Positions 1 through 64,000 of a stretch of 64,000 nucleotides of DNA are shown here, in pieces. The notes under the pieces are model-generated. The model was not told where the DNA came from. It searched no databases and saw only the letters and a program-made list of their open reading frames with translations. How positions within the stretch are numbered: position 1 is the stretch's first letter; every line of letters starts with the position of its first letter. Both the position numbers and the translations under genes were made by a program. The stretch is taken from assembly GCA_963811165.1 (NCBI GenBank), contig CAWEQH010000004.1, positions 320,001 through 384,000 on the forward strand. Reading direction: 5' to 3'. Origin of the DNA: an uncultured Nitrospiraceae bacterium (GTDB taxonomy: Bacteria; Nitrospirota; Thermodesulfovibrionia; Thermodesulfovibrionales; UBA6898).

Positions 1-1248
1 GATGTATCTTCTGTTTCCGGTCGCGTTATAGAGATCAATGAGGGCACTGCCGAATAGGGCATTGTCCGCGAGCAGTCCCTCCAGGTGTTTGTCCCCGTCA
101 CGATAATAACGATAGACCCCCCTTTTTTTGGAGTAAAGGTTCCGGATCATGAATTCGGCCGCCTTCTCCGCCTGTATAAGATATTCCTTCGATCCTGTGG
201 CGCCGGAGGCCGTTACTAAGGCGGTGATCATTTGAGCATTCGGACCGGCATAAATCGTGGTGTCGACACGGGGCGGCGGTCCCCCTCGCTTCTTCGCGGT
301 GTAATACCCTTCGTCTGCATCCTGACTCCCGTAGAAAACCCCTGTTTTCCGGTCGTAGAGATTATTCATGATATAGCCGATCGTCTCATCGAGGACCTTC
401 CGGTAGCCGACTTTGCCGAGGGCCAGAAAGGCGGATGCATAATTCCTTGCCAGCCCCGCGTTCAGATCGAGCAGTTTTTCGTAATGGGGCGACGACCAGT
501 CCGGCCGTGTTGCGTACCTGAAAAACCCGCCACCGATATCGTCGTGTATTGCGCCTGCCTCCATCCTGTCAAGCGTCAGGGTGATCATCTCTTTTGTCTC
601 TTCGTCCCCGCTTATCATGAATTCGGAGAGAAGGAAATCGATCGCCTCGGAGTTAGGAAATTTCTGGGTCGTCCCGAAGCCGCCGTGCTGCCTGTCGAAC
701 GCAGACTTCAGGGTGCCGACCGTCCTTCTCAGGTCCGCCGCATTCACGGCCGCTTCCCCTGATTGCTCAGGTCTTTTCTCTCTTTTTCCCCCCATGCCCC
801 GCCTGTCATTTCTGTATGCTGCGACGCCCTTTTTCAGCCAGGAGACCATGTCCTCCGGCGGGATATAGGTATCGCCCCGGACGATTTCCCCCTCCTGCGA
901 AAGCACGAGGGTGCTCGGCCATCCGCCCTGGTTATAAAGGCTGTCGATATCGGGCCGCATGTCGGCGTCAGCCCTCACGGGGATGAAATTCTCATTGATG
1001 TAAGCGATGACGCCCGTGTCGGAGTACGTCGTTTCGTCCATGACGTGGCACCAGTGGCACCACACCGCGCTAAGTGCCAGAAGAACCGGCCTCTGTAGCC
1101 TCTTCGCTTCAGAAAAAGGATCCGGGCCCCATTGCCGCCAGTGTATAAGGTCTGCCTTGTTCGGCTTGGGCGAGAACCTGAAATCAGAAGCCCCTGCACT
1201 CTGGGTGATAAAGATGACAGACAGAATAGCTGCTGCGAACTTTCTCAT
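1..1248 (-). CDS. DUF255/YyaL-type thioredoxin-domain protein with signal peptide (runs off the left edge)
   Basis: Manual translation from ATG 1248: MRKFAAAILSVIF...IHWRQWGPDPFSEAKRLQRPVLLALSAVWCHWCHVMDETTY...RPDIDSLYNQGGWPST. Absent from the ORF track because there is no stop inside the window. Confidence 0.85.
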   Translation of the reverse strand, partial: MRKFAAAILSVIFITQSAGASDFRFSPKPNKADLIHWRQWGPDPFSEAKRLQRPVLLALSAVWCHWCHVMDETTYSDTGVIAYINENFIPVRADADMRPDIDSLYNQGGWPSTLVLSQEGEIVRGDTYIPPEDMVSWLKKGVAAYRNDRRGMGGKREKRPEQSGEAAVNAADLRRTVGTLKSAFDRQHGGFGTTQKFPNSEAIDFLLSEFMISGDEETKEMITLTLDRMEAGAIHDDIGGGFFRYATRPDWSSPHYEKLLDLNAGLARNYASAFLALGKVGYRKVLDETIGYIMNNLYDRKTGVFYGSQDADEGYYTAKKRGGPPPRVDTTIYAGPNAQMITALVTASGATGSKEYLIQAEKAAEFMIRNLYSKKRGVYRYYRDGDKHLEGLLADNALFGSALIDLYNATGNRRYI

Positions 1249-1433
1249 ATTTTATTTTACCCCGTTAGAAAGACTGTTGCTGGGGGCGGATGAAAAAATC
1301 TTTTCCCGGCGCGGGTGGGGTTTATCGCCAAATGCAACGGGGTGAGCCGCCCCCCGGCTTAGAGGAAGACGGCATGCACGTTTCAACCTGCAAATATGCC
1401 GAAAGAGTATGGGCCCGAATGTTTTTGAGACTA

Positions 1434-1616
1434 TCAGGTGATCTTCTTCTTGATCGCCTTAACCGCAGAGGAGGCCTTTTTCGTCACGGTCTTCTTGGCG
1501 GCCGTGACTTTCTTTACCACCTTCTTCGCCACTTTTTTCTCGACCTTCGTTGCTTTTTTTACCGCCTTCTTTACCGCTTTTTGCACTGTCTTTTTGACTG
1601 TCTTCTTCCCGAACAT
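1434..1616 (-). CDS. Histone H1-like Lys/Val/Ala-rich small basic protein
   Basis: 60 aa of KKxV/KKAV repeats; strong RBS GAGGAGG just before the ATG. Confidence 0.7.
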   Translation of the reverse strand: MFGKKTVKKTVQKAVKKAVKKATKVEKKVAKKVVKKVTAAKKTVTKKASSAVKAIKKKIT

Positions 1617-1687
1617 TTCTCCTCCTCACGTAATCAGTTATTTCCGGATGCCTAGGCACCAGTCCGAATGCGGTAAGGCCGCGGGGG

Positions 1688-1918
1688 CTATTTCTTCATC
1701 CTCATCGGCCTTTCGCAACAGACGAGGTGGGTGGTCTCGGCGCAGCCGCATGCCGTGTCGACTGTAACAGCGAGGCCGCAGACCCCGCAGGAGTACCTGC
1801 TTCCTTCCTTGACCCCCGCCGCTTTCTTTGCGGTCCTCTTTACCGGGGTCTTCTTTGATGCGGTCTTAGGCGTCGCCTTTTTGGCAACCTTTTTTACTGA
1901 TGTCATCGCTCTTGCCAT
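1688..1918 (-). CDS. Lys-rich N-terminus fused to a Cys-rich (desulforedoxin-like) metal-binding module
   Basis: KKVAKKATPKTASKK followed by YSCGVCG...CGC...LVCCERPM; RBS AAGGAG. Confidence 0.7.
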   Translation of the reverse strand: MARAMTSVKKVAKKATPKTASKKTPVKRTAKKAAGVKEGSRYSCGVCGLAVTVDTACGCAETTHLVCCERPMRMKK

Positions 1919-2061
1919 GGCTTTCTCCTTTTTGCGAAAAGATCTGCCGCCAGTGCGGCACTTTCAAAGAGTATATCGCAAAAACTTCTTCTTTGCTATA
2001 CGTATCGTCGAAAAGGGTTCGCTCTTCATAATTTGCAACTTTAGGAATATAATGTAAGTGC

Positions 2062-3732
2062 ATGGATGATCTGGTGTTGCAAATAGACACGGGCGGGACC
2101 TTATTGGAGTGCCGTGGAGGATTGGGGGACAACTTGTTGATACCCTCCGATGAAGGTACGGGCAAGAACATCCGTGACGTGATGCCCTCAGATGCCGCCG
2201 ACCTGATCATGGTCCACATGGATAAAACGCTGCACACAGGGGAACTGCAACGGTTTGAGTACCAGCCTTGGATGAGCCAGCATCACTATGAGCTGCGATT
2301 GTTCGCCGGCGGACCCGACAGGATATTCGTTATTGTCAGCGACATCTCAGACCATAAGCAGGACTCCGAAAGGGTCAACTACCTTGCACATCACGACCCT
2401 CTGACGGATCTGCCGAACCGGTACCTGTTTAATGACCGGTTGAAGCAGGCTATAGCCCATGCCGAACGCGAAAAACAGTTGCTGGCGGTATTGTTTCTTG
2501 ATATAGACAACTTCAAACATATAAATGACACCATCGGGCACCGGGCGGGGGACCAGCTGCTGCAGGGCATCGCAACCAGATTAACGCTTGGCATCCGTAA
2601 GACGGATAGTGTTGCCCGGCCGTCGGCTGAAGACGGGGAACAAATGGTGGCGCGTCTTGGCGGGGATGAATTTACCATGCTTCTCACCGATACAAAAAAT
2701 ATTCAGGACCCGGCGACAGTGGCCCAGCGTATTCTCGCCATGCTCTCGGAGCCTTTTGTCATCGGGGTGCATGAAGTGTTTATTACGGCAAGCGTGGGCA
2801 TAGCCGTATATCCCCTCGACGGCGGAGATATCGATACGCTGCTCATCAATGCCGACGTGGCGATGTATCAGGCCAAGAATAACGGAAAAAATAACTATCA
2901 ATATTATTCCGATTCCATGAATACCCTCAGGGCCGAGAGATTTGCCGTGGAGCACAAATTGCGAAAGGCGTTGGACCAGAATGAGTTTATGCTGTTTTAC
3001 CAGCCCCAGATAGACATTTGCACCGGAAAAATTATTGGGGTGGAGGCATTGATACGCTGGCTGCAGCCGGACCTGGTACTGATCAAACCGGGTCAATTTA
3101 TTCCCCTTGCCGAGGAGACCGGACTCATCGTCCCCATAGGTGAATGGGTACTTCGCACCGCGTGTGCGGAAACCAGAATCTGGCAGAAATCCGGTCTTCA
3201 CCCGATCCGGATGACGGTAAATGTATCAAGTATCCAATTCAGACAGAACAACTTTGTGGAAACCGTATCGGGGATATTGCGCGATACGGGCCTGGACCCT
3301 CAGTATCTTCAATTGGAGCTCACCGAGGGTGCGATCATGCAGGACTCTCAAAATACCATCAAAAAGTTGCATGCGTTTCACGCAATGGGAATACAGGTTG
3401 CGATTGACGATTTCGGCACCGGTTATTCCTCGCTTAATTACCTGAAAAGGTTCCCCCTATCGACATTAAAAATCGACTACTCTTTTGTTAAGGATGTAGA
3501 CACCAGCCCTACGGACCAGGCCATTATCAACGCCATTGTCAGTCTGGCTCATAATTTTAATTTAAAGGTAATAGCCGAAGGGGTGGAGAAAAAGAAACAG
3601 CTGGCCTTTTTGCGTGAGTGCGGATGTGAAGGAGCACAGGGCTACTTAATTTGTCCGCCGGTGAACACGATCGTTTTGGCGGAGTTTATAAAAAAAGAAA
3701 GACATTTGAAAGTATTGCGGCATACAACGTAG
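2062..3732 (+). CDS. Diguanylate cyclase/phosphodiesterase (PAS-like + GGDEF + EAL)
   Basis: HDPLTDLPNR, RLGGDEF, EALIRW and DDFGTGYSSL motifs. Confidence 0.95.
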   Translation: MDDLVLQIDTGGTLLECRGGLGDNLLIPSDEGTGKNIRDVMPSDAADLIMVHMDKTLHTGELQRFEYQPWMSQHHYELRLFAGGPDRIFVIVSDISDHKQDSERVNYLAHHDPLTDLPNRYLFNDRLKQAIAHAEREKQLLAVLFLDIDNFKHINDTIGHRAGDQLLQGIATRLTLGIRKTDSVARPSAEDGEQMVARLGGDEFTMLLTDTKNIQDPATVAQRILAMLSEPFVIGVHEVFITASVGIAVYPLDGGDIDTLLINADVAMYQAKNNGKNNYQYYSDSMNTLRAERFAVEHKLRKALDQNEFMLFYQPQIDICTGKIIGVEALIRWLQPDLVLIKPGQFIPLAEETGLIVPIGEWVLRTACAETRIWQKSGLHPIRMTVNVSSIQFRQNNFVETVSGILRDTGLDPQYLQLELTEGAIMQDSQNTIKKLHAFHAMGIQVAIDDFGTGYSSLNYLKRFPLSTLKIDYSFVKDVDTSPTDQAIINAIVSLAHNFNLKVIAEGVEKKKQLAFLRECGCEGAQGYLICPPVNTIVLAEFIKKERHLKVLRHTT

Positions 3733-3759
3733 TTTCCGGGGGTTGTCTCTTTGAAAATG

Positions 3760-4654
3760 TTACGACATGTCCCGGTGAATCACATTTACCTCAAGGTTTT
3801 CTTCCCGGACAAATCTCGCGATTTCCCCGACGATTGCCGGAGAGCGGTGGTTCCCCCCCGTGCACCCGATTGCGATGGACAGATAGGCCCTCCCTTCTTT
3901 ACAGTAGCGGGGAAGCAAAAAGGCGAGCAGGTCCCTGACTTTTTTGATAAAAGCCCTGGCATCGGGGCCGTTCAGAACATATTTCGCTGTCAGTCTGTCG
4001 GTTCCGTTTCTGTATTTCAATTCCGGGACGAAGTAGGGGTTAGGCAGGAACCTGACGTCAAACAGCAGATCGATGTTCTGCGGCACGCCGTATTTGAACC
4101 CGAAAGAAATCAGAGTGACGGCCATCTCCCGGTTTCCCCCCCCCCACTGCATAGAGAGAGGAGATAAGGCCCCTCAACTGATGGGGGGAGTATGAAGAGG
4201 TGTCTATTACCCGGTCGGCATTTTGTTTGAGCGGCTCCAGCCTCGTCTTCTCCGCCTGAATCGCAGCTTCCAGGTCTCCGCCGAGGGGATGCGGCCTGCG
4301 GGTCTCCTTGAACCTTCGTATAAGAACCTGCGCCTCGGCCTCGAGAAACAATACCTCCATGCGGTATCTCTCCCTGAGTGTGCTCAGGACGCTATCGATA
4401 TCAGGCAAAAACTCTTTCTCGCGGATGTCGATGCCTATCGCAATGTCCCTGACCGCGGGGTGGCGCGAAATCTTTGACACGAGCGAGTCTATGAGGGAGA
4501 CGGGCAGGTTGTCCACACAGAAGAAATTCATGTCTTCTACCGCACGCAGGGCAACGGTCTTGCCGGAGCCGGAAAGTCCTGATATAATGACGACCCGGGG
4601 GGATTTTCCCTTCTCCCGGGTGCGCCGAGGTGCCTTGACCGGTGGTTTCTTCAC
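3760..4654 (-). pseudogene. rapZ: RNase adapter RapZ (YvcJ/UPF0042), split by a +1 frameshift in a G10 run
   Basis: N-half has ISGLSGSGKT, FCVDNLP and RRFKETRRPHPL. C-half has SFGFKYG, DVRFLPNP and IGCTGGNHRS. The frame changes at C10, 4136-4145. Confidence 0.85.
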
Positions 4655-4738
4655 AAAAGAGACGCCGGGACCTCAGCAGGCGATGAGGGCCGCTTCACTG
4701 CCGGAACCATATTTTCCCGACCGTCTCCCGGCATGTCC

Positions 4739-5263
4739 CTATTTTTTGGGTTCGATCAATCCGAAATTCCCGTCTCTTCTTTTGTAGATGACATTGATGT
4801 CTTCGCTTATATCATTGATGAAGACGAAGAAGTCCTTGTCGAGCAGTTCCATCTGCATGGAGGCCTCGTCCGGGCTCATCGGTTTCAGTTCGAACCGTTT
4901 GTTTTTGATTATCGTGCCGGTCTCCGGAGACGCAGATTTCTCGGCTTCCCCGGCGGTCTTGGCGCCGCCTTTTCTGCGGCCGACGAGCTTCTCCTTGTAT
5001 TTTTTTATCTGTCTGTCGAGTTTTTCGACGACCTCGTCTATGGAGGAGTAGATCTCTCCCGTCACCCCTTCGGCCTGTATGAGAACTCCATTGGCCCTAA
5101 GGAGAACTTCCGCCTTATGCCTGTATTTCTTCTCTATGCTGAGTGTAACTACCGCCTCTGATATATCGGAAAGATACCGCCCGAATTTACCCACTTTTTC
5201 TTCCGCGTAGGTCTTTAGCGCCGGGGTGATCTCCATGTGTCTTCCATTGACGATGATGTTCAT
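4739..5263 (-). CDS. hpf: Ribosome hibernation promoting factor (long HPF)
   Basis: MNIIVNGRHMEITPALKTYAEEK; C-terminal KPMSPDEASMQM...VIYKRRDGNFGLIEP; follows rpoN. Confidence 0.95.
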   Translation of the reverse strand: MNIIVNGRHMEITPALKTYAEEKVGKFGRYLSDISEAVVTLSIEKKYRHKAEVLLRANGVLIQAEGVTGEIYSSIDEVVEKLDRQIKKYKEKLVGRRKGGAKTAGEAEKSASPETGTIIKNKRFELKPMSPDEASMQMELLDKDFFVFINDISEDINVIYKRRDGNFGLIEPKK

Positions 5264-5300
5264 AGTTTCCTCCTTTTCATAATCGTTGCCTCGCGAACGG

Positions 5301-6743
5301 TCATCTCTTTCGTTGACTTTGAGAAGGGATCTTCAATTCTTCCCTGTACTTTGCGATTGTCCTCCTTGCAATATTGATATTCTGACTCTTGAAGATGTCC
5401 ACTACGGACATGTCGCTGAGCGGTTTCGCAGAATCCTCTTCTGCGATTATTTTCTTCACCATCTCCTTCACTGTCGTTGCCGATATTTCCCCTGAATCGC
5501 TGGGGATCGCGTTGCTGAAGAAGAACCGGAACCCATATATCCCGCGCGGGCAGGAAAGATACTTGTTCGATGTGACCCTGCTGATCGTGCTTTCATGAAG
5601 TCCCAGTTCCGATGCGATGTCCTTAAGGTTCAGAGGCTTTAGAAAATTCACCCCCTTGTCAAAAAAGTCTCTCTGGAAATTGAGTATGCATTCTGTAACG
5701 CGGTAAATGGTCTTGTTTCTCTGGTCAAGGCTCTTCATCAGCCAGATAGCGGAACGGAGCTTGTCTTCCAGAAACTGCCTGTCTTCTTTCGGGATGGCGT
5801 TCTTATGGCTCAGGAGCCGCTGGTAATATGAGCTGATCCTCAGTCTCGGCAGCCCTTCATCGTTAAGGACGATCTGGTACCCGTTGTCCGCCTTAATGAT
5901 GTAGACGTCGGGCGTGATATAGTTGACGTCGGAGGACGAGAAGTTGCTGCCGGGTTTCGGGTCGAGGCCCTCAATGACCTTGACCGCCGCCATAATGTCA
6001 TCGACGGGGACATTGTAAAGCTTGGCCAGCTGCGGGTATTTCCTTTTGCCCAGCAGGTCAAGGTTTTTGGCGACCAGACTTTCGACAAGCGTCCCTTCCA
6101 GGCCGAGGGACTTCAGTTGCAATTGCAGGCATTCTTTGATGTCCCTCGCCGCAATCCCCGGGGGATCGAAGCTCTGGACGAGCCTTACCGCGCGCTCTGC
6201 CGTCTCTATGTCGCTGCCGGCGATTTCTGCAATCTCTTCATTCGTTATTTTGAGGTACCCGTTTTCGTCGATGTTGCCGATTATAATCTCTCCGATGCTC
6301 CTGACGGTTTCGTCCTCCTTTGAGAGGCGAAGCTGCCAGATAAGATGGTCGAAGAGGTCCGACGATGAGCTCAGAAAGTACTCGAATGAAGGCTGTGTGA
6401 CATTGCCGGGCGTGAAATAACCGAGGTCCCTCCCGTCATAACTTCTCTCATCGAAATAGTCGTCGGTTGAGGAATATCCCATCAGTTTTTCGAGGGGGAT
6501 TTCAGAGTCGTCGCGCTCTCCGGGTTCGGCGGGCTCCGCCTCTTCCCTCTCTTCCTTTGTCATTTCTTCCTTCGATGAGACCTCGGTGAGCTCTTCTAAA
6601 AAAGGGTTCTCTACCAGTTCCTGGGTGAGAGTCTGGGACAGCTCAAGCTGAGGCATCTGCAGCAGCTTTATCGCCATCTGGAGCTGAGGTGTCAGCACCA
6701 GTTTTTGGGAAAGTTTTAATTCAAGACGACTTTCGAGCGCCAT
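5301..6743 (-). CDS. rpoN: RNA polymerase sigma-54 factor
   Basis: TPQLQMAIKLLQ, HESTISR and the RpoN box ARRTIAKYRE. Confidence 0.98.
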   Translation of the reverse strand: MALESRLELKLSQKLVLTPQLQMAIKLLQMPQLELSQTLTQELVENPFLEELTEVSSKEEMTKEEREEAEPAEPGERDDSEIPLEKLMGYSSTDDYFDERSYDGRDLGYFTPGNVTQPSFEYFLSSSSDLFDHLIWQLRLSKEDETVRSIGEIIIGNIDENGYLKITNEEIAEIAGSDIETAERAVRLVQSFDPPGIAARDIKECLQLQLKSLGLEGTLVESLVAKNLDLLGKRKYPQLAKLYNVPVDDIMAAVKVIEGLDPKPGSNFSSSDVNYITPDVYIIKADNGYQIVLNDEGLPRLRISSYYQRLLSHKNAIPKEDRQFLEDKLRSAIWLMKSLDQRNKTIYRVTECILNFQRDFFDKGVNFLKPLNLKDIASELGLHESTISRVTSNKYLSCPRGIYGFRFFFSNAIPSDSGEISATTVKEMVKKIIAEEDSAKPLSDMSVVDIFKSQNINIARRTIAKYREELKIPSQSQRKR

Positions 6744-7466
6744 CTAAAGTCTAAACTCCTCACCAAGATACACTTCTTTTACTCTGGGGTCCGCAATCAG
6801 TTTTTCGGGCGGACCCTCATTGAGGATCTCGCCGTTATTAATGATATAGGCCCTGTCGGTTATGGAAAGGGTATCTCTGACGTTATGGTCGGTGATTATT
6901 ATCCCGAGCCCTTTTGATTTTAAATATACGAGCATCTTCTTCAGATCGATGATGGCAAGAGGGTCGATACCCGCAAAGGGCTCGTCGAAGAGGATGAAGA
7001 TCGGTTTTGTCGCCAGGGCCCTTGCGATCTCGGTCCGTCTCCGTTCCCCGCCGGAGAGCCTGTACCCATTCCTCCCGGAAAACTCTTCCAGGTTGAATTC
7101 CTTGAGGAGACGAGAGACCTCGGCATCTATCTCGGAAGTGGAAAGCCCTTTGATTTCGAGTACCGCCCTAAGATTGTCCTCGACCGATAGTTTCCTGAAG
7201 ATTGAAGGTTCCTGAGGAAGATAACTCATCCCCATCAAGGCCCTTTTATACATCGGCAGCCCGCTTATGTCTTTCTGGTCCAGATAGATACTGCCGCGGT
7301 CGGGCCTGGTGAGTCCGAGGATGCTGTAAAACGTGGTCGTCTTTCCCGCGCCGTTAGGTCCCAACAGCCCCACGATTTCCCCTGTCGTCACGTGCAGATC
7401 GATGTTCCTGATCACCGCTTTTTTACTGTAGCTTTTGGAGAGATCCTTTACCTCAAGAAGATGCAT
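6744..7466 (-). CDS. lptB: LPS export ABC ATPase
   Basis: GPNGAGKTT, LSGGERRRTEIARAL, DEPFAGIDP, TDHNVRDTL; upstream of rpoN. Confidence 0.95.
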   Translation of the reverse strand: MHLLEVKDLSKSYSKKAVIRNIDLHVTTGEIVGLLGPNGAGKTTTFYSILGLTRPDRGSIYLDQKDISGLPMYKRALMGMSYLPQEPSIFRKLSVEDNLRAVLEIKGLSTSEIDAEVSRLLKEFNLEEFSGRNGYRLSGGERRRTEIARALATKPIFILFDEPFAGIDPLAIIDLKKMLVYLKSKGLGIIITDHNVRDTLSITDRAYIINNGEILNEGPPEKLIADPRVKEVYLGEEFRL

Positions 7467-7948
7467 TATTTGTCCTTCTTATTTTTCAGAAATACCCTGC
7501 TTTTTTCGACGTAGGAGCGGTCCTGGGCTATATAATACGTCATCGTTTCTCCGGTGACCACATTTTCACCGTCCTCTGCCCGGGGATCGCCGGTGAAGAC
7601 GACTTTGTCTTCGTCGGCGTAGTAGGTCGCCATCCGAGAGGTGATGAGACGGCCGCTCTTAAGGAGCCTGACATTGCCCGTCGCCTCGATTTTTGTCACA
7701 TCCCCGCTGCCTTCCCTGTAAAAGACAAGCATTTTGTCTGAATAGATGGTCATGTCCGTTGTCTTGGCAACGACCTTCCCCTCAAACAGCGCGGTATGGG
7801 CCTTGTTATCGGAGGTAAGGGTCTCCGAGGTTATGGTGATCGGTCCTTTTACCTGCATCTTCTGCTCTTCCCCCGCCGCAAATGCTGAATGCAACAAGAT
7901 AAGCGGCAGAATAAAAAGAGCGCTAATTATAGAAAACCGCTTTGACAT
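7466..7948 (-). CDS. lptA: LPS transport periplasmic protein
   Basis: Signal peptide, OstA-like beta-jellyroll pattern, synteny with lptB. Confidence 0.85.
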   Translation of the reverse strand: MSKRFSIISALFILPLILLHSAFAAGEEQKMQVKGPITITSETLTSDNKAHTALFEGKVVAKTTDMTIYSDKMLVFYREGSGDVTKIEATGNVRLLKSGRLITSRMATYYADEDKVVFTGDPRAEDGENVVTGETMTYYIAQDRSYVEKSRVFLKNKKDK

Positions 7949-8435
7949 TTTTCCGTATCCTCACAGTCTGCGCTGTGTTGTCCGCATCCATACCGATGCC
8001 TTCAATGCTGAATTTCTTGGCTTCTATCTTCACCCCGCTGTCGGCTTTCAGCGTTCCGCTTGTGCTGTCGAATTTTGCGCCCTCCGAGGTGATCGCGTAG
8101 CCGTCGCCTTTGGCGACTACCTTGCCGTCTACGAAGAGGTTCCTGGCGTTCATGTCGTACAGCCCTTTATCTGCGCATACCGTAATACCTTTGTTCTCAA
8201 TTTTCATTTCTATTCCCGAAAGATACGCCTTATTTTCCTTGTCGGTAATGTCGGCCCTCCGGGCGGTCAATGTCCAGTCTATGTTGCCGTTTTGCCTGTG
8301 GACCAATTTCAGACCTTCGATATAAGACCCGCCTTTCAGAAGGGCACCTGTTTTGGTCCCTCTTTCGCTTTTGAACAGGAAAAACAGCAGGGAAAACAGC
8401 GCTAACGAAAGGACAACCAGCATGCTTTTCTTCAT
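7923..8435 (-). CDS. lptC: LPS export protein LptC
   Basis: N-terminal TM, WTLTARRA motif, synteny lptC-lptA-lptB. Confidence 0.75.
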   Translation of the reverse strand: MKKSMLVVLSLALFSLLFFLFKSERGTKTGALLKGGSYIEGLKLVHRQNGNIDWTLTARRADITDKENKAYLSGIEMKIENKGITVCADKGLYDMNARNLFVDGKVVAKGDGYAITSEGAKFDSTSGTLKADSGVKIEAKKFSIEGIGMDADNTAQTVRIRKNVKAVFYN

Positions 8436-8554
8436 GAAATTAAGTCTATCATATGAGGTGCATTAAGTAAAGAGCAAATTGGATGCCAGTTTAAAGAATT
8501 TCAGGTTTTCCAGGGGCTTGCAGCCGAAAAAACCGACGCCGGAAAGATCGCCGG

Positions 8555-9379
8555 CTACCGCATGTCTTTGAGAAGGGCGTTTCTCATTATGTCCACCGGC
8601 GGAGAGACCGACGTCCATAGTTCGAAGGCGAGCACCCCCTGCCATAAAAGCATTCCGAGCCCGTCCATAGTGCGACAGCCTTTTTGTGCCGCAAGGTCAA
8701 GGAGCGGCGTCCTTTTGTATATGAGGTCGCAGACGGTCTGGGTGGGCAAGAGCGCTGCAAGATCGACCGGGTGAGGGTCGTTTTTCTTAAGGCCGAGGGG
8801 GGTTGCGTTGACGATGATATCGAACCCGGCCTGAGGATCTATTTGTGGAAGGGCCGAGACGTTCCCCCTTATCTGAGAGAGGTCCGATACCAGTTTATCG
8901 AGCTTCTTCGTATCTATGTCGTAAATATCGAGACTCCCGGCCTTTTCACTGAGATAATACCCTACGGCACGGGATGCGCCTCCGGCACCTACAATGAGGA
9001 CTTTCTTCCCGGCGACCGCGATCCCCTTTTCTTCGCATGCGCGCATGAAGCCGCGTCCGTCGGTGTTATACCCGGTCAGCGTTCCTTCCCGGCGCACGAT
9101 CGTATTGACGGCGCCGATAAAGGACGCCTCTTCATTGACCTCGTCGAGGAGACGTATCACCGCTTCCTTATGCGGTACGGTCACGTTGACGCCCGCAAGC
9201 GAAAGCGCCCTGATCGAATCAACGGCCTTGCCGAGTGAACCGGGATGCACGAGGAAGGGGACATAACAGTAATCCAACCCGAGGTGTTCGAAGGCCGCGT
9301 TATGCATTGCAGGGGAGAGCGTATGCTCAACAGGATATCCGAAGAGGCCGGTGATTTTTGTCTTTCCTGTAATGTTCAT
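8555..9379 (-). CDS. aroE: Shikimate dehydrogenase
   Basis: HTLSPAMHN, NVTVPHK, GAVNT, NTDG, GAGGA and NATPLG motifs. Confidence 0.96.
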   Translation of the reverse strand: MNITGKTKITGLFGYPVEHTLSPAMHNAAFEHLGLDYCYVPFLVHPGSLGKAVDSIRALSLAGVNVTVPHKEAVIRLLDEVNEEASFIGAVNTIVRREGTLTGYNTDGRGFMRACEEKGIAVAGKKVLIVGAGGASRAVGYYLSEKAGSLDIYDIDTKKLDKLVSDLSQIRGNVSALPQIDPQAGFDIIVNATPLGLKKNDPHPVDLAALLPTQTVCDLIYKRTPLLDLAAQKGCRTMDGLGMLLWQGVLAFELWTSVSPPVDIMRNALLKDMR

Positions 9380-9657
9380 GTAATGCTCCGATCTCAGATT
9401 CTACTTGGGCACACAATATTGCGCCGGCTAAATAGTCCGGAACCAGTATTAGTGTACAAGAATCGGAAAAATTTTTGTGGAAGCAACCCACTCCCCGTGT
9501 TCTAGTCGGCATCCGGCCCTTGCATTTAAAAAAAACGAACTATCTTATAAAAAGAGCCATGGGTCAGCCGATAAAAAATGTCCTTAAACCAAAACGGGGA
9601 TGCACACGCATCAGGAGACTTCCGATACGGACCGGGGAATTGAAAAAGGCATGAGGT

Positions 9658-10974
9658 CTATCGCCGGGTTTCCGTCTTAAGGGGGCCATTGATCGTGTCG
9701 ATGAGTCCCTGGGGTGTTGCCTCTGTCCTGACGGCCCTAAGGCCGGTGGCCTCCTCGACGTCTTTCAGGGACACGTTATCGAGAAATATGTCCTCGTCTT
9801 CTTTAAGGACGGCGTCAGGGACTAAAAGCACCTTGTAGGAGTCGGTGTTGTCATGGAGGGTCTTGATGACATCCCTTCCGGTGAGGAGTCCCGCGACGGT
9901 CACGGTCGTGCCGAAAAAGTTGTTCGCCACCTCGACGACGTCGATTCGGAGGTTCTCTTTCTCCGAGAGCCGGTCGATAAATTTTTTCAGGTATGGATAA
10001 AAGGAAGTACCGGTGAAGGTAAGGAATTTCCCCTCCTGAGATATTGTCTTCGGGACCCGCACCTTTTTCGACTGACTGAGAAACAGCGGCACCATGCCCA
10101 CGCCGTTTTCAATCTGGGGCAGTGACCCGTAGTCCTTCAGGTGGGGGAACGGGACGTCGGCCTTTATATACATCTCGTCGGAGCAGAAGACGACAGGGTC
10201 GCCATGTTTTTTTTGAAACCTCTTCTGAAAGGCAGTTACGACTTCTATCGCCCGAAGGGCATCTTCTTTGGCCACCGGGTCCATCTGCTGTTTCCGGTGC
10301 ATCGTAAGTCCGACCGGAACGACTGCTACAGAGGAGACATAAGGATAGAATTTGTACAGGTCTTTGATCGTGTTTTGCAGTTCCGTGCCGTCGTTGAGGC
10401 CCGGACATAACACGATCTGCACGTGCATCCGTATTTTCTTGCCGGAAAAGAATTTCAGCTCTTTCATGATGTCCGAGGCCCTGGGGTTACCGAGCATTTT
10501 ATTCCGGAGAGACTTGTTTGTCGTATGGACGGAAATATAAAGGGGACTCAACCGCTGATCGACGATCCTTTTACGGTCGCATGAGTCGATATTGGAGAGG
10601 GTCATATAGTTGCCGTAGAGGAAGGAAAGCCGATAGTCCTCGTCCTTTACATAGAGGGGCTTCCTCAACCCCTTCGGGAGCTGCTTTACGAAACAAAATA
10701 CACAGTTGTTCCTGCATGTCTTTACCTTGAAAGGCTTGATCGTGATCCCCGGGTCGCTCCCGTCTTCGGTCTTTATCTGCACCCTGGTTTTTATCCCGCC
10801 GCGGCTGAATTCAACGAGGAGCCTTGCGGAGCTCCTGAAGAACATGAAGTCGATTGCGTCGCGAAGAGGATGGGAATTTACCGAAAGTAGGACGTCGCCG
10901 GGCTGCAATCCCGCCTTGTCCGCCGAACTCCCGGTGATGACGCTCTCTATTTCTATTCCGCTCCTAGGGCGCAT
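9658..10974 (-). CDS. PDZ + DUF512 putative radical-SAM/Fe-S protein
   Basis: CRNNCVFCF, KDEDYRLSFLYGNY, QIENGVG. Confidence 0.9.
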   Translation of the reverse strand: MRPRSGIEIESVITGSSADKAGLQPGDVLLSVNSHPLRDAIDFMFFRSSARLLVEFSRGGIKTRVQIKTEDGSDPGITIKPFKVKTCRNNCVFCFVKQLPKGLRKPLYVKDEDYRLSFLYGNYMTLSNIDSCDRKRIVDQRLSPLYISVHTTNKSLRNKMLGNPRASDIMKELKFFSGKKIRMHVQIVLCPGLNDGTELQNTIKDLYKFYPYVSSVAVVPVGLTMHRKQQMDPVAKEDALRAIEVVTAFQKRFQKKHGDPVVFCSDEMYIKADVPFPHLKDYGSLPQIENGVGMVPLFLSQSKKVRVPKTISQEGKFLTFTGTSFYPYLKKFIDRLSEKENLRIDVVEVANNFFGTTVTVAGLLTGRDVIKTLHDNTDSYKVLLVPDAVLKEDEDIFLDNVSLKDVEEATGLRAVRTEATPQGLIDTINGPLKTETRR

Positions 10975-11503
10975 TCGTCAGCTTGAATCCTTTATAGATG
11001 TACTGGAGCCCGGACAGCGCAGTGACCGCCGCGGTCACGAGGAAGAACGGACCAGGAAGGGACGGCAGGGAGACCACGTTTATCCTTAAGAGGATGTAGG
11101 CCAGGGCGATGAGCTGCATCGCGATTGCAACCTTGCCCGTCAACACGGGCTCGATCCTGGAGTTGTGCGTTATCATATAGAGCAGAAACCAGCCGATGAC
11201 GACGATGACGTCCCGGCTTATCACCGTGATCGCAAGCCACTTGGGTATCCAGCCGTAGACGGCAAACAGGACAAACGACGAGACCAGAAGGAATTTGTCC
11301 GCCAGGGGGTCGAGGAAGGTGCCGAGTTCGGTCTTTTGGTTTGTGATACGCGCGGAGAGGCCGTCGAGCATGTCGGTCAACGCAGCGGCAACAAAGAGAT
11401 AGAGGGCGTATCCGTATTTTTGATACAGTATCGTCGCAATGAATACCGGGATGATGACTATCCTTGTTATCGTTAATGTGTTTGGTAAATTGAGTACGCG
11501 CAA
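10964..11503 (-). CDS. CDP-alcohol phosphatidyltransferase (PgsA family)
   Basis: NLPNTLTITR and DMLDGLSAR...LGTFLDPLADK; TTG start. Confidence 0.92.
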   Translation of the reverse strand: MRVLNLPNTLTITRIVIIPVFIATILYQKYGYALYLFVAAALTDMLDGLSARITNQKTELGTFLDPLADKFLLVSSFVLFAVYGWIPKWLAITVISRDVIVVIGWFLLYMITHNSRIEPVLTGKVAIAMQLIALAYILLRINVVSLPSLPGPFFLVTAAVTALSGLQYIYKGFKLTNAP

Positions 11504-11532
11504 TGATTCCCCCCCGGGACCTGTACTTTCCT

Positions 11533-12618
11533 CTACGGGATATTAAAGGGCGCCCGGTCAAATGCCAATTTCAGGCCGAGAGTATTATAGCATCCCGTTC
11601 TTATTTTTCCATCCAGATAAGACCGCAGCAATGCGGCGTGACACTGTTCGACCTTGAACCCGTAATCCGCAGCCTGTCTGACCGACTCGTCGATGTATCG
11701 TTCGGCCCTGACCTTCCTGCCTTCGAGCATCGCGACCTCTCCCATCCCGAGCATGCAATAGATGAGTCCCCTCGGGTCTTTCGTCTTCTTAAAAAGTCCC
11801 CGGGCGGTCTTGAAATAATATCTGGCCTTTTCATAGTCGCCAAGCATCTTGTGCGCGGTGCCCATGCTCCAGAGGGTATAGGAGTAGCTCACCCTGTCGC
11901 CGATTTTCGCGTAAAGCGCAGAGGCGCGGTCGAAGCTCGCCAGCGCCTTTTTGTATTCGCCGAGCATCCTGTATGCGTTCCCTGTCCCGCAATGCGAATA
12001 GGCGGTCCCGAATGTGTCCTTCAGTTCGGAAAACATCCTGTTGGCCTCGCGGTAGTATGAGAGGGACTCCAAAAAAAGGCCGGCGATACGATGCGTGCCC
12101 CCGAGACCGCAGAGGCAGTATCCCGTCGACGGTTTGAGCCTTAATTGTCTGAATATCCCGAGCGCTTCTTTATAGGTACGTATCGCCTCCGGGATATCTC
12201 CCTTTATGCGCAGGGTGCCCGCCATCGCCCATAAAGAGAAGGCAACCGCCTGCCTGTCATTTTTTTTCCTGTAAAAGGCCAGGGCCTTTTTTATCGCCGG
12301 AAACGCATTCTTCCAGTCTCCCTTTCCCCTAAGTGACAGACCTATGTTCATTCCCGCGTCCGCGACTGCTACCTTATCGCCGAGCTGTTTCCCGACAGAG
12401 ACCGCTTCGGCATAGGACTTTTCGGCGAGATCGTAGTTGCCGATCATCCTATGGACGTCGCCTATCGAAAGCCTGCAGTCAAGCACCCCCTGCAGGTCAC
12501 CCAATGATGTGTATCCCCGGAGGGCCTTTTTGAAAAAATCGAGAGACTCGGTGTAACGGCTCTTTTGTCTCAGCGACTCCGCCTTTTCAAAATGCCGTTT
12601 AATTTCCGAGCAGTCCAT
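11533..12618 (-). CDS. Tetratricopeptide repeat protein
   Basis: Repeated TPR-like helical pairs (G..Y..A..Y..AL). Confidence 0.85.
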   Translation of the reverse strand: MDCSEIKRHFEKAESLRQKSRYTESLDFFKKALRGYTSLGDLQGVLDCRLSIGDVHRMIGNYDLAEKSYAEAVSVGKQLGDKVAVADAGMNIGLSLRGKGDWKNAFPAIKKALAFYRKKNDRQAVAFSLWAMAGTLRIKGDIPEAIRTYKEALGIFRQLRLKPSTGYCLCGLGGTHRIAGLFLESLSYYREANRMFSELKDTFGTAYSHCGTGNAYRMLGEYKKALASFDRASALYAKIGDRVSYSYTLWSMGTAHKMLGDYEKARYYFKTARGLFKKTKDPRGLIYCMLGMGEVAMLEGRKVRAERYIDESVRQAADYGFKVEQCHAALLRSYLDGKIRTGCYNTLGLKLAFDRAPFNIP

Positions 12619-13255
12619 TCATTTTCTCCATGAGTGAAGCGTAATCGCCCGATTTGAAAAAGGCAGACCCCATGACGAGTATGTCCGCACCGGCCGCAGC
12701 GATCTCCTTTGCGTTACCGGGCTTCACGCCGCCGTCTACTTCGATGAGCGGCGGCGATCCCGCGCCCGAGATCTTTTTCCTGAGGAGTCTGAGCTTCTCA
12801 AGTGTATGGGGAATGAATTCCTGCCCCCCGAACCCGGGGTTGACCGACATGACAAGAACGAGATCTGTGTCCCCGAGTATATCATCGAGGGTCCAGACGG
12901 GCGTGGCAGGATTTATCGAAACCCCTGCCTTTGCCCCGCCTTCCTTTATAGCCTGCACGGTCCTGTGAAGATGGACCGTCGCCTCGCAATGGACCGTCAG
13001 GAAGTCCGCCCCGGCCGAGATGAAATCTTTCAGATACCTGTCGGGGTCCTCTATCATCAGATGCACATCCAGGGGGAGCCGCGTGACCTTACGTATCGAT
13101 TCGACGACCGGAGGGCCGATGGTGATGTTCGGGACGAAATGACCGTCCATGACATCGATATGAAGGAGGTGGGCGCCGGCATCTTCCGCGGCCCGTATCT
13201 CTTCCCCCAGCCTCGCGAAGTCGGCAGAGAGTATGGATGGAGCTATCCTGATCAT
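12599..13255 (-). CDS. rpe: Ribulose-phosphate 3-epimerase
   Basis: IAPSILSADF, HIDVMDGHFVPN, MSVNPGFGGQ, EVDGG. Confidence 0.98.
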   Translation of the reverse strand: MIRIAPSILSADFARLGEEIRAAEDAGAHLLHIDVMDGHFVPNITIGPPVVESIRKVTRLPLDVHLMIEDPDRYLKDFISAGADFLTVHCEATVHLHRTVQAIKEGGAKAGVSINPATPVWTLDDILGDTDLVLVMSVNPGFGGQEFIPHTLEKLRLLRKKISGAGSPPLIEVDGGVKPGNAKEIAAAGADILVMGSAFFKSGDYASLMEKMNGLLGN

Positions 13256-13959
13256 TGAGGATTCCCTTCTTTTATTTCGAGATAAACCCTGTCGCCGGCC
13301 TTGACGAGCGCTCCCGGCTTGGGCTTCTGAGCCCTCACAAAATCTCCCGTCCCCTTCGTCTCGATCAGAAGCCCGATCTTCTCGGCCGTTTCCTTAGCTT
13401 CTTCGAGGCTCTTGTTCTGGAAGTCCGGACAGTAATACGTTAACTCATGAGGGCCGAGGCTGACAAGCACGGTTATCGGGCCGTCCAGCCTCTCATCCGG
13501 CTCAGGGCTCTGGGCGACTATCCTGCCCTTCTCCATGGAGTCGGAGTGGACGTTTATGATCTTCCCTATCCTCAGCCCCTTCTCTGCGAGCACCCCTTCG
13601 GCGTCGCCGAGCGTCTCATTCACGAGAACCGGTATCGAGTATACCTTCGGCCCCTTGCTGATCACGACTTTGATCGCCCTTTTTTCTTTCACTTTATTGC
13701 CGGCGGGGACATCCTGCCTGAGAATCTTTCCGGTACCGACCGCCGGGTCGTAGTCCTCGCCTTCTATTTTAAGGTAAAGGCCCGCTTTACTGAGCGCCTC
13801 ATTTGCTTCAACGAGCGACATGTTCGCCAGCGAAGGGACCTCTACGGTCCTGCTGAAACTCAGTGCCTTGAACGTAATGTACCCGAAGGTCAGCCCCAGC
13901 AGCACGAAGACCGCAAAGAAAAGGGGGACCTTAATGAAGTTGTTTATTTTTTTCTGCAA
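13252..13959 (-). CDS. PASTA-domain membrane protein
   Basis: N-terminal TM followed by about three PASTA-like repeats (VP.L..., QSP...). Confidence 0.85.
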   Translation of the reverse strand: MQKKINNFIKVPLFFAVFVLLGLTFGYITFKALSFSRTVEVPSLANMSLVEANEALSKAGLYLKIEGEDYDPAVGTGKILRQDVPAGNKVKEKRAIKVVISKGPKVYSIPVLVNETLGDAEGVLAEKGLRIGKIINVHSDSMEKGRIVAQSPEPDERLDGPITVLVSLGPHELTYYCPDFQNKSLEEAKETAEKIGLLIETKGTGDFVRAQKPKPGALVKAGDRVYLEIKEGNPQ

Positions 13960-15257
13960 AGCGCCACCCCGAAGAAACCGTCCATGTTGTGCAGGTGCGG
14001 ATACGTTTTTAAGAAACCTCCATGTAGAAAACTTTTCAAAAATAATGCCTCGGCATCTATAATACGGAATTCCCTCGAGGTCTTCAAGAATTCATTGACG
14101 ACCTGCTCCCCCTCCTCCGGTTCCATGGAGCATACCGAATAGACCAGTCTGCCCCCTTCTTTCAAAAGCTGTGACGCCGCATGAAGGAGGTGTATCTGTT
14201 TTGTCCTGTATTCGTCGAGGTCCTTTGCCTTGCGCCGGTATTTTATGTCCGGGTTCCTTCTTATGACCCCCGTGGCAGAGCAGGGCGCATCAAGGAGTAT
14301 CCTGTCGAAAGGTCCTGCCCCGCGGAGTTCGGCGGCGTCCTGATTTACTATTATTACCGACCGTATCCCAAGGGCACCGATATTGTCGCGGAGCAGGGGT
14401 ATCCTTTTGCCGTCCTTCTCAACCGCCGTGATTTCCCCGGAGTCCTGCATCAGCTGCGACAGGTGAGTGGTCTTGCCGCCCGGCGCGGCACAGGCGTCCA
14501 ATACCTTCTCGTTAGGCTTCGGGTCGAGCAGATGTGAAACCAGCTGCGACGCCTCGTCCTGGACAGCAAAGAGGCCGTGGGCAAAGGCCAGTTCTGTGTG
14601 GCTGCGGAGGCGCTTGAGGGTAATGCCCTCAGGAGAAAATTCGGTCGGCTCCGACTCGACCCCCCGTTCGGCAAGGAGGCCGAGGAGGTCCTGCCGTGTG
14701 GTCCTCAGGGTATTGACCCTTATCGTCATCGGAGGGACCCTGTTGTTGGCCTCGGCGAGCCCTAGCGCCCCGTCCGCCCCGAACCTCTGTATCCATCTTT
14801 TGACAAGCCATCGAGGGTGGGAAGTGTTTACCGCTATGTCCGATAGCGGGTCTCCAAGCGTCAGGGGCGGCGTGAAACGCTCTTTCTGTCTCAGTACGCT
14901 TCTTAACACCGCGTTTACCAAAGACGGTTTACCGTGCCCGGAAGCGGATTTTTCCATCTCGACCGATTCACTGACGACCGCCCAGTCCGGGACCCTCATG
15001 AAATATAACTGATAGAGTGACGCCCTGAGGTTGTTGAGCGTGAACTCTCCCGCCTTGGCCGGGTTTTTCAGAAAATGACCCAATATCCAGTCGAGGGTGT
15101 CCCTGTACCTGAGCACCCCGTAGACGATCTCCATCAAAAACGACCTGTCCCGTTTGTCGAGATGCTGAGAGAATGAGTCGACGGCATGTTTCGGTCTGGC
15201 GTCTCTTGAGAGAATTTCGATGAGGGCCCTCACGGCCGATGAGCGGGTATCTGACAC
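13944..15257 (-). CDS. rsmB: 16S rRNA m5C967 methyltransferase
   Basis: NusB-like N-terminus, VQDEASQL, DACAAPGGKT, DAPCSATG, YSVCS. Confidence 0.95.
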   Translation of the reverse strand: MSDTRSSAVRALIEILSRDARPKHAVDSFSQHLDKRDRSFLMEIVYGVLRYRDTLDWILGHFLKNPAKAGEFTLNNLRASLYQLYFMRVPDWAVVSESVEMEKSASGHGKPSLVNAVLRSVLRQKERFTPPLTLGDPLSDIAVNTSHPRWLVKRWIQRFGADGALGLAEANNRVPPMTIRVNTLRTTRQDLLGLLAERGVESEPTEFSPEGITLKRLRSHTELAFAHGLFAVQDEASQLVSHLLDPKPNEKVLDACAAPGGKTTHLSQLMQDSGEITAVEKDGKRIPLLRDNIGALGIRSVIIVNQDAAELRGAGPFDRILLDAPCSATGVIRRNPDIKYRRKAKDLDEYRTKQIHLLHAASQLLKEGGRLVYSVCSMEPEEGEQVVNEFLKTSREFRIIDAEALFLKSFLHGGFLKTYPHLHNMDGFFGVALCRKK

Positions 15258-15266
15258 GAAGGATTA

Positions 15267-16388
15267 CTAAGACTCCTCTTTGACGACGGAGGTTATCTTC
15301 AGCCTCCCGTCTTCTATGGCGAAATCGGCGCGGAGGCGTTGCGTAATTTTTTTGATCGAGGTGCTCTTCCTGGGGCTGAAGTCCACCTCCCATATGACGG
15401 TCGCGCTTGCATGGCCAGGGCCCGTCAGGAGATCTTCGACTCTGTAGGAGAGCGACTTATAATCGACCTTTTCCCATTGCTCGGCGATATTTTCCTTTTT
15501 TTCCTTTGATGCGAGATAGCCGCGTGAGTATCTCGATTTCCAGAGGGCAAGGTCTTTCTTGAGGTTTGCCGTCCTGATGTCCTCTAACAGGCTGTCGATG
15601 TCTCGTTCGCTGATTAGCGCAGGGCTGCCGTCCGGTGCCTTCGACCGGGAGCCCGCCCGCAGACCCGACGGCATGTCAGGCGCATAGGGGTAAATTAATA
15701 AAACAACGATAAGTACGGTAGCGGCAACCGCCGGTACGAGGAGGATCGGCCTCGGCACATCCAGCAGCCTGAGCGCGGACGGAGACTTCTTCCCGTCAAC
15801 CACGTCTAGAATCAGTTTTTTGGTCTTCAGTTCAGAGGAGAGCATCCTGAAATAGCGGCCTCTTTCATTCATGAGGCCCAAGAGGCCGGGCCTGTCGAGT
15901 TTCCTCAGTTCCGTGTCCAGAGCCGATATGTCGTCTGCTAAGGTACGGTGCAGGGTGTCGAGCGTTATCTCCAGCTTGATTATTTTCTTCATGAGTTCGT
16001 CAATCGCGGCTTCAGCCTCTCCGATGTCGGAGACCTGACCGGGATGTCCGGGGCCTTCTTTTTCCTGTATCCCGGCGAGATACTTCTCCTTATTTGCAAG
16101 TCTCCTTTTGAGCTGGCCTATTTCCAAGAGCAGGGTGTAGACGAATTTATTTTCGATCTCCGACCGCAGGCGATCTATTTTTATATCTTCGATCTTTTCG
16201 TCGGTCACGACCGGCTGTTCATCGGGGGTACTTTTCACGTTTTCCGCCGACGGGGCCGGTCCTTCCTGTTCGGTCTCGAAAGGTTCAAGCATGGCCGAGC
16301 ACGTCTCGCAGTAGGTCTGGTCGAGGGGAAAATGCTTGCCGCATTTCGGGCACCGCATAACGATGTTCGGGGTCTCTCTCATGATCAC
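15267..16388 (-). CDS. Hypothetical protein: zinc ribbon, coiled coil, TM, NTF2-like C-terminus
   Basis: CPKCG...CETC at the N-terminus; hydrophobic segment near aa 215-235. Confidence 0.7.
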   Translation of the reverse strand: MIMRETPNIVMRCPKCGKHFPLDQTYCETCSAMLEPFETEQEGPAPSAENVKSTPDEQPVVTDEKIEDIKIDRLRSEIENKFVYTLLLEIGQLKRRLANKEKYLAGIQEKEGPGHPGQVSDIGEAEAAIDELMKKIIKLEITLDTLHRTLADDISALDTELRKLDRPGLLGLMNERGRYFRMLSSELKTKKLILDVVDGKKSPSALRLLDVPRPILLVPAVAATVLIVVLLIYPYAPDMPSGLRAGSRSKAPDGSPALISERDIDSLLEDIRTANLKKDLALWKSRYSRGYLASKEKKENIAEQWEKVDYKSLSYRVEDLLTGPGHASATVIWEVDFSPRKSTSIKKITQRLRADFAIEDGRLKITSVVKEES

Positions 16389-17107
16389 ATCGGGCTGATG
16401 TCTTCAGAGGCGGGAGAAGGCTTGCGGCCCTTGTCGTGCCTCCTGTCGCTCTTTGGTTTCTTCTCGGTCTTGGGCGGTGTCTCTATCTCAGGCTTCGTAT
16501 CCATCTTATCCATTTTGGGCGGCGTCTCAGCCGCCGGCTGCAGTGAAGGCTTGGGTGCAGGGGGCCTTTCCCGGTTAGCGATATTGGCGAGCAAGGGCGC
16601 AAACATTTTAGAGAGAAGTTCCCTTTGAGCGTTGGGATCTATCCGGTCTCCCTTATTGACAAAGTCCGCGGCCTGCCAGAAAAGCAGACGGGAATCTTTC
16701 GTAGAGATAAGCTGTACCACGATTTCGCCGCGGCCTTCCCCGGGAATGAGGACCCCGTTTAGGACCGCGTCCGTGCCCAGGGACCTTGCGAGCTCCACGA
16801 GGACGTCACGTCTGTCGTCCGGTCCCAAAGCGGAGAGGCCAGCCCTGTCGGCGGTAACCACGGAGAGCCGGGGGATTGCGAGCGTCTCCTCGGCCGACCC
16901 TCTCCAGTTGTTCCTGTCATTAAAAAAAGGCGCTACTGCCACCGAATGGACTTCTTCGATAAGACCTTTTTCCACGAGAGGCAGACTGTTTTTTTGTTCT
17001 TCGGGGGTGAATTGCGTCGATGCGCATGCATGTAACAGAAGCAGGGGCAGGACGGCGATCACCAATAAGAGTTTTCCTGGGAGGGGTAACCGTGTCATGT
17101 CAGTCAT
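16385..17107 (-). CDS. Putative lipoprotein
   Basis: Hydrophobic leader with an LHAC lipobox-like motif; Pro/Lys-rich tail. Confidence 0.7.
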   Translation of the reverse strand: MTDMTRLPLPGKLLLVIAVLPLLLLHACASTQFTPEEQKNSLPLVEKGLIEEVHSVAVAPFFNDRNNWRGSAEETLAIPRLSVVTADRAGLSALGPDDRRDVLVELARSLGTDAVLNGVLIPGEGRGEIVVQLISTKDSRLLFWQAADFVNKGDRIDPNAQRELLSKMFAPLLANIANRERPPAPKPSLQPAAETPPKMDKMDTKPEIETPPKTEKKPKSDRRHDKGRKPSPASEDISPM

Positions 17108-17218
17108 TGAAATAAAATATCATATAAAATAATGCCACTCTTTCCAAAGAAATTGCAATGCAGGCCCCGGGATCCGGCTTTGTCGACCGGGGCGCCGGAA
17201 ATGGTTTATAATAAAGAC

Positions 17219-17728
17219 ATGGCAGTACTGGAGATCAGGAAATACCCCGACAGGGTCTTGAAGCAGAAGGCGTCGCCCGTGACAACGTTCGACGGGGACC
17301 TGCAGGGACTCATAGACAACATGATCGAGACGATGTATGCCGCCCCCGGTGTCGGGCTTGCCGCCCCCCAGGTAGGGGTCTCAAAGCGGCTGGCGGTCAT
17401 CGATATAAGCACCAAGGGGACTGAAATGCCCCTGCTGGTCCTTATAAACCCTGTTTTCCTCGTGAAAGAAGGTTCCATAGAATTCGAGGAAGGATGCCTC
17501 AGTCTTCCCGACTACACCGCGAAAATTGAAAGGGCCGAAAGGGTCGTGGTCCGCACGATGGACAGAAAAGGCAAGGAGATCGAGATAGAGGCCGAGGGGC
17601 TGCTTGCGATTGCGCTTCAGCATGAGATAGACCATCTCGACGGATACCTGCTGATAGACAGGGTAAGCCCGATAAAAAGAGAATTCTTCAAGAAACGCTA
17701 CCAAAAGAAAATAAAGTCGGGGAAATAA
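17219..17728 (+). CDS. def: Peptide deformylase
   Basis: GVGLAAPQVG, EGCLS, QHEIDHLDG; likely start MAVLEIRKYP at 17219. Confidence 0.97.
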   Translation: MAVLEIRKYPDRVLKQKASPVTTFDGDLQGLIDNMIETMYAAPGVGLAAPQVGVSKRLAVIDISTKGTEMPLLVLINPVFLVKEGSIEFEEGCLSLPDYTAKIERAERVVVRTMDRKGKEIEIEAEGLLAIALQHEIDHLDGYLLIDRVSPIKREFFKKRYQKKIKSGK

Positions 17729-17830
17729 CCAAGATCTATTATCAAAAATTCATTTATGCGTCATACGCAAAGCCGATACCCGCCAGATGCCGTCCTCATC
17801 CGAAGGTGACGGCGGATCGGAGGTAAGGCC

Positions 17831-18763
17831 TTGCGGATCGTCTTTTTCGGAACCCCTGATTTTGCTGTCCCGTCTCTGAAAGCGCTTCTGGATGCCGGAC
17901 ACGAGGTTGTTGCGGCAGTCACCCAGCCTGACAGGGTAAAGGGGCGCGGCCACCATATGTCCCGGCCTCCGGTGAAAGAGCTTGCGTTACTGAACGGGAT
18001 CGAGGTTATGCAGCCCGCAGGTGTAAGGAGCGCTTCTTTTTTTGACGAGGTGTCCCTGCGTAAGCCCGAGGCGATCGCGGTCGTGGCATTTGGAAAGATC
18101 ATTCCGCCTTCGATCTTGGAGCTTCCGCCATTGGGCTGTATAAACGTCCACGCCTCGCTCCTGCCGGCATACCGGGGGGCCGCGCCGATTCAGTGGGCGA
18201 TCATAAACGGGGAGACAAGGACGGGCATCACCACGATGCGTATGGACGAGGGTCTCGATACAGGGGATATCCTCCTCCAAAATGAGACCGAGATATTTGA
18301 TGAGGACAATGCGATGACTCTAAGCAAGAAACTTTCTGAAATGGGCGCTTCTCTTCTGCCCAGGACCCTCGAAGGTCTGAAGGAAGGCTCTTTGGGGCCG
18401 AGACCTCAGGCCGGCGAGCCGAGTTTTGCACCGCCTCTTAAGAAGGACGACGGCAAAATAGACTGGTCTTTACCGGCCAAAAGGATATTCGATCTTATAC
18501 GGGGGACCTATCCGTGGCCCGGCGCTTACTGTTATCTTAAACAGCAACGGGTTGCGATCCTTAAGGCCGGGGTGCAGGACCATGAAAGGACAGGTCTGCC
18601 CGGGAGGATAGAGAATATCGGTCCGGAAGGCGTCGGGGTCTCGACAGGCAGGGGAGTTTTATCTATTATGGAAGTGAAGCCTGAAGGAAAGAATCCTATG
18701 CCTGCTGCATCATTTATGCACGGCCGGAGGGTGAAGGAGGGGGCTTTCTTCGATGTTAAATAG
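17831..18763 (+). CDS. fmt: Methionyl-tRNA formyltransferase
   Basis: FFGTPDFAV and NVHASLLPAYRGAAPIQ; TTG start after GGAGG. Confidence 0.97.
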   Translation: MRIVFFGTPDFAVPSLKALLDAGHEVVAAVTQPDRVKGRGHHMSRPPVKELALLNGIEVMQPAGVRSASFFDEVSLRKPEAIAVVAFGKIIPPSILELPPLGCINVHASLLPAYRGAAPIQWAIINGETRTGITTMRMDEGLDTGDILLQNETEIFDEDNAMTLSKKLSEMGASLLPRTLEGLKEGSLGPRPQAGEPSFAPPLKKDDGKIDWSLPAKRIFDLIRGTYPWPGAYCYLKQQRVAILKAGVQDHERTGLPGRIENIGPEGVGVSTGRGVLSIMEVKPEGKNPMPAASFMHGRRVKEGAFFDVK

Positions 18764-19277
18764 GACGCTCAGGGGACTGGTACTTAAGGTGCTTTATCCC
18801 TTTCTTATGTTTCTGGGGGCATTTTTTAAAAAACGGAAAGAGGGTTTTCAGAGGTTCGTGATCTCCCTCAATAACAGGCTCATCCGCAGACAGAAGTTCA
18901 ACACAAAAAAGATACTCCTGCTGCTCCCCCACTGCCTGCAGGTAGACAAATGCACGATCAGGCTTACCCATAACATCTATAACTGCGAGCGGTGCGGAAG
19001 GTGCGAGATAAGGGACCTGATAGGCATTGCCGAAGAGAACGGCCTTGATCTTTTTGTGGCCACGGGCGGCACTATCGCCAGGAAGATAGTGCTTGAGGCG
19101 AGGCCCGAGGCGATCGTGGCGGTGGCGTGCGAACGGGACCTTTCAAGCGGGCTTGTGGATACGTTTCCCCTTCCTGTTATGGGCATCTCCAACGAGCGGC
19201 CCTTCGGCCCATGCTTCAATACGCGCGTCGACCTCGAGAAGGTCAAAGAGGCGATCAGGTTCTTTAGCGGCAACTGA
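18753..19277 (+). CDS. DUF116 family protein
   Basis: LLLPHCLQ, CERCGRC, VATGGT, AVACERDL; typically follows fmt. Confidence 0.85.
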   Translation: MLNRTLRGLVLKVLYPFLMFLGAFFKKRKEGFQRFVISLNNRLIRRQKFNTKKILLLLPHCLQVDKCTIRLTHNIYNCERCGRCEIRDLIGIAEENGLDLFVATGGTIARKIVLEARPEAIVAVACERDLSSGLVDTFPLPVMGISNERPFGPCFNTRVDLEKVKEAIRFFSGN

Positions 19278-19287
19278 GCCGGCCCCA

Positions 19288-19515
19288 TCATTTCCTGATC
19301 GAATCTATCTTATCGAAGCAATTTTTTAACAAAATAAGCATGTCGCTTAATTGTCTCTGAATGGTATCCATCCTTTCGATTGCCTTAATCAGAAGTTCGT
19401 GCAGTTCATCCTCCGTAACAGACGTATCCACGAGCTCGAGCGTCCCCTTTACGGCCAATATATTCTCGTTAAGCTGATCTGATATCCGGTCGAGTTCATT
19501 ATTTCTTTCCGACAT
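19288..19515 (-). CDS. Small helical protein resembling a HisKA/DHp domain without the His
   Basis: ISDQLNENILAVKGTLELV; RBS AGGAG. Confidence 0.65.
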   Translation of the reverse strand: MSERNNELDRISDQLNENILAVKGTLELVDTSVTEDELHELLIKAIERMDTIQRQLSDMLILLKNCFDKIDSIRK

Positions 19516-19591
19516 AGTTTTCTCCTGTTTTATAGAGTGGTGATTACCATATTTCAGCTAAGCACATTATATCGGTTTCGAGAAGTAATAA

Positions 19592-19975
19592 CTACATCCG
19601 ATTCAATACTCGTTTTTGGATACCCGGCATGAAAGAGATAAAGGAGTACAAGCCGGTATCCACAGCGCCCTTTTTTGTAAATTTTGCAGTGTATATCTGG
19701 ACAGCGCACACGAGGAAGATCGCCGCTCCAAGGACAAACATAACTGAACCCATGACCCTGACGAACTGAAGGAACCAGTCCTGCGGCAGCACCATGTGGG
19801 GCAGATAAAAAGCGCTTAGCCATCTCGTGGCCGGATATTTTGCAGTTTCGAGCAGGACAGGATTGAAGACGGAATAGAAGAATCCGGCAAAGGGGCTTAT
19901 CATTATCAGGACTTCGAACGCAATGATAAAATAGAGTACGATCGCGCTGTTAAAGACCGCCCTGGCCTTATTCAT
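19592..19975 (-). pseudogene. 3'-truncated isoprenylcysteine-carboxyl-methyltransferase-like membrane protein
   Basis: Hydrophobic protein that ends shortly after TGLYSFI, where the family's RHPQY motif would follow. Confidence 0.6.
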
Positions 19976-20678
19976 CGACAGACTCCGGCATAGCATCCTG
20001 TTCAAGGCAGCCGTCTTTCAGGTGGTACACGTGGTCGAAACCCGCGATCATCCGTTCGTCGTGGGTCACCACGATTACCGCCGACTGATTTTCCTTGGCG
20101 ATCTTCTTTAACATGTCCATCACCCTCGCTCCTCTTCCAGTGTCCAATGCGGCGGTGGGTTCGTCGGCCAAAATCAGCCTGGCATTATTGGCCAGGGCGC
20201 GCGCGATGGACACACGCTGCTGCTCGCCCCCGGAAAGAAGGGCCGGCAGGTAATCGGCACGGTCCGCGATTTCCATGTATTCCAAAAGCTCTTTCACCCG
20301 GGTTTCAGCTTCTTTTCCCTTGATGCCTATGAGATTCAAAGGAAGAAGCACATTCTGCCTGGCAGTGAGAAAAGGGATTAAATTGTGAGACTGAAAAATA
20401 AAACCTACTTTTTCCCGGCGCAGGCGGCGCATATCAACTCCCCCCTTCCAGCCGTCTTTTTGAAATATAGTTTGACCGTCAAAGACGACCTTGCCTGCCG
20501 TGGGCTCAAGGATCAGGCTGATACATAAAAGCAGTGTGGTCTTGCCGGAACCGCTCGGGCCAAGCAGCGCCACCAGCTCGCCCTTTGAGACCGACAGGTT
20601 TATATCCTGCAGGGCACGGACCTCCAGACGCCCGGAGCCGAAAACCTTAGTCAGGCCCTCAATTCGGAGGATTTCCAT
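19968..20678 (-). CDS. ABC transporter ATP-binding protein (MacB/LolD type)
   Basis: [28 protein letters not shown]. Confidence 0.95.
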
Positions 20679-21874
20679 TATCCCCCCAGGGCCATGGCAG
20701 GCTGGGTTTTCAACGCCTGCCAGAGTCCTAAAATACTGGCGAGGATGCCGCCCGCAAAGGCTATGATAAAAGTAAACAGGGTATCACCGGAAACTAACAT
20801 GATGGTCCTGGGAAACAGATGATACGTGTTCTGGATTAGAACCAGCCCAAACAGGAAGGCGCCAATGGTCAGAAGCAATGACTGTTCCATGACCATTCTG
20901 ATGATTACCCGGTCGGGAGCCCCGATTAGTTTCAGGACTGCGATGCTCCGGATTTTTTCCATGGTAAAGGTATAGACCACAAGCGAGACTATGACTACAG
21001 AGATAATCAGCAAAAGCGTTCTGAAGAGAAGAAGCTGCTTGGCCATGCTGGCCAACCGTCCTTTCAGCATCAGTTCGCCTTCATCCGGCGTGCTGAAAGC
21101 GGAGAGATATAACCACTTGTCTATCAAACGGGCCACCTCTGCCCGATCCGCTCCGGGCTTCAGCCGCACAAGTATGGCATTGGTGATATGGGTGTCGGAC
21201 TGCAGCGGAGCGAGCAATTTTTCAGCCTGGTCCGGGGATAAAAAGCTCTGTCCGGAAAGGGTCTGGAGCAATCTTTCTCGCTGATTGCGTATTTCTTCGT
21301 TATCTCTTTGATACAGCACCTCCTGAGCATCGGGGAGAGAGAGATACACCAATGCCTCCCCATCGGTCGAAATGGCCTCTTTTGTCAAACCCACCACAGT
21401 ATAGGTATGTAGGCCCAAGGGAACCCTGTCCCCTATGTGCACCCCCAATTTCGGGTGGGCGACCATTTCATAATGGGCATGCTCAATATTTCTGCCCGCA
21501 TAAATCTTTTGCGGTCCCCCCAGCCCCCCAAAGACATCGTAGCCGATGATGCTGAAATGCCGACTTTTACCCTCTATCGGTCTTTCAACGGTATAGTAGA
21601 TAAAAGGGCTCGCCTTTTCCACACCGGGGATAGCCTTGATACTGTAATGATAAAATTCTGGAACGGTAGACTGTTCGTTGAAGGGGCCGCCCCGGTATCT
21701 TTCTACAACCCAGAGATCGGGATTGGTAGCGTTGATGAGAGCGAGGCCCTCGTAGATGTTGCCGCGATATAGGCCGTTCATGGCCAGGACTATGGTAAAC
21801 AGCAGACCCACGCCGAAAACTGTGGCGATGAACCGGCCTCTATGTTGCTTCAGGTCATAGAATGCTAAGTGCAT
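20678..21874 (-). CDS. ABC transporter permease (FtsX/MacB family)
   Basis: One TM, periplasmic domain, three TMs; IAVLKLIGA. Confidence 0.9.
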   Translation of the reverse strand: MHLAFYDLKQHRGRFIATVFGVGLLFTIVLAMNGLYRGNIYEGLALINATNPDLWVVERYRGGPFNEQSTVPEFYHYSIKAIPGVEKASPFIYYTVERPIEGKSRHFSIIGYDVFGGLGGPQKIYAGRNIEHAHYEMVAHPKLGVHIGDRVPLGLHTYTVVGLTKEAISTDGEALVYLSLPDAQEVLYQRDNEEIRNQRERLLQTLSGQSFLSPDQAEKLLAPLQSDTHITNAILVRLKPGADRAEVARLIDKWLYLSAFSTPDEGELMLKGRLASMAKQLLLFRTLLLIISVVIVSLVVYTFTMEKIRSIAVLKLIGAPDRVIIRMVMEQSLLLTIGAFLFGLVLIQNTYHLFPRTIMLVSGDTLFTFIIAFAGGILASILGLWQALKTQPAMALGG

Positions 21875-21950
21875 CGATCCTCCGCGCTGGCGATGGCTGT
21901 CCCTTCATGGAAAATCCGGGCTGGAAGTTGACCTGACTGACTCATCAACC

Positions 21951-23105
21951 TCATGGGTTCTTCTTCATATCAGATTTTATTTCGGGCCGCACTTTTTTGC
22001 CCTGTTCAATCCCTGCAGGGTTAAGTATTACCATGTCACCTTCCTTGAGGCCTTCGAGGACCGTAGCTCGCTGTCCGTCCCGTAACCCTAATGAAATGGG
22101 TCGGAAACTTGCCAGGCCGTTGGACACCACCATGACTCCTTTGGAGCCGTTTCTTTCCGTGATGGCGGATAAAGGAACCGCCGGAGCTGTCTGGCGGCCG
22201 GTATCAATATCGACCTCGGTCTCTTCTCCGATCACCAGGGGATTCGGCAGTGCATCAAATTTCACATCCACCTCCAGTTCCCGGGTCACGGTATCCGCCT
22301 CTTTGTTGAGCCGGGCGACTTCACCCTGGAAAACCCGCCCGGAGCGCAATGTGATCGAGGCCTTTTGTCCCTCCCGGAGCTGCGCTATTTTTGTTTCATC
22401 AATCCATGAAGCCGCCCAGATTTGGTAATCGACCATTTGAAAGATGGCTGTTCCGGGAGACACCGTATTTCCTGCTTCCGCTTTGCGTACAGTAATAACG
22501 CCGTCCATGGGGGCCAGGATTCGCGTGTAGCCAAAGAGCGCTTCCGCCGCTTTGGTTTCAGATCCCGCCTGATTGACGGCCGACTGCAGGGCCTTTGCCG
22601 TCGCTTCATTGGCGGCAACGTCGCTCTCGGCCACACGAAGAGCGGCTTTAGTCGTGTCAAAGGCCGCAGGTGAGATATAGCCCGGTTTGAAAACCTCCAA
22701 GTCCCTCTGATAGTTGCTTTGGGCCAGTGCAAGGTTCGCTTGAGACTTTATCAAGTCTGCCCGAGCCCTCGCCAGATCACGTTCCGCGCGACTTCCGGCC
22801 GCATGTGCCGCGGCAGCCCGGGCCCTTAATTCAACGGAGTCCAACTCGGCAAGTAGTTGGCCTATTTTCACTTTGTCTCCCTGATCGGCATGGAGCTTTT
22901 CCAAAATGCCGGTAATCTTGGCGCTCACAGTAACGGGTACTCTGGATTGCACTGTGCCCGGCCCGTGGACTTTGCCCTGGATCTCCGCCTTTTTAACTAC
23001 TATCACAGCCGTCGGCGGAAGATACCAGAAAATTTTATATACTGCAAATGTCAGGATAAGCAGGGCTATAATAATGCCCGTAATTTTTTTCTTGCCTGAT
23101 TTCAC
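21951..23105 (-). CDS. Efflux periplasmic adaptor (membrane fusion protein)
   Basis: Lipoyl halves (VKIGQLLAEL, ILAPMDG) around a helical hairpin. Confidence 0.92.
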   Translation of the reverse strand: MKSGKKKITGIIIALLILTFAVYKIFWYLPPTAVIVVKKAEIQGKVHGPGTVQSRVPVTVSAKITGILEKLHADQGDKVKIGQLLAELDSVELRARAAAAHAAGSRAERDLARARADLIKSQANLALAQSNYQRDLEVFKPGYISPAAFDTTKAALRVAESDVAANEATAKALQSAVNQAGSETKAAEALFGYTRILAPMDGVITVRKAEAGNTVSPGTAIFQMVDYQIWAASWIDETKIAQLREGQKASITLRSGRVFQGEVARLNKEADTVTRELEVDVKFDALPNPLVIGEETEVDIDTGRQTAPAVPLSAITERNGSKGVMVVSNGLASFRPISLGLRDGQRATVLEGLKEGDMVILNPAGIEQGKKVRPEIKSDMKKNP

Positions 23106-24547
23106 TTCGTCTGACCCCCTTTATCATTTTGAGAGAACTCGAAATCCTGCGACCCGAGGATTTGACGGACCCGCGCCTTTGCCGTTTCATGATTTACCTC
23201 ATACCTGATAAGGCTAAACCGGGAACTGGTCAGGTCCACTTGGGCCTGGAGCACATCCAGGCCTATGGCCTTGCCGTTACGATAGAGGGCCTGGGCGCTG
23301 GCGTATGCCTCTTCATTTGTGGCTACGGTCTGGCGGGCAGTGATCACTCCCTGACGGGCGTTTTCCTGGTCCTGCCAGGCGGTAGTAAGGTCTATCTTCA
23401 GTCTGTTAAGACGGTCTCTCTTTCTCTCCAGCGCTTGAAGATATCTGGAAGACGCCGCCGCAACCTGTGCCCTGGTCAATCCGCCCTCAAAAAACGGAAA
23501 CTCTATGAATATGCCGGCCAACCATTCACCCCTGGTCCCTCCCGTATCCTGATGGCGCGTTCCCATACTGCCCTGAAGGCTCACCTCGGGGAAATAGGCC
23601 CCACGGGCTGTCTTGATCTGTGTCTGGCCTTGCTCTATTTCCAAATTGAGTCTTTTGATTTCGGGATTGGTTTTGAGCGTCTCCAGCCACAATGAGTTCA
23701 TGTCAGATGCAGGGGCAAATTCCTCCGGAAGTCGGCCCCGGATATCCAGTGGCGACTCCTCTTTCAACCCTATCGATCTGGCCAGAATTTCCCTGGCCAG
23801 AACCACGGCGTTTTCCGCTTCCACCTTGGCCTGCTCCGCTTCCGAAACCTGGGATTTGGCCCTGAGAGAATCGAGTTGCGTAACCTTGCCGGCTTTAAAA
23901 AAAACCTCGGTGAGAGTCGCAAAATCCAGCCGTTGCTTCAGGGCTTCCCCGGCCACTTTCAGATTCTCCTTAGCCTCTATCAGGCGATAGAATGCCTGGG
24001 TCACGGTAAATGCCACTTCATCAGAGGTCCTCCTGACTTCCTGCCTCTGGGCCTCGGAGCCGATTTCGGCCGCTTTCACATTACTACGGGTTATTCCCCC
24101 GTTAAAAAGTATCTGTTTGCCGGATATGCCGGCAAACGACTCGTCCTTGTTGAAATCCATTGCCGGCGGCGCGGTAGAGCCTCCCGGAGGCAGCCGGTTG
24201 GGCTCTAATCTTTGATAATAGGACAAGAGTACCAGCCGGGGATAAAAACCGGATCTCGCCGCCTGATAATCAGCCACCAGCTCCCGAATCCTCTCATTCG
24301 CCCCGCTCAGGGCCGGGTTATATTTCCGGGCCAGGGCCAGGCAATCTTCGATGCTCAGTGACTGATAATCGCTTCCTTGTGTTGTTTCAGCTTGAGCTCT
24401 GATATTGAAGATGAAAATTGATAAAAATACGAAACACAGGAGAATGGCATTAGGAAGCATTTTGAACTCATTGCGTTTGAATGTAAATTGTTGAGGATTA
24501 GGTAGCGACGTTGCAGAGCTGGTTAATTGTGTTCTGTTGGCGGGCAT
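23102..24547 (-). CDS. TolC family outer-membrane efflux protein (true start may be ATG 24460)
   Basis: OEP repeats, YFPEVSL and DVLQAQ motifs; operon context. Confidence 0.9.
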   Translation of the reverse strand: MPANRTQLTSSATSLPNPQQFTFKRNEFKMLPNAILLCFVFLSIFIFNIRAQAETTQGSDYQSLSIEDCLALARKYNPALSGANERIRELVADYQAARSGFYPRLVLLSYYQRLEPNRLPPGGSTAPPAMDFNKDESFAGISGKQILFNGGITRSNVKAAEIGSEAQRQEVRRTSDEVAFTVTQAFYRLIEAKENLKVAGEALKQRLDFATLTEVFFKAGKVTQLDSLRAKSQVSEAEQAKVEAENAVVLAREILARSIGLKEESPLDIRGRLPEEFAPASDMNSLWLETLKTNPEIKRLNLEIEQGQTQIKTARGAYFPEVSLQGSMGTRHQDTGGTRGEWLAGIFIEFPFFEGGLTRAQVAAASSRYLQALERKRDRLNRLKIDLTTAWQDQENARQGVITARQTVATNEEAYASAQALYRNGKAIGLDVLQAQVDLTSSRFSLIRYEVNHETAKARVRQILGSQDFEFSQNDKGGQTK

Positions 24548-25008
24548 CCCATCTGCCTCCCCTCTGTCATGGCGTTGTCTATCAAATCGAGAAACTTATT
24601 TTGTTGCTCTTTATCCAGTCCGGCCTTCATGTCGAGCATATGCATGGCTATCATCCGCTGCATCTCTTCCTGCATGCCGCTTATTTTGGATACGACCGCG
24701 GCAACGGCATTTCTGTCAGGGTTGTCCTGACGCATCATCGTAATAAGTTCTTTTCTCCTTGAGGCGACTGCTTGTCTTTTTTCGTCGATGATCGCCCGGA
24801 ATTTGGTTGCAGTCTCCCTCATAGTCTTCATCTGGTCCGGCCGCAGAGAAAGCTCCTCAAATAAAAAATGCCCCTTCTTCATCTTGTATCCGAAAGGCGA
24901 GGTCCAGTGCGTTGACTTCTTGTAATATTGATATCCTGCAGCTCCCAGGAAGGAAATATTCAATATCAAGGAGATAAGAAGGAGAAATTTTAGCGTGCTA
25001 TTTTTCAT
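24523..25008 (-). CDS. Periplasmic heavy-metal sensor (Spy/CpxP-like)
   Basis: SLILN TM anchor, helical domain, L.P.Q pattern. Confidence 0.8.
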   Translation of the reverse strand: MKNSTLKFLLLISLILNISFLGAAGYQYYKKSTHWTSPFGYKMKKGHFLFEELSLRPDQMKTMRETATKFRAIIDEKRQAVASRRKELITMMRQDNPDRNAVAAVVSKISGMQEEMQRMIAMHMLDMKAGLDKEQQNKFLDLIDNAMTEGRQMGCPPTEHN

Positions 25009-25450
25009 CCCTCACCTCCGTCATCGCAAGATAGGCCCCGCCTAAAGAATCCGGCGGCGCCGAGTCAAAGACATCGAGCGAAAGCGAGGCCATTACCTGT
25101 CTCGCTTTATCCGGCATGTAATCCTTTATCAGAAGGCTGCCGGACAAAACACCCAAAGCGATGACCACAATAACTACGACTGCCTCCGCAAGTCTGGCAA
25201 AAACGGGAATCCTTGAGCTTCTCCTTATTTCCCCTGAACTTATATTCGCCATGACCCTTGCATGAAAGCCATAGGGCGCTTTGAATTTATCCGTATTTGC
25301 AAACAAATTATGGAGCTCCTTGCCTTCCTCGAATTCCTTCCGGCACTTGTGACAGACCTTGATATGGTCTTCAAGTAGTTTCCTATTCTGTTCTATCAGT
25401 TCGCCGTCAATATAGGGAGATATGAGCTTATGCGCTTTTGAGCACTTCAT
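24998..25450 (-). CDS. Anti-sigma factor (zf-HC2)
   Basis: C...YIDGEL...HIKVCHKC followed by a TM; directly after the ECF sigma. Confidence 0.9.
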   Translation of the reverse strand: MKCSKAHKLISPYIDGELIEQNRKLLEDHIKVCHKCRKEFEEGKELHNLFANTDKFKAPYGFHARVMANISSGEIRRSSRIPVFARLAEAVVVIVVIALGVLSGSLLIKDYMPDKARQVMASLSLDVFDSAPPDSLGGAYLAMTEVRDEK

Positions 25451-25471
25451 CTTTGCCTCCTCTTACTCATT

Positions 25472-25497
25472 AAACGATTGAGGTTCAGTTTTGTTCC
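25472..25497 (-). promoter_or_regulatory. ECF-type promoter (GGAAC-N16-CGTTT) overlapping the sigma gene end
   Basis: Minus strand GGAACaaaactgaacctcaatCGTTT; near-duplicate of the 26069-26094 site. Confidence 0.7.
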
Positions 25498-26057
25498 GTA
25501 AATTTTTTCAAACGATGTTTTAATTCTTCTCTTGCCCTTGAAATCCTTGATTTTACCGTGCCTATGGAGACTTCAAGGATGTCCGCAATTTCATCGTAGG
25601 AAAGACCTTCTATCTCCTTCAACACGATTGCCGTCCTGAGCTTTGGGGGAAGTTTCCTTATGCTATTATGGAGGGCCAAGCCAACCTGCTTCGATTCGTA
25701 GAGTTTTTCCGGTGAAGGCCAATCTGAAGCCGGTTCTTCAACAAACTCCTCTCCCTCGTCAGTCTTCGTGAAAAACGATTCGAAAAATGGCTTCTTCTTG
25801 TAATCAAGGCAGGTGTTTACCGCAATGCGATAGAGCCAGGTATAGAGCGAAGCCTCCGGCTTGAAATCCTTCAGCTTCTGATATGCCTTAAGGAAAGTGT
25901 CCTGCGCCGCGTCTTCGGCGTCAGAGGTGTTACCGAGCATGTAACGGCAGAGGTTATATATCCTGTCCTGGTATTTCAGGACGAGTTCTTCGAATGCCGC
26001 CTTCTCATCATTCTTGAATCTGTCTACAAGCGATGATTCGTCAGACTTGTTGCCCAT
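25485..26057 (-). CDS. ECF sigma-70 factor
   Basis: DAEDAAQDTFLKAY, TWLYRIAVN, GTVKSRISRAR. Confidence 0.95.
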   Translation of the reverse strand: MGNKSDESSLVDRFKNDEKAAFEELVLKYQDRIYNLCRYMLGNTSDAEDAAQDTFLKAYQKLKDFKPEASLYTWLYRIAVNTCLDYKKKPFFESFFTKTDEGEEFVEEPASDWPSPEKLYESKQVGLALHNSIRKLPPKLRTAIVLKEIEGLSYDEIADILEVSIGTVKSRISRAREELKHRLKKFTEQN

Positions 26058-26068
26058 TGTAACTATAA

Positions 26069-26094
26069 TAACGATTGGGACTGAGTTTTGCTCC
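26069..26094 (-). promoter_or_regulatory. ECF-type autoregulatory promoter (GGAGC-N16-CGTTA)
   Basis: Minus strand GGAGCaaaactcagtcccaatCGTTA, 11 nt upstream of the sigma ATG. Confidence 0.65.
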
Positions 26095-26158
26095 GTGATT
26101 ATTTCTGTTTATGGGAAAAAGCTGAAGCTCAAGGCCAGACCGGATCACGGCATAAGCT

Positions 26159-27320
26159 TCATAACGAAAACGCAGAAATGACTGCTCCTATGAGCACAAC
26201 GTAGAGGATATCGACCTTTTTCAGGAGCGCTGCGAATGCCGTAACTGCTAATACTGCCCGGACAATATCCCATGGCACAGCCAATCCGAACTTCACGGTT
26301 ACAAAGAAAAGAAGGCCGACGAAAGATGCGAGGATTCCTTTTGTCGCTCTCATGAAATAAACAGATGTCCTCAATCTGTCCATCACCGGGGTTATAGCGA
26401 TCACCATCAAGAAAGAAGGGGTAAATATCGCGACGGTTGCGACAAATGCACCGGCTAATCCATAGAGTCAGATATCCTACAAAGGTTGAGGTGATAACAA
26501 TGGGGCCGGGTGTCACCTGTCCGAGGGCTATGCCGTCCATGAATGTCTTGCTGTCCATCCACCCTCTTACGTTTACAATCTCATGAAGCATCAGCGGCAA
26601 GGACGCAAAACCGCCCCCGAAGGCAAATAAATCGATCTTCATCATCAACACAGCGAGATTCAGGAGTGTTGCGTCTATGAGATAGAGAATGAGAAGCCCT
26701 AAAAGCAGGATGAAGAGAAACGTTGAAAGCTGTTTGACCCCGCGCTTGTTTGTTCCCGTTTCAACAGCTGATGCCCTAACAATGCCCCTGCCGTTTAGAA
26801 ATAAAATGCCGGCGAAGGCAGCGCCCAAAATTACAATGAAGGGGCTTATCCCGATCCAAAAAAAAACAGAGGCAGCTATGGCAAGAATGATATCTCTGAA
26901 ATTCTTAAGCGTACTTTTACCGAAGGAGTAAGTCGCATTTGCAACAATAGCTACAACCACAACCTGCAAGCCGTTAAACAGTGAGATGATCCCGGGAGCT
27001 TCATGATACCTCGCGTAGAGCGATGATAGTATCAGCATCAAAATAAATGCTGGCAGTCCAAAGCCGACAAATGATGCCAGTGCTCCTGCGATACCCCTTG
27101 CCCTAAGACCTACAAATGCAGCGGTCTGCATCGCGGTGGCTCCCGGTATCGTTTGACAGAGTGCGACCCCATCTTTAAATTTTTCTTCGTCAAGCCACTT
27201 GTAGCGCGTTACAGCCATTTCTTTTATGTATGCGACCATTGCAGGCCCGCCAAAGGCCGTAAGACCAAGCTTAAGAAAGGACAAAAAAAGTCTTAGAGTG
27301 GAAGGCTTACGTTCTACCAA
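26159..27320 (-). pseudogene. chrA: Chromate efflux transporter, frameshifted near 26467
   Basis: LGLTAFGGP, QTIPG, AFGGGFA and QVTPGP motifs; the C-terminus (LYGLAGAFVATVAIFTPSF...) continues in another frame. Confidence 0.85.
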
Positions 27321-27448
27321 TCGCCTCGTTATTCATCTAAAGTTATAACTTAGGCCTATCTTATTTCGGATGTGAGAAACCTGTCAAGTTTTTGTCCGGC
27401 AGAATTTAAAATCAATCCATAATTACAAGGCAAGCTGTTAATGTTCGC

Positions 27449-27492
27449 TTGACAAACAAAGCCGTAAGGGTCTATTATGTGCATATGCACAT
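27449..27492 (+). promoter_or_regulatory. Sigma70-like promoter with an overlapping perfect 16-bp palindrome
   Basis: TTGACA-N18-TATTAT; ATGTGCATATGCACAT at 27477-27492. Confidence 0.7.
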
Positions 27493-27510
27493 TTTAGCGT
27501 TAAAGAATTT

Positions 27511-27726
27511 ATGTCTCCGCGAGCTAAAAAGCAAAGAAATTGCGGATGCAGATTTATGGGAAAGGCCTTCAAGCCCATGGGGATCCCGGTGACCGAAATC
27601 GAAAAGATCCCCCTCTACGCGGATGAACTCAAGGCATTAAAACCAAGCGCCGCTGACGGACTTAAGCTGGATGAAGCAGGGGAGTAAATGGACATATTGC
27701 GGCGAAATATGAAGGATGGCAAGTGA
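27511..27726 (+). pseudogene. DUF134 family DNA-binding protein remnant
   Basis: MSPRAKKQRNC...FKPMGIP...DELKAL...DGL..DEAGE*MDI; internal TAA before the HTH. Confidence 0.7.
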
Positions 27727-27807
27727 GAGAAAGAAAACGGCCGCAACGCTCTTGGAGTGCAAGGCGCCCGTTTGTGAAAAAAACCATATGCAAATAGGAG
27801 GAAGAAA

Positions 27808-28182
27808 ATGAAATTATGTTTTCCGGTCAAAGAGATAGCGGATCTCCAGAGTGAGGTGTATGGACACTTCGGTTCTGCTCCGGCGTTTGTTATTTTCGAT
27901 TCCGACACAAAGACAATTGCAGCAATAAATAATTCCGACCAGCATCATGAACACGGCATGTGCAACCCTGTGAGCGCGCTTGCGGGTCATCGGGTCGATG
28001 TCGTTGTGGTGGGCGGAATCGGTGGCGGGGCACTCATGAAACTGAATCGGGATGGTATTGCTGTGTATCAGGCAATCGGGAAAACGGTGCAGGAAAACAT
28101 CGAACTCTTCAGTTCGAAGAGGCTGCCCCAGTTTCAGCCCGGCCATGTCTGCGCAGGAGATGCCGGCGGGTGTTCTCATTAA
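27808..28182 (+). CDS. NifB/NifX (FeMo-cofactor-binding-like) family protein
   Basis: GHFGSAPAF, GGIGGGA, His-rich loop. Confidence 0.9.
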   Translation: MKLCFPVKEIADLQSEVYGHFGSAPAFVIFDSDTKTIAAINNSDQHHEHGMCNPVSALAGHRVDVVVVGGIGGGALMKLNRDGIAVYQAIGKTVQENIELFSSKRLPQFQPGHVCAGDAGGCSH

Positions 28183-28318
28183 CGAAGAATTGCACGACGA
28201 CAACGGATAACGCGGGAAGATGTGGGTAAATATCCGAGAAGGCTGCCGGGATAGAGAAAAAGCAGAGAGACGCCGTCAAGAGAGTGAGACCATCAATACA
28301 TAACAGGAGATGCACATT

Positions 28319-28693
28319 ATGGAAAAGAAAAAATTCGTATTCATTATTACTCAATCTGATGACAAACCCGATATAGTTGCGGGCGCAATGCAACTGGCGA
28401 CAAACATGAAAGCATTCGATACGGAACTCGATTTCTTTCTCATGGATGCCGGCGTGAAGCTTGCAAAAAAAGGTTTTGCAGAGACGCTTACATCTCAGAA
28501 AAAGGATGAGTTTTCGCCGGTACATGAGCTAATGAAAACCCTCATTGAGGACTTCGGGGTAAAGTTCTATATTTGCGCATCATGCGTCAATCATTACGGA
28601 CTAGACAAGGCGGAGCGCATTCCCAATTCAGAGATCAAACCGGGATCATTCCTGGGAGAGATGCTGCTCGAACGGGAAGGATTGACGTTTTGA
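28319..28693 (+). CDS. DsrE-family protein
   Basis: FFLMDAGVKLAKKG, GVKFYICASC. Confidence 0.85.
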   Translation: MEKKKFVFIITQSDDKPDIVAGAMQLATNMKAFDTELDFFLMDAGVKLAKKGFAETLTSQKKDEFSPVHELMKTLIEDFGVKFYICASCVNHYGLDKAERIPNSEIKPGSFLGEMLLEREGLTF

Positions 28694-28835
28694 GTACCCT
28701 AAGCGGCACATCCCGGATTGTGAAAAAGAGTATTTGGATTCGCACCCTGACGGAAGTGGCTGGATAGTATGAACGCTTCTGAAAAGGCGGCACATGTTTA
28801 GATCCGCTGAAAAAACTTTTTAAAGGAGGTCTTTA

Positions 28836-29288
28836 ATGAAAAAAGTTATGGCGTCGGTTCTGGCCCTTTGCTTTTTTATGTTGACCGCTGAATCTTTCGC
28901 TCAGCCTACGATCAAATGGAAAGGAGGCGGCGGATGGGGAATGGGGTCGCATTATGGCAGGATGTACGACCCTAAGACAGTCGAAACTATAAGCGGTGTC
29001 GTTGAAAAGGTTGAAAAGATAACCCCGATGAAAGGGATGTCTTACGGCGTTCACGTTGTCGTCAAGACAGAGAAAGAAACGATCGACGTTCATCTTGGAC
29101 CGGGGTGGTACATTGAGAATCAGGACGTGAAGCTAATGCCGGGAGACAAAGTTGAAATCACAGGTTCCAGGATTACCTTTCAGGACAAGCCGGCAATCAT
29201 AGCGGCAGACGTTAAAAAAGGGGACGAAATCCTGAAACTGAGGGATGAAAACGGCTTCCCTGCATGGGCTGGCTGGAGACGGCGTTAA
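28836..29288 (+). CDS. Exported OB-fold-like protein
   Basis: Signal peptide; YDPKTVETISG, VHLGPGWY, VEITGS, LRDENGFPAW. Confidence 0.8.
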   Translation: MKKVMASVLALCFFMLTAESFAQPTIKWKGGGGWGMGSHYGRMYDPKTVETISGVVEKVEKITPMKGMSYGVHVVVKTEKETIDVHLGPGWYIENQDVKLMPGDKVEITGSRITFQDKPAIIAADVKKGDEILKLRDENGFPAWAGWRRR

Positions 29289-29419
29289 GGAATCCGATAT
29301 GGGGCGCGAATCCGAATTTATCGCTTGGCTGAATGGAAGATGAGATTTATGGAGGTTCCCGGTTCCACGCCTTCAGTGTATTTACATAATCAAGAAGGTT
29401 TTTGGGAAGGGGGTACATC

Positions 29420-29764
29420 ATGAGGAAGGAAACAATTATAAATCAGTTGAGAGCGTTTCATTTTTTGTCAGGGGTATTAAAGAACCAGCAACACGACCCA
29501 CTCTGCGGTAAATGTCTTGCCTTTGAGAAGGTGGCGGAGACCACCATGGACAATTTTATAAAATGCGAAAGGGACTGCAGGTCTGGAAGGGAACATTTAT
29601 CCAAAGAATTGTCGGACTTGTTCCTTCGGGTCTATGACAAATTGGCCTCAATTGAGCATCCTGATAATCCAATAGGACAAAAGAAAGCCGGAAACTGCAA
29701 ACTGCCCGAAGGGCTCTGTTTTACAAAGGTTGCAGTTTTACTGCATGAAGCAATGGAAAATTAG
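29420..29764 (+). CDS. Cys-containing hypothetical protein
   Basis: HDPLCGKC...GNCKLPEGLC; RBS-like GGGGG upstream. Confidence 0.65.
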   Translation: MRKETIINQLRAFHFLSGVLKNQQHDPLCGKCLAFEKVAETTMDNFIKCERDCRSGREHLSKELSDLFLRVYDKLASIEHPDNPIGQKKAGNCKLPEGLCFTKVAVLLHEAMEN

Positions 29765-29795
29765 TTCGGGGTCGCAGAAGTGAAGGGAGGTCATC

Positions 29796-30050
29796 GTGCC
29801 GTTCTATGAATATGTATGTGAAGAGTGCGGACACAGGAGTGAATTCAGACAATCAATTCATGATGCGCCGCTAATGGCCTGCCCGGAATGCTCGGGCAAA
29901 TTGCGCAGACTTATTTCCGGGGGAAACGGATTTATTGTGAAGGGCCTAACCGGCGGTGAGGCTCTTCAGCCCCGCTGTGGAAGGGACCACACATGCTGCG
30001 GGAGCGCAGCGCCCTGCGATTCTCCCGGCTGTGGCATCGGCGGAAAATAA
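29796..30050 (+). CDS. FmdB-family zinc-ribbon protein with Cys-rich tail
   Basis: MPFYEYVCEECG...CPECSG; RBS GGAGG, GTG start. Confidence 0.88.
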   Translation: MPFYEYVCEECGHRSEFRQSIHDAPLMACPECSGKLRRLISGGNGFIVKGLTGGEALQPRCGRDHTCCGSAAPCDSPGCGIGGK

Positions 30051-30150
30051 AAATAAAGAGAGAGAAGGCGGGCGGGCGGCCCAGGCTTTTAGTAAACCCT
30101 TCGGGAGGCTCCCTCTTCTTAGATAGGGCAAAGATCGGACCCGACGCCGC

Positions 30151-30310
30151 TCATTCATTCTTCCGTTGGTAATCAGCCCCGACGCGGGATTTCTTGATTT
30201 TTTTCCAAAGGGCTTGTCTGCTGATGCCCAGCAATCTGGCGGCCTAGTTTTTTTTCCCGCCCGCCTGCCTCAAGGCCTCCAGCAGCCGATCTCGCCCGCC
30301 CGGTCCTGCG
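30151..30310 (-). pseudogene. Remnant of a Fis-type HTH (sigma54 activator C-terminus)
   Basis: RDRLLEALRQAGGKKN*AARLLGISRQALWKKIKK; compare ALSQAGGNRKRAAEMLGISLRSLHYKIK in 53438..54769. Confidence 0.65.
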
Positions 30311-30389
30311 GGAGCACAGGAGCGCTGATGTCTTCATCTGGCAGATATAAGAGGGGGAAAGCATACTTTTTCAGGTCAAGAAAGCTACT

Positions 30390-31604
30390 GTGGAAGATCT
30401 AAATACGGGCAAAAGACAGATAGTCGCCTACGCAGGTAAAAAGTTAGCGGGCACATCCGTAGCGTTATATATTTTTTTTGCGGCTGCCAAATTTTCTCTT
30501 TACCTCCTCTCGGGAAGCTCATCTCTCTTGGCTGAAACAGTGCATTCGCTTGCAGACGTCATAGGAGGCCTCCTTGTGATAGGAGGGATATACCTTTCAG
30601 AAAAAAAATCAGAGCGATTCCCGTGGGGACTCTATAAGGTTGAAAATATCGTAGCGCTTCTTTCCGCGTGCGTAATATTCCTTTCCGCATATGGGATGGC
30701 AAAGACAATATATCATCCTTCTATCGAGGGCATGAGAAACCTCGACATGACGTTGATTGTTCTTTTTTTGATGACCGTTCCAATCATCCTTTTTTCAAGG
30801 TATGAAGCAAGAAGAGCAAAAGCGATAAATTTCCCCTCATTGATGGCCGACGCGGCGCACTGGAGGGCAGATATCGCACCCATTGTCGTAGTGGCGGCGG
30901 GCATAGCCGGTGCGCGCCTTTCTTACCCTTTTGCGGACAGAGTTTCGGCCTTTGTGGTTCTTCTCGTGGTCATCAAAGCAGGATATGGGATATTCAGGGA
31001 TTCCATGAAGAGCCTCCTGGATGCATCCGTGGACAGGGTGACGTTGGACAAGATAAACGATGTCCTGGGGGAATTCCAGGAGGTCAAGGAGGTCGTTTCG
31101 GTGCACGCACGGAATTCGGGTAGGTTCATATTCATAAGTATGGATGTGCGCCTCTCTTCGAAAACGCTTAAGGATGCCCACGAACTCGCAGATCGCATCG
31201 AAGGGGAGATAAAAAGCCGCATTCCATTTGTGGAGAGAGTGACGATCCATTATGAGCCGCAGAGGAAGGACTACACGCGATATGCCGTGCCCCTCGCCGA
31301 CAGAGATGATGCCGTCTCCGAGCATTTCAGCAACGCACCGTTTATTGCCGTATGGGATAAGGGTCCGGATGGAGCGGTGATATCAAGAGAGACACTCGAA
31401 AACCCCTTCCTAACCCTGGAGAAGAGGAAGGGGATAAGTCTGGCGACGTTCCTCGTGGAAAAAGAGATAGATATCCTCTATACAAGGGAGTCCTTCGACG
31501 GCAAGGGTCCGGAATATGTCCTTGCCAATGCCGGCATCGAGGTAAGAAGAGTCGATAGTGAGAGCATGAACATATTGATAATGGAGCACGATGGCAAAAA
31601 GTGA
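30390..31604 (+). CDS. Cation diffusion facilitator with C-terminal NifB/NifX domain
   Basis: AETVHSLAD, ADAAHWRAD, AHELAD..E; C-terminal SEHFSNAP. Confidence 0.9.
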   Translation: MEDLNTGKRQIVAYAGKKLAGTSVALYIFFAAAKFSLYLLSGSSSLLAETVHSLADVIGGLLVIGGIYLSEKKSERFPWGLYKVENIVALLSACVIFLSAYGMAKTIYHPSIEGMRNLDMTLIVLFLMTVPIILFSRYEARRAKAINFPSLMADAAHWRADIAPIVVVAAGIAGARLSYPFADRVSAFVVLLVVIKAGYGIFRDSMKSLLDASVDRVTLDKINDVLGEFQEVKEVVSVHARNSGRFIFISMDVRLSSKTLKDAHELADRIEGEIKSRIPFVERVTIHYEPQRKDYTRYAVPLADRDDAVSEHFSNAPFIAVWDKGPDGAVISRETLENPFLTLEKRKGISLATFLVEKEIDILYTRESFDGKGPEYVLANAGIEVRRVDSESMNILIMEHDGKK

Positions 31605-31674
31605 TTCGCGTATCTCGACGGAGATACACGAGAAGGGATAGTAATACAAAGACATTAATGAGGAGGTTTTGCCA

Positions 31675-32169
31675 ATGGATGAAACGAAAGAAGAGAGCCT
31701 GTCGGAGTCGGTACAAGGATATAAGGAGAAAATCATCCCACTCAATAGAGCGACGCTCAAATGGGAGAGAGAACTTATATTCCTGGGCAGGACACAGGAA
31801 GGATACGAGATAGAGTTTGACGGCCATGTCCAGTGGGGCTGCAAACCCACAGACGCCCTGCTTTTGGGTCTTGCGAGCTGTATGGGTATAGATATGGTCA
31901 TGTTCCTTCAGAAGATGAAAATACAACTGGCTGATTTCAGGATAGACATTGTGGGAGAAAGGAACCCGACGCCGCCTCAGTATTTCACTGCAATCGATAT
32001 GACTTTGCATATCGCGGGAAAGAATATAGATAAGAAAAAAGTGGACCGCGCCGTCGCGCTTTCTCATGAAAAATACTGCTCTGTTTACAATTCACTGAGA
32101 AAAGATATGCGCATGAACATAGCCTATGTCATCGAGGACAAAGAACCATCAACGGAGCTCACCGTGTAA
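31675..32169 (+). CDS. OsmC family protein
   Basis: P..LL.GLASCMG and AVALSHEKYCSV. Confidence 0.9.
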   Translation: MDETKEESLSESVQGYKEKIIPLNRATLKWERELIFLGRTQEGYEIEFDGHVQWGCKPTDALLLGLASCMGIDMVMFLQKMKIQLADFRIDIVGERNPTPPQYFTAIDMTLHIAGKNIDKKKVDRAVALSHEKYCSVYNSLRKDMRMNIAYVIEDKEPSTELTV

Positions 32170-32235
32170 AGACCGAGGGCGGACGCCAAGACTGTAAGTT
32201 ATGGAGCCTCCTTAGTATCGGGATGATGCGAGCGG

Positions 32236-32333
32236 GCGAGCGGATTCTCAACGCTCTAAGGACCCCCGTGCCCAAGGAGGAAAAAACCGTTAGAATGAGG
32301 TTCGGTATAGGTCTTGAGAGAAACTACACCCTC
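32236..32333 (+). pseudogene. Fragment of primary sigma factor region 4
   Basis: ERILNAL..PKEEKTVRMRFGIG.ERNYTL resembles the RpoD region 4.1 L.PKEEKVIRMRFGIG...TL. Confidence 0.55.
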
Positions 32334-32343
32334 AACATGGCGC

Positions 32344-32371
32344 TCACAAATTCAAATTATGTTCATAATTG
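32344..32371 (+). promoter_or_regulatory. Conserved upstream motif of MSCPYF mini-protein copy 1
   Basis: TCACAAATTCAAATTATGTTCATAATTG, identical to 57565-57592 (minus); contains the palindrome AATTATG-TT-CATAATT. Confidence 0.8.
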
Positions 32372-32428
32372 CATGCTATGCCGTTCTGATAAAATTTATT
32401 TTTAAATTCATTTTTTAGGAAGGCATAT

Positions 32429-32629
32429 ATGAGCTGCCCCTATTTTGATGAAGGATACTTTGGTGCCTGCGGGGCATCGGAATCAAGGTATGTTCCCAGC
32501 ATGGATAAGAGGGAACAATACTGTTTTAAGCAGAGCTACAGATGCTGTCCTACTCTGTTGGAACATCTATACGAAGAAGGTATTGCTGTGGCTAACCGTT
32601 CCCCACATAAGAAGCTGTCTCAACAGTAG
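32429..32629 (+). CDS. Cys4 mini-protein of unknown function (MSCPYF family, copy 1)
   Basis: C-x10-C-x17-C-x7-C; two paralogues in the window; RBS AGGAAGG. Confidence 0.85.
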   Translation: MSCPYFDEGYFGACGASESRYVPSMDKREQYCFKQSYRCCPTLLEHLYEEGIAVANRSPHKKLSQQ

Positions 32630-32673
32630 CGATTGGGGTTGCCCTTGCATCTGGAGAAACATGAAGGCTGCAT

Positions 32674-33270
32674 TTATTCTATGGCGGACATGTCTATTTC
32701 ACATCCGAAGTGCAGCTGCGCTTTTCTTATAAACTGCTTAATTTCTTTGATATCTATTGATTTCTCAAAAAAAATCTTGTGTATTTTATGTTCAGAATCA
32801 ATTAAAAAATGATATCTGTACTGAAATATACCAGACAATAACCAGAAGCCCATCCCGCCCATGAGCCAAAGGGTTATCGGGATCAGGGGTAGCATAGGGT
32901 TTCCGGATTCGGCAATTACTTTTACTCCGTCCGCTGTCTGGATGAGCAAATCCCCTCCCGCACTCATCGCGACAAAGAACACGATTAATCCGATCAGGCC
33001 GAACAAAAGAAGGGTAATACCGAAGAAGAATTGAAGGAATGGATTTTTTACCCTCGTGTCATACGAAAGTTTGATCTGCTGAATTCGTTCTCTCTGGATA
33101 GCAATGACGACCCTGTCGCCATCGAACTCATTGATTGCGCTTCTCGAAATCTCCACTTTCGCGCACCTGATCGAATCATGAAAGGTAGCGGCCTTTTTAC
33201 CTATCTTCTCCCGATACGCCGGCATGTTTTTCTCCCACTTTCCTGTTTCGTTACATGTGATTCTGCGCAT
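32674..33270 (-). CDS. Hypothetical membrane protein
   Basis: 198-aa ORF with two hydrophobic segments. Confidence 0.65.
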   Translation of the reverse strand: MRRITCNETGKWEKNMPAYREKIGKKAATFHDSIRCAKVEISRSAINEFDGDRVVIAIQRERIQQIKLSYDTRVKNPFLQFFFGITLLLFGLIGLIVFFVAMSAGGDLLIQTADGVKVIAESGNPMLPLIPITLWLMGGMGFWLLSGIFQYRYHFLIDSEHKIHKIFFEKSIDIKEIKQFIRKAQLHFGCEIDMSAIE

Positions 33271-33460
33271 CCGATTACAATATACCAGTTATCCCTGTCA
33301 TAAGAAATTGGAATATATTCCTATTTCCGAAGGAAAGAATTCTTAGACATGTTTTGCTTGCGTACGGGTATTGACAGTCTTATGACAATAACTAAATGAT
33401 CGTCATTGGGCCGGTCGTGAAGTGGTTGTGAAAGTTGATGGCGAAATGTGCCTCTTATTC

Positions 33461-33489
33461 TTGACAACAGTAGATCTTCGTGGTATAAA
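33461..33489 (+). promoter_or_regulatory. Sigma70 promoter of the cold-shock gene
   Basis: TTGACA-N17-TATAAA. Confidence 0.7.
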
Positions 33490-33552
33490 ATGTTAACCCG
33501 TGACGACGGGTAACAGTACGTCCTGTAAGGGGAAAAGGAGGAATTACGCAGT

Positions 33553-33756
33553 ATGTCAGTAGAAGGTACTATCAAGTGGTTTAATGAAAAGAAAGGGTAT
33601 GGCTTTATCCAGCAGGACAACGGCCAGGATATCTTTGTCCATTACTCTTCGATCGAGGGGGACGGGTTCAAGACCCTTTCAGAGGGACAGAGGGTCAAAT
33701 TCGAAATCGAGGAAGGCGCAAAGGGACCAAAGGCGATTAACGTCACCAAAATTTGA
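33553..33756 (+). CDS. Cold-shock protein
   Basis: [15 protein letters not shown] and DIFVHYS (RNP1/RNP2). Confidence 0.97.
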
Positions 33757-33873
33757 CCGCATTCTTATTAGACTGATTTTCCCAAGGGCCCGCCTTAGGA
33801 GTTTTCCGGATGAGACGGGCCCTTGATTTCCGCCCGCCGAATTTGACAAAGTCCGGAGATTTATTTATTTTTA

Positions 33874-34731
33874 ATGACCATGAGACTCCCTGACTGGATA
33901 AGGACGCAGTGCCGTGCGGACCGGCATGCAACCAAGCTTGTTTTGAGGAAGTACGGGATCACGACGGTCTGTGAAGAGGCCAGGTGTCCCAATAGCGCAG
34001 AATGTTTCTCGAAACCGACGGCCACGTTCCTGATACTCGGTCCGAACTGTACGAGGGACTGCGGTTTCTGCTCGGTGAGTTCCGCGGCGCCCGGACCTCC
34101 CGATGAAAACGAGCCGGAGAACGTGGCGCGTGCTTCGGAGGAGATAGGGCTGAAATATGTCGTCATCACCTCGGTCACGAGGGATGACCTCCCCGACGGA
34201 GGCGCCGGACATTTCGCAAAGACGATATCGGCGGTCAGGAAAAGGCTGCCCGGGGCGAAGATTGAGGTGCTCACGCCCGATTTCCAAGGCGAAACCGAAG
34301 CGCTCAGGACCGTGCTCGGGGCCCGGCCCGATGTCTTCAACCATAACGTCGAGACGGTCGAACGCCTTTATCCTCATGTGCGGCCTCAGGCGATTTTCCA
34401 GCGCTCCCTTTCGGTACTGAGAGAGGCCAAGACAATCGCTCCCGCTATCCCCACCAAATCCGGTTTTATGCTCGGACTCGGCGAAGATCAGGATGAGGTT
34501 CTGGAGCTCTTGAAAGAACTGAGGCAAACGGGCTGCGATATTGTGACGATAGGGCAGTATCTTAGACCTACGAGGAACAACCTTCCTGTGGTAAAATACA
34601 TTCGCCCCGAGGTCTTCGATTATCTGAGAGAGAAGGCCCGCGACATGGGCTTCTCCTATGTGGCCTCAGGCCCGATGGTCAGGAGCTCGATGAACGCCGC
34701 TGAAATGTACAATCCGGTCCCCGGCCTGTAG
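33874..34731 (+). CDS. lipA: Lipoyl synthase
   Basis: CEEARCPNSAEC, CTRDCGFC, NHNVETV, VRSS. Confidence 0.97.
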   Translation: MTMRLPDWIRTQCRADRHATKLVLRKYGITTVCEEARCPNSAECFSKPTATFLILGPNCTRDCGFCSVSSAAPGPPDENEPENVARASEEIGLKYVVITSVTRDDLPDGGAGHFAKTISAVRKRLPGAKIEVLTPDFQGETEALRTVLGARPDVFNHNVETVERLYPHVRPQAIFQRSLSVLREAKTIAPAIPTKSGFMLGLGEDQDEVLELLKELRQTGCDIVTIGQYLRPTRNNLPVVKYIRPEVFDYLREKARDMGFSYVASGPMVRSSMNAAEMYNPVPGL

Positions 34732-34760
34732 TCCGCGGCCTTGTGAGGAGGAAACACTGA

Positions 34761-35936
34761 ATGTTTGAATTTAACAGGATCAAAAGATTGCCGCCCTACG
34801 TCTTTGCGATTGTGAACAACCTCAAGATGGAGGCCAGGCGAAAGGGCGACGATATCATCGATCTCGGCATGGGGAACCCCGACGGGGCAACCCCTAAGCA
34901 TATTGTGGAGAAACTGGTCGAGGCAGCAAGGAAGCCGAAGAACCACCGGTATTCCGCATCAAAGGGGATTACGCAGTTGAGGATGGCTATATGCGAGTGG
35001 TACAAGAGGAGATACGACGTCGATCTCGATCCGGAATCCGAGACCGTGGTGACTATAGGCTCCAAAGAGGGATTGTCGCATCTGGTCCTTGCCACCGTGG
35101 GACCGGGCGACGTTGTCCTGACTCCCACCCCTGCATATCCGATACACCCTTACAGCGTGATTATCGCCGGAGGAGAGGTGAGAACCGTCCCCATAGGCGC
35201 AGGTATTGACTTTTTTGAAGAGATGGAGAAGGCATATAAGACCACATGGCCGCGGCCCAAGATGCTGATCATGAACTTCCCTCATAATCCGACTACGCAG
35301 GTAGTGGAGGGGCTTGATTTTTTTAAGAGGGTCGTTGATTTTGCGAAAGAAAACGGGATAATCGTCATCCACGACCTGGCATATGCCGACCTGGTCTACG
35401 GCGATTACAAGGCCCCCAGTTTTTTGCAGGTCCCAGGGGCTCGGGACGTAGGGGTGGAATTTTTCTCTCTTACAAAGAGCTATTCGATGGCCGGATGGAG
35501 AGTAGGTTTCTGCTGCGGAAATAAAGAGATCGTCGGGGCGCTGATAAAGATAAAGAGTTATCTGGATTACGGTATGTTCCAGCCGATCCAGATCGCCAGT
35601 ATTGTTGCGCTCCGCGGTCCCCAGGACTGCGTCGAGGACATTCGAGGGGTTTACGAACGCAGAAGGAATGTGCTGGTGAAGGGGCTCAGGCAGGCGGGCT
35701 GGATAATCGAGCCCCCGAAGGCGACGATGTTTGCATGGGCCGAGATACCCGATGCGTTTAAGAAAATGGGATCTCTCGAGTTCTGCAAACTCCTTATCAG
35801 GAAGGGCGGCGTGGCCGTTTCTCCCGGTATAGGGTTCGGAGAGGGGGGAGACAATTTCGTGAGGTTTGCCCTCGTCGAGAACGAACACCGAATAAGACAG
35901 GCCACGGCCGGAATAAAGAGGGTATTGAACAAATGA
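34761..35936 (+). CDS. alaC: Class I/II PLP aminotransferase (AlaC-like)
   Basis: [32 protein letters not shown]; upstream of hom. Confidence 0.8.
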
Positions 35937-37237
35937 TAAACGTAGGGATTATAGGATTTGGAACAGTAGGAACAGGGACTGCAAGCATCCTCTTAAAAAA
36001 CAGAGACCTTCTACGGGAAAGGACCGGTGTCGACATTAACCTAAGGAGGATAGCGGACCTCGATACCAAAAGGGACAGGGGTATCAGGCTCCCAAAGGGG
36101 GTCCTTATCGCCAAGGCGGAGGAACTCCTCGGTGACCCGGATATCCATATAGTGGTCGAACTCATCGGCGGCACGACGGTCGCAAAAGACCTGATACTCA
36201 AGGCAATCAATAGCGGCAAACATGTTGTCACGGCGAACAAGGCCCTTCTTGCCACTTACGGGGCTGAGATATTCAGGGCAGCGGGCAAACGGAACGTCGA
36301 GTTGGGGTTTGAGGCGTCTGTTGCCGGAGGTATCCCTATTGTAAAGGTCATCAGGGAGGGACTTGTGGCCAACAGGATAAAGGCGGTGTACGGCATCATC
36401 AACGGCACCACTAACTATATCCTTACTAAAATGACAGAGGAAAAGGCGGAATTTGCCGAAGTCCTGAGGGAGGCACAGAAGCTCGGTTATGCGGAGGCAG
36501 ACCCTACCTACGATATAGAGGGGATAGACTCGGCCCACAAACTCGCAATCCTTGCCTCGCTCTCTTACGGACCCCGGTTCAGCGTCAAGGACGTGTACCG
36601 TGAGGGCATCTCCTGGATTTCCCCGATGGACATAGAATTTGCCCGCGAGCTCGGATATAAGGTCAAGCTTCTGGCGATAGCAAAAGAGTCCGACGGCAAA
36701 GTCGAGTTGAGGGTCCACCCCACGATGGTACCGGAGGAATATCTCATTTCAAAGGTTGACGGCGTATATAACGCTGTCTACGTAGAAGGTGACGCCGTGG
36801 GTTCGACCCTTTATTACGGCAGGGGCGCCGGGGACATGCCTACGGGGAGCGCGGTCGTCAGCGATATCGCAGAAATAGCGAGAAATATCGTCACCAACTC
36901 CGTCGGGAGGATCTCGCTGGACTCTTCCCGGAGGGCCAAGAATCTCATGAAGATGGACGATGTCCAGTCTATGTATTACTTCAGGTTTTCTGCGATTGAT
37001 AAACCGGGCGTATTATCGAAGATCTCCGGAATACTAGGTAAGTATAATATAAGTATTGTTTCTGTCATCCAGAAGGGCCGGCGAGAGGGGAAGGCCGTGC
37101 CGCTCGTCGTCCTTACCCACAGGGCAAAGGAAAAAAATGTCCTTGCTGCGCTCAAGGAGATAAACAGGCTTTCTATGGTGGCGGACAAGAGCGTTTTTAT
37201 CAGGGTTGAAGGGAAAGAGGGAGACCGGCAGCCCTAA
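35933..37237 (+). CDS. hom: Homoserine dehydrogenase with ACT domain
   Basis: [34 protein letters not shown]. Confidence 0.97.
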
Positions 37238-37316
37238 ATTATAGAACCATACGGTGGACATCCCCTTCGCTCGGGTTATTCCCTCGCGATGGGGAACCTT
37301 GTCCTCGTATGGCTCC

Positions 37317-37499
37317 AGAATAACTAATTGCGATACCCCAGATTCGGGAAACCCTGAGCTTTTTTATAATATGGGTGCTTCGATAGATGCTTCAGGCTTC
37401 CTCTTTCGAGGCATGCTCACCACATCCAACTCCCGCTCCCTAAACTCAGTAGCTTGATCCTCTGGTTTACCCGCCCGGGGTAACGCAAGCTCTCTTTCT
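37317..37499 (-). ncRNA. ssrS: 6S RNA (copy B)
   Basis: ~183-nt rod: closing stem TTGCG-TACCCC-CGGG-AAACC pairs with GGTTT-CCCG-GGGGTA-CGCAA; central bubble; GGGAGC...GCACCCA; distal TGGTGAGCATG-CCTC-GAAA-GAGG-AAGCCT, which resembles E. coli 6S as I recall it. Confidence 0.8.
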
Positions 37500-37505
37500 A
37501 ATTTC

Positions 37506-37534
37506 ATTGTAGCTCGCTATTATGGATTCGTCAA
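37506..37534 (-). promoter_or_regulatory. Sigma70 promoter of 6S RNA copy B
   Basis: TTGACG-N17-TACAAT, about 7 nt upstream of the RNA 5' end. Confidence 0.75.
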
Positions 37535-37739
37535 GAACGAAATCGGCCAGGCAGTATCTCTAAACTGAGACACAACTATAGGCCATGGGCCATATAGAGA
37601 ATCCAGTGTTTTCAGGGACTTTTGAATTTGTCTCGCCAAAAGATGAGGCTCATATTGATTTTGCGTGAATATTGAGATATGTTTATAAAGGACGGTTTTG
37701 ATTTGCTGTTAATCGCACCTTAAAAGAAGGAGGGAAATC

Positions 37740-37928
37740 ATGGAATTAAACGAAGTAAAGCGCATCGCAGCCAAGCGCGGGATAAAAACGGGGAAGATGA
37801 AAAAAGAAGAGATAATCCGGTCGATCCAGCGGGCCGAAGGGAACTTCGACTGCTTCGGTTCTGCCATTTCCGGGGAATGCTCCCAGACAAACTGCCTTTG
37901 GAGAAAAGACTGCCTGATGAAAGTCTAG
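37740..37928 (+). CDS. SAP/Rho-N-like small protein with four C-terminal Cys
   Basis: KKEEIIRSIQRAEGNFDCF...C....CLWRKDC; RBS AGGAGG. Confidence 0.85.
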   Translation: MELNEVKRIAAKRGIKTGKMKKEEIIRSIQRAEGNFDCFGSAISGECSQTNCLWRKDCLMKV

Positions 37929-38024
37929 CCTTGGCGGCCTTCCTAACTTTTCCATCGCCTCGACAGCACCGATTTGCGCCTCATTATTTTCGGATGCGGA
38001 CCGAAATAAACAATAGGAGAGCAG

Positions 38025-39389
38025 ATGAAGATACGGTCTATTAATCCTTATACCGAAGAGGTCATGAAAGAATTCGACCTCATGACACCAGACGAGGTAG
38101 ACGGAGAAATCGGCAGATCCCGCCGTGCCTTCCTTGCATGGAGGGAAGTACCTGTTTCGGTACGAGCTGAATATGTCGGGAAGTTAGGAGACCATCTGAG
38201 GTCTGAGAAACTCAGGTACGCCGGGACCATCACCTCTGAAATGGGCAAACCCATCAGGGAGTCGGCTTCCGAGATCGAAAAGTGTGCGTGGCTCTGCGAT
38301 TACTACGCTTCGGGAGGGGAGAAACTCCTGGAGCCCGAGCAGATTAAAACCGAGGCGAGGAAAAGCTACGTCCTGTTTCAGCCTCTGGGCATCGTGCTTG
38401 CCGTTATGCCATGGAACTTTCCTTTCTGGCAGGCGTTCCGTTTCGGCATCCCTGCGATCACCGCCGGAAATGTCGTTGTTCTCAAGCATGCATCAAATGT
38501 CCCAATGTCGGCGCTGGCGATTGAGGAGGCGTTTAGGAAGGCCGGGTTTCCCGAAAACATCTTTAAGACCTTTCTCATCCAGCCCCAGGACGCCCTGAGG
38601 CTCATCGATGACGACAAGGTCGATGCAGTATCTTTGACGGGCAGCAATAAAGCGGGGGAGGAAGTCGGGGGCCTGGCAGGCAAGAAAATAAAGAAGCTTG
38701 TCCTTGAACTTGGCGGCTCGGATCCGTTTATCGTCTTAGACGATGCAGACATTGAAAAGGCGGGCAGGACAGCGGCAAACGCCCGGATGATCAATGCCGG
38801 TCAGAGCTGTATCGCGGCAAAGCGCTTCATAGTTATGGAGAAGGTGGGCGAGGAATTCAAGGAGGTCTTTATCGGCCGGTTGAAGGAACTGAAGATCGGC
38901 GACCCGATGGATGAAACCACCGATGTCGGCCCTGTTGCCAAGAAGGAGATTCTCGATTCCCTGCATGAGCAGCTCCGGGATGCGAAGGCGAAGGGCGCTG
39001 AAATCTTACAAATGGAGCATACGTTAAGGAAAGGGCTCTTCTTCCCGCCTTGTGCCGTTTTTAATCCGACTCGGGATATGAAGATCCTGACCGAGGAAGT
39101 CTTCGGCCCCATAGCTCCGATCATCACCGTAAGAGACGAGGACGAAGCAGTCAGGACGGCAAACGACACGCCGTACGGCCTGGGCGCTTCGATCTGGAGC
39201 CGAAACCTGAGACGGGCCGAACGGCTCGCCGCAAGAATTGAAGCGGGGTGCATCGCGGTAAACGATATGGTGAAGTCGGACCCTAGACTCCCCTTCGGGG
39301 GGGTAAAGAAATCGGGGGTCGGCAGGGAACTGTCGCACTACGGGCTGAAGGAATTTGTGAACATCAAAACTGTGGTGGTAAGAGAGTGA
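38025..39389 (+). CDS. NAD(P)-dependent succinate-semialdehyde dehydrogenase family
   Basis: [39 protein letters not shown]. Confidence 0.93.
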
Positions 39390-39490
39390 ACCCTAACTGC
39401 ATAAGATGCCGAAGGGAGAAGCTGAAAAAGCCTTGAATGACGGCATGATTTTTTCTTCTTTATTTTATGCAAGTGTGAGGTTGGGCCGGC

Positions 39491-41113
39491 ATGAAGGCGT
39501 CTGATCTTTTGGTGAAGTGCTTAGAGAATGAGGGAGTTGAGTACGTATTCGGCCTGCCGGGCGAAGAGACGCTGGATCTTATGGAGTCACTGAGGACCTC
39601 TACGATACGTTTTGTCCTGACCCGCCATGAGCAGGCTGCCGCATTCATGGCGGACGCCTACGGCCGCTTTACCGGCAAGCCCGGCGTCTGTATCTCCACC
39701 CTTGGTCCTGGTGCCACAAACCTTCTTACGGGGGTGGCTGATGCCTTTTTGGACAAGTCTCCGCTCGTTGCGATAACAGGACAAGCCGACCTCAAAAGGA
39801 TACATAAAGAATCGCATCAGTACATAGATATCGTCGAGATTTACAAGAGCGTGACCAAGTGGAACGGCAGGATAGATTCACCCGATGTAATCCCCGAAAT
39901 GGTGCGCAAGGCTTTTAAGGTTTCGGCAACGGAAAAACCGGGTTCAGTGCACCTGGAGCTTCCCGAAAACGTGGCCGCCATGGAGGTCGGAGAAATGTAC
40001 CAGACTATGATCGCGCCCATCCGCCCCAGAAGAAGTTCACCCGACAGGCAGTCCCTAAGGAAGGCGGCGGAGCTTATCGAACAGGCACGGTTCCCGGTCA
40101 TACTCGCAGGACACGGTGTTGTCCGGAAGTCTGCCGGCAACCGGCTCCAAACATTCGCGGAACTATTCTGTATCCCGGTCGTGACGACTTTTATGGGCAA
40201 GGGCGGAATAACGGCGGAAAGCCACTGCTCGATCGGGACCCTCGGACTCGCACAGGACAGACAGATCGCCGATGTTTTTTCGAAGGCAGACCTCATCATC
40301 GCCATCGGCTACGACCTTGTCGAGTATGCACCCGGGAACTGGAACCCGAAGCTCGATAAAAAAATCATCCACATCGACTTTACCACGAGCGAGGTCGATC
40401 TCCACTATGTGCCGGAAATCGAGATCATCTCAGACATCAGGGAAACCCTTGAACTGATGGAAGGGGTTATGAGCACGAACAAAAAGAGCGAGTGCCTTAT
40501 CTCGATGAGACGTGAATTCGTCGAGGGCTTTGAGAGGGGGGGTGCGGACAGTTCTTGGCCGCCGCGGCCGCCCCGGATTATCTACGGGATACGGAGGGTC
40601 CTCGGGCCGGACGATATCCTTATATCCGATGTGGGCTCCTGTAAGTTCTGGGCCGCAAAATTTTATCCCGTTTACCGCAACAACACCTTTATCCTTTCAA
40701 ACGGGTTCGCTTCCATGGGGTTTTCTCTCCCTTCGGCAATCGTTGCAAAACTCGTCTATCCGGAGAGGAACGTTGTGGCCCTCTGCGGGGACGGCGGCTT
40801 CCTGATGAATCTGCAGGATTTGGAAACGGCATGCAGGCTCGGGCTTAATATCGTCATCGTCATCTTTAACGACAGCGGATACAACCTCATCAAGTGGAAG
40901 TCGGAAAAGAAATTCGGGACCTCCTTCGGTGTCGACTTTTCCAATCCTGATTTTGTCGGGCTCGCCGGAAGCTTTGGCGCCGTCGGCATCAAACTGGAAT
41001 CCTCCAGGGAATTTCAAGACGTGCTCCGGGATGCGTTAACGAAGAGCGTGCCCGTCATAATCGATGTCCCGATAGATTACAGCGATAACGATATGATCTA
41101 CAGGCTTTTGTAA
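39491..41113 (+). CDS. Acetolactate synthase large subunit family TPP enzyme
   Basis: FGLPGEE, RHEQAAAFMA, GDGGF...N (TPP motif). Confidence 0.92.
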   Translation: MKASDLLVKCLENEGVEYVFGLPGEETLDLMESLRTSTIRFVLTRHEQAAAFMADAYGRFTGKPGVCISTLGPGATNLLTGVADAFLDKSPLVAITGQADLKRIHKESHQYIDIVEIYKSVTKWNGRIDSPDVIPEMVRKAFKVSATEKPGSVHLELPENVAAMEVGEMYQTMIAPIRPRRSSPDRQSLRKAAELIEQARFPVILAGHGVVRKSAGNRLQTFAELFCIPVVTTFMGKGGITAESHCSIGTLGLAQDRQIADVFSKADLIIAIGYDLVEYAPGNWNPKLDKKIIHIDFTTSEVDLHYVPEIEIISDIRETLELMEGVMSTNKKSECLISMRREFVEGFERGGADSSWPPRPPRIIYGIRRVLGPDDILISDVGSCKFWAAKFYPVYRNNTFILSNGFASMGFSLPSAIVAKLVYPERNVVALCGDGGFLMNLQDLETACRLGLNIVIVIFNDSGYNLIKWKSEKKFGTSFGVDFSNPDFVGLAGSFGAVGIKLESSREFQDVLRDALTKSVPVIIDVPIDYSDNDMIYRLL

Positions 41114-41210
41114 AATTCTGGTAAGGGACGCGCAGGGAAAACGTGAAAAACGTGATGAATTGGTCCTCACACGCATCATCAAATGGAACCAACGCAGGTG
41201 CAGTGAGCTG

Positions 41211-42752
41211 CTAATGCACTGCCAAGGTACTGCTGATAAACTGCGACACATCACGCTTCAGTTGGGAAATAGAGCCGCCGTCCAAATACATCATATGCCC
41301 TGACCGGTATCTGTGTGTCGTGACGTTGGTCCTGAGAGTCGGTGTCAACCCCAGATGTGACAAGGTATACTCCGTCGCAAAATAAGGAGTTGCCAGGTCG
41401 AAGCAGCCCGACGCGATGAACAGTTTCATGTAAGGGTTTTTGGCAAAGGTGTTCCGTAAGTTATCACCGACATCGGCATAGCTGTTTTTTGCCTCCCAGT
41501 TCCACTGCCCGATGCCGCCGCCCAAAGTGAAGTACTCCAAATCAGTCTTAAACCCGAGTTCACCACGGACATAGTCGTTGAACGTAGCCGTGAAGGGCGG
41601 CCGGATTGTCGCGATTGTCGGGTCAAAATTGGAAGGCCCCGCCGGATTGAGGTTCAAAGCGGTAAAACGACTGTCCATGTATCCGACCACGCGCCCCTGC
41701 TTCCGGAGAAGCTCATTGACAAAACTTCCACGATCGATGCGCAGGTTTCGGTCATCGATAAAGGCCTTGTCAAGCCCGGTAAATTCCGCCAGCTTTTCCG
41801 CTACCTTCTCGCGCTCCCCGGAAGACAGTCGGTCCCCCTTGCCGAGGGCCGTTACATAACCGGTTTCCGCCCAAACCTCTGCTGCTTCCAGGGTCTTGTC
41901 CAGGTCGGTTTGCGGCGCAAGTTTTTTGTGATACCAGGCCGTCGCAGTGTAGCTGGGGAGGAACAAAACATACGGGAGGTCGTTGCCGCGATCAAAAGAG
42001 GTGGTCTCCAGGTTCATTATGGAAGAGATCATGATAATACCGTTTAGGGCGATGCCATGCTCAACCAGATACTCCGACAGGCCGGCGGCACGGAACGTCC
42101 CATAGCTTTCCCCAACCAAAAAAAGCGGTGAACTCCAACGCTCATACTGTGTCAGATAAAGCCTTACAAATCCGCCCACCGAATCTATATCGCCCGACAC
42201 CGAGGCAAACTTCTTGGTAAGTTCCGGCTTGACTGCCCGGCTATAGCCCGTGCCGACCGGGTCTATAAAGACCAGGTCGGCCTTATCCAGCCAGGTGAAC
42301 TCATTGTCCGCCAGCACGTACGGTGGCGGCGGCATACTGCCGTCTGCGCGCATTTGGACACGCCGGGGACCGACGGCACCGAGGTGGAGCCAGACGGCTG
42401 AAGCACCGGGTCCACCGTTAAATACGAACAAAAGAGGCCTCTTACTGCCGAAAGCTGAGTTGTCGCCTACCGTGTAAGCAATAAAAAAGATCTGTGCCTC
42501 AGTTTCGCCGGCATTATTCATTATCGGCAGTTGGCCTGCCGTTGCGGTGTAGCTTATTTCCCCTCCCTCCAGGGTCACCTTGTGTTCGGTGACCGAAGGT
42601 TTTGCCATGGGGACTTCATACTTACTCTTTACCGGCTGTTTTTCCCCGGCCTTGTCCTTATCGGCAACAATAACGGTCTCCGTAGCCGTCGGCGACGGAG
42701 GGTGGGGTGTATCGGCCATCAACGCTGCCGCCAGCAGTATGGATAAAAACAA
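41211..42752 (-). CDS. Serine carboxypeptidase (peptidase S10)
   Basis: FNGGPGAS, DPVGTGYS, GESYG, GHMMY; signal peptide. Confidence 0.93.
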   Translation of the reverse strand: MFLSILLAAALMADTPHPPSPTATETVIVADKDKAGEKQPVKSKYEVPMAKPSVTEHKVTLEGGEISYTATAGQLPIMNNAGETEAQIFFIAYTVGDNSAFGSKRPLLFVFNGGPGASAVWLHLGAVGPRRVQMRADGSMPPPPYVLADNEFTWLDKADLVFIDPVGTGYSRAVKPELTKKFASVSGDIDSVGGFVRLYLTQYERWSSPLFLVGESYGTFRAAGLSEYLVEHGIALNGIIMISSIMNLETTSFDRGNDLPYVLFLPSYTATAWYHKKLAPQTDLDKTLEAAEVWAETGYVTALGKGDRLSSGEREKVAEKLAEFTGLDKAFIDDRNLRIDRGSFVNELLRKQGRVVGYMDSRFTALNLNPAGPSNFDPTIATIRPPFTATFNDYVRGELGFKTDLEYFTLGGGIGQWNWEAKNSYADVGDNLRNTFAKNPYMKLFIASGCFDLATPYFATEYTLSHLGLTPTLRTNVTTHRYRSGHMMYLDGGSISQLKRDVSQFISSTLAVH

Positions 42753-42934
42753 AATCGCGACCTCCTGCAGTCGAAAGTAAACCTAATTAACATCTTACCA
42801 CACTTGTGTCGCGGCGCTTGATAGGGCCTTTTTATCTGAAGGACTGTATTGGGAGTGTTTTTACCGCGGCCTTCTTCCAGACAACCTCATCTGTTGATAT
42901 CTTAGCGGTAAAAAATGCGCTATAATTTATGTAG

Positions 42935-45490
42935 ATGAATCTGTTCCGGACATTGGAACGCGTAAAAACCTGGCATTTCTTTCTTGCCGCGGTACTATTT
43001 TCAGAATTCTTTACCTTCCTTCTTAATTCACTTCAGAGTATCTTTCGATGGGGCATGGTTTCAAGGGAACTCGTCGAGATCGGCGCCATTGACGCCGTCT
43101 TCGTGTCCATCATGGTAACTTGTATCCTGGTCCCTCTCCTTAGATACTCGACAAAGATCGTGCTTGAAAGAGAAGTGCTGCAAAAAGAGATCGCTGAGCG
43201 TAAGCAGAGGGAATTGGCACTGAGGGAAAGCGAGGAGTCCTATCGGGTGCTGTTTAATCAGGACCCCCTGCCCGGGTGGGTATACGACGCGCAGACCTAC
43301 AGATTTCTCCTCGTCAACAATGCAGCCCTGAAACATTACGGCTATACTTCGGAAGAATTTCTTTCGATGACCATCAAGGACATTCGACCGTCAGAGGAAA
43401 TCGACAGACTCTTGAAATTCTCATCCGAAATCAGGGACCTCCCGGCTGCTTCCCGTTTTTGGCGGCACAGGAAGAAGGACGGGACCCTGATCGATGTCGA
43501 GATCAGCTCGCACCCCATATTGTTTGACGGAAAGAAGGCACGGCGCGTCATAGTCCATGACGTCACCGAGCGCAAGAGGCTGCAAAACGAGGTGTCGCTG
43601 CGGGAGCAGCGGCTGAATTCATTTTTCAAGGGTGCAACGGCGGGGCTGGCGCTATTTGACAGGGACTTGAGGTTTATACGGATCAACGATACGCTGGCCG
43701 GGATGAACGGGTTCCCTGCCGAAGAACATATCGGCAGGACGGTCCGTGAAATCCTGCCGGAGCTTGCCCCGGTAATCGAGCCGATATTTCAGCGGGTGCT
43801 TAGCACCGGTGAACCGGTCCTTGACATGGAAGTGGCCGGTGAAACGCCGAGCAATCCGGGCGTCCAGCGACATTGGCTGGAGTCATTCTTTCCGGTTGTT
43901 GACGCGGGCGGGGCCCTGGACGGCGTCGGGACGATCGTTGTCGAAATTACGAGGCATAAGCGTGCGGAAGAGGCGCTGCTGGAGAGCGAGCGCAGGTATA
44001 AGAGCCTCATTGAAACGACCGTAGACGGCATATATAGGAGCGATGCCGACGGCTTTTTCCGGTTTATAAACCAGGCGGGCGCCGAGATGTTCGGCCACAA
44101 GTCTCCGGCGGAAATGATCGGCAAGACAGTGCTGGAGTATTGGGTCGATCCTAAAGATAGAGTTTCGTTTCTTGACGAGTTGAAACGCGAAAAGAGACTG
44201 AGGGCCTACGCCGTCAGGGGGAGAAAAAAGGACGGTTCTGTTATACATCTGGAGATATCGAGTCATGTCCTTGAGGATGGACAGGGCCGTTTTATGGGGG
44301 TGGAAGGGATACTGCGCGATGTGACCGAAAAAACGAATCTCGAGGCCCAGCTCCGTCATGCCCAGAAGATGGAGGCCGTCGGGCAACTGGCCGGCGGCGT
44401 AGCGCATGATTTCAATAACATCCTTTCGGCCATAATCGGTTTCAGCGCCCTCGGGGAGATGAAGCTTCCCCACGACCATCCGGTCAGGCACTATATGCAG
44501 CAAATACTTCAGTCCTCAGAGCGCGCGGCGGCCCTGACCCAGAGTCTGCTCGCCTTCAGCAGGAAGCAACCGCTCAGGTTGGAGCTTTTGGGGATCAACG
44601 AGGTAATCGGCAGATTCGAGAAATTCCTCATCAGGCTGCTGCGGGAGGATATCGAGCTGGTCATACACCATGCAGACGAGGAGCTGACAGTCTTGGTCGA
44701 CCGGGGGCAGATCGAGCAGGTGGTCATGAACCTCGTGACGAATGCTCGGGATGCCATGCCGAACAAGGGCAGACTGAGTATAGCGACCATGCACGTTGTC
44801 CTCGGTGAGGACTTTGTGAAGGTGCACGGCTATGGGCGGACGGGCGATTTCGCGGTAATATCGGTGACGGATTCCGGCGTCGGCATGGACGAGAAGACGC
44901 GCCGGAAGATCTTCGAGCCCTTTTTTACTACGAAGGAGGTCGGGAAAGGGACGGGTCTTGGGCTGGCGACCGTGTACGGCATCGTCAAATCGCATGACGG
45001 TTTTATCAACGTATACTCGGAGCCGGGCAGGGGGACCAGCTTCAAGGTCTATCTGCCGGTCGCTCATTCTGCCGAGGGCGTGAAGGCGCCGGCGGTGCGG
45101 CGGCCGAAGGAGCTTCAGGGGGGTACCGAGACTATCCTGCTAGCGGAGGATGATGCGGCCCTTCTCACCATGACCTCAATTGTTCTTAGAGAAATGGGCT
45201 ATACCGTGATCGGGGCAGCCGACGGAAATGAAGCGGTCAATAAATTCATCGAGCACCAGGACTCCATCAGGCTGGTCATCCTCGACGGCATCATGCCAGG
45301 CAAGAATGGAAAAGAGGTCTACAATGAAGTCACGGCCTTATGTCCTGATACGCGCTGTCTTTTCATAAGCGGGTATGCCGAAGACATTTTCACGAAGGAC
45401 GGGATACAGCAGGATGAAGTTACTTTCCTGACAAAGCCTATCACACCGTCGGTGCTTCTGAAAAAAGTCCGCGAGGTGCTGGATAGGTGA
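42935..45490 (+). CDS. Multi-PAS hybrid sensor histidine kinase
   Basis: Two TMs, three PAS domains, AHDFNN H-box, FFTTK, GTGLGL, C-terminal receiver. Confidence 0.95.
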   Translation: MNLFRTLERVKTWHFFLAAVLFSEFFTFLLNSLQSIFRWGMVSRELVEIGAIDAVFVSIMVTCILVPLLRYSTKIVLEREVLQKEIAERKQRELALRESEESYRVLFNQDPLPGWVYDAQTYRFLLVNNAALKHYGYTSEEFLSMTIKDIRPSEEIDRLLKFSSEIRDLPAASRFWRHRKKDGTLIDVEISSHPILFDGKKARRVIVHDVTERKRLQNEVSLREQRLNSFFKGATAGLALFDRDLRFIRINDTLAGMNGFPAEEHIGRTVREILPELAPVIEPIFQRVLSTGEPVLDMEVAGETPSNPGVQRHWLESFFPVVDAGGALDGVGTIVVEITRHKRAEEALLESERRYKSLIETTVDGIYRSDADGFFRFINQAGAEMFGHKSPAEMIGKTVLEYWVDPKDRVSFLDELKREKRLRAYAVRGRKKDGSVIHLEISSHVLEDGQGRFMGVEGILRDVTEKTNLEAQLRHAQKMEAVGQLAGGVAHDFNNILSAIIGFSALGEMKLPHDHPVRHYMQQILQSSERAAALTQSLLAFSRKQPLRLELLGINEVIGRFEKFLIRLLREDIELVIHHADEELTVLVDRGQIEQVVMNLVTNARDAMPNKGRLSIATMHVVLGEDFVKVHGYGRTGDFAVISVTDSGVGMDEKTRRKIFEPFFTTKEVGKGTGLGLATVYGIVKSHDGFINVYSEPGRGTSFKVYLPVAHSAEGVKAPAVRRPKELQGGTETILLAEDDAALLTMTSIVLREMGYTVIGAADGNEAVNKFIEHQDSIRLVILDGIMPGKNGKEVYNEVTALCPDTRCLFISGYAEDIFTKDGIQQDEVTFLTKPITPSVLLKKVREVLDR

Positions 45491-45610
45491 GCCCCAGGGG
45501 CGGCCTGCCTGAGTAAGGCACAGGGACGTTGCTTTCGAAGCGATGACGGATGAGGAACAGCACTCTGCAATAGGTCAGATACGTTTCTTATTTCCTGAGG
45601 GTTTCTCCAT

Positions 45611-46261
45611 TTACCGCCCCTTCTTGCCGCGGCCCCGTAGTCGTTTCTGCAGTTCCTCAACCCTCTCTCTGGCTTCTCTCTCTTTTTCATCCGCGGGTTC
45701 GGTCCAGGGCTGGGTTACCCGCCAGGTTATCGCGCCATTTAAAGGCGGTTCAGGGTAGGGTCCGATATTTTTTTCCTGACAGCAGGCAAGGACGGCATTC
45801 TTCAGCAGTGCCGGGTCTCCCTGGTATTGGAGGTCGATTAAGGTAATCTGTTTCCGGAAACGGTTAATGTATTCCACGGGCAAGTTCAACAATAGCGGAA
45901 CAGGGGCGTTTGTCCCTAAAATACGTCTGCGGTCATCGAGTCCGTTAAGAAGAAAGGCCTTCAGTGCTTCTCCTGTCAGGTGGCCTTCCGATTCCGGTCC
46001 CCCGATAACCAGGTAGCGGATGTTGGGGTTCGACACGACATTGCAGACTATTTTCTCTATTCCGATATTTTCAGTCTGCACCATTCCTGAAAGGGCGGCC
46101 CCACCATCTATTCCGTTCTGAACGAGTTCCTGAAGTTCATGGGGTATCTTATAGTCCGGGGCATTTAGGATAATAGCTACGGCAACGGGAGAAAAGTCAT
46201 TGCCACGCATGTAACGGCCTTCCTCGGGAGGATACCCCGAAGACGGATTAACTTTTAGCAT
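45611..46261 (-). CDS. mtrA: Tetrahydromethanopterin S-methyltransferase subunit A homologue (orphan)
   Basis: QTENIGIEKIVCNVVSNPNIRYL, ESEGHLTGE, FRKQI. Confidence 0.8.
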   Translation of the reverse strand: MLKVNPSSGYPPEEGRYMRGNDFSPVAVAIILNAPDYKIPHELQELVQNGIDGGAALSGMVQTENIGIEKIVCNVVSNPNIRYLVIGGPESEGHLTGEALKAFLLNGLDDRRRILGTNAPVPLLLNLPVEYINRFRKQITLIDLQYQGDPALLKNAVLACCQEKNIGPYPEPPLNGAITWRVTQPWTEPADEKEREARERVEELQKRLRGRGKKGR

Positions 46262-46456
46262 TACATCCCCTTACTCGCATTTAGTATGCCAAAGCCGGAC
46301 CTCGCTTCAATGATACTATCTTATGTCAAAATGTCCTGCTTTAAGGCTACCATATCTCCGGGGCGTGTCAAATGCTGTTATAATCTGCATATGGCGTGGT
46401 GCGAAACCGCGATATTTCTGTGATTTATTATGACGAGAAAAGGAAGGGGGAGAGCA

Positions 46457-46792
46457 ATGAAGACTCGTTTGAAAGTGACTATTAGTTGCATGATGTGCAT
46501 GGGTGCTTTTTTATGGTGTCTTGGCCCAGCCTCGGCGGGGCGGGCGGACTGGAAGGTCCTCCAGCAGAGTTCATATGGTGACACATTGTCTTATGATGCC
46601 GCGAGCGTAAAACATACCGAGAGTGATACGATAACGGTTTTGACCAGAACTCAAAGCAGCGAGTATCTCTACGAAATAGATTGCAAAAATAAAAAAGCAC
46701 GCCTTCTTGAGGAAGCCGTCGCCGCCGGATCAGGGTGGTTCAATATTACGGGCGGCGGAGACGAATTACTTTACAAAGCGGTCTGTCCCTGA
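46457..46792 (+). CDS. Exported hypothetical protein (adhesin-E-like)
   Basis: Signal peptide, ADW, EIDC, terminal VC. Confidence 0.65.
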   Translation: MKTRLKVTISCMMCMGAFLWCLGPASAGRADWKVLQQSSYGDTLSYDAASVKHTESDTITVLTRTQSSEYLYEIDCKNKKARLLEEAVAAGSGWFNITGGGDELLYKAVCP

Positions 46793-47282
46793 ATTTTCGA
46801 TGCCGAATGGTCGTTAAAATAATTTGCTCCACCTGATTACCAACAGATCTTTCCAGACGCAACTATTGAAGATTCTATCCCGAAATATGCGCCTCGTGAT
46901 CGCCGCGAAGATTCCTATGGTTTATCAATCTGAGCCCGTAGCGAGATGGCAGGCAGTGTTGCTTATTTGCGGTATTTAACGGACAATGAGCTAATTCCTC
47001 AGAAAGAAAGATTTGCCCGCAAGCACGCACAGCCTCCAAGATTCAGAAGAGAAGGTCTTGCGATCCGGGATTCACCGACTAACTGACACAAGGAGTGAAG
47101 CGAGGCACTCACAATTTTCAAAAAAACTCCTCACACCCGAGAAAAGATCATCGCATCCCAGTTCATCCAGGACTCTGCATGTCTCGGGGTTTGCCCGGCA
47201 ACTGAATGCAGTTGCGGCAAAGCCGCCTTTTGATATAATTATTATAAATAATTCAAATTCACGAGGGAGGAGGACGTTACAA

Positions 47283-48092
47283 ATGTCACTTATCACAATT
47301 TCCAGAGGCTCCTATACTCGAGGAAAAGAAGTAGCCGAAAAGGTTGCCAGGAAACTCGGATATGAATGTGTTGCGAGGGAGACCGTTGTTGAAGCTTCAA
47401 GGGAATTCAATATTCCTGAATTCAAGCTCATAAAAGCACTGCACGATGCTCCTTCAATTCTGGACAGATTCTCTTACGGGAAAGAAAAATTCGTCGCATA
47501 CTGTCAATTGGCTTTTCTAGAACATTTGCAGAGAGACAATGTCGTTTATCACGGTCTTGCTGGACATTTTCTGCTTAGGGGCATTTCTCATGTGCTCAAG
47601 GTCCGAATCATTGCAGACATGAAGGATCGTATAAAGCTGGAAATGGAACGGGAGAGGATTTCTGAAAGGGAGGCAGCTCGAACTCTGAAAAATGACGATG
47701 AAGCAAGACAGAAGTGGAGCCTGTACGTGTATGGGGTTGACACCAAGGACTCCAGTCTTTATGATCTCGTGATTCATATAAGAAAGATAACTGTTGATGA
47801 GGCGGCAGATATCATATGTGACACTGTCAAGTTTGATCACTTTAAGGCTACTAAGGAATCCAAAGACGCCTTTGAAGACTTACTGCTTACCGCTAGGGTA
47901 AAGGTGGCTCTCTTAGACCAAGCTCCCGCAGCCCAGGTTTATGCCAGGAGCGGCGTTGTCCAAATCAAGACAAGCGCCCCGGACTATCAGGAGGACAAGC
48001 TTGTAAAAAAATTGGAACTCATTGCCAAGGCAGTACCAGGAGTCAAGGATGCCAAGGTCTTTGTGGTGCCTATAGTCCCGTTTGCCGACTGA
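47283..48092 (+). CDS. Cytidylate-kinase-like family protein with BON-like C-terminus
   Basis: ITISRGSYTRGKEVA, HVLKVRIIA, YDLVI; RBS GGAGG. Confidence 0.85.
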   Translation: MSLITISRGSYTRGKEVAEKVARKLGYECVARETVVEASREFNIPEFKLIKALHDAPSILDRFSYGKEKFVAYCQLAFLEHLQRDNVVYHGLAGHFLLRGISHVLKVRIIADMKDRIKLEMERERISEREAARTLKNDDEARQKWSLYVYGVDTKDSSLYDLVIHIRKITVDEAADIICDTVKFDHFKATKESKDAFEDLLLTARVKVALLDQAPAAQVYARSGVVQIKTSAPDYQEDKLVKKLELIAKAVPGVKDAKVFVVPIVPFAD

Positions 48093-48481
48093 TACGTGAG
48101 CAATAAGGATTTGACTAAGAAATGCTCAAAAAGCCTTTTATTAGGCGTGCGACATATTCTTCTCCAGTTGGATTCCCGCCGTCCATTTATTTCCAGGAGA
48201 GAGTTTGCGTCTGTGGGAGAAACGCTACAGTGTGGTTTTCAGGAAGGATTGTTGCGCCAGCGACTCTATTTTATTCAGATGCTATATTCTTCCCGCACTC
48301 TGCATGGCTATTTTGTGGCCTCCGACGAAGAAACACTTTTCTAAAATCGAGAGACTCACAAACACCAAAAGAATTCCGCGCATCCAGGTAAAATCACGGC
48401 CGCGACCTTCATCCAGGAAGGCGCCTCTGTGAGCTTTCAAGAAATTTGCGGAGCAGCTGACGGCCTTGCATCCGATAGTCA

Positions 48482-48675
48482 CTAAAAAAAGTCCTCCATC
48501 CGGTATTTAAGGACCTTAGCGATATCATATAGCGTTGACGCTTTCGCATCGCCTTTGTTTCGCTCGAAGCGGTTGATGGTACTAACTGACATTTTCACCG
48601 CCTTTGCAAGATTTTCCTGTGTGATCCCAAGGCAAGACGCTGCGTCCTGATCCGCTTGCCTTTCAGTTTTGCCAT
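48482..48675 (-). pseudogene. XRE/Cro-C1 HTH regulator with a one-base deletion frameshift
   Basis: MAKLKGKRIRTQRLA / GITQENLAKAVKMSVSTINRFERNKGDAKASTLYDIAKVL...EDFF*; span is 194 nt. Confidence 0.75.
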
Positions 48676-48939
48676 GTGGGTCAAATGCGGGATTTCGAGG
48701 AAGATTTTTCTTTCGCGAGAGCAGCGGGTTTGATCGCCCGTTATAGTGAGGAAACAGTAACTTAGCCGTATTATGTGAGGCTGCCTGGGATAATTATCGG
48801 ACTTCCCACCGCAATATTACCTTTTTTCCTAAGAACACATCACCTTGTCGAGTACGATGTTCTTCCAATTGTACGAAAACCCTGAGGGGAGTAACCTAGA
48901 ATCAGAACAAGGGAAAAAAGAGAAAAGGAGGACAAGAAA

Positions 48940-49320
48940 ATGTTAAAACACAATGCGGGTAACAAGGTCGGAAAAGGAACATACTGGAACTTCTCTACTG
49001 GTGAACGGATCGACATCAGCGCCGAAGGCGTACTTCCCGGCGGAAAGAAGGACGTATATTACAGGCTCCCGGCAACCGGAATCTTGGTCGCGGCGCCGGT
49101 ACTGGGGTTGCTCTATGCAGCTTTTCTGCCTTTCATCGGGATTGCGATGCTCGTGAAGGTGGTCCTCAGGAAGGTGGCTTCTACAGTGACGGCGCCAACT
49201 CAGAGGGCGGCATCATTTGGCTGGAGACCGAGCGAATCCTATCTCGCCGGCAAGAAGAAGGGTTCAGAAGCGGCAAAGAAGGACGAAGGCGGGGAGAGCC
49301 CCGGGAACAAAGAAGACTGA
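48940..49320 (+). CDS. Hypothetical membrane protein
   Basis: GTYWN, LPGG, hydrophobic segment, FGWRP..SYLAG; RBS AGGAGG. Confidence 0.8.
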   Translation: MLKHNAGNKVGKGTYWNFSTGERIDISAEGVLPGGKKDVYYRLPATGILVAAPVLGLLYAAFLPFIGIAMLVKVVLRKVASTVTAPTQRAASFGWRPSESYLAGKKKGSEAAKKDEGGESPGNKED

Positions 49321-49340
49321 TATCTCCTGCCATGAGGAGA

Positions 49341-49367
49341 AAAAGGCCCCTTTTTGGGGCCTTTTTT
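49341..49367 (+). terminator. Intrinsic (probably bidirectional) terminator
   Basis: AAAAGGCCCC-TTTTT-GGGGCCTTTTTT. Confidence 0.85.
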
Positions 49368-49587
49368 GTTTTTCCACCTTTTCCCCTGCCAAAGCGAAAT
49401 TCGGAATAATTCTGAAGGTTACAGTTGCATTGCAAGGATGCCATAGGGTTTTTAAAAGAAGTGGCGTCTGAGAAGACTTCCCGCCTTCCTTTATCCAACC
49501 CAGCTTTTTTTTGCACAAGCGCGAAAGGATTTGCGGGAATGCATTGGGATTGGAGTGAGGAATCATTTAGAATCGGCGAGTTAGTAT

Positions 49588-49603
49588 TGGCATGGGGAAT
49601 GCA
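49588..49603 (+). promoter_or_regulatory. Sigma54 (-24/-12) promoter
   Basis: TGGCATGGGGAATGCA, i.e. GG-N10-GC. Confidence 0.7.
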
Positions 49604-49641
49604 CTATATATTTGCAAGAACATAAGAAGGAGGACGGGAAG

Positions 49642-49959
49642 ATGAAAGACAAAGGATACGCAAAGAAACTGGCATACATGGGAGCAGGGTGCGGAGTAGT
49701 GCTGTTTGGAGTATTTGGGTTGCTTCCCGGGTCATTCCTTGGCGGGGTGATGGGACTTAATATCGCAGGGAAGCTGCTTGGAGTGCCTTTGGCCTCGGGT
49801 ATCCTTTCGAGGCTGATAGTTGCGGCATCGATGGTAATAGGGGTGATGGTCTCTGGGATCATGTTCATCACCGCCAGTTCGATTGCGGGCTGGCTTATAG
49901 GGACGGTGCTGGATGCGATCACGGCAGAGAAGAAAGAAATGGCCGACAGTAGGGCATAA
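49642..49959 (+). CDS. Gly-rich small membrane protein
   Basis: GAGCGVVLFGVFGLLPGSFLGG; RBS AGGAGG. Confidence 0.8.
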   Translation: MKDKGYAKKLAYMGAGCGVVLFGVFGLLPGSFLGGVMGLNIAGKLLGVPLASGILSRLIVAASMVIGVMVSGIMFITASSIAGWLIGTVLDAITAEKKEMADSRA

Positions 49960-50003
49960 ATAATTATTGTCGGATAACAAATAAAAACCAAGGAGGAAGT
50001 GTC

Positions 50004-50339
50004 ATGAAAGAGGAAAGAAAAAGGACGATGAAGGTAGGGACGAAGATCGGGGCGGCGTTGGGTGCGATAGTATTTCTGGTATTTGGGATAGTGCCGGGGT
50101 TTTATTTCGGCAGTTACGGGGCGCTGGTATTGATGAGCAGGCTTGCAGGCGGACCGGTAGAGCCCACGACAATCGTAAGAATGATCACCGTGGTGGGCGT
50201 TGCCCTGGGCATCTTCTGCGGCGCAGCTGCCAGCATCGTGCTGGGTTCGGTATTCGGCACCTCCCTGGCTTGGGCTGTCGATGTGATCGGCAGTCTCGGC
50301 AAGGTCAAAGAGACCGAGGAAGTGAAGGCACACAATTAG
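50004..50339 (+). CDS. Gly-rich small membrane protein, paralogue of the preceding gene
   Basis: GAALGAIVFLVFGIVPGFYFGS; RBS AGGAGG. Confidence 0.8.
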   Translation: MKEERKRTMKVGTKIGAALGAIVFLVFGIVPGFYFGSYGALVLMSRLAGGPVEPTTIVRMITVVGVALGIFCGAAASIVLGSVFGTSLAWAVDVIGSLGKVKETEEVKAHN

Positions 50340-50358
50340 TGGCCTAGAGACTATTGCC

Positions 50359-51429
50359 ATGTGTGACGTGTCGCAAAGGGAATTGGACACATTACGAAAA
50401 CATTCATTAATGCTCTTTGCGTTGCTGAATGAATCGACCGACTCTATATATTTCAAGGACCGTCAGTGCCGCTTCGTTATGGTGAGTAGTAGTAAAGCAG
50501 AACATCTCGGCCTTCCTTTTGATCAGGCTACGGGAAAGACAGATCATGATTTTCTCCCCCATGACGAAGCTCAGCAGGCATTCGAAAATGATACGAAGGT
50601 TATCACTACAGGGCAACCGATCGAACTTGAAGAATGTATTACACGCCCGGACGGAAGCTATACATGGAATTCGGTCAAGAAGTGCCCTTGGCGCGACGCT
50701 GACGGGCAGATTATTGGCATGTTTGGTATCACAAGGGATATCCATGCAAGGAAGACCTACGAGCAGCATATACTTGATATGCTTAGCATTGCGACGCACG
50801 ATATCCGAGATCCACTGGCAGCGATGGGCATGACCATAAAGCTGCTCGCGCGCGGATCATTCGGTCTCATCGACGATAGCATCAAAGCAACGCTCGAAGA
50901 TCTGTATGCACGGGCACAGCGTTTGGAGCGTATTGTCACCGACTATTTGTGTAAGACATCGGTGCAAAATGCTCATATACCGAGCAAGGAAACCATTGAT
51001 TTGCGTGAAGACGTGATTGATCCTGTTCTTAACGAGCTTGCAGATTTGATTGAGGAGAATAATATTACGATTGATAACCGTCTCAAGTCGATACCAGGCT
51101 ATTCGGTGTTAATCAAAGCCAACCGTGTCTGGCTGATGATCGTTTATCGCGCACTCATTAACAATGCGATAAAATACGGTGGAATGGGATGCACAATCTC
51201 CTTTGGCCGGGAAGACCATGGAGACGAATATGTCCTTAACGTCTGGGACAGCGGGCTCGGAATACCTGAAGAATATAAAGAGAAGTTATTCACGAAATTC
51301 GAGAGCACGAGAAGTACTGGTTTGGGGTTGCCGATTAGCCGTGATCTTATCTCAAAACTTGGCGGGAAACTTTGGTACGAACAAACTGCCGGGGGCCATC
51401 CCAATTTTAAGTTCTCACTTCCAAAATAG
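50359..51429 (+). CDS. PAS sensor histidine kinase
   Basis: IYFKD PAS, THDIRDPL H-box, NNAIKY, DSGLGI, GLGL. Confidence 0.9.
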   Translation: MCDVSQRELDTLRKHSLMLFALLNESTDSIYFKDRQCRFVMVSSSKAEHLGLPFDQATGKTDHDFLPHDEAQQAFENDTKVITTGQPIELEECITRPDGSYTWNSVKKCPWRDADGQIIGMFGITRDIHARKTYEQHILDMLSIATHDIRDPLAAMGMTIKLLARGSFGLIDDSIKATLEDLYARAQRLERIVTDYLCKTSVQNAHIPSKETIDLREDVIDPVLNELADLIEENNITIDNRLKSIPGYSVLIKANRVWLMIVYRALINNAIKYGGMGCTISFGREDHGDEYVLNVWDSGLGIPEEYKEKLFTKFESTRSTGLGLPISRDLISKLGGKLWYEQTAGGHPNFKFSLPK

Positions 51430-51846
51430 AGAAAATGGACAAGTGAGAGCCTCATTCAGGAGCTGATCATCATGACTGGAACCGAGACAGTGTATGGCGG
51501 GGAAGATTGAAAAATGGCTTATTTACACGAGAAGACGTCGAGTGCCTCTGATGGCAATTCTGCCATTCGTAGTTCTCTGTCCTTCTTGACAGAGGTTATA
51601 GGGTGTCAGGAAGGAATCACTAGTTCTACCGACCCTGAGAGGATGACGCTTATGAAATATCCGATGGCGAAAGGGTACCATTCTATTTATATCAACGTGC
51701 GCTGCAATTATTTCCAAAAGAATCCCACACCAATGTCAAAGATCCGACGACGTCGAGTACAGGAAGAAGCCAAAAAACTAATCGAAACCTGCGGAGCAAG
51801 ACATCACTCCTTATGGCCAGAAGAGTACGAGGCGTAACACGATATT

Positions 51847-52062
51847 CTAGAAGTCGTCCATGTACTCCCACATCTCGTTCTGATGCAACCAGATAGGGTC
51901 CGCATTCCTCCGGATGAACTCATCCACATCCATGCCGTCAATGGTTGGCGGTCGCTTGACGCGTTTCTGCTTTCCATTGATGAAGATGGTCATATATTCT
52001 TTCCGTCTCCGCCGTTTTTCAGCTTTCTCGGCAGCGGTCAGTTGTCGCTTTTGTTTTCCCAT
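51847..52062 (-). CDS. Small basic hypothetical protein
   Basis: FINGKQKRV...FIRRNADPIWLHQNEMWE; protein-like composition. Confidence 0.7.
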   Translation of the reverse strand: MGKQKRQLTAAEKAEKRRRRKEYMTIFINGKQKRVKRPPTIDGMDVDEFIRRNADPIWLHQNEMWEYMDDF

Positions 52063-52094
52063 AACAACGAAGAAAGAGGCACCTATAATCTCCT

Positions 52095-52277
52095 CTATTT
52101 CGGGATATAGGCATTCAATCCGATCGTAAGAGGTTTTCCATTTACTGTCAGAGCGGTTTTCATATTGCCCCTGGTGCTGGCGACCACAAGAGTTTTCCCT
52201 GATGAACTCGGCACAGGCTCTTCAAGATCGCAGGTAATAATGAGCTTGCTCCCTTCGATTTTTGCTTCAATTGCCAT
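52095..52277 (-). CDS. Small hypothetical protein
   Basis: PSSSGKTLVVASTRGN...GLNAY; RBS AGGAGG. Confidence 0.75.
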   Translation of the reverse strand: MAIEAKIEGSKLIITCDLEEPVPSSSGKTLVVASTRGNMKTALTVNGKPLTIGLNAYIPK

Positions 52278-52342
52278 GATGTTTTACCTCCTGAGGATAA
52301 TATTTGCTTGTCCGCGTCAACGGGGATTCCGGCCAGGAGGTC

Positions 52343-52775
52343 TTAAGTCCCTGACCTGAAGCCCCTCCTCATCATGCGTCCTTTCCAAAGAGGCATGCCG
52401 GAAGAATCCCTGAACGGCGTGATCTTCCCAGTCGAGAGATTTTTGAGACGGCTCGCGACGATATAGATATTTCCATCACGGGCGATATATTTCGACCCCG
52501 TTACTTCGTAGGATATTCCGGACCTGAACTCAATGCCTTCCCTGTCGATGTACCACGGCGGTGCGGTGACGACTCTATAATCCTTGACTCCGGACTTGAA
52601 GAATGACAATCACCGGACCTCTCAATTCCCTCGTAACTTCCCTAAACGTCCCTTTTATCGTTACCTCGGTATTTTCGTCGTACCCTTCTCCGCCCTCGCT
52701 TTCCGCATACGCGGCAGAAAAGAGAAAAACTATTAAAAAAGAAGCCAGCAAACCTCTCATCGTGTAATTCTTCAT
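52343..52775 (-). pseudogene. Exported OB-fold-like protein (homologue of 28836..29288), frameshifted near 52600
   Basis: YDENTEVTIKG in one frame; APPWY, EVTGSK and RDSSGMPLW in another. Confidence 0.7.
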
Positions 52776-52879
52776 GCTATCTCTAATAATACCTGATTTT
52801 AATCCTCCGTTTTGTTTTTTAACGCAGATGCGGCGAGGACACATTGCATGTACGCTCTGTGTCCTCCTTTTGTTTCCTG

Positions 52880-53278
52880 CTAAAACCCGCCCATTCTGCC
52901 CATGCGTCCGAAGCCATATCCGCAAGCACCGCATCCGCCGCCAAAGCCGCTTTCAGTTCTCCTTTTCTGTATCTCGGTCCTTACGTCAACCATCTCCTTC
53001 TGTTTGGCTGAAATAGCCTCCCAGTCCGTGGGCGTCTGTGCCCGCAGCGTCATCAGTTCCGCCCTGCGTTGAAGCATCTGCTGCTTCAGCGGCAGGATGT
53101 CGGTTTGAAACTTGCCGAACTCCTGGGACTGTTCAGGCGTAAAGGTACCTGTCGCCCCTGGGCATATCCCGTAACCCGCGCCCATTCCCCGGCCATAGCC
53201 AGGGCCGAAAGCAAAGGCTGCAGTGACGACTACCGCCACCATGGCGACTACTACACCAGCAATAAGACCTTTTTTCAT
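52880..53278 (-). CDS. ZraP/Spy/CpxP-like periplasmic protein
   Basis: Signal peptide, GPGYGRGMG, TPEQ, helical core, Gly-rich tail. Confidence 0.8.
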   Translation of the reverse strand: MKKGLIAGVVVAMVAVVVTAAFAFGPGYGRGMGAGYGICPGATGTFTPEQSQEFGKFQTDILPLKQQMLQRRAELMTLRAQTPTDWEAISAKQKEMVDVRTEIQKRRTESGFGGGCGACGYGFGRMGRMGGF

Positions 53279-53324
53279 GTTGATCACCCCTTTCTGTGGT
53301 CAATTTCATCCTGACCTTAGTAAG

Positions 53325-53340
53325 AGCAATGACCATGCCG
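53325..53340 (-). promoter_or_regulatory. Sigma54 (-24/-12) promoter
   Basis: CGGCATGGTCATTGCT, i.e. GG-N10-GC. Confidence 0.75.
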
Positions 53341-53394
53341 GAATAAAACATGCTGATTTATTGAGTTTTTTATAACAAAGGCATCTACTTGTCT

Positions 53395-53428
53395 GCAAAT
53401 ATTGCGCTAAATTGGGTGCAATATTTGC
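53395..53428. promoter_or_regulatory. Putative enhancer (upstream activator sites)
   Basis: Perfect inverted repeat GCAAATATTGC-N12-GCAATATTTGC upstream of the sigma54 promoter. Confidence 0.65.
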
Positions 53429-53437
53429 GTCACGACA

Positions 53438-54769
53438 TCATGTCATGCCGTATTCCTTAATCTTGTAGTGAAGAGACCTTAGAGATATGCCGAGCATCTC
53501 AGCCGCCCTCTTTCTGTTCCCACCAGCCTGTGAAAGGGCATTCTTTATCGCTTCTTTTTCGATGGCCTTCAAATCCCTACCGATCATTTGCTTGGGACCT
53601 GGTTCAGAAATATGACCTACGCCGGAGATTTGCAACTCCGGGCCTTTACTCACAATGATGGCACGCTCAATGACATTTTCCAGTTCGCGTATGTTACCCG
53701 GCCAAGGATATTCCATCATCTCTTTCATGGCCCCGGAGGGAATGGCCTTCGTCTCCCTTCCGATCCTTCTTGAGATAGTGTCGACGAGATAATGAGTAAT
53801 ATTTTCAAAATGCGCCTTGCGTTCTCTCAACGGCGGAACCGAGATGGGGAAGACGTTCAAACGATAAAAAAGGTCTTCCCTGAACTTCTCTTCCCGTACC
53901 ATCTGCTTCAGATCCCTATTCGTTGCCGCGATAATCCGTGCATTTGTTTTAATCGTAGTGAGTGAACCGAGTCGTTCAAAGGTTCTTTCTTGAATGATCC
54001 TTAGGAGCTTAGCCTGCAGGGTCAGGCTCATCTCCGATAATTCGTCAAGCAGTATAGTGCCGTCATTGGCAAGCTCAAATTTGCCCTTTTTCTGGGCCAT
54101 GGCGCCTGTGAATGCGCCCTTTTCATGACCGAAGAGCTCCGACTCGAGCAGGGTTTCAGGAATGGCGGCACAGTTGATATCCACGAAGGGTCCCCGTCTT
54201 CCGCTCAGGCGATGCAGGATCTTTGCCACAAGCGTCTTGCCTGTTCCCGTTTCGCCGTAAAGCATAACCGTAGCATCCGTCTGAGCAACATCCTTTACCT
54301 CTTTTAACACGCTGTCCATTCCTGCAAACACGATATCGAGGGAAGGAATATCTTGAAAAAGTGCCGATTTCAGGAGGGCATTCTCGCTGAGGAGAGCCTG
54401 ATGCTCAAAGACTTTGGCCACCGCAATCCTAAGCTGATCAGGGTCTTTGAGGGGCTTGGTAATGTAGTCCACAGCGCCTTTTTTCATAGCTGTGACCGCT
54501 GTCTCGACAGTGGCAAAGGCAGTAACCATGATGAAATCGACTTCGCTTCTTCTTCTGACCTCTTCCATGAATCGGATGCCGTCCATCTTCGGCATTTTCA
54601 AATCAGAAATGATCAGATTGGGATCGAAGGAATCCAGGAATTTCAATGCGTCTTCGGGATCAGAGCGTCCTTTGACTGTATATCCCTCACCCTCAAGAAT
54701 TTTTGTCATCAGGAGAAGAAAGGATTTCTCATCATCCACAATAAGTATCCTGAAATTCTCTTTATTCAT
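53438..54769 (-). CDS. Sigma54-dependent response regulator (NtrC/ZraR family)
   Basis: Receiver domain, GETGTGK, GAFTGA, WPGNIREL, Fis HTH. Confidence 0.96.
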   Translation of the reverse strand: MNKENFRILIVDDEKSFLLLMTKILEGEGYTVKGRSDPEDALKFLDSFDPNLIISDLKMPKMDGIRFMEEVRRRSEVDFIMVTAFATVETAVTAMKKGAVDYITKPLKDPDQLRIAVAKVFEHQALLSENALLKSALFQDIPSLDIVFAGMDSVLKEVKDVAQTDATVMLYGETGTGKTLVAKILHRLSGRRGPFVDINCAAIPETLLESELFGHEKGAFTGAMAQKKGKFELANDGTILLDELSEMSLTLQAKLLRIIQERTFERLGSLTTIKTNARIIAATNRDLKQMVREEKFREDLFYRLNVFPISVPPLRERKAHFENITHYLVDTISRRIGRETKAIPSGAMKEMMEYPWPGNIRELENVIERAIIVSKGPELQISGVGHISEPGPKQMIGRDLKAIEKEAIKNALSQAGGNRKRAAEMLGISLRSLHYKIKEYGMT

Positions 54770-56048
54770 ATCGGCCCTTATTCAGTACCACGGGCAGCTC
54801 TATCCTGAAAACCGCTCCATTGGCTGGTTTGCTCTCGAGTCTTATGCGCCCTCCAAGAACCTTTGTGAGCTTGTCGACGATCGCAAGCCCCAGGCCCGTT
54901 CCTTTCGCCTTCGTAGTAAAAAATGAGGTGAAAGCCATGGACTTCGTCTTTTCGTCCATGCCGCACCCGTTATCGCTAATTATTATAATGATTTTATCTC
55001 CCGCCTGTTGTGCAGCAAGTTCGATAAGGCCCCCCTCATTCACCGCATCGGCAGCGTTCTGGAGTATGTTGGAAAGTATCTGCTTCAACTTTTCCCTGTC
55101 CGATACAATCATCGTGTCCACAGGGATTGTTGTATTGACCGTTATGACGGTCTTTTTCACTCGGTCCGATTCTTCTAATACTTTTACCGATTCATTAACC
55201 AACTCACGCAGACTGAATTCTTCTATCCTGACTTCTGAAGGTTTCGCATACAGAAGCAGTTCCTCCGTCAAACGTTCGAGTCTTCTTGCTTCATCAACAA
55301 TAACACCGAGCTCTTCTTTGCCTGTCTCACTTTTTTCCGTAAGATACTGGGCGAAGCCCTTGATACTCCCGAGAGGATTCCTGATTTCATGAGCAAGAAC
55401 TGCCGCCATTTCTCCGATAACGGCAAGTCGCTCTCTTTCCGCCATCATCGCAGTGAGTTTGTCGGACCGCCTCAATGCCTTGATAAAGAAAAAAACCATG
55501 CCCCACAGGACGACGACTGTGATAAAGATACTTATGGCCTGGAGCCTGGCCTGCCGCGTAATGTTCTGTGCTGGATAGGGATGAAGGGCAAGTCTCAGGA
55601 CCTTGACCGAATCCGGCGTATGTATCGGATAATTGAGAATGAAGATCTCCTCGCCGGTCCCAAGAGTCATGCGGCCGAATACCGGCTTTCCCTCTCCAGC
55701 GGAACGTTTGATGTCCGGCGAATCAATGCGTCGTCCCACCAGATTTTTATTGGAGTGAAGAAGGGTCAGCCCGCTCTTGTCATAGAGCGCGATAAAGGCA
55801 ATGCCCTCCCAGGACGAATCTGCGACAATCTCCTTAAAGATGCCTTCTTTTAAATGTGCCTCCTGCAAGGAAGGTTCGAGACTCACCGCCATGCCCAGTG
55901 CCTCAAGCTTAAGGGATTCTTCTGCCGCCTTAAGTGAATTCCGGTAGATGATAAAAGTGCTAAGCAGCGTCGTAAAGGATGCGACTGCTATAATAATGAT
56001 GAAATAAATATGGGTTTTCTTAGGTCTCTTTTCTCCTGCGTCGGACAT
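54762..56048 (-). CDS. Sensor histidine kinase (ZraS-like)
   Basis: Two TMs, AHEIRNPL, FFTTK, GTGLGL. Confidence 0.94.
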   Translation of the reverse strand: MSDAGEKRPKKTHIYFIIIIAVASFTTLLSTFIIYRNSLKAAEESLKLEALGMAVSLEPSLQEAHLKEGIFKEIVADSSWEGIAFIALYDKSGLTLLHSNKNLVGRRIDSPDIKRSAGEGKPVFGRMTLGTGEEIFILNYPIHTPDSVKVLRLALHPYPAQNITRQARLQAISIFITVVVLWGMVFFFIKALRRSDKLTAMMAERERLAVIGEMAAVLAHEIRNPLGSIKGFAQYLTEKSETGKEELGVIVDEARRLERLTEELLLYAKPSEVRIEEFSLRELVNESVKVLEESDRVKKTVITVNTTIPVDTMIVSDREKLKQILSNILQNAADAVNEGGLIELAAQQAGDKIIIIISDNGCGMDEKTKSMAFTSFFTTKAKGTGLGLAIVDKLTKVLGGRIRLESKPANGAVFRIELPVVLNKGRYE

Positions 56049-56248
56049 ATATTTGAATTATAGACCAAAAAGTTCAATTTGACTCAAGCCGCCTCTTGCT
56101 CTCCGAATAGAGACAAAAATTCTGGCAACTGGCGATAAATTGAACGCGCCAAACGTTGCCATGGTCTCATTTAATCGACTCCAGTTCCCTCACCCCTTAA
56201 ACGACTCCAGCGCCTCCTTAATGACACGCATCCGGACAGCCCATATAC

Positions 56249-56941
56249 CTACTGCAGCGAAGCGCCGGTCTCATTTGTTTCAGTGCAAAGACCGGCCTTC
56301 TTTGCTTCTTTTAAATGTTCGCAATTCCCGAATTTACAAGCTTGTTTCCAGTCCGAACACGCCAACTCCGCATGGAGACTCCCCCGGATGTCATACACTG
56401 CGGCGCTGCCCGATTGGATCTGGAGCGACCTGTTAAGGTCCAAAAGAGCAAGGTCGAATTGCCCTCTTATGGCATAAGTAATCCCACGATTGTATAAGAC
56501 CTTTGAAGCGTTGGGATCTATACCGAGGGACTTTGTGAAATCGGCGATGGCAAGGTCGTATTGGCCCTTCTTTGAGTAAGTAATTCCCCTATTATTGTAT
56601 GTCTCCGCGGACATTGGAGCGATGTCGAGCGCTTTATTGAATTCTGAAAGGGCGAGATCGTATTGGCCTTTTTCCGAATAGGCAACGCCCCGTTCATTGC
56701 AGCCTTTAGCTTCAAGGACGTCCCGGTCGAGTGCCCCATCGATGTCGCGTGCCGAATCAAGCATCGGTTTCTGAGAAGTTTCGCCGAGGGATGCAACTTC
56801 AACAGGCGTCCCGAAGGTCTTCATGTTTGCCTCTTGCGCAGAACTGCTTGCCGAGCCTATCGATAACAGTATGGCCTGCAACAAAATAACGCAGAGTATG
56901 TTTCTGCGCATTATACTTTGCGTGAGCTGACACTTATGCAT
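56249..56941 (-). CDS. Exported TPR protein
   Basis: YNNRGITY..KGQYDLAIADF repeats. Confidence 0.85.
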   Translation of the reverse strand: MHKCQLTQSIMRRNILCVILLQAILLSIGSASSSAQEANMKTFGTPVEVASLGETSQKPMLDSARDIDGALDRDVLEAKGCNERGVAYSEKGQYDLALSEFNKALDIAPMSAETYNNRGITYSKKGQYDLAIADFTKSLGIDPNASKVLYNRGITYAIRGQFDLALLDLNRSLQIQSGSAAVYDIRGSLHAELACSDWKQACKFGNCEHLKEAKKAGLCTETNETGASLQ

Positions 56942-57290
56942 AGTAAGAACTCCTTTTGCGGATCTCTACAGCAGGGGGCTTCGCATATATGTCCCCGCAA
57001 TTTATCAAGCGGTAAACACCTCGTCGCAACCGGAGGGCACTGGCCTGACGAGGCGTTTATCGCAGCGCCTCAACGGCGCATTCATTAATTTCTTATATGG
57101 CAAGACGATGAATGCAAGTAGTCGGTTACAATATTTCCCCCTTACCGGTGGGGAAAATAATTCTTCAGGACAAACATGATTCGAAAATATTTTCTGCTGT
57201 TACCGCCTTTCGTATATGAGTTGAGATGCTCTTAGCAACTCCAAAGGCTGAAACAAGCATTCGGTTGCATTTTTTTCGGGACTGCACCGA

Positions 57291-57509
57291 TTATGAAGAA
57301 ACGTCATTTGCTGCATGAAACACCCTCTTTCTCAGGGGATAGTTAGCCATCGCCATATCGTTTTCGTAGAGATATTCCGATAGGGTAGGGCAGAGTCTGA
57401 AGGTCTTCTTAAAACAGTATGTTTCCATCCTCTCAATGCTTGGAACATACCTTGATTCCGATGCACTGCAGGTTCCGATGTAGCCTTCGTCAAAGTAGGG
57501 GCAGCTCAT
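57291..57509 (-). CDS. Cys4 mini-protein (MSCPYF family, copy 2)
   Basis: True start is ATG 57509 after GGAGG; C-x10-C-x17-C-x7-C. Confidence 0.85.
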   Translation of the reverse strand: MSCPYFDEGYIGTCSASESRYVPSIERMETYCFKKTFRLCPTLSEYLYENDMAMANYPLRKRVFHAANDVSS

Positions 57510-57564
57510 ACGTACCTCCCGTAAAACTGAATTGAAAATGATCTTATGGCGAAATAGTAACATC

Positions 57565-57592
57565 CAATTATGAACATAATTTGAATTTGTGA
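57565..57592 (-). promoter_or_regulatory. Conserved upstream motif of MSCPYF copy 2
   Basis: 28/28 identity with 32344-32371. Confidence 0.8.
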
Positions 57593-57661
57593 ACGGGATA
57601 AGGGAAACTTTCGATTAAATCTATTTAACCTGATGCGGGTGGGCACACTCGACCCGTCCTC

Positions 57662-58630
57662 TCAACTTCGAAACGCCTCCATCGCCTCCTTAACGACCGC
57701 ATCCGGACAGTCCGTGTATCTGGGTGAGATATGCGACACAAAAAGGTTTTTCACCCCGGCATCCTTCGCGATAAGTCCGCATGTCTTTGCGGTAAGATGG
57801 GACCTTTCTTTTGCCCGCTCCCTGTCTTTATCGAGGAAATAGGCTTCACAATAAAAGGCGTGGGAGCCCCTCGCAAGTTCCGAAAGACGGGCGATATTCT
57901 TTACGGTTGCGGCAACGTCGGTGGCGAACGTGATCTTCTGCCCCTCCGTGATGTGAGCGATATCCCAGAGCCTGTCCATGCGGTAATGTTTCCCCGATAT
58001 CTCCACGGTGCTTTCAGCGGGTGCATTTCTTCTCAGTGCCTTCTTAAATTCACTGAGCCACGGGCCTACCTCCAGGTCCTTTCTCATCAGACGGTCTTTG
58101 TCGATATTAATATGGGACTCTTCCTCGATCGAATATGCCAGACACGGGGTGCCGTGCGACAGCCTCGCCGCCTTTACCCGAAACAGGGGGTCTTCAAGCA
58201 GTGTTCCGTCCGAAACCGACTCCGAGACATCCTCCCGCTTGAACCCGTCATGCGCCTTAAAAGCGGAATGGGCCAGGAACTTGCCGTCATAGGCAAAAAC
58301 GTGTATCTCAAGCGGGTAGTCCCTGATGAGGTTCCATGTGTATCCTCTTAGCTTGCCTGCGACGCAGCGCGTAATGTTTCGGGGGCCGTATATATTTAAC
58401 GGGATTTCCCTTCTCAGGACGGCCCGTAAGAGGGAGTCGAACCCGATGAAGTGGTCGATATGGGTATGGGTCACGAAGACATCGGTGATCTTGTAAATCT
58501 CAGACGGGGCCAGCCCGCTTATGTCCCCCAAATCGAATTGCACGGCCCGTTTTTCCCTTAGTATCCTGATAAAGAGGGCGGGGTCTCCGAAGAGGTCGTT
58601 TATCAGTCTATACCGGAATATCGGTTCCAT
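57662..58630 (-). CDS. Ribonuclease Z-like metallo-beta-lactamase
   Basis: THTHIDH, CEAYF, SHLT and SHISPRY motifs. Confidence 0.85.
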   Translation of the reverse strand: MEPIFRYRLINDLFGDPALFIRILREKRAVQFDLGDISGLAPSEIYKITDVFVTHTHIDHFIGFDSLLRAVLRREIPLNIYGPRNITRCVAGKLRGYTWNLIRDYPLEIHVFAYDGKFLAHSAFKAHDGFKREDVSESVSDGTLLEDPLFRVKAARLSHGTPCLAYSIEEESHINIDKDRLMRKDLEVGPWLSEFKKALRRNAPAESTVEISGKHYRMDRLWDIAHITEGQKITFATDVAATVKNIARLSELARGSHAFYCEAYFLDKDRERAKERSHLTAKTCGLIAKDAGVKNLFVSHISPRYTDCPDAVVKEAMEAFRS

Positions 58631-58687
58631 AAGTAATTATAGAGTATTATGTGTACAATATCGGACGTTTCGGCTGTGTTAAGAGTT

Positions 58688-59079
58688 TCATATAATACCT
58701 CCTCCCAACCCGATAGCAATTCCAAAAACCATTACTGATACAATAATCTGTATTGTACGCATAGTGACCTTCTTGACCAACCGATTCCCTAAGAATGCTC
58801 CCAAGAATGCGGAGACGACAGCCGCAGGCAAAAGGAAACTGCTGTTGCCGATACCTGCCGGCGAAAAGTGGTACTGTAGATGAGTAGTCTCGAAAAATCC
58901 ACCAAACAGGCTATGACAACACCCGTTGCAACAAATCGTTCTTTAGATGACCCGCTTCTGATGAGAAATGCACTGCGCAAAGCCCCCTGATGTCCCGAAA
59001 GTCCACCGAAAAAACCACTCAATATCCCGCCAAGCGGCAGATACTTTTTTTCAAACGATATTTTTTCAAATGTCGGCAA
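58688..59079 (-). pseudogene. TauE/SafE (TSUP) family transporter, 5'-truncated and frameshifted
   Basis: [24 protein letters not shown]-terminus SAFLGAFLGNRL...GGGII* lies in another frame. Confidence 0.75.
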
Positions 59080-59306
59080 ACATCTCTAAGGCAGCAGCAG
59101 GAAAGGCTCTGGATTCTTTTGTTGACGGCATCAAGAAGACCCTGAAGAAAGGCAACAAGGTAACGCTGGTAGGATTTGGAACCTTCTCAGTTGCAAAAAG
59201 GGCTGCACGGAAGGGTAGGAATCCCAGGACGGGAGAAGTAATCAGAATAAAGGCTTCCAAGTCTCCTAAATTCAAGGCTGGGAAGACATTCAAGGACGCT
59301 ATCTAA
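59070..59306 (+). pseudogene. hup: HU DNA-binding protein lacking its first helix
   Basis: [34 protein letters not shown]; the usual MNK.ELI... start is missing. Confidence 0.8.
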
Positions 59307-59316
59307 GATCCTTCCG

Positions 59317-59727
59317 ATGCATTGGGATTTTACGCCTGAAGATGTCCTGAACGGTAAAGCTCATTATAACGTTGCCCAATTCAGGGATGATCTGCTCAAG
59401 GAAATAAGGGAAACAGTAGGACAACACCGAGACGGGGAGAAATTTACCAAGTTCTATTCCATCATAACTGTCATGCTTCTGACATCCCTTGCTCTCGGTA
59501 AATCCACGGATGGCTTTGTTGCCTCCGTGCAGAAATATTTTCCAAGTAAGGAACTGCAACAACAACTTACGAAACGTGAACTGCTAGACCAGATACAGGA
59601 TACCAACAAGGAAAACATTGAAATGCTGAAGGCTGTCATTCGCAGACGTATTCAGGATGATACAGCTATCGGGATTGAATCTAGCTGCGTTACCAAAACC
59701 ATTACATCGGAGCTGATGACGTTTTAA
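59317..59727 (+). CDS. Hypothetical protein
   Basis: 136-aa ORF, no recognised motif. Confidence 0.55.
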   Translation: MHWDFTPEDVLNGKAHYNVAQFRDDLLKEIRETVGQHRDGEKFTKFYSIITVMLLTSLALGKSTDGFVASVQKYFPSKELQQQLTKRELLDQIQDTNKENIEMLKAVIRRRIQDDTAIGIESSCVTKTITSELMTF

Positions 59728-60112
59728 GTAATACTTTGCCTGAAAGAAGGTCTAGTTGTTGACCATTCTTTAAAAGTAATTCTGCTTTTGTTATATGCCA
59801 ATTCCTCTTTTCTGTATTTAATTCTAAAAAGGCTTTACCATCATGATTCGATCCGTGAACAACAAAAGTAAACTTTGCTTTCCCTTCAGCGCTGCGATTA
59901 TTATGCACCTCAAAACTATCAAAAGCGGCCAATGCTATTTTTTGAGGTTTACCCACATTATCTTTCACCCTGCTGTTATTCATTAAAAATTGTATTGAAA
60001 ATAGATATGGTTCTGATCGTAAAACCATGAAGCGGCTGTAAAGTTGAAGCAATGTAAACGTAACAATGACTATGAGAAGAACAATGCTTCCTTTGCGAGA
60101 TAATATTTTCAT
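59702..60112 (-). CDS. Membrane-anchored hypothetical protein (Coa1-like)
   Basis: N-terminal TM, SEPY, V...VG.P, G.A.F...V.G pattern. Confidence 0.6.
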   Translation of the reverse strand: MKILSRKGSIVLLIVIVTFTLLQLYSRFMVLRSEPYLFSIQFLMNNSRVKDNVGKPQKIALAAFDSFEVHNNRSAEGKAKFTFVVHGSNHDGKAFLELNTEKRNWHITKAELLLKNGQQLDLLSGKVLLKTSSAPM

Positions 60113-60164
60113 AATTCCTTCAGGGGTATGATACCAAATTGTTTAGCCGCTGGGTTGCAAAACA

Positions 60165-60216
60165 CTCAAAATATTCTCAAAATATTCTTGACATCCTTCC
60201 AGGAAAGGAATATAAA
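60165..60216 (+). promoter_or_regulatory. Sigma70 promoter with tandem 11-bp direct repeats abutting the -35
   Basis: CTCAAAATATT x2 (60165-60186), then TTGACA-N17-TATAAA (60188-60216). Confidence 0.75.
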
Positions 60217-60222
60217 TAAATT

Positions 60223-60386
60223 GAAGGCAGACTTCACCAAGTGGTGGTTTTGCTCTTCTCAGTTCAGCATTAAAGGTTTAGGACTGAAGAACGTTATGCC
60301 TGGATGAAGAAAAGTTCTGGCAAATGTTCACAAGGTGCTTAAACCGCTGGGCAAGGGAAGAAGCAAACACCACTTTTAAGCAGAAG
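60223..60386 (+). ncRNA. Rod-shaped structured leader upstream of 6S RNA copy A (unknown)
   Basis: Six nested helices between 60239 and 60375; no long ORF; starts at the predicted TSS. Confidence 0.6.
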
Positions 60387-60557
60387 GAAGTCAATGCCTT
60401 GGAATGGGTTAAGGCTTAGAACTAAGTCAATTGGTTAGGAAGCGGGAGCAAGATGTGGTGAGCAAGCCCCCAGCAGCAAGGGGGAAGCCTAAAGCATCTG
60501 CCGAAGCATCCACTAAAAAAGACTCTAAGGATACCCAGCACCAAGGTGTTGTACTTC
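60387..60557 (+). ncRNA. ssrS: 6S RNA (copy A)
   Basis: Closing stem GAAGT-CAATGCCTTGG-TGGGT pairs with ACCCA-CCAAGGTGTTG-ACTTC, followed by T8; distal domain homologous to copy B with compensatory changes. Confidence 0.75.
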
Positions 60558-60602
60558 TTTTTTTTGACCTATCAGAAACAACTTTTTTTCGGAGGCATTT
60601 CT

Positions 60603-60812
60603 ATGGCGGAAACAATAATCTATGGCAAGGCGGGTTGACCCTATACCGACAGGGCTAGGTCAGCCTACAACACAGCACAATATTTTGATGTGAAACAAGA
60701 CCCCATTAGACTTCAGGAAATGCTCCTGCATTCCAAAGGAGCCAGGAAAGTACCAGTCATTGTTGAAGGCGGCAAAGTATCAATAGGTTATGGGGGATCG
60801 TGAGGGGTTTGA
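60603..60812 (+). CDS. Glutaredoxin-like selenoprotein with two Sec (UXX-star type)
   Basis: MAETIIYGKAG-U-PYT...RKVPVIVEGGKVSIGYGGS-U-GV*; TGA at 60636 and 60801; RBS GGAGG; a hairpin follows each TGA. Confidence 0.85.
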
Positions 60813-60855
60813 TCCCGATAGTTTGTCGGGAAATAAATAACTGGAAGGAGAAAAG

Positions 60856-61131
60856 ATGGTTACTTCAATTATTCTCATGAATGTTGAAAGAACAAAAATC
60901 AACGAAGTAGCTGAACAACTGGCAGCAATGGATGGGATATCTGAAGTCTATTCAGTTAGTGGAAATTATGATCTGGTTGCAATTGCCCGTGTTCCATCAA
61001 CTGATGACCTTGCAAATCTTGTTACTAAAAAAATGGTCAGTATTAACGCCATTTTGAAATCAGAAACAATGCTAGCATTTAAGGCATTTTCACGTCACGA
61101 CCTTGAAGCAATGTTCTCTATCGGAGAGTAG
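60856..61131 (+). CDS. Lrp/AsnC ligand-binding-domain protein
   Basis: EVYSVSGNYDLVAI; RBS AGGAG. Confidence 0.88.
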   Translation: MVTSIILMNVERTKINEVAEQLAAMDGISEVYSVSGNYDLVAIARVPSTDDLANLVTKKMVSINAILKSETMLAFKAFSRHDLEAMFSIGE

Positions 61132-61155
61132 GGATGGGTATATCGGACTAACCCA

Positions 61156-61515
61156 TTACTTTTTCTTCTTCACCAGCCTATAGACAAGCCACACAATAGC
61201 AATAAAAATAATACCTGGCAGCAGTAAGAATGCCATAGGCATCAAAGGAAAAAACAACATAATAAACACGACAAAGACTATTGATAGCACCATAGCCAGG
61301 ATGAAGACGGATGGAATCAATAACACCAGCACCACCGCCAAGATAACCAAGCCCAAATACGCAGCAAGATAGCTGCCCACACTGGTTACATGCTTGCCAT
61401 TTATTGTTATTGTTGTGCCTGTCGAGAAGTTGATTACGGATACCAGCATCAACATGCCGATTACGATCAATAGTATTGTTTTCTTATTCATTATCATGCT
61501 TTTGATATGCTCCAA
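61156..61515 (-). CDS. Hypothetical membrane protein
   Basis: Highly hydrophobic 119-aa ORF. Confidence 0.65.
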   Translation of the reverse strand: MEHIKSMIMNKKTILLIVIGMLMLVSVINFSTGTTITINGKHVTSVGSYLAAYLGLVILAVVLVLLIPSVFILAMVLSIVFVVFIMLFFPLMPMAFLLLPGIIFIAIVWLVYRLVKKKK

Positions 61516-61660
61516 TTCTTGCCGACCCTAATCAAATGGCAATACTCTACCATAATTTTAAACGAGAGTTTACAACGGCTTTTTGAATTCATTGTGAAGA
61601 ATGCAAAAAATTATGCAGGTAATGAAAATAGCTGGTAAATTCTTCAAGTCTAGTAGTAAG

Positions 61661-61680
61661 TTCAAATTGTCTTCACAGTT
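61661..61680 (+). promoter_or_regulatory. Degenerate upstream motif of MSCPYF copy 3
   Basis: TTCAAATTGTCTTCACAGTT versus TTCAAATTATGTTCATAATT (16/20), at a similar distance from the ATG. Confidence 0.65.
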
Positions 61681-61733
61681 AAGTGGTAACTTGTACGTCA
61701 TGAAAAGCGTCTTGAGTATCAAAGGAGGTATAC

Positions 61734-61925
61734 ATGAGTTGCCCTTATTTTGAAGAAGGATACATCGGCACCTGTGGTGCATCAGAAACTAAGTATGTTC
61801 CGAGAATTGAAAGGATGGAGCAATACTGTTTTAAGCAGACATACATACTATGCCCGATCTTGTCGGCATCAACAGCTTTAAATGTTAGGAGGTTCAATAA
61901 TGGCGACTATATTGGTTGTAGATGA
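61734..61925 (+). CDS. Cys4 mini-protein (MSCPYF family, copy 3)
   Basis: Same Cys spacing; RBS AGGAGG; overlaps the downstream receiver gene. Confidence 0.85.
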   Translation: MSCPYFEEGYIGTCGASETKYVPRIERMEQYCFKQTYILCPILSASTALNVRRFNNGDYIGCR

Positions 61926-62331
61926 TGATGTTTTAGTCAGAAGCGTCCTGAAACGGATTCTGAACATGAATCGGCATGAAGTCATTGAAGCCCAGGATGG
62001 GCAGGAAGTCCTTGAACTCATTGATCCAAATGCCCTGCCTGACCTAATCCTAATGGATCACAAAATGCCAAAACTCAGTGGTGTAGACTGTGCCAGACAA
62101 CTAAAAAAACTATACCCTTTCCTAAAGATCGTCCTGATATCTGGTTGTTTTGCTGTTGATGACGATGGTTATCTTGCTGCCGTTAAATATTTGTTCACAG
62201 GCATTATTTTAAAACCATTCCAAATTAAAGATGTGGTCAGTGCTGTTCAATATGCTCTTGGTACTAAGCAGGAATATCCCGTCCGTTTGCTATCCCGACA
62301 CATAGCCCAGGAAATAACAGGGGGGTGGTGA
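61900..62331 (+). CDS. Single-domain response regulator (CheY-like)
   Basis: ILVVDDD, DLILMDHKMP, ISG, KPF. Confidence 0.9.
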   Translation: MATILVVDDDVLVRSVLKRILNMNRHEVIEAQDGQEVLELIDPNALPDLILMDHKMPKLSGVDCARQLKKLYPFLKIVLISGCFAVDDDGYLAAVKYLFTGIILKPFQIKDVVSAVQYALGTKQEYPVRLLSRHIAQEITGGW

Positions 62332-62376
62332 TGTTTCCGAACTATTGGGGCTTGGCTGTGGTAGATTAAATCAAGC

Positions 62377-63192
62377 ATGAATGATGCAATTGAACTGAGC
62401 GACACAGGGACCACGATGCCAGCCTTGTTTGTGGGGCATGGAAGCCCGATGAACGCCATAGAAGATAATGAATTTAGCAGGGCATGGATTAAAGCAGGTC
62501 AGTCTTTGCCTATCCCAAAGGCGATTCTGTGCATATCGGCTCACTGGATGACAAATGGGACACGTGTGACAGCTATGGAGAAACCAAAGACGATCCACGA
62601 TTTCGGCGGTTTTCCCAAGGAACTCTATCAGGTTCAATACCAAGCTGAAGGTTCTCCTTCATTGGCTCGTCTGACTGAACAGACCCTTAAAAAAACAAAC
62701 GTGGAAATGGATTTCAACTGGGGGCTTGATCATGGTACATGGTCAGTCTTGTCCCGTATGTTTCCTAATGCCGACATTCCCGTTGTTCAACTCAGTCTTG
62801 ATGGTCACAAGGAACCACAAGCTCACTATGACTTAGGAAAAGAATTACGATCACTGAGGAATAAGGGGGTACTGATTGTGGGTAGTGGCAATATGGTTCA
62901 CAATCTCATGATGCTATCATGGGGAGACACTGCTTACGACTGGGCTGTAGAATTTGACGAGATCCTGAAGCAGTTGATCCTGTCAGGTGACCACGACTCA
63001 ATTATTCACTATCAGAAGTTTGGCAAGGCATCAGATTTATCCGTGCCTACCAATGAACACTATCTGCCTCTTCTCTATATCCTTGGACTTAAGGATCGTG
63101 ACGAGAATGTCACGTTCTTTGCTGATAAGGTCACGTTGGGTTCTATATCCATGCGTTCAGTCAGGATAGGCCGACCAGGATTAATGCCCTAG
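62377..63192 (+). CDS. ygiD: 4,5-DOPA extradiol dioxygenase (LigB family)
   Basis: FVGHGSPMNA, SAHW, GLDHGTW, GSGNMVHNL, EHYLPL. Confidence 0.92.
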   Translation: MNDAIELSDTGTTMPALFVGHGSPMNAIEDNEFSRAWIKAGQSLPIPKAILCISAHWMTNGTRVTAMEKPKTIHDFGGFPKELYQVQYQAEGSPSLARLTEQTLKKTNVEMDFNWGLDHGTWSVLSRMFPNADIPVVQLSLDGHKEPQAHYDLGKELRSLRNKGVLIVGSGNMVHNLMMLSWGDTAYDWAVEFDEILKQLILSGDHDSIIHYQKFGKASDLSVPTNEHYLPLLYILGLKDRDENVTFFADKVTLGSISMRSVRIGRPGLMP

Positions 63193-63423
63193 CTTCATTG
63201 CTATGAATATAATTATGCCAACCAAAATAAAGGTAGGAATCAGAAAGGAAAAAAGCATAGCCCAAGCACCTTTCTTGTTTCCTAAATTGAAAGTCCAACC
63301 CAGCACAGGATTTCTCTTGGGTACTATCCACCTTGTATCTTTCTTGGAGAAGTAAAAACCTGGGGATGTCCAATTATCTTGCTTTTCCCACTCTGATTTA
63401 TTAATCTGGTCAATGTCAGCCAT
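63181..63423 (-). CDS. DUF5808-like small membrane protein
   Basis: FYFSKKDTRWIVPKRNPVLGWTFN followed by a TM. Confidence 0.75.
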   Translation of the reverse strand: MADIDQINKSEWEKQDNWTSPGFYFSKKDTRWIVPKRNPVLGWTFNLGNKKGAWAMLFSFLIPTFILVGIIIFIAMKLGH

Positions 63424-63436
63424 GGGGTATTCTATC

Positions 63437-63820
63437 CTAATAAACAAAACCAACAACCAACAAATAACACCCGACAATCAACATGATTACGCCTACTGGA
63501 TAAATCACCACAGGACTCAGGTTGACCTGCTGGATAATCTTGTTTGATAAATCAAGCAGCAGTATCCCGAACGTTCCCTTGAACAATGCTCCCCACCCTA
63601 GCAGTGTTGCTAATCCCGCTGCATTCAACGTCCATTGATTCAGTACCGAAACACTTAAAGCCCCTATGACCAGCACAACAAAAAAATACAGGAATCTAGT
63701 GGTTTCATTCTGAAGTGCCTTGACCAGCCTGACATAAAACCCAGCATTGAACAGCATCGAGCATGACAATACAATCAAAATGATACCCCAGAATCTTATC
63801 ATGATTAAGGCAGGGTTCAT
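63437..63820 (-). CDS. Hypothetical membrane protein
   Basis: About four TMs; TLLGW..LFKG. Confidence 0.75.
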   Translation of the reverse strand: MNPALIMIRFWGIILIVLSCSMLFNAGFYVRLVKALQNETTRFLYFFVVLVIGALSVSVLNQWTLNAAGLATLLGWGALFKGTFGILLLDLSNKIIQQVNLSPVVIYPVGVIMLIVGCYLLVVGFVY

Positions 63821-64000
63821 TATGTCGTCCTGTTGCTGATTTCTTTTTTGGCTTCCACAGTCTCGGCTGTTTCCTGCTTCTGCTCCATAGTGGTGGGGGA
63901 TGAAATTTCTTTAGGTGCTTCTTTTGCCTGGGGGGTAACGTTAATTTCCTTGGTGGCATCCGACATAGCACTTTTGAATTCTCTCATAGCCTTGCCCAAT
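63820..64000 (-). CDS. TatA/TatB-family subunit, C-terminal part (start is outside the window)
   Basis: LGKAMREFKSAM amphipathic helix followed by a charged tail. Confidence 0.7.
   Translation of the reverse strand, partial: LGKAMREFKSAMSDATKEINVTPQAKEAPKEISSPTTMEQKQETAETVEAKKEISNRTT

Follow-up and report, generated by a model that had tools for sequence, protein, structure and literature searches.

6S RNA sequesters RNA polymerase through its resemblance to an open promoter. In the sections of the literature drawn on here, the family (6S/SsrS) is defined by a rod of about 170–180 nt that comprises a closing stem, a central bubble and an apical arm (PMC8876501, PMC4227106). Both the Bacillus subtilis and the Escherichia coli RNAs are described as binding the RNA polymerase holoenzyme and as being released from it by the synthesis of a product RNA (PMC3923129, PMC8876501, PMC11077062, PMC4211561), which in B. 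subtilis starts on the 5′ strand of the bubble (PMC8876501). As far as the cited portions of these sources go, published descriptions count one or two copies (PMC8414754, PMC8998176, PMC4227106). B. subtilis 6S-1/6S-2 and Legionella pneumophila 6S1/6S2 are distant siblings transcribed from separate promoters (PMC4211561, PMC3923129), and in the Bacillus cereus group a single promoter serves ssrSA and ssrSB, two structured RNAs in tandem of which the second has no promoter of its own (PMC7726162).

Here we describe two 6S-like loci, copies A and B, in a 64,000-nt stretch of DNA from an uncultured Nitrospiraceae bacterium (the window). In size, rod layout and apical consensus motifs they resemble 6S/SsrS (RF00013); they are unlike its usual members in their sub-threshold scores, in belonging to a set of three accessory copies beside a canonical one, and in their genomic fusion to a partner without an Rfam family. 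As in B. subtilis and L. pneumophila, distant siblings reside within one genome, but here there are four copies belonging to several classes. The unit of copy A and its partner R shares with ssrSA–ssrSB the arrangement of one promoter for two structured RNAs, whereas the partners here are not 6S RNAs (R has neither a clade-model nor an Rfam match, and T, the partner of copy B, has no Rfam match). Sibling 6S pairs are thus already known, and the four-copy repertoire with R and T was not found in the literature searched. Full-text searches listed no paper dealing with 6S RNA genes of Thermodesulfovibrionia, with R or T, or with a 6S RNA inside an rRNA leader. Judging from sequence, we put at roughly three in four the probability that A and B are accessory 6S decoys of a sigma70-type RNA polymerase, each likely to be co-transcribed with its structured partner.

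Copies A and B as members of the 6S family

Copy B, a 6S RNA paralogue of B type, occupies 37317..37495 on the minus strand, and copy A, of A type, occupies 60388..60556 on the plus strand and is followed by a U tract that extends to about 60565. The core strings quoted in the original prediction are present exactly, at 37440-37372 (minus) in B and at 60438-60512 (plus) in A, and the homology proposed between the two copies holds, with 76% identity over 78 nt (E 3e-9 against their own genome); end to end they are 60% identical (104/173 columns). Each folds into a rod of roughly 160–200 nt with a closing stem, a central bubble and an apical stem, with z-scores of −2.6 for B and −4.6 for A, and 0 of 200 shuffles were equally stable in either case. 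The motifs in the apical arm, the −35-like region, agree with the Rfam consensus in both copies. Copy A matches RF00013 over the whole model with 40.4 bits (E 1e-4), while the match of copy B covers model positions 59-132, the apical arm, with 32.3 bits (E 0.009); neither reaches the gathering score of 46.4, which close B-type relatives exceed with 46.7 and 54.7 bits. With the clade model R2 copy B scores 172 bits, as a training member of that model.

In an alignment of 46 accessory sequences 94.2% of cells pair, 16 of the 30 pairs change on both sides, and compensatory changes occur in all six helices; none of 500 shuffles reaches the observed level of pairing, in a control that ignores kinship, and slid partners pair at 35–45%. 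The co-varying paired positions that had been predicted from the two copies are real, and include a change from G-C to A-U at alignment columns 71/146 in 6 of the 46 sequences. The closing stems had been described as entirely different in sequence and nevertheless pairing: they do pair, with compensatory changes in helices 1 and 2, but ‘entirely’ overstates their divergence, as they can still be aligned. Conservation is greatest in the apical arm, which contains invariant columns, at the edge of the bubble and in a motif on its 5′ strand. This motif, purine-A-Y-Y-R-A, is present in 43/46 sequences and places a pyrimidine pair in an A-rich context; the conserved pair would correspond to the start site of the product RNA. 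The predicted folds of A and B close the central bubble in part. Covariance model, fold and covariation together bear out the 6S-like reading of both loci, and the sequence evidence supports the assignment of A and B as accessory 6S-family RNA genes, neither of which is the housekeeping copy.

The proposal also fared well when RF00013 was run across the genome, estimated to be 95.4% complete and 1.7% contaminated, and across its relatives, in which further matches were found. The genome itself has four matches, namely one of 77.2 bits on contig C10, one of 41.6 bits on contig C8, and copies A and B, which amount to one canonical and three accessory copies. The canonical copy on C10 lies before rarA, the RNase Y gene (rny) and a TIGR00282 gene and clusters with each relative's best copy. 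The third accessory copy, on C8, is 88% identical to A and is likewise below the RF00013 gathering score; A, B and the C8 copy are each 50–53% identical to the canonical copy. In a tree of 92 rows, which is unrooted (no outgroup) and gives no order of events, the 24 rows of canonical copies make up one clade (99/98) and the 13 A-type rows a second (100/100), which sits inside a 40-row A+B group, the support of which (93/97) is under the tool's star threshold.

Multiple copies are widespread in this part of the phylum. At least two 6S matches occur in 18 of the 24 other genomes of the family, a few of the extra ones being weak or partial. The accessory model built from the 46 sequences matches 122 of 151 class genomes, with at least two matches in 62 and at least three in 24, and these counts are lower bounds, since the model misses the genome's own canonical copy. 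RF00013 finds at least two matches in 12 of the 42 genomes that belong to the class versus 4 of the 109 that do not, and one relative carries up to five 6S model matches. A pattern built on the core common to both copies occurs at no fewer than 118 loci of a species-genome collection; among the matches listed, most belong to Nitrospirota or Thermodesulfovibrionales, some to ‘Candidatus Sulfobium’ and a minority to Legionella and other Gammaproteobacteria. The 23-kb spacing of A and B is incidental: in three genomes of the same genus 0.5–0.7 kb separates the B-type copy from an RNase Z-like gene, and here the two are 20 kb apart. Relatives additionally possess a D-type class, which shares T and the closing stem with the B type, while its apical arm, the −35-mimicking part, is shorter and rewritten; D-type rods score 26–48 bits with the clade model, and none of the six tested has an Rfam match. 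Neither the D type nor a second rod type was found in the window's own genome, and neither of its 16S starts has a 6S copy in the rRNA leader.

The structured partners T and R

Each copy had been credited with a sigma70 promoter of its own, a claim that stands for B and fails for A, for which a promoter scan found none. Copy B is preceded by a sigma70-type promoter-like site (37506..37534, minus; −35 at 37534, −10 ending at 37506) with a 17-nt spacer and 10/12 consensus matches. Of 31 loci examined 22 are of B type, and every one of these has this promoter motif 105–114 nt ahead of its core anchor, against a background of 1.4% of random 80-nt windows. At its other end copy B continues into T, a conserved 3′ hairpin (37235..37318, minus; z −7.5; 34.4 bits with model R3) that abuts the 3′ end of a convergent homoserine dehydrogenase gene in the window. 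T is present here in a shortened form of 83 nt, compared with about 110 nt in most relatives. Its closing stem is all but invariant and its tail is rich in U, and every B-type copy inspected runs on into such a hairpin; the consensus structure of T, taken from a plain alignment, comprises 11 pairs only.

The T model matches 52 of the 151 class genomes, and 57 of its 70 sense hits have a 6S model match immediately on their 5′ side (coordinates matched by eye). Of the other 13, seven come after a D-type rod and two after a different rod, a further one has a promoter-like site to itself, and the last three are cut short or come after a remnant of 6S. At the boundary between 6S and T there is no run of five U in 60 of 61 loci, and 58 of the 61 have a U-rich tail behind T; from these two features we infer that copy B would be made as a single 6S+T transcript of about 265 nt. 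The anatomy of T invites the guess that it may serve as a 3′ terminator combined with a stabilising or processing domain that is also able to stand alone, and T is a candidate for a new RNA family. Neither T nor R has an Rfam match in the loci scanned.

The R–A unit is organised the other way round, with the partner upstream of the 6S copy. A promoter-like site (60188..60216, plus; TTGACA, 17 nt, TATAAA), missed by the strict promoter scan, is located about 170 nt upstream of A with R in between; it is the sole candidate promoter for the unit, and its conservation extends to the C8 copy and to genomes G004, G006 and G024. R itself (60238..60378, plus) is an uncatalogued rod of 141 nt and a predicted small RNA (z −6.0 and −7.2), with a tail of four U here. 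Its genome carries four copies of R, the others at C8:608661, C1:108069 and C1:12183, each behind a TTGACA site. R matches 16 of the 151 class genomes, all within the order, and none was found beyond the order in 151 phylum genomes. Eighteen R homologues of other genomes are stand-alone elements preceded by TTGACA (18/18). They have a U tract and a closing stem that is conserved, and inside them a self-complementary core of 12 nt, spaced every 14–15 nt or so, is matched as many as seven times; the window's own R has 0 clean matches to the repeat unit. Covariation is evident in R as well, as both partners change in 22 of its 41 pairs, a level reached by 0 of 500 shuffles, in an alignment that was fitted to the model and in which 2 of the 29 rows are antisense hits.

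CsrB/Rsm sponge RNAs are multi-copy, stand-alone small RNAs with a variable number of short repeats. R resembles them in all of these respects, and some of its repeats contain GGA, but the repeats of R form a single rod beneath a long closing stem, and more than half of them carry AGA or UGA rather than GGA; GGA occurs in 20 of 48 repeat matches, most of which are buried in the rod in predicted folds. A CsrB-like R was rejected, PF02599 (CsrA) not being found in 6 of 11 R-bearing genomes, the window's own included (83–100% complete). R as a degenerate 6S RNA was discarded too, since neither RF00013 nor, at E up to 10, the clade model R2 matches it, as was the identification of R or T as the bacterial SRP RNA, the only match of RF00169 being the normal gene at C4:575712 (65.7 bits). 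Going by its anatomy, we would guess that R is an independent, multi-copy small RNA with self-complementary 14–15-nt repeats that titrates a protein, probably one other than CsrA; like T, it is a candidate new RNA family.

The position of R relative to 6S varies. It lies 8–12 nt upstream of the 6S copy in 8 of 13 A-type loci and 75–471 nt upstream in three, where a separate TTGACA precedes the 6S copy, and in two there is no R in the upstream sequence examined. The 10 nt after R contain 3–6 U in six tandem loci versus 6–9 U in 24 stand-alone loci, a count that leaves out two tandem loci and one stand-alone locus that were not parsed. The terminator of R thus seems to be weakened where R precedes 6S, which would fit read-through, and because the U tract is shorter where 6S follows, copy A is probably a read-through product of about 345 nt made from the promoter of R. 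Copy A is followed by a UXX-star family 1 selenoprotein gene (60603..60812, plus; NF041114 110 bits, cut-off 72) with two in-frame TGA codons, a third TGA probably being its stop; at C8 a paralogue of this gene separates R from the 6S copy.

A probable decoy function and its competitors

By analogy with the characterised 6S RNAs, each copy is predicted to bind the sigma70-type holoenzyme as an open-promoter decoy, and bound copies would likely be freed by the synthesis of a short product RNA. The 6S+T and R+6S units may be cut apart, as has been proposed for the B. cereus group pair. At its simplest, such an arrangement would let a single decoy activity differ in timing or dose, as in B. subtilis 6S-1/6S-2, and separate promoters and partners would provide the copies with separate timing. 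Counting against a decoy function are the scores of A, B and the C8 copy below the Rfam gathering score, with B matched over the apical arm only, the partly closed bubble of the predicted folds, and the location of A in a foreign-looking island, in which it could be a passenger.

A more elaborate picture, which we consider rather unlikely as a whole, would posit a modular 6S toolkit in the class, made up of housekeeping, A, B and D types plus an rRNA-leader copy, with paralogues dedicated to individual sigma70 holoenzymes and steered by R, a protein sponge built from repeats, and by T, both as new co-transcribed RNA families, and with the A unit carried on selenoprotein-gene islands. Unlikely as well is a specialisation of the paralogues in which each 6S class binds a different one of five region-1.2 sigma70 holoenzymes. 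The genome (G000) does have five sigma70 region-1.2 matches and eight region-2 matches, at least two region-1.2 matches occur in 121 of the 151 class genomes, and the shorter, rewritten −35-mimicking arm of the D type points in the same direction. However, the number of sigma factors is only weakly related to the number of 6S copies across the 151 genomes (Spearman 0.16, p 0.05, kin not being independent) and among the 122 genomes with a match (Spearman 0.09), A and B retain the Rfam-consensus apical motifs, and both B. subtilis siblings are described as binding the same holoenzyme (PMC3923129). A strict scheme of one 6S RNA per sigma factor was rejected, as the counts barely correlate in the 151 genomes.

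Copy A lies beyond a junction at 59.08 kb, and the original prediction cautioned that it could come from another genome. The junction is real. A 5′-truncated HU-family gene (59076..59306, plus), which covers profile positions 12/13-89 only and lacks about the first 12 residues, abuts a frameshifted, 5′-truncated membrane-protein gene that we take to be sulfite-exporter-like. GC drops from 0.49 to 0.41 at this point, and the tetranucleotide deviation is in about the top 1% from C4:379000 and mostly in the top 1–2% up to approximately C4:392000. Inside the island of about 13 kb there is a multi-copy element, presumably IS3 transposase-like. The neighbourhood speaks against an origin in another genome: the RNase Z-like gene that forms the native left border (57662..58630, minus; NF002558 above cut-off) and the gene at C4:392762, presumably galT-like, are neighbours in G001 and G005. 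Since the island is bracketed by native gene order, the sequence favours an insertion into native DNA as the setting of copy A and makes a chimera unlikely, which largely answers the concern.

The same island has a bearing on the reading that the accessory copies keep the 6S fold without polymerase control, either as two-domain RNAs with another job or, in the case of A, as a passenger of mobile DNA. The sub-threshold Rfam scores, the tight linkage of 6S copies to partners, the patchy occurrence of R (16/151), the atypical island around A and the mildly atypical region of the C8 copy (94.5th percentile) would all agree with it. We nevertheless hold it to be improbable, given that the apical arm and bubble edge are the most conserved part of these RNAs and that the partners are interchangeable and also occur alone; as for a passenger, an exact-pattern search of viral contigs for the R pattern and the accessory 6S core gave 0 matches, and plasmids gave no match. 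A misassembly that joined copy A to this genome from another organism is very improbable, for although two truncated genes stand back to back where the composition shifts, native gene order is back after about 13 kb, the C8 copy is 88% identical to A, G004 and G006 each carry an A-type and a B-type copy, and the contamination estimate is 1.7%.

The copy numbers of 6S RNA are probably undercounted, as the Rfam cut-off excludes most accessory copies and the D type goes undetected. The repertoire described here points to a richer toolkit of polymerase control than the usual one or two copies would provide. The reason why a bacterium should have more than one 6S RNA has been studied almost only on one pair; with four copies, several classes and five primary-type sigma factors, a division of labour between siblings by timing versus one by holoenzyme becomes directly testable.

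6S RNA within ribosomal RNA leaders

In 25 genomes of the class Thermodesulfovibrionia, the rRNA leader contains a 6S RNA gene situated 40–150 nt upstream of the 16S start and on the same strand, the start of the 16S gene being present in 97 of the 151 genomes searched. Loci of this kind in relatives include L037, L038, L042, L068, L078, L088, L123 and L288–L295; all 13 of the leader loci scanned with the Rfam 6S model match it, nine of them above the gathering score. The second rRNA leader was without a 6S gene in each of the six two-operon genomes checked. A short stem resembling T, the conserved hairpin that follows accessory copy B, lies directly upstream of the leader 6S at L078:1020-1072 and at L123:383-435 (19.9 bits, E 0.015).

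In the source genome, a short hairpin similar to the closing stem of leader 6S, with the interior absent, is located approximately 60–110 nt upstream of the 16S start at C1:200544 and is possibly a relic of an rRNA-leader 6S RNA. Comparable short stems are seen at L264 and L265.

Rods preceding T and the accessory core in Legionella

The 6S-like rods of the D type, which Rfam fails to detect in the six scanned, have a shorter and rewritten apical arm and are followed by T at each of their loci (L279–L282 and L284–L286). Two genomes from the source organism's family have a different rod of ~130 nt, equipped with its own promoter-like site, ahead of a second copy of T (L277:727-876 and L278:719-863); this rod matches neither Rfam nor the covariance model built from the accessory 6S clade. 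The accessory 6S core pattern also occurs in the Legionella loci L083, L089, L084, L105 and L149, two of which stem from one species; in the tree these loci form a separate clade of their own.

Neighbouring genes and sigma factors

The Coa1-like gene (PF08695; 59702-60112, minus strand) has an 89% duplicate at C4:48149-48537, and in the relative G002 a Coa1-like gene is again found upstream of a copy of R, the 141-nt rod preceding copy A. UXX-star selenoprotein-like genes number three in this one genome (window 60603-60812, C8:608401-608652 and C10:1115809-1116026). Divergent from copy B, an ORF on the plus strand (37740-37928) encodes 62 residues, basic in character and including four cysteines, for which Pfam and NCBIfam give no match at the thresholds used. 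Elsewhere, a sub-threshold cspA thermoregulator match (33409-33828) overlaps a probable cold-shock gene, and a multi-copy repeat of ~130 nt lies beyond the window at C4:417253-417387, with more copies across several contigs.

The source genome harbours five sigma70 genes with region 1.2 (C10:667244, C1:206089, C8:220131, C1:549217 and C1:631530). At C1:205600-206298 region 1.2 and region 2 occupy separate open frames, and this gene may carry a frameshift.

Follow-up and report, generated by a model that had tools for sequence, protein, structure and literature searches.

A multicopy small RNA family missing from Rfam adjoins a divergent 6S-like RNA in Thermodesulfovibrionales and is probably transcribed with it

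Sponge RNAs of the CsrB/RsmZ type are multicopy, carry their own promoter and terminator, and contain a repeated internal motif. The FopS small RNAs of Bacteroides, which go with the RRM protein RbpB, are described in the available part of their report (PMC11697453) as 65 to 70 nt long, with a single-stranded seed, and as pairing with mRNAs. A pair of 6S RNAs, ssrSA and ssrSB, is co-transcribed in Bacillus thuringiensis, and the second has no promoter of its own, according to the accessible text of PMC7726162. The features by which a 6S RNA is defined were taken here from the accessible portions of PMC3923129 and PMC11077062.

The DNA analyzed in this work, which we call the window, comprises 64,000 nucleotides (positions 320,001 to 384,000, forward strand) of contig CAWEQH010000004.1 in assembly GCA_963811165.1, from an uncultured Nitrospiraceae bacterium (Thermodesulfovibrionales; UBA6898). 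The genome to which it belongs (G000) is 95% complete. The features of the locus under study are collected in Table 1. We consider it reasonably probable that they represent two adjacent small-RNA genes, one for a rod-shaped RNA and one for a 6S-like RNA, which likely give a single RNA of ~340 nt by transcription past a weakened terminator; polymerase binding is predicted for the 6S part, and the rod would act as a decoy.

Table 1. Features of the locus, in window coordinates
Feature	Position	Strand	Description and basis
Sigma70-type promoter TTGACA-N17-TATAAA	60188..60216	+	Promoter of the rod-RNA cassette; -35 at 60188-60193, -10 at 60211-60216; sequence
Short 5' segment	60223..60238	+	Stretch between predicted TSS and rod stem; contains the 12-mer complementary to the 5' strand of 6S
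Rod RNA	60239..60375	+	Uncatalogued multicopy sRNA family; fold, covariance models R1/R2, covariation
Shortened U-tract (T4) and purine-rich linker	60374..60386	+	Predicted leaky terminator, possible processing site
6S-like RNA	60387..60557	+	Third paralogue clade, 6S-C; RF00013 match, consensus fold, tree
Central bubble of 6S-C, about 60421-60437 / 60512-60523	60387..60557	+	With closing stem and conserved apical duplex
T8 tract	60558..60565	+	Predicted terminator after the 6S closing stem; listed as terminator-like site
UXX-star selenoprotein family 1 gene	60603..60812	+	Two in-frame TGA; translation with TGA = U; NF041114
Small Lrp/AsnC ligand-binding-domain gene	60856..61131	+	PF01037

An earlier note on this DNA had read the locus as a single noncoding transcript of ~340 nt starting near position 60223, a 6S RNA behind a rod-shaped leader. 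The near-consensus promoter that it placed ahead of the unit is present, with TTGACA, N17, and TATAAA all in the sequence; the consensus scanner missed it because the -10 element lacks the final T. The T8 tract taken for the end of the unit was confirmed, and so were both folds. The helices listed for the 5' half form as described (-60.2 kcal/mol; z = -6.4; none of 200 shuffles reached this stability). The 3' half, a 171-nt fold with a closing stem (z = -4.5), aligns with the whole length of the RF00013 model and scores 40.4 bits (E = 1.4e-5), below the gathering score of 46.4. The whole RNA folds as two independent rods (z = -7.5). That one RNA of ~340 nt is made is likely, and its start is a prediction from the promoter.

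What had been read as a leader is a small RNA in its own right, ~140 nt long, multicopy, uncatalogued, and belonging to one order of Nitrospirota. G000 has four copies: the one in the window, one at C8, where a promoter, the rod, and a UXX-star gene are followed by a second promoter and a 6S-like RNA, and two at C1 with no 6S nearby. By a covariance model, 43 of the 54 family genomes contain the rod (1 to 8 matches each, a few of which are reverse-strand echoes), and an improved model found it in 32 of 151 genomes of the order, representing 6 of its 13 families. In a sample of the phylum, for which the best 21 candidates per genome were scored, only G000 and three genomes of one sister family matched, a weak indication that the rod is absent outside the order. 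An exact pattern applied to all species genomes returned 66 stretches. The titles of 65 name Nitrospirota (Thermodesulfovibrionales, Ca. Sulfobium, Dissulfurispiraceae, and the like), and that of the remaining one names an Acidobacteriota bin. At least 104 distinct rods were collected from metagenomes separately from the genome set, and counts from this collection refer to the matches listed. What the earlier note took for a leader matches no Rfam family (searches of window positions 55000-64000 and of sets of 14 and 16 loci; E up to 3) and is conserved in relatives. We found no description of the rod in the literature; the supplements of large structured-RNA surveys could list it.

The -35 element stands at the same distance from the rod in 93 of 100 metagenome copies with enough flank, among the matches listed, and the same promoter type precedes the rods derived from genomes. 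Their surroundings vary. No shared family emerged from the 71 of 109 downstream ORFs or the 92 of 103 upstream ORFs in which one was sought, the commonest neighbor families being ferritin (4), NiFe hydrogenase (4), and YchF (3), and 66 of 109 downstream ORFs are encoded on the opposite strand. Varied neighbors and opposite-strand downstream ORFs therefore indicate a trans-acting RNA rather than a leader. Most copies stand solo with their own promoter and terminator, a result that overturns the view of the rod as a 6S leader. We also rejected a riboswitch or attenuator leader, because there is no steady same-strand downstream gene family and the alternative helix discussed below is neither conserved nor covarying (a 5- to 7-bp core recurs); a small ORF, because 1- to 2-nt indels are frequent and no frame is kept in the alignments; and a replacement for SRP RNA, because G000 has a normal SRP RNA elsewhere.

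Some loci depart from the usual layout. Tandem pairs of rods, each with its own promoter, occur at L013, L045, L119, and L150, and the second rod of L150 is fused to 6S-C. At L014:1802-1894, a 93-nt rod that keeps the closing domain only is convergent with a free-standing 6S-C.

Scattered copies (1 to 8 matches per genome), near-invariant terminal inverted repeats, and varied neighbors would also suit a selfish or near-neutral repeat of the MITE or REP kind, and the short 5' segment could in principle make the rod an antisense small RNA. We regard this pair of explanations as highly improbable. The promoter lies outside the inverted repeats and is nevertheless kept in those 93 of 100 listed metagenome copies; covariation extends along the rod; only 2 of 92 ORFs upstream of rods have transposase or integrase domains; and no match was found in phages or plasmids. 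In viral contigs there were two pattern matches, neither of which was scored by the covariance model. The 5' segment that an antisense RNA would use is variable in sequence and in length (14 to 21 nt in homologues), and that of the window can also fold on itself.

Rods fold strongly, with a median z of -6.2 over 115 copies, 94 of which have a single hairpin as their minimum free energy (MFE) structure; most are 120 to 170 nt long and the shortest is 93 nt. A structure of 50 pairs, placed on 65 aligned copies, has 86% of cells paired. Compensatory changes occur at 30 of the 50 pairs; none of 500 shuffles reached as high a value, and slid controls gave 35 to 54%. The structure was derived from the pairing probabilities of the same related sequences, so this significance is overstated. 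The terminal helix is nearly invariant and does not covary. Periodicity marks the interior, where peaks fall at lags of 7-8, 14-15, 22-23, and 29-30, and the motif GAYGUA occurs 1.51 times per rod compared with 0.05 times in shuffled sequences. A 15-nt unit is present in two or more copies in 75 of the 104 metagenome rods among the matches listed, compared with 0 of 104 shuffles, and in up to six copies in genome-derived rods; a metagenome search with a repeat-specific pattern found nothing. The family's clearest form is seen at L085:1501-1652, L086, and L105, whose interiors consist of five to six near-perfect 15-nt repeats. The rod of the window has 0 recognizable units and is a member of a subfamily whose internal 15-nt tandem repeats have decayed. 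A K-turn was rejected, because the C/D-like motif of this subfamily is, by eye, not kept in other subfamilies.

The rod shape, the periodicity of 7 to 8 nt, and the near-invariant paired terminal helix, together with a strong linkage to 6S-C and a similar promoter class, might be taken to mean that the rod is a second DNA-mimic RNA, whose regularly spaced internal loops bind polymerase or another DNA-binding protein. The earlier note had raised a version of this, a second promoter-mimic RNA. We think it decidedly unlikely, as the consensus has no central bubble of the 6S type and its largest loops measure about 5 nt, as lengths range from the usual 120 to 170 nt down to 93 nt, and as the rods match neither 6S nor any other Rfam family at E up to 3.

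We tentatively propose that the rod is a protein decoy, its near-invariant closing helix and 15-nt repeats being binding sites of a titrated protein; this may well prove wrong. The proposal is based on the many copies, the constitutive-type promoters, the repeated units, the invariant helix, and the lack of a conserved seed. In the rod of the window the repeats have decayed, so that only the closing domain would stay active. The rod fold is predicted to place the 15-nt repeats in paired regions, in keeping with the 94 of 115 single-hairpin MFE structures, and a single-strand sponge therefore fits poorly. Identity with CsrB/RsmZ was rejected because GGA is not enriched (1.42 per rod compared with 1.59 in shuffled sequences) and a CsrA gene was found in 0 of 54 family genomes, and identity with Y RNA was rejected because G000, at its 95% completeness, has no match to a Ro60/TROVE gene.

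G000 encodes Hfq, one RRM protein, and eight cold-shock-domain matches. An RRM gene occurs in 31 of 32 rod-bearing genomes and also in 75 of 119 rod-less genomes; it adjoins a rod in 2 of 92 upstream ORFs (L080 and L092) and in 0 of the 104 metagenome rods among the matches listed. Cold-shock (csp) genes lie near 6 of those 104 listed metagenome rods, in four arrangements (L232, L269, L279, L282, L285, and L329; post hoc P of 0.001 to 0.005 for the four arrangements), and near none of the genome-derived loci. Both adjacencies exceed a rough expectation and are suggestive, though unreplicated between the two data sets. As partners, both candidates were set aside: the RRM protein because its adjacency was not replicated (2 of 92, then 0 of 104 among the matches listed) and rod-bearing G076 has no RRM match, and the cold-shock protein because its adjacency was not replicated and the 15-nt repeat is absent from csp leaders. 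The repeat is absent from RRM leaders too, and repeat motifs show no clear excess near start codons. Since csp genes are present in 149 of 151 genomes, their phylogenetic profile is uninformative. The CspB consensus, as given in the available part of PMC1904285, fits only some of the repeat variants.

A side observation concerns the leaders of these genes. The RRM gene and most csp genes (L180:1400-1460; in G000, L212 and L214-L216) have a leader with a short hairpin followed by a terminator-like hairpin and a U-tract, which from its sequence is a candidate attenuator. RRM genes are described as autoregulated via their leaders in the accessible portion of PMC13370968.

The 3' partner belongs to an expanded set of 6S-like genes. 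G000 encodes a canonical 6S RNA (77 bits) and three weaker 6S-like loci, and 6S matches, 1 to 4 in each, occur in 52 of the 54 family genomes. In a tree with modest support, the weaker loci form groups B and C, distant from canonical 6S. The window's copy is of the 6S-C group, other copies of which score 30 to 42 bits against RF00013. The consensus of 17 copies has a closing stem and a central bubble with about 13 unpaired columns per strand, and the single-sequence MFE structure of the window's copy partly closes this bubble. We predict that the 6S-C part binds sigma70 RNA polymerase. The window also holds a 6S-B gene with its own promoter, on the minus strand at about 37311-37495 (locus 37230-37535); 6S-B has a 3' hairpin domain of ~90 nt, the closing helix of which recurs in 15 of 15 homologues folded. 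A literature search for 6S paralogues in this order found no description.

In the window, rod and 6S-C are likely transcribed as one RNA of ~340 nt from the promoter of the rod. The 8 nt after the rod stem contain 2 to 4 T's in 14 of 14 scored fusions and at least 5 in 191 of 194 solo rods, so that a shortened U-tract marks all of the scored fusions but only 3 of the 194 solo rods. Ahead of the window's 6S-C, the best match in a search for a promoter of its own was 6 of 12. Among 18 scorable genome copies of 6S-C, 7 have their own promoter and 11 adjoin a rod, and six further metagenome loci have the order rod, full U-tract, promoter, and 6S-C; fused and free versions coexist, even within G000. 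A 6S-like gene lies within 900 nt of 15 of the 104 metagenome rods among the matches listed, always in the same orientation, where about 0.08 would be expected; related genomes are not independent, so P values are overstated. The window also has a direct repeat at 60168-60193, just upstream of the -35 element, and the same 16 nt precede the promoter of the free-standing 6S-C at C8 of G000. These shared nucleotides ahead of both promoters hint at recombination between promoters.

RNA data came from six runs of three studies, which share 5 to 6% of the window's words and hence derive from relatives; five runs were compared. Contig cover of 6S-C was deep in five RNA runs of the three studies, a measure that stems from relatives' RNA and sums the paralogues. 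At L007, a fused locus in a genome of the same genus, RNA contigs cover rod and 6S, and cover is zero over the promoter and the downstream flank; the upstream gene has a cover of 2 to 5 in one run. The junction of L007 is bridged by several contigs (among them X2 record 6, without mismatch and at a depth of 89, and X6 record 30), and similar contigs bridge the junction at the window locus; such contigs cannot show single transcripts, ends, levels, or processing. In run X5, a 6S-C contig starts at an adapter-adjacent 5' end, which fits processing and a free-standing promoter alike. Another X5 contig (depth, 21.5), seen once, joins the 3' end of a rod homologue to its 5' end (window 60234/60376) and may represent either a circular RNA or a reverse transcriptase jump.

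Fused rods occupy at least five places on the rod tree, a scatter that could reflect repeated fusion or exchange of the rod interior. Repeated fusion would be in line with the possibility that the fusion is itself functional, in which the uncut two-domain RNA tethers a rod-bound protein to the polymerase held by 6S-C. The X2 junction contig is as deep as its flanking pieces, 6S-B too has an appended 3' hairpin domain in 15 of 15 folded copies, and 8 of 8 genomes with a near-full-length 6S-C match also carry rods. We nonetheless find a functional fusion unlikely: rod and 6S-C usually stand alone, the scatter is explicable by rod-interior exchange after one fusion (the 6S-C tree does not decide), and contig depth is no measure of processing. 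We also speculate, giving the idea some small chance, that Thermodesulfovibrionales have modular 6S RNAs, with an abundant repeat-bearing RNA placed 5' of one paralogue and a hairpin domain 3' of another; the uncut RNA would couple a protein-binding domain to sequestered polymerase, and a transient leader helix would time its folding.

The leader helix was the core of the original proposal. In this rival reading the 5' segment would be a switch or kinetic antiterminator; by pairing with the 5' strand of 6S it would hold back the closing stem and so gate either 6S maturation or read-through into the selenoprotein gene. The 12-nt complementarity between 60224-60235 and 60387-60400 is real, and the duplex (12 bp, -16.5 kcal/mol) was equaled by 8 of 2,000 shuffled leaders. 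Its predicted occupancy is 0.79 to 0.97 for window transcripts ending from 60402 to 60546, and in 10 of 13 fusions a transient pairing of 0.75 or more is predicted just before the closing stem completes. AGGCA is found in 11 of 14 fused leaders compared with 17 of 183 solo leaders, and at L009 and L251 the leader-6S pairing is longer by one base. Of the two mutually exclusive folds that had been claimed, the alternative is predicted only as a co-transcriptional intermediate: it lies 14.5 kcal/mol above the MFE structure with a pair probability of 0.0 at full length, and its predicted occupancy once the closing stem is complete is about 0 (0 to 0.12 in 13 of 13 complete fusions).

Comparison of fusions makes a switch quite unlikely. 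The full 12-bp helix is confined to the window's copy, and the duplexes of the other 13 fusions range from -3.7 to -14.3 kcal/mol; cognate duplexes are no better than noncognate ones (-9.0 versus -8.6 kcal/mol). L008 has a change on the 6S side without a compensating change in the leader, and no covariation was found in the alternative helix. The AGGCA motif occurs also in solo relatives of the same subfamilies, so this signal is confounded by descent. A leader-6S core of 5 to 7 bp is kept in most fusions and is predicted to form transiently. As for read-through, a local hairpin at 60536-60551 could terminate regardless, and the selenoprotein gene lies 3' of a fusion only in the window and in L290, where the helix is weak.

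The UXX-star gene itself matches NF041114 at 110 bits (cutoff, 72), and no promoter was seen in the 37-nt spacer before it. It is found directly 3' of a rod at 5 genome loci and at 6 of the 104 metagenome rods among the matches listed. That the gene usually follows the rod directly and not the 6S RNA argues against the proposed antiterminator; its expression is likely to depend on read-through, likely independent of a conserved antiterminator. A third UXX-star gene of G000, at C10:1115803, has neither rod nor 6S upstream. Also in the window are two small Cys-rich ORFs that are related and start with a shared N-terminal motif, at 57291-57563 (minus strand) and 61734-61925 (plus strand).

Our preferred reading, two adjacent small-RNA genes joined by a weakened terminator, suggests the following course of events. 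The fusion would have arisen by loss of a spacer bearing the 6S-C promoter. Transcription from the rod promoter would then pass the short U-tract of the rod into 6S-C, and a fraction of the ~340-nt RNA might be cut in the linker. The leader-6S helix would form only in passing during folding and give way to the closing stem, and the downstream selenoprotein gene would be reached by low read-through. The rod would titrate a protein through its closing helix and 15-nt repeats.

The rod represents a conserved multicopy small RNA family that Rfam 15 does not list, supported by covariation and covered in environmental RNA libraries. As many as four 6S-like genes, in three clades, are present in its lineage, and two of these carry additional RNA domains. 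Should the rod prove to be a protein decoy, it would constitute a sponge system in bacteria without CsrA, and the protein bound by it would be a new global regulator. The free, adjacent, and fused versions found in nature offer a direct test of why several 6S RNAs are kept and of what the appended domains do. The novelty of the locus is a different arrangement of 6S genes, built on an uncatalogued RNA family, and not a switch as first proposed.

With 6S RNA (SsrS, RF00013), the 3' half of the window's RNA shares length, closing stem, central bubble, and apical motifs; it differs in that G000 has four 6S-like loci in three clades and in that the window's copy scores below the gathering threshold. 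The ssrSA-ssrSB pair of B. thuringiensis, as far as the available text of PMC7726162 describes it, likewise has a promoterless 6S as the second member of a two-RNA transcript, whereas the first RNA here is not a 6S. Stable RNAs with paired ends, such as SRP RNA, Y RNA, and Ms1, resemble the rod in that respect, but the rods have no Rfam match. The rod is like CsrB/RsmZ in being multicopy with its own promoter, terminator, and internal repeats, and unlike them in that pairing is predicted for its repeats and GGA shows no enrichment. By genomic behavior, the nearest published analogue is FopS, which, in the part of PMC11697453 available, comprises lineage-restricted multicopy small RNAs with housekeeping-sigma promoters, as does the rod family; in contrast to FopS as described there, the rod is about 140 nt long, is mostly paired, and has no conserved seed.
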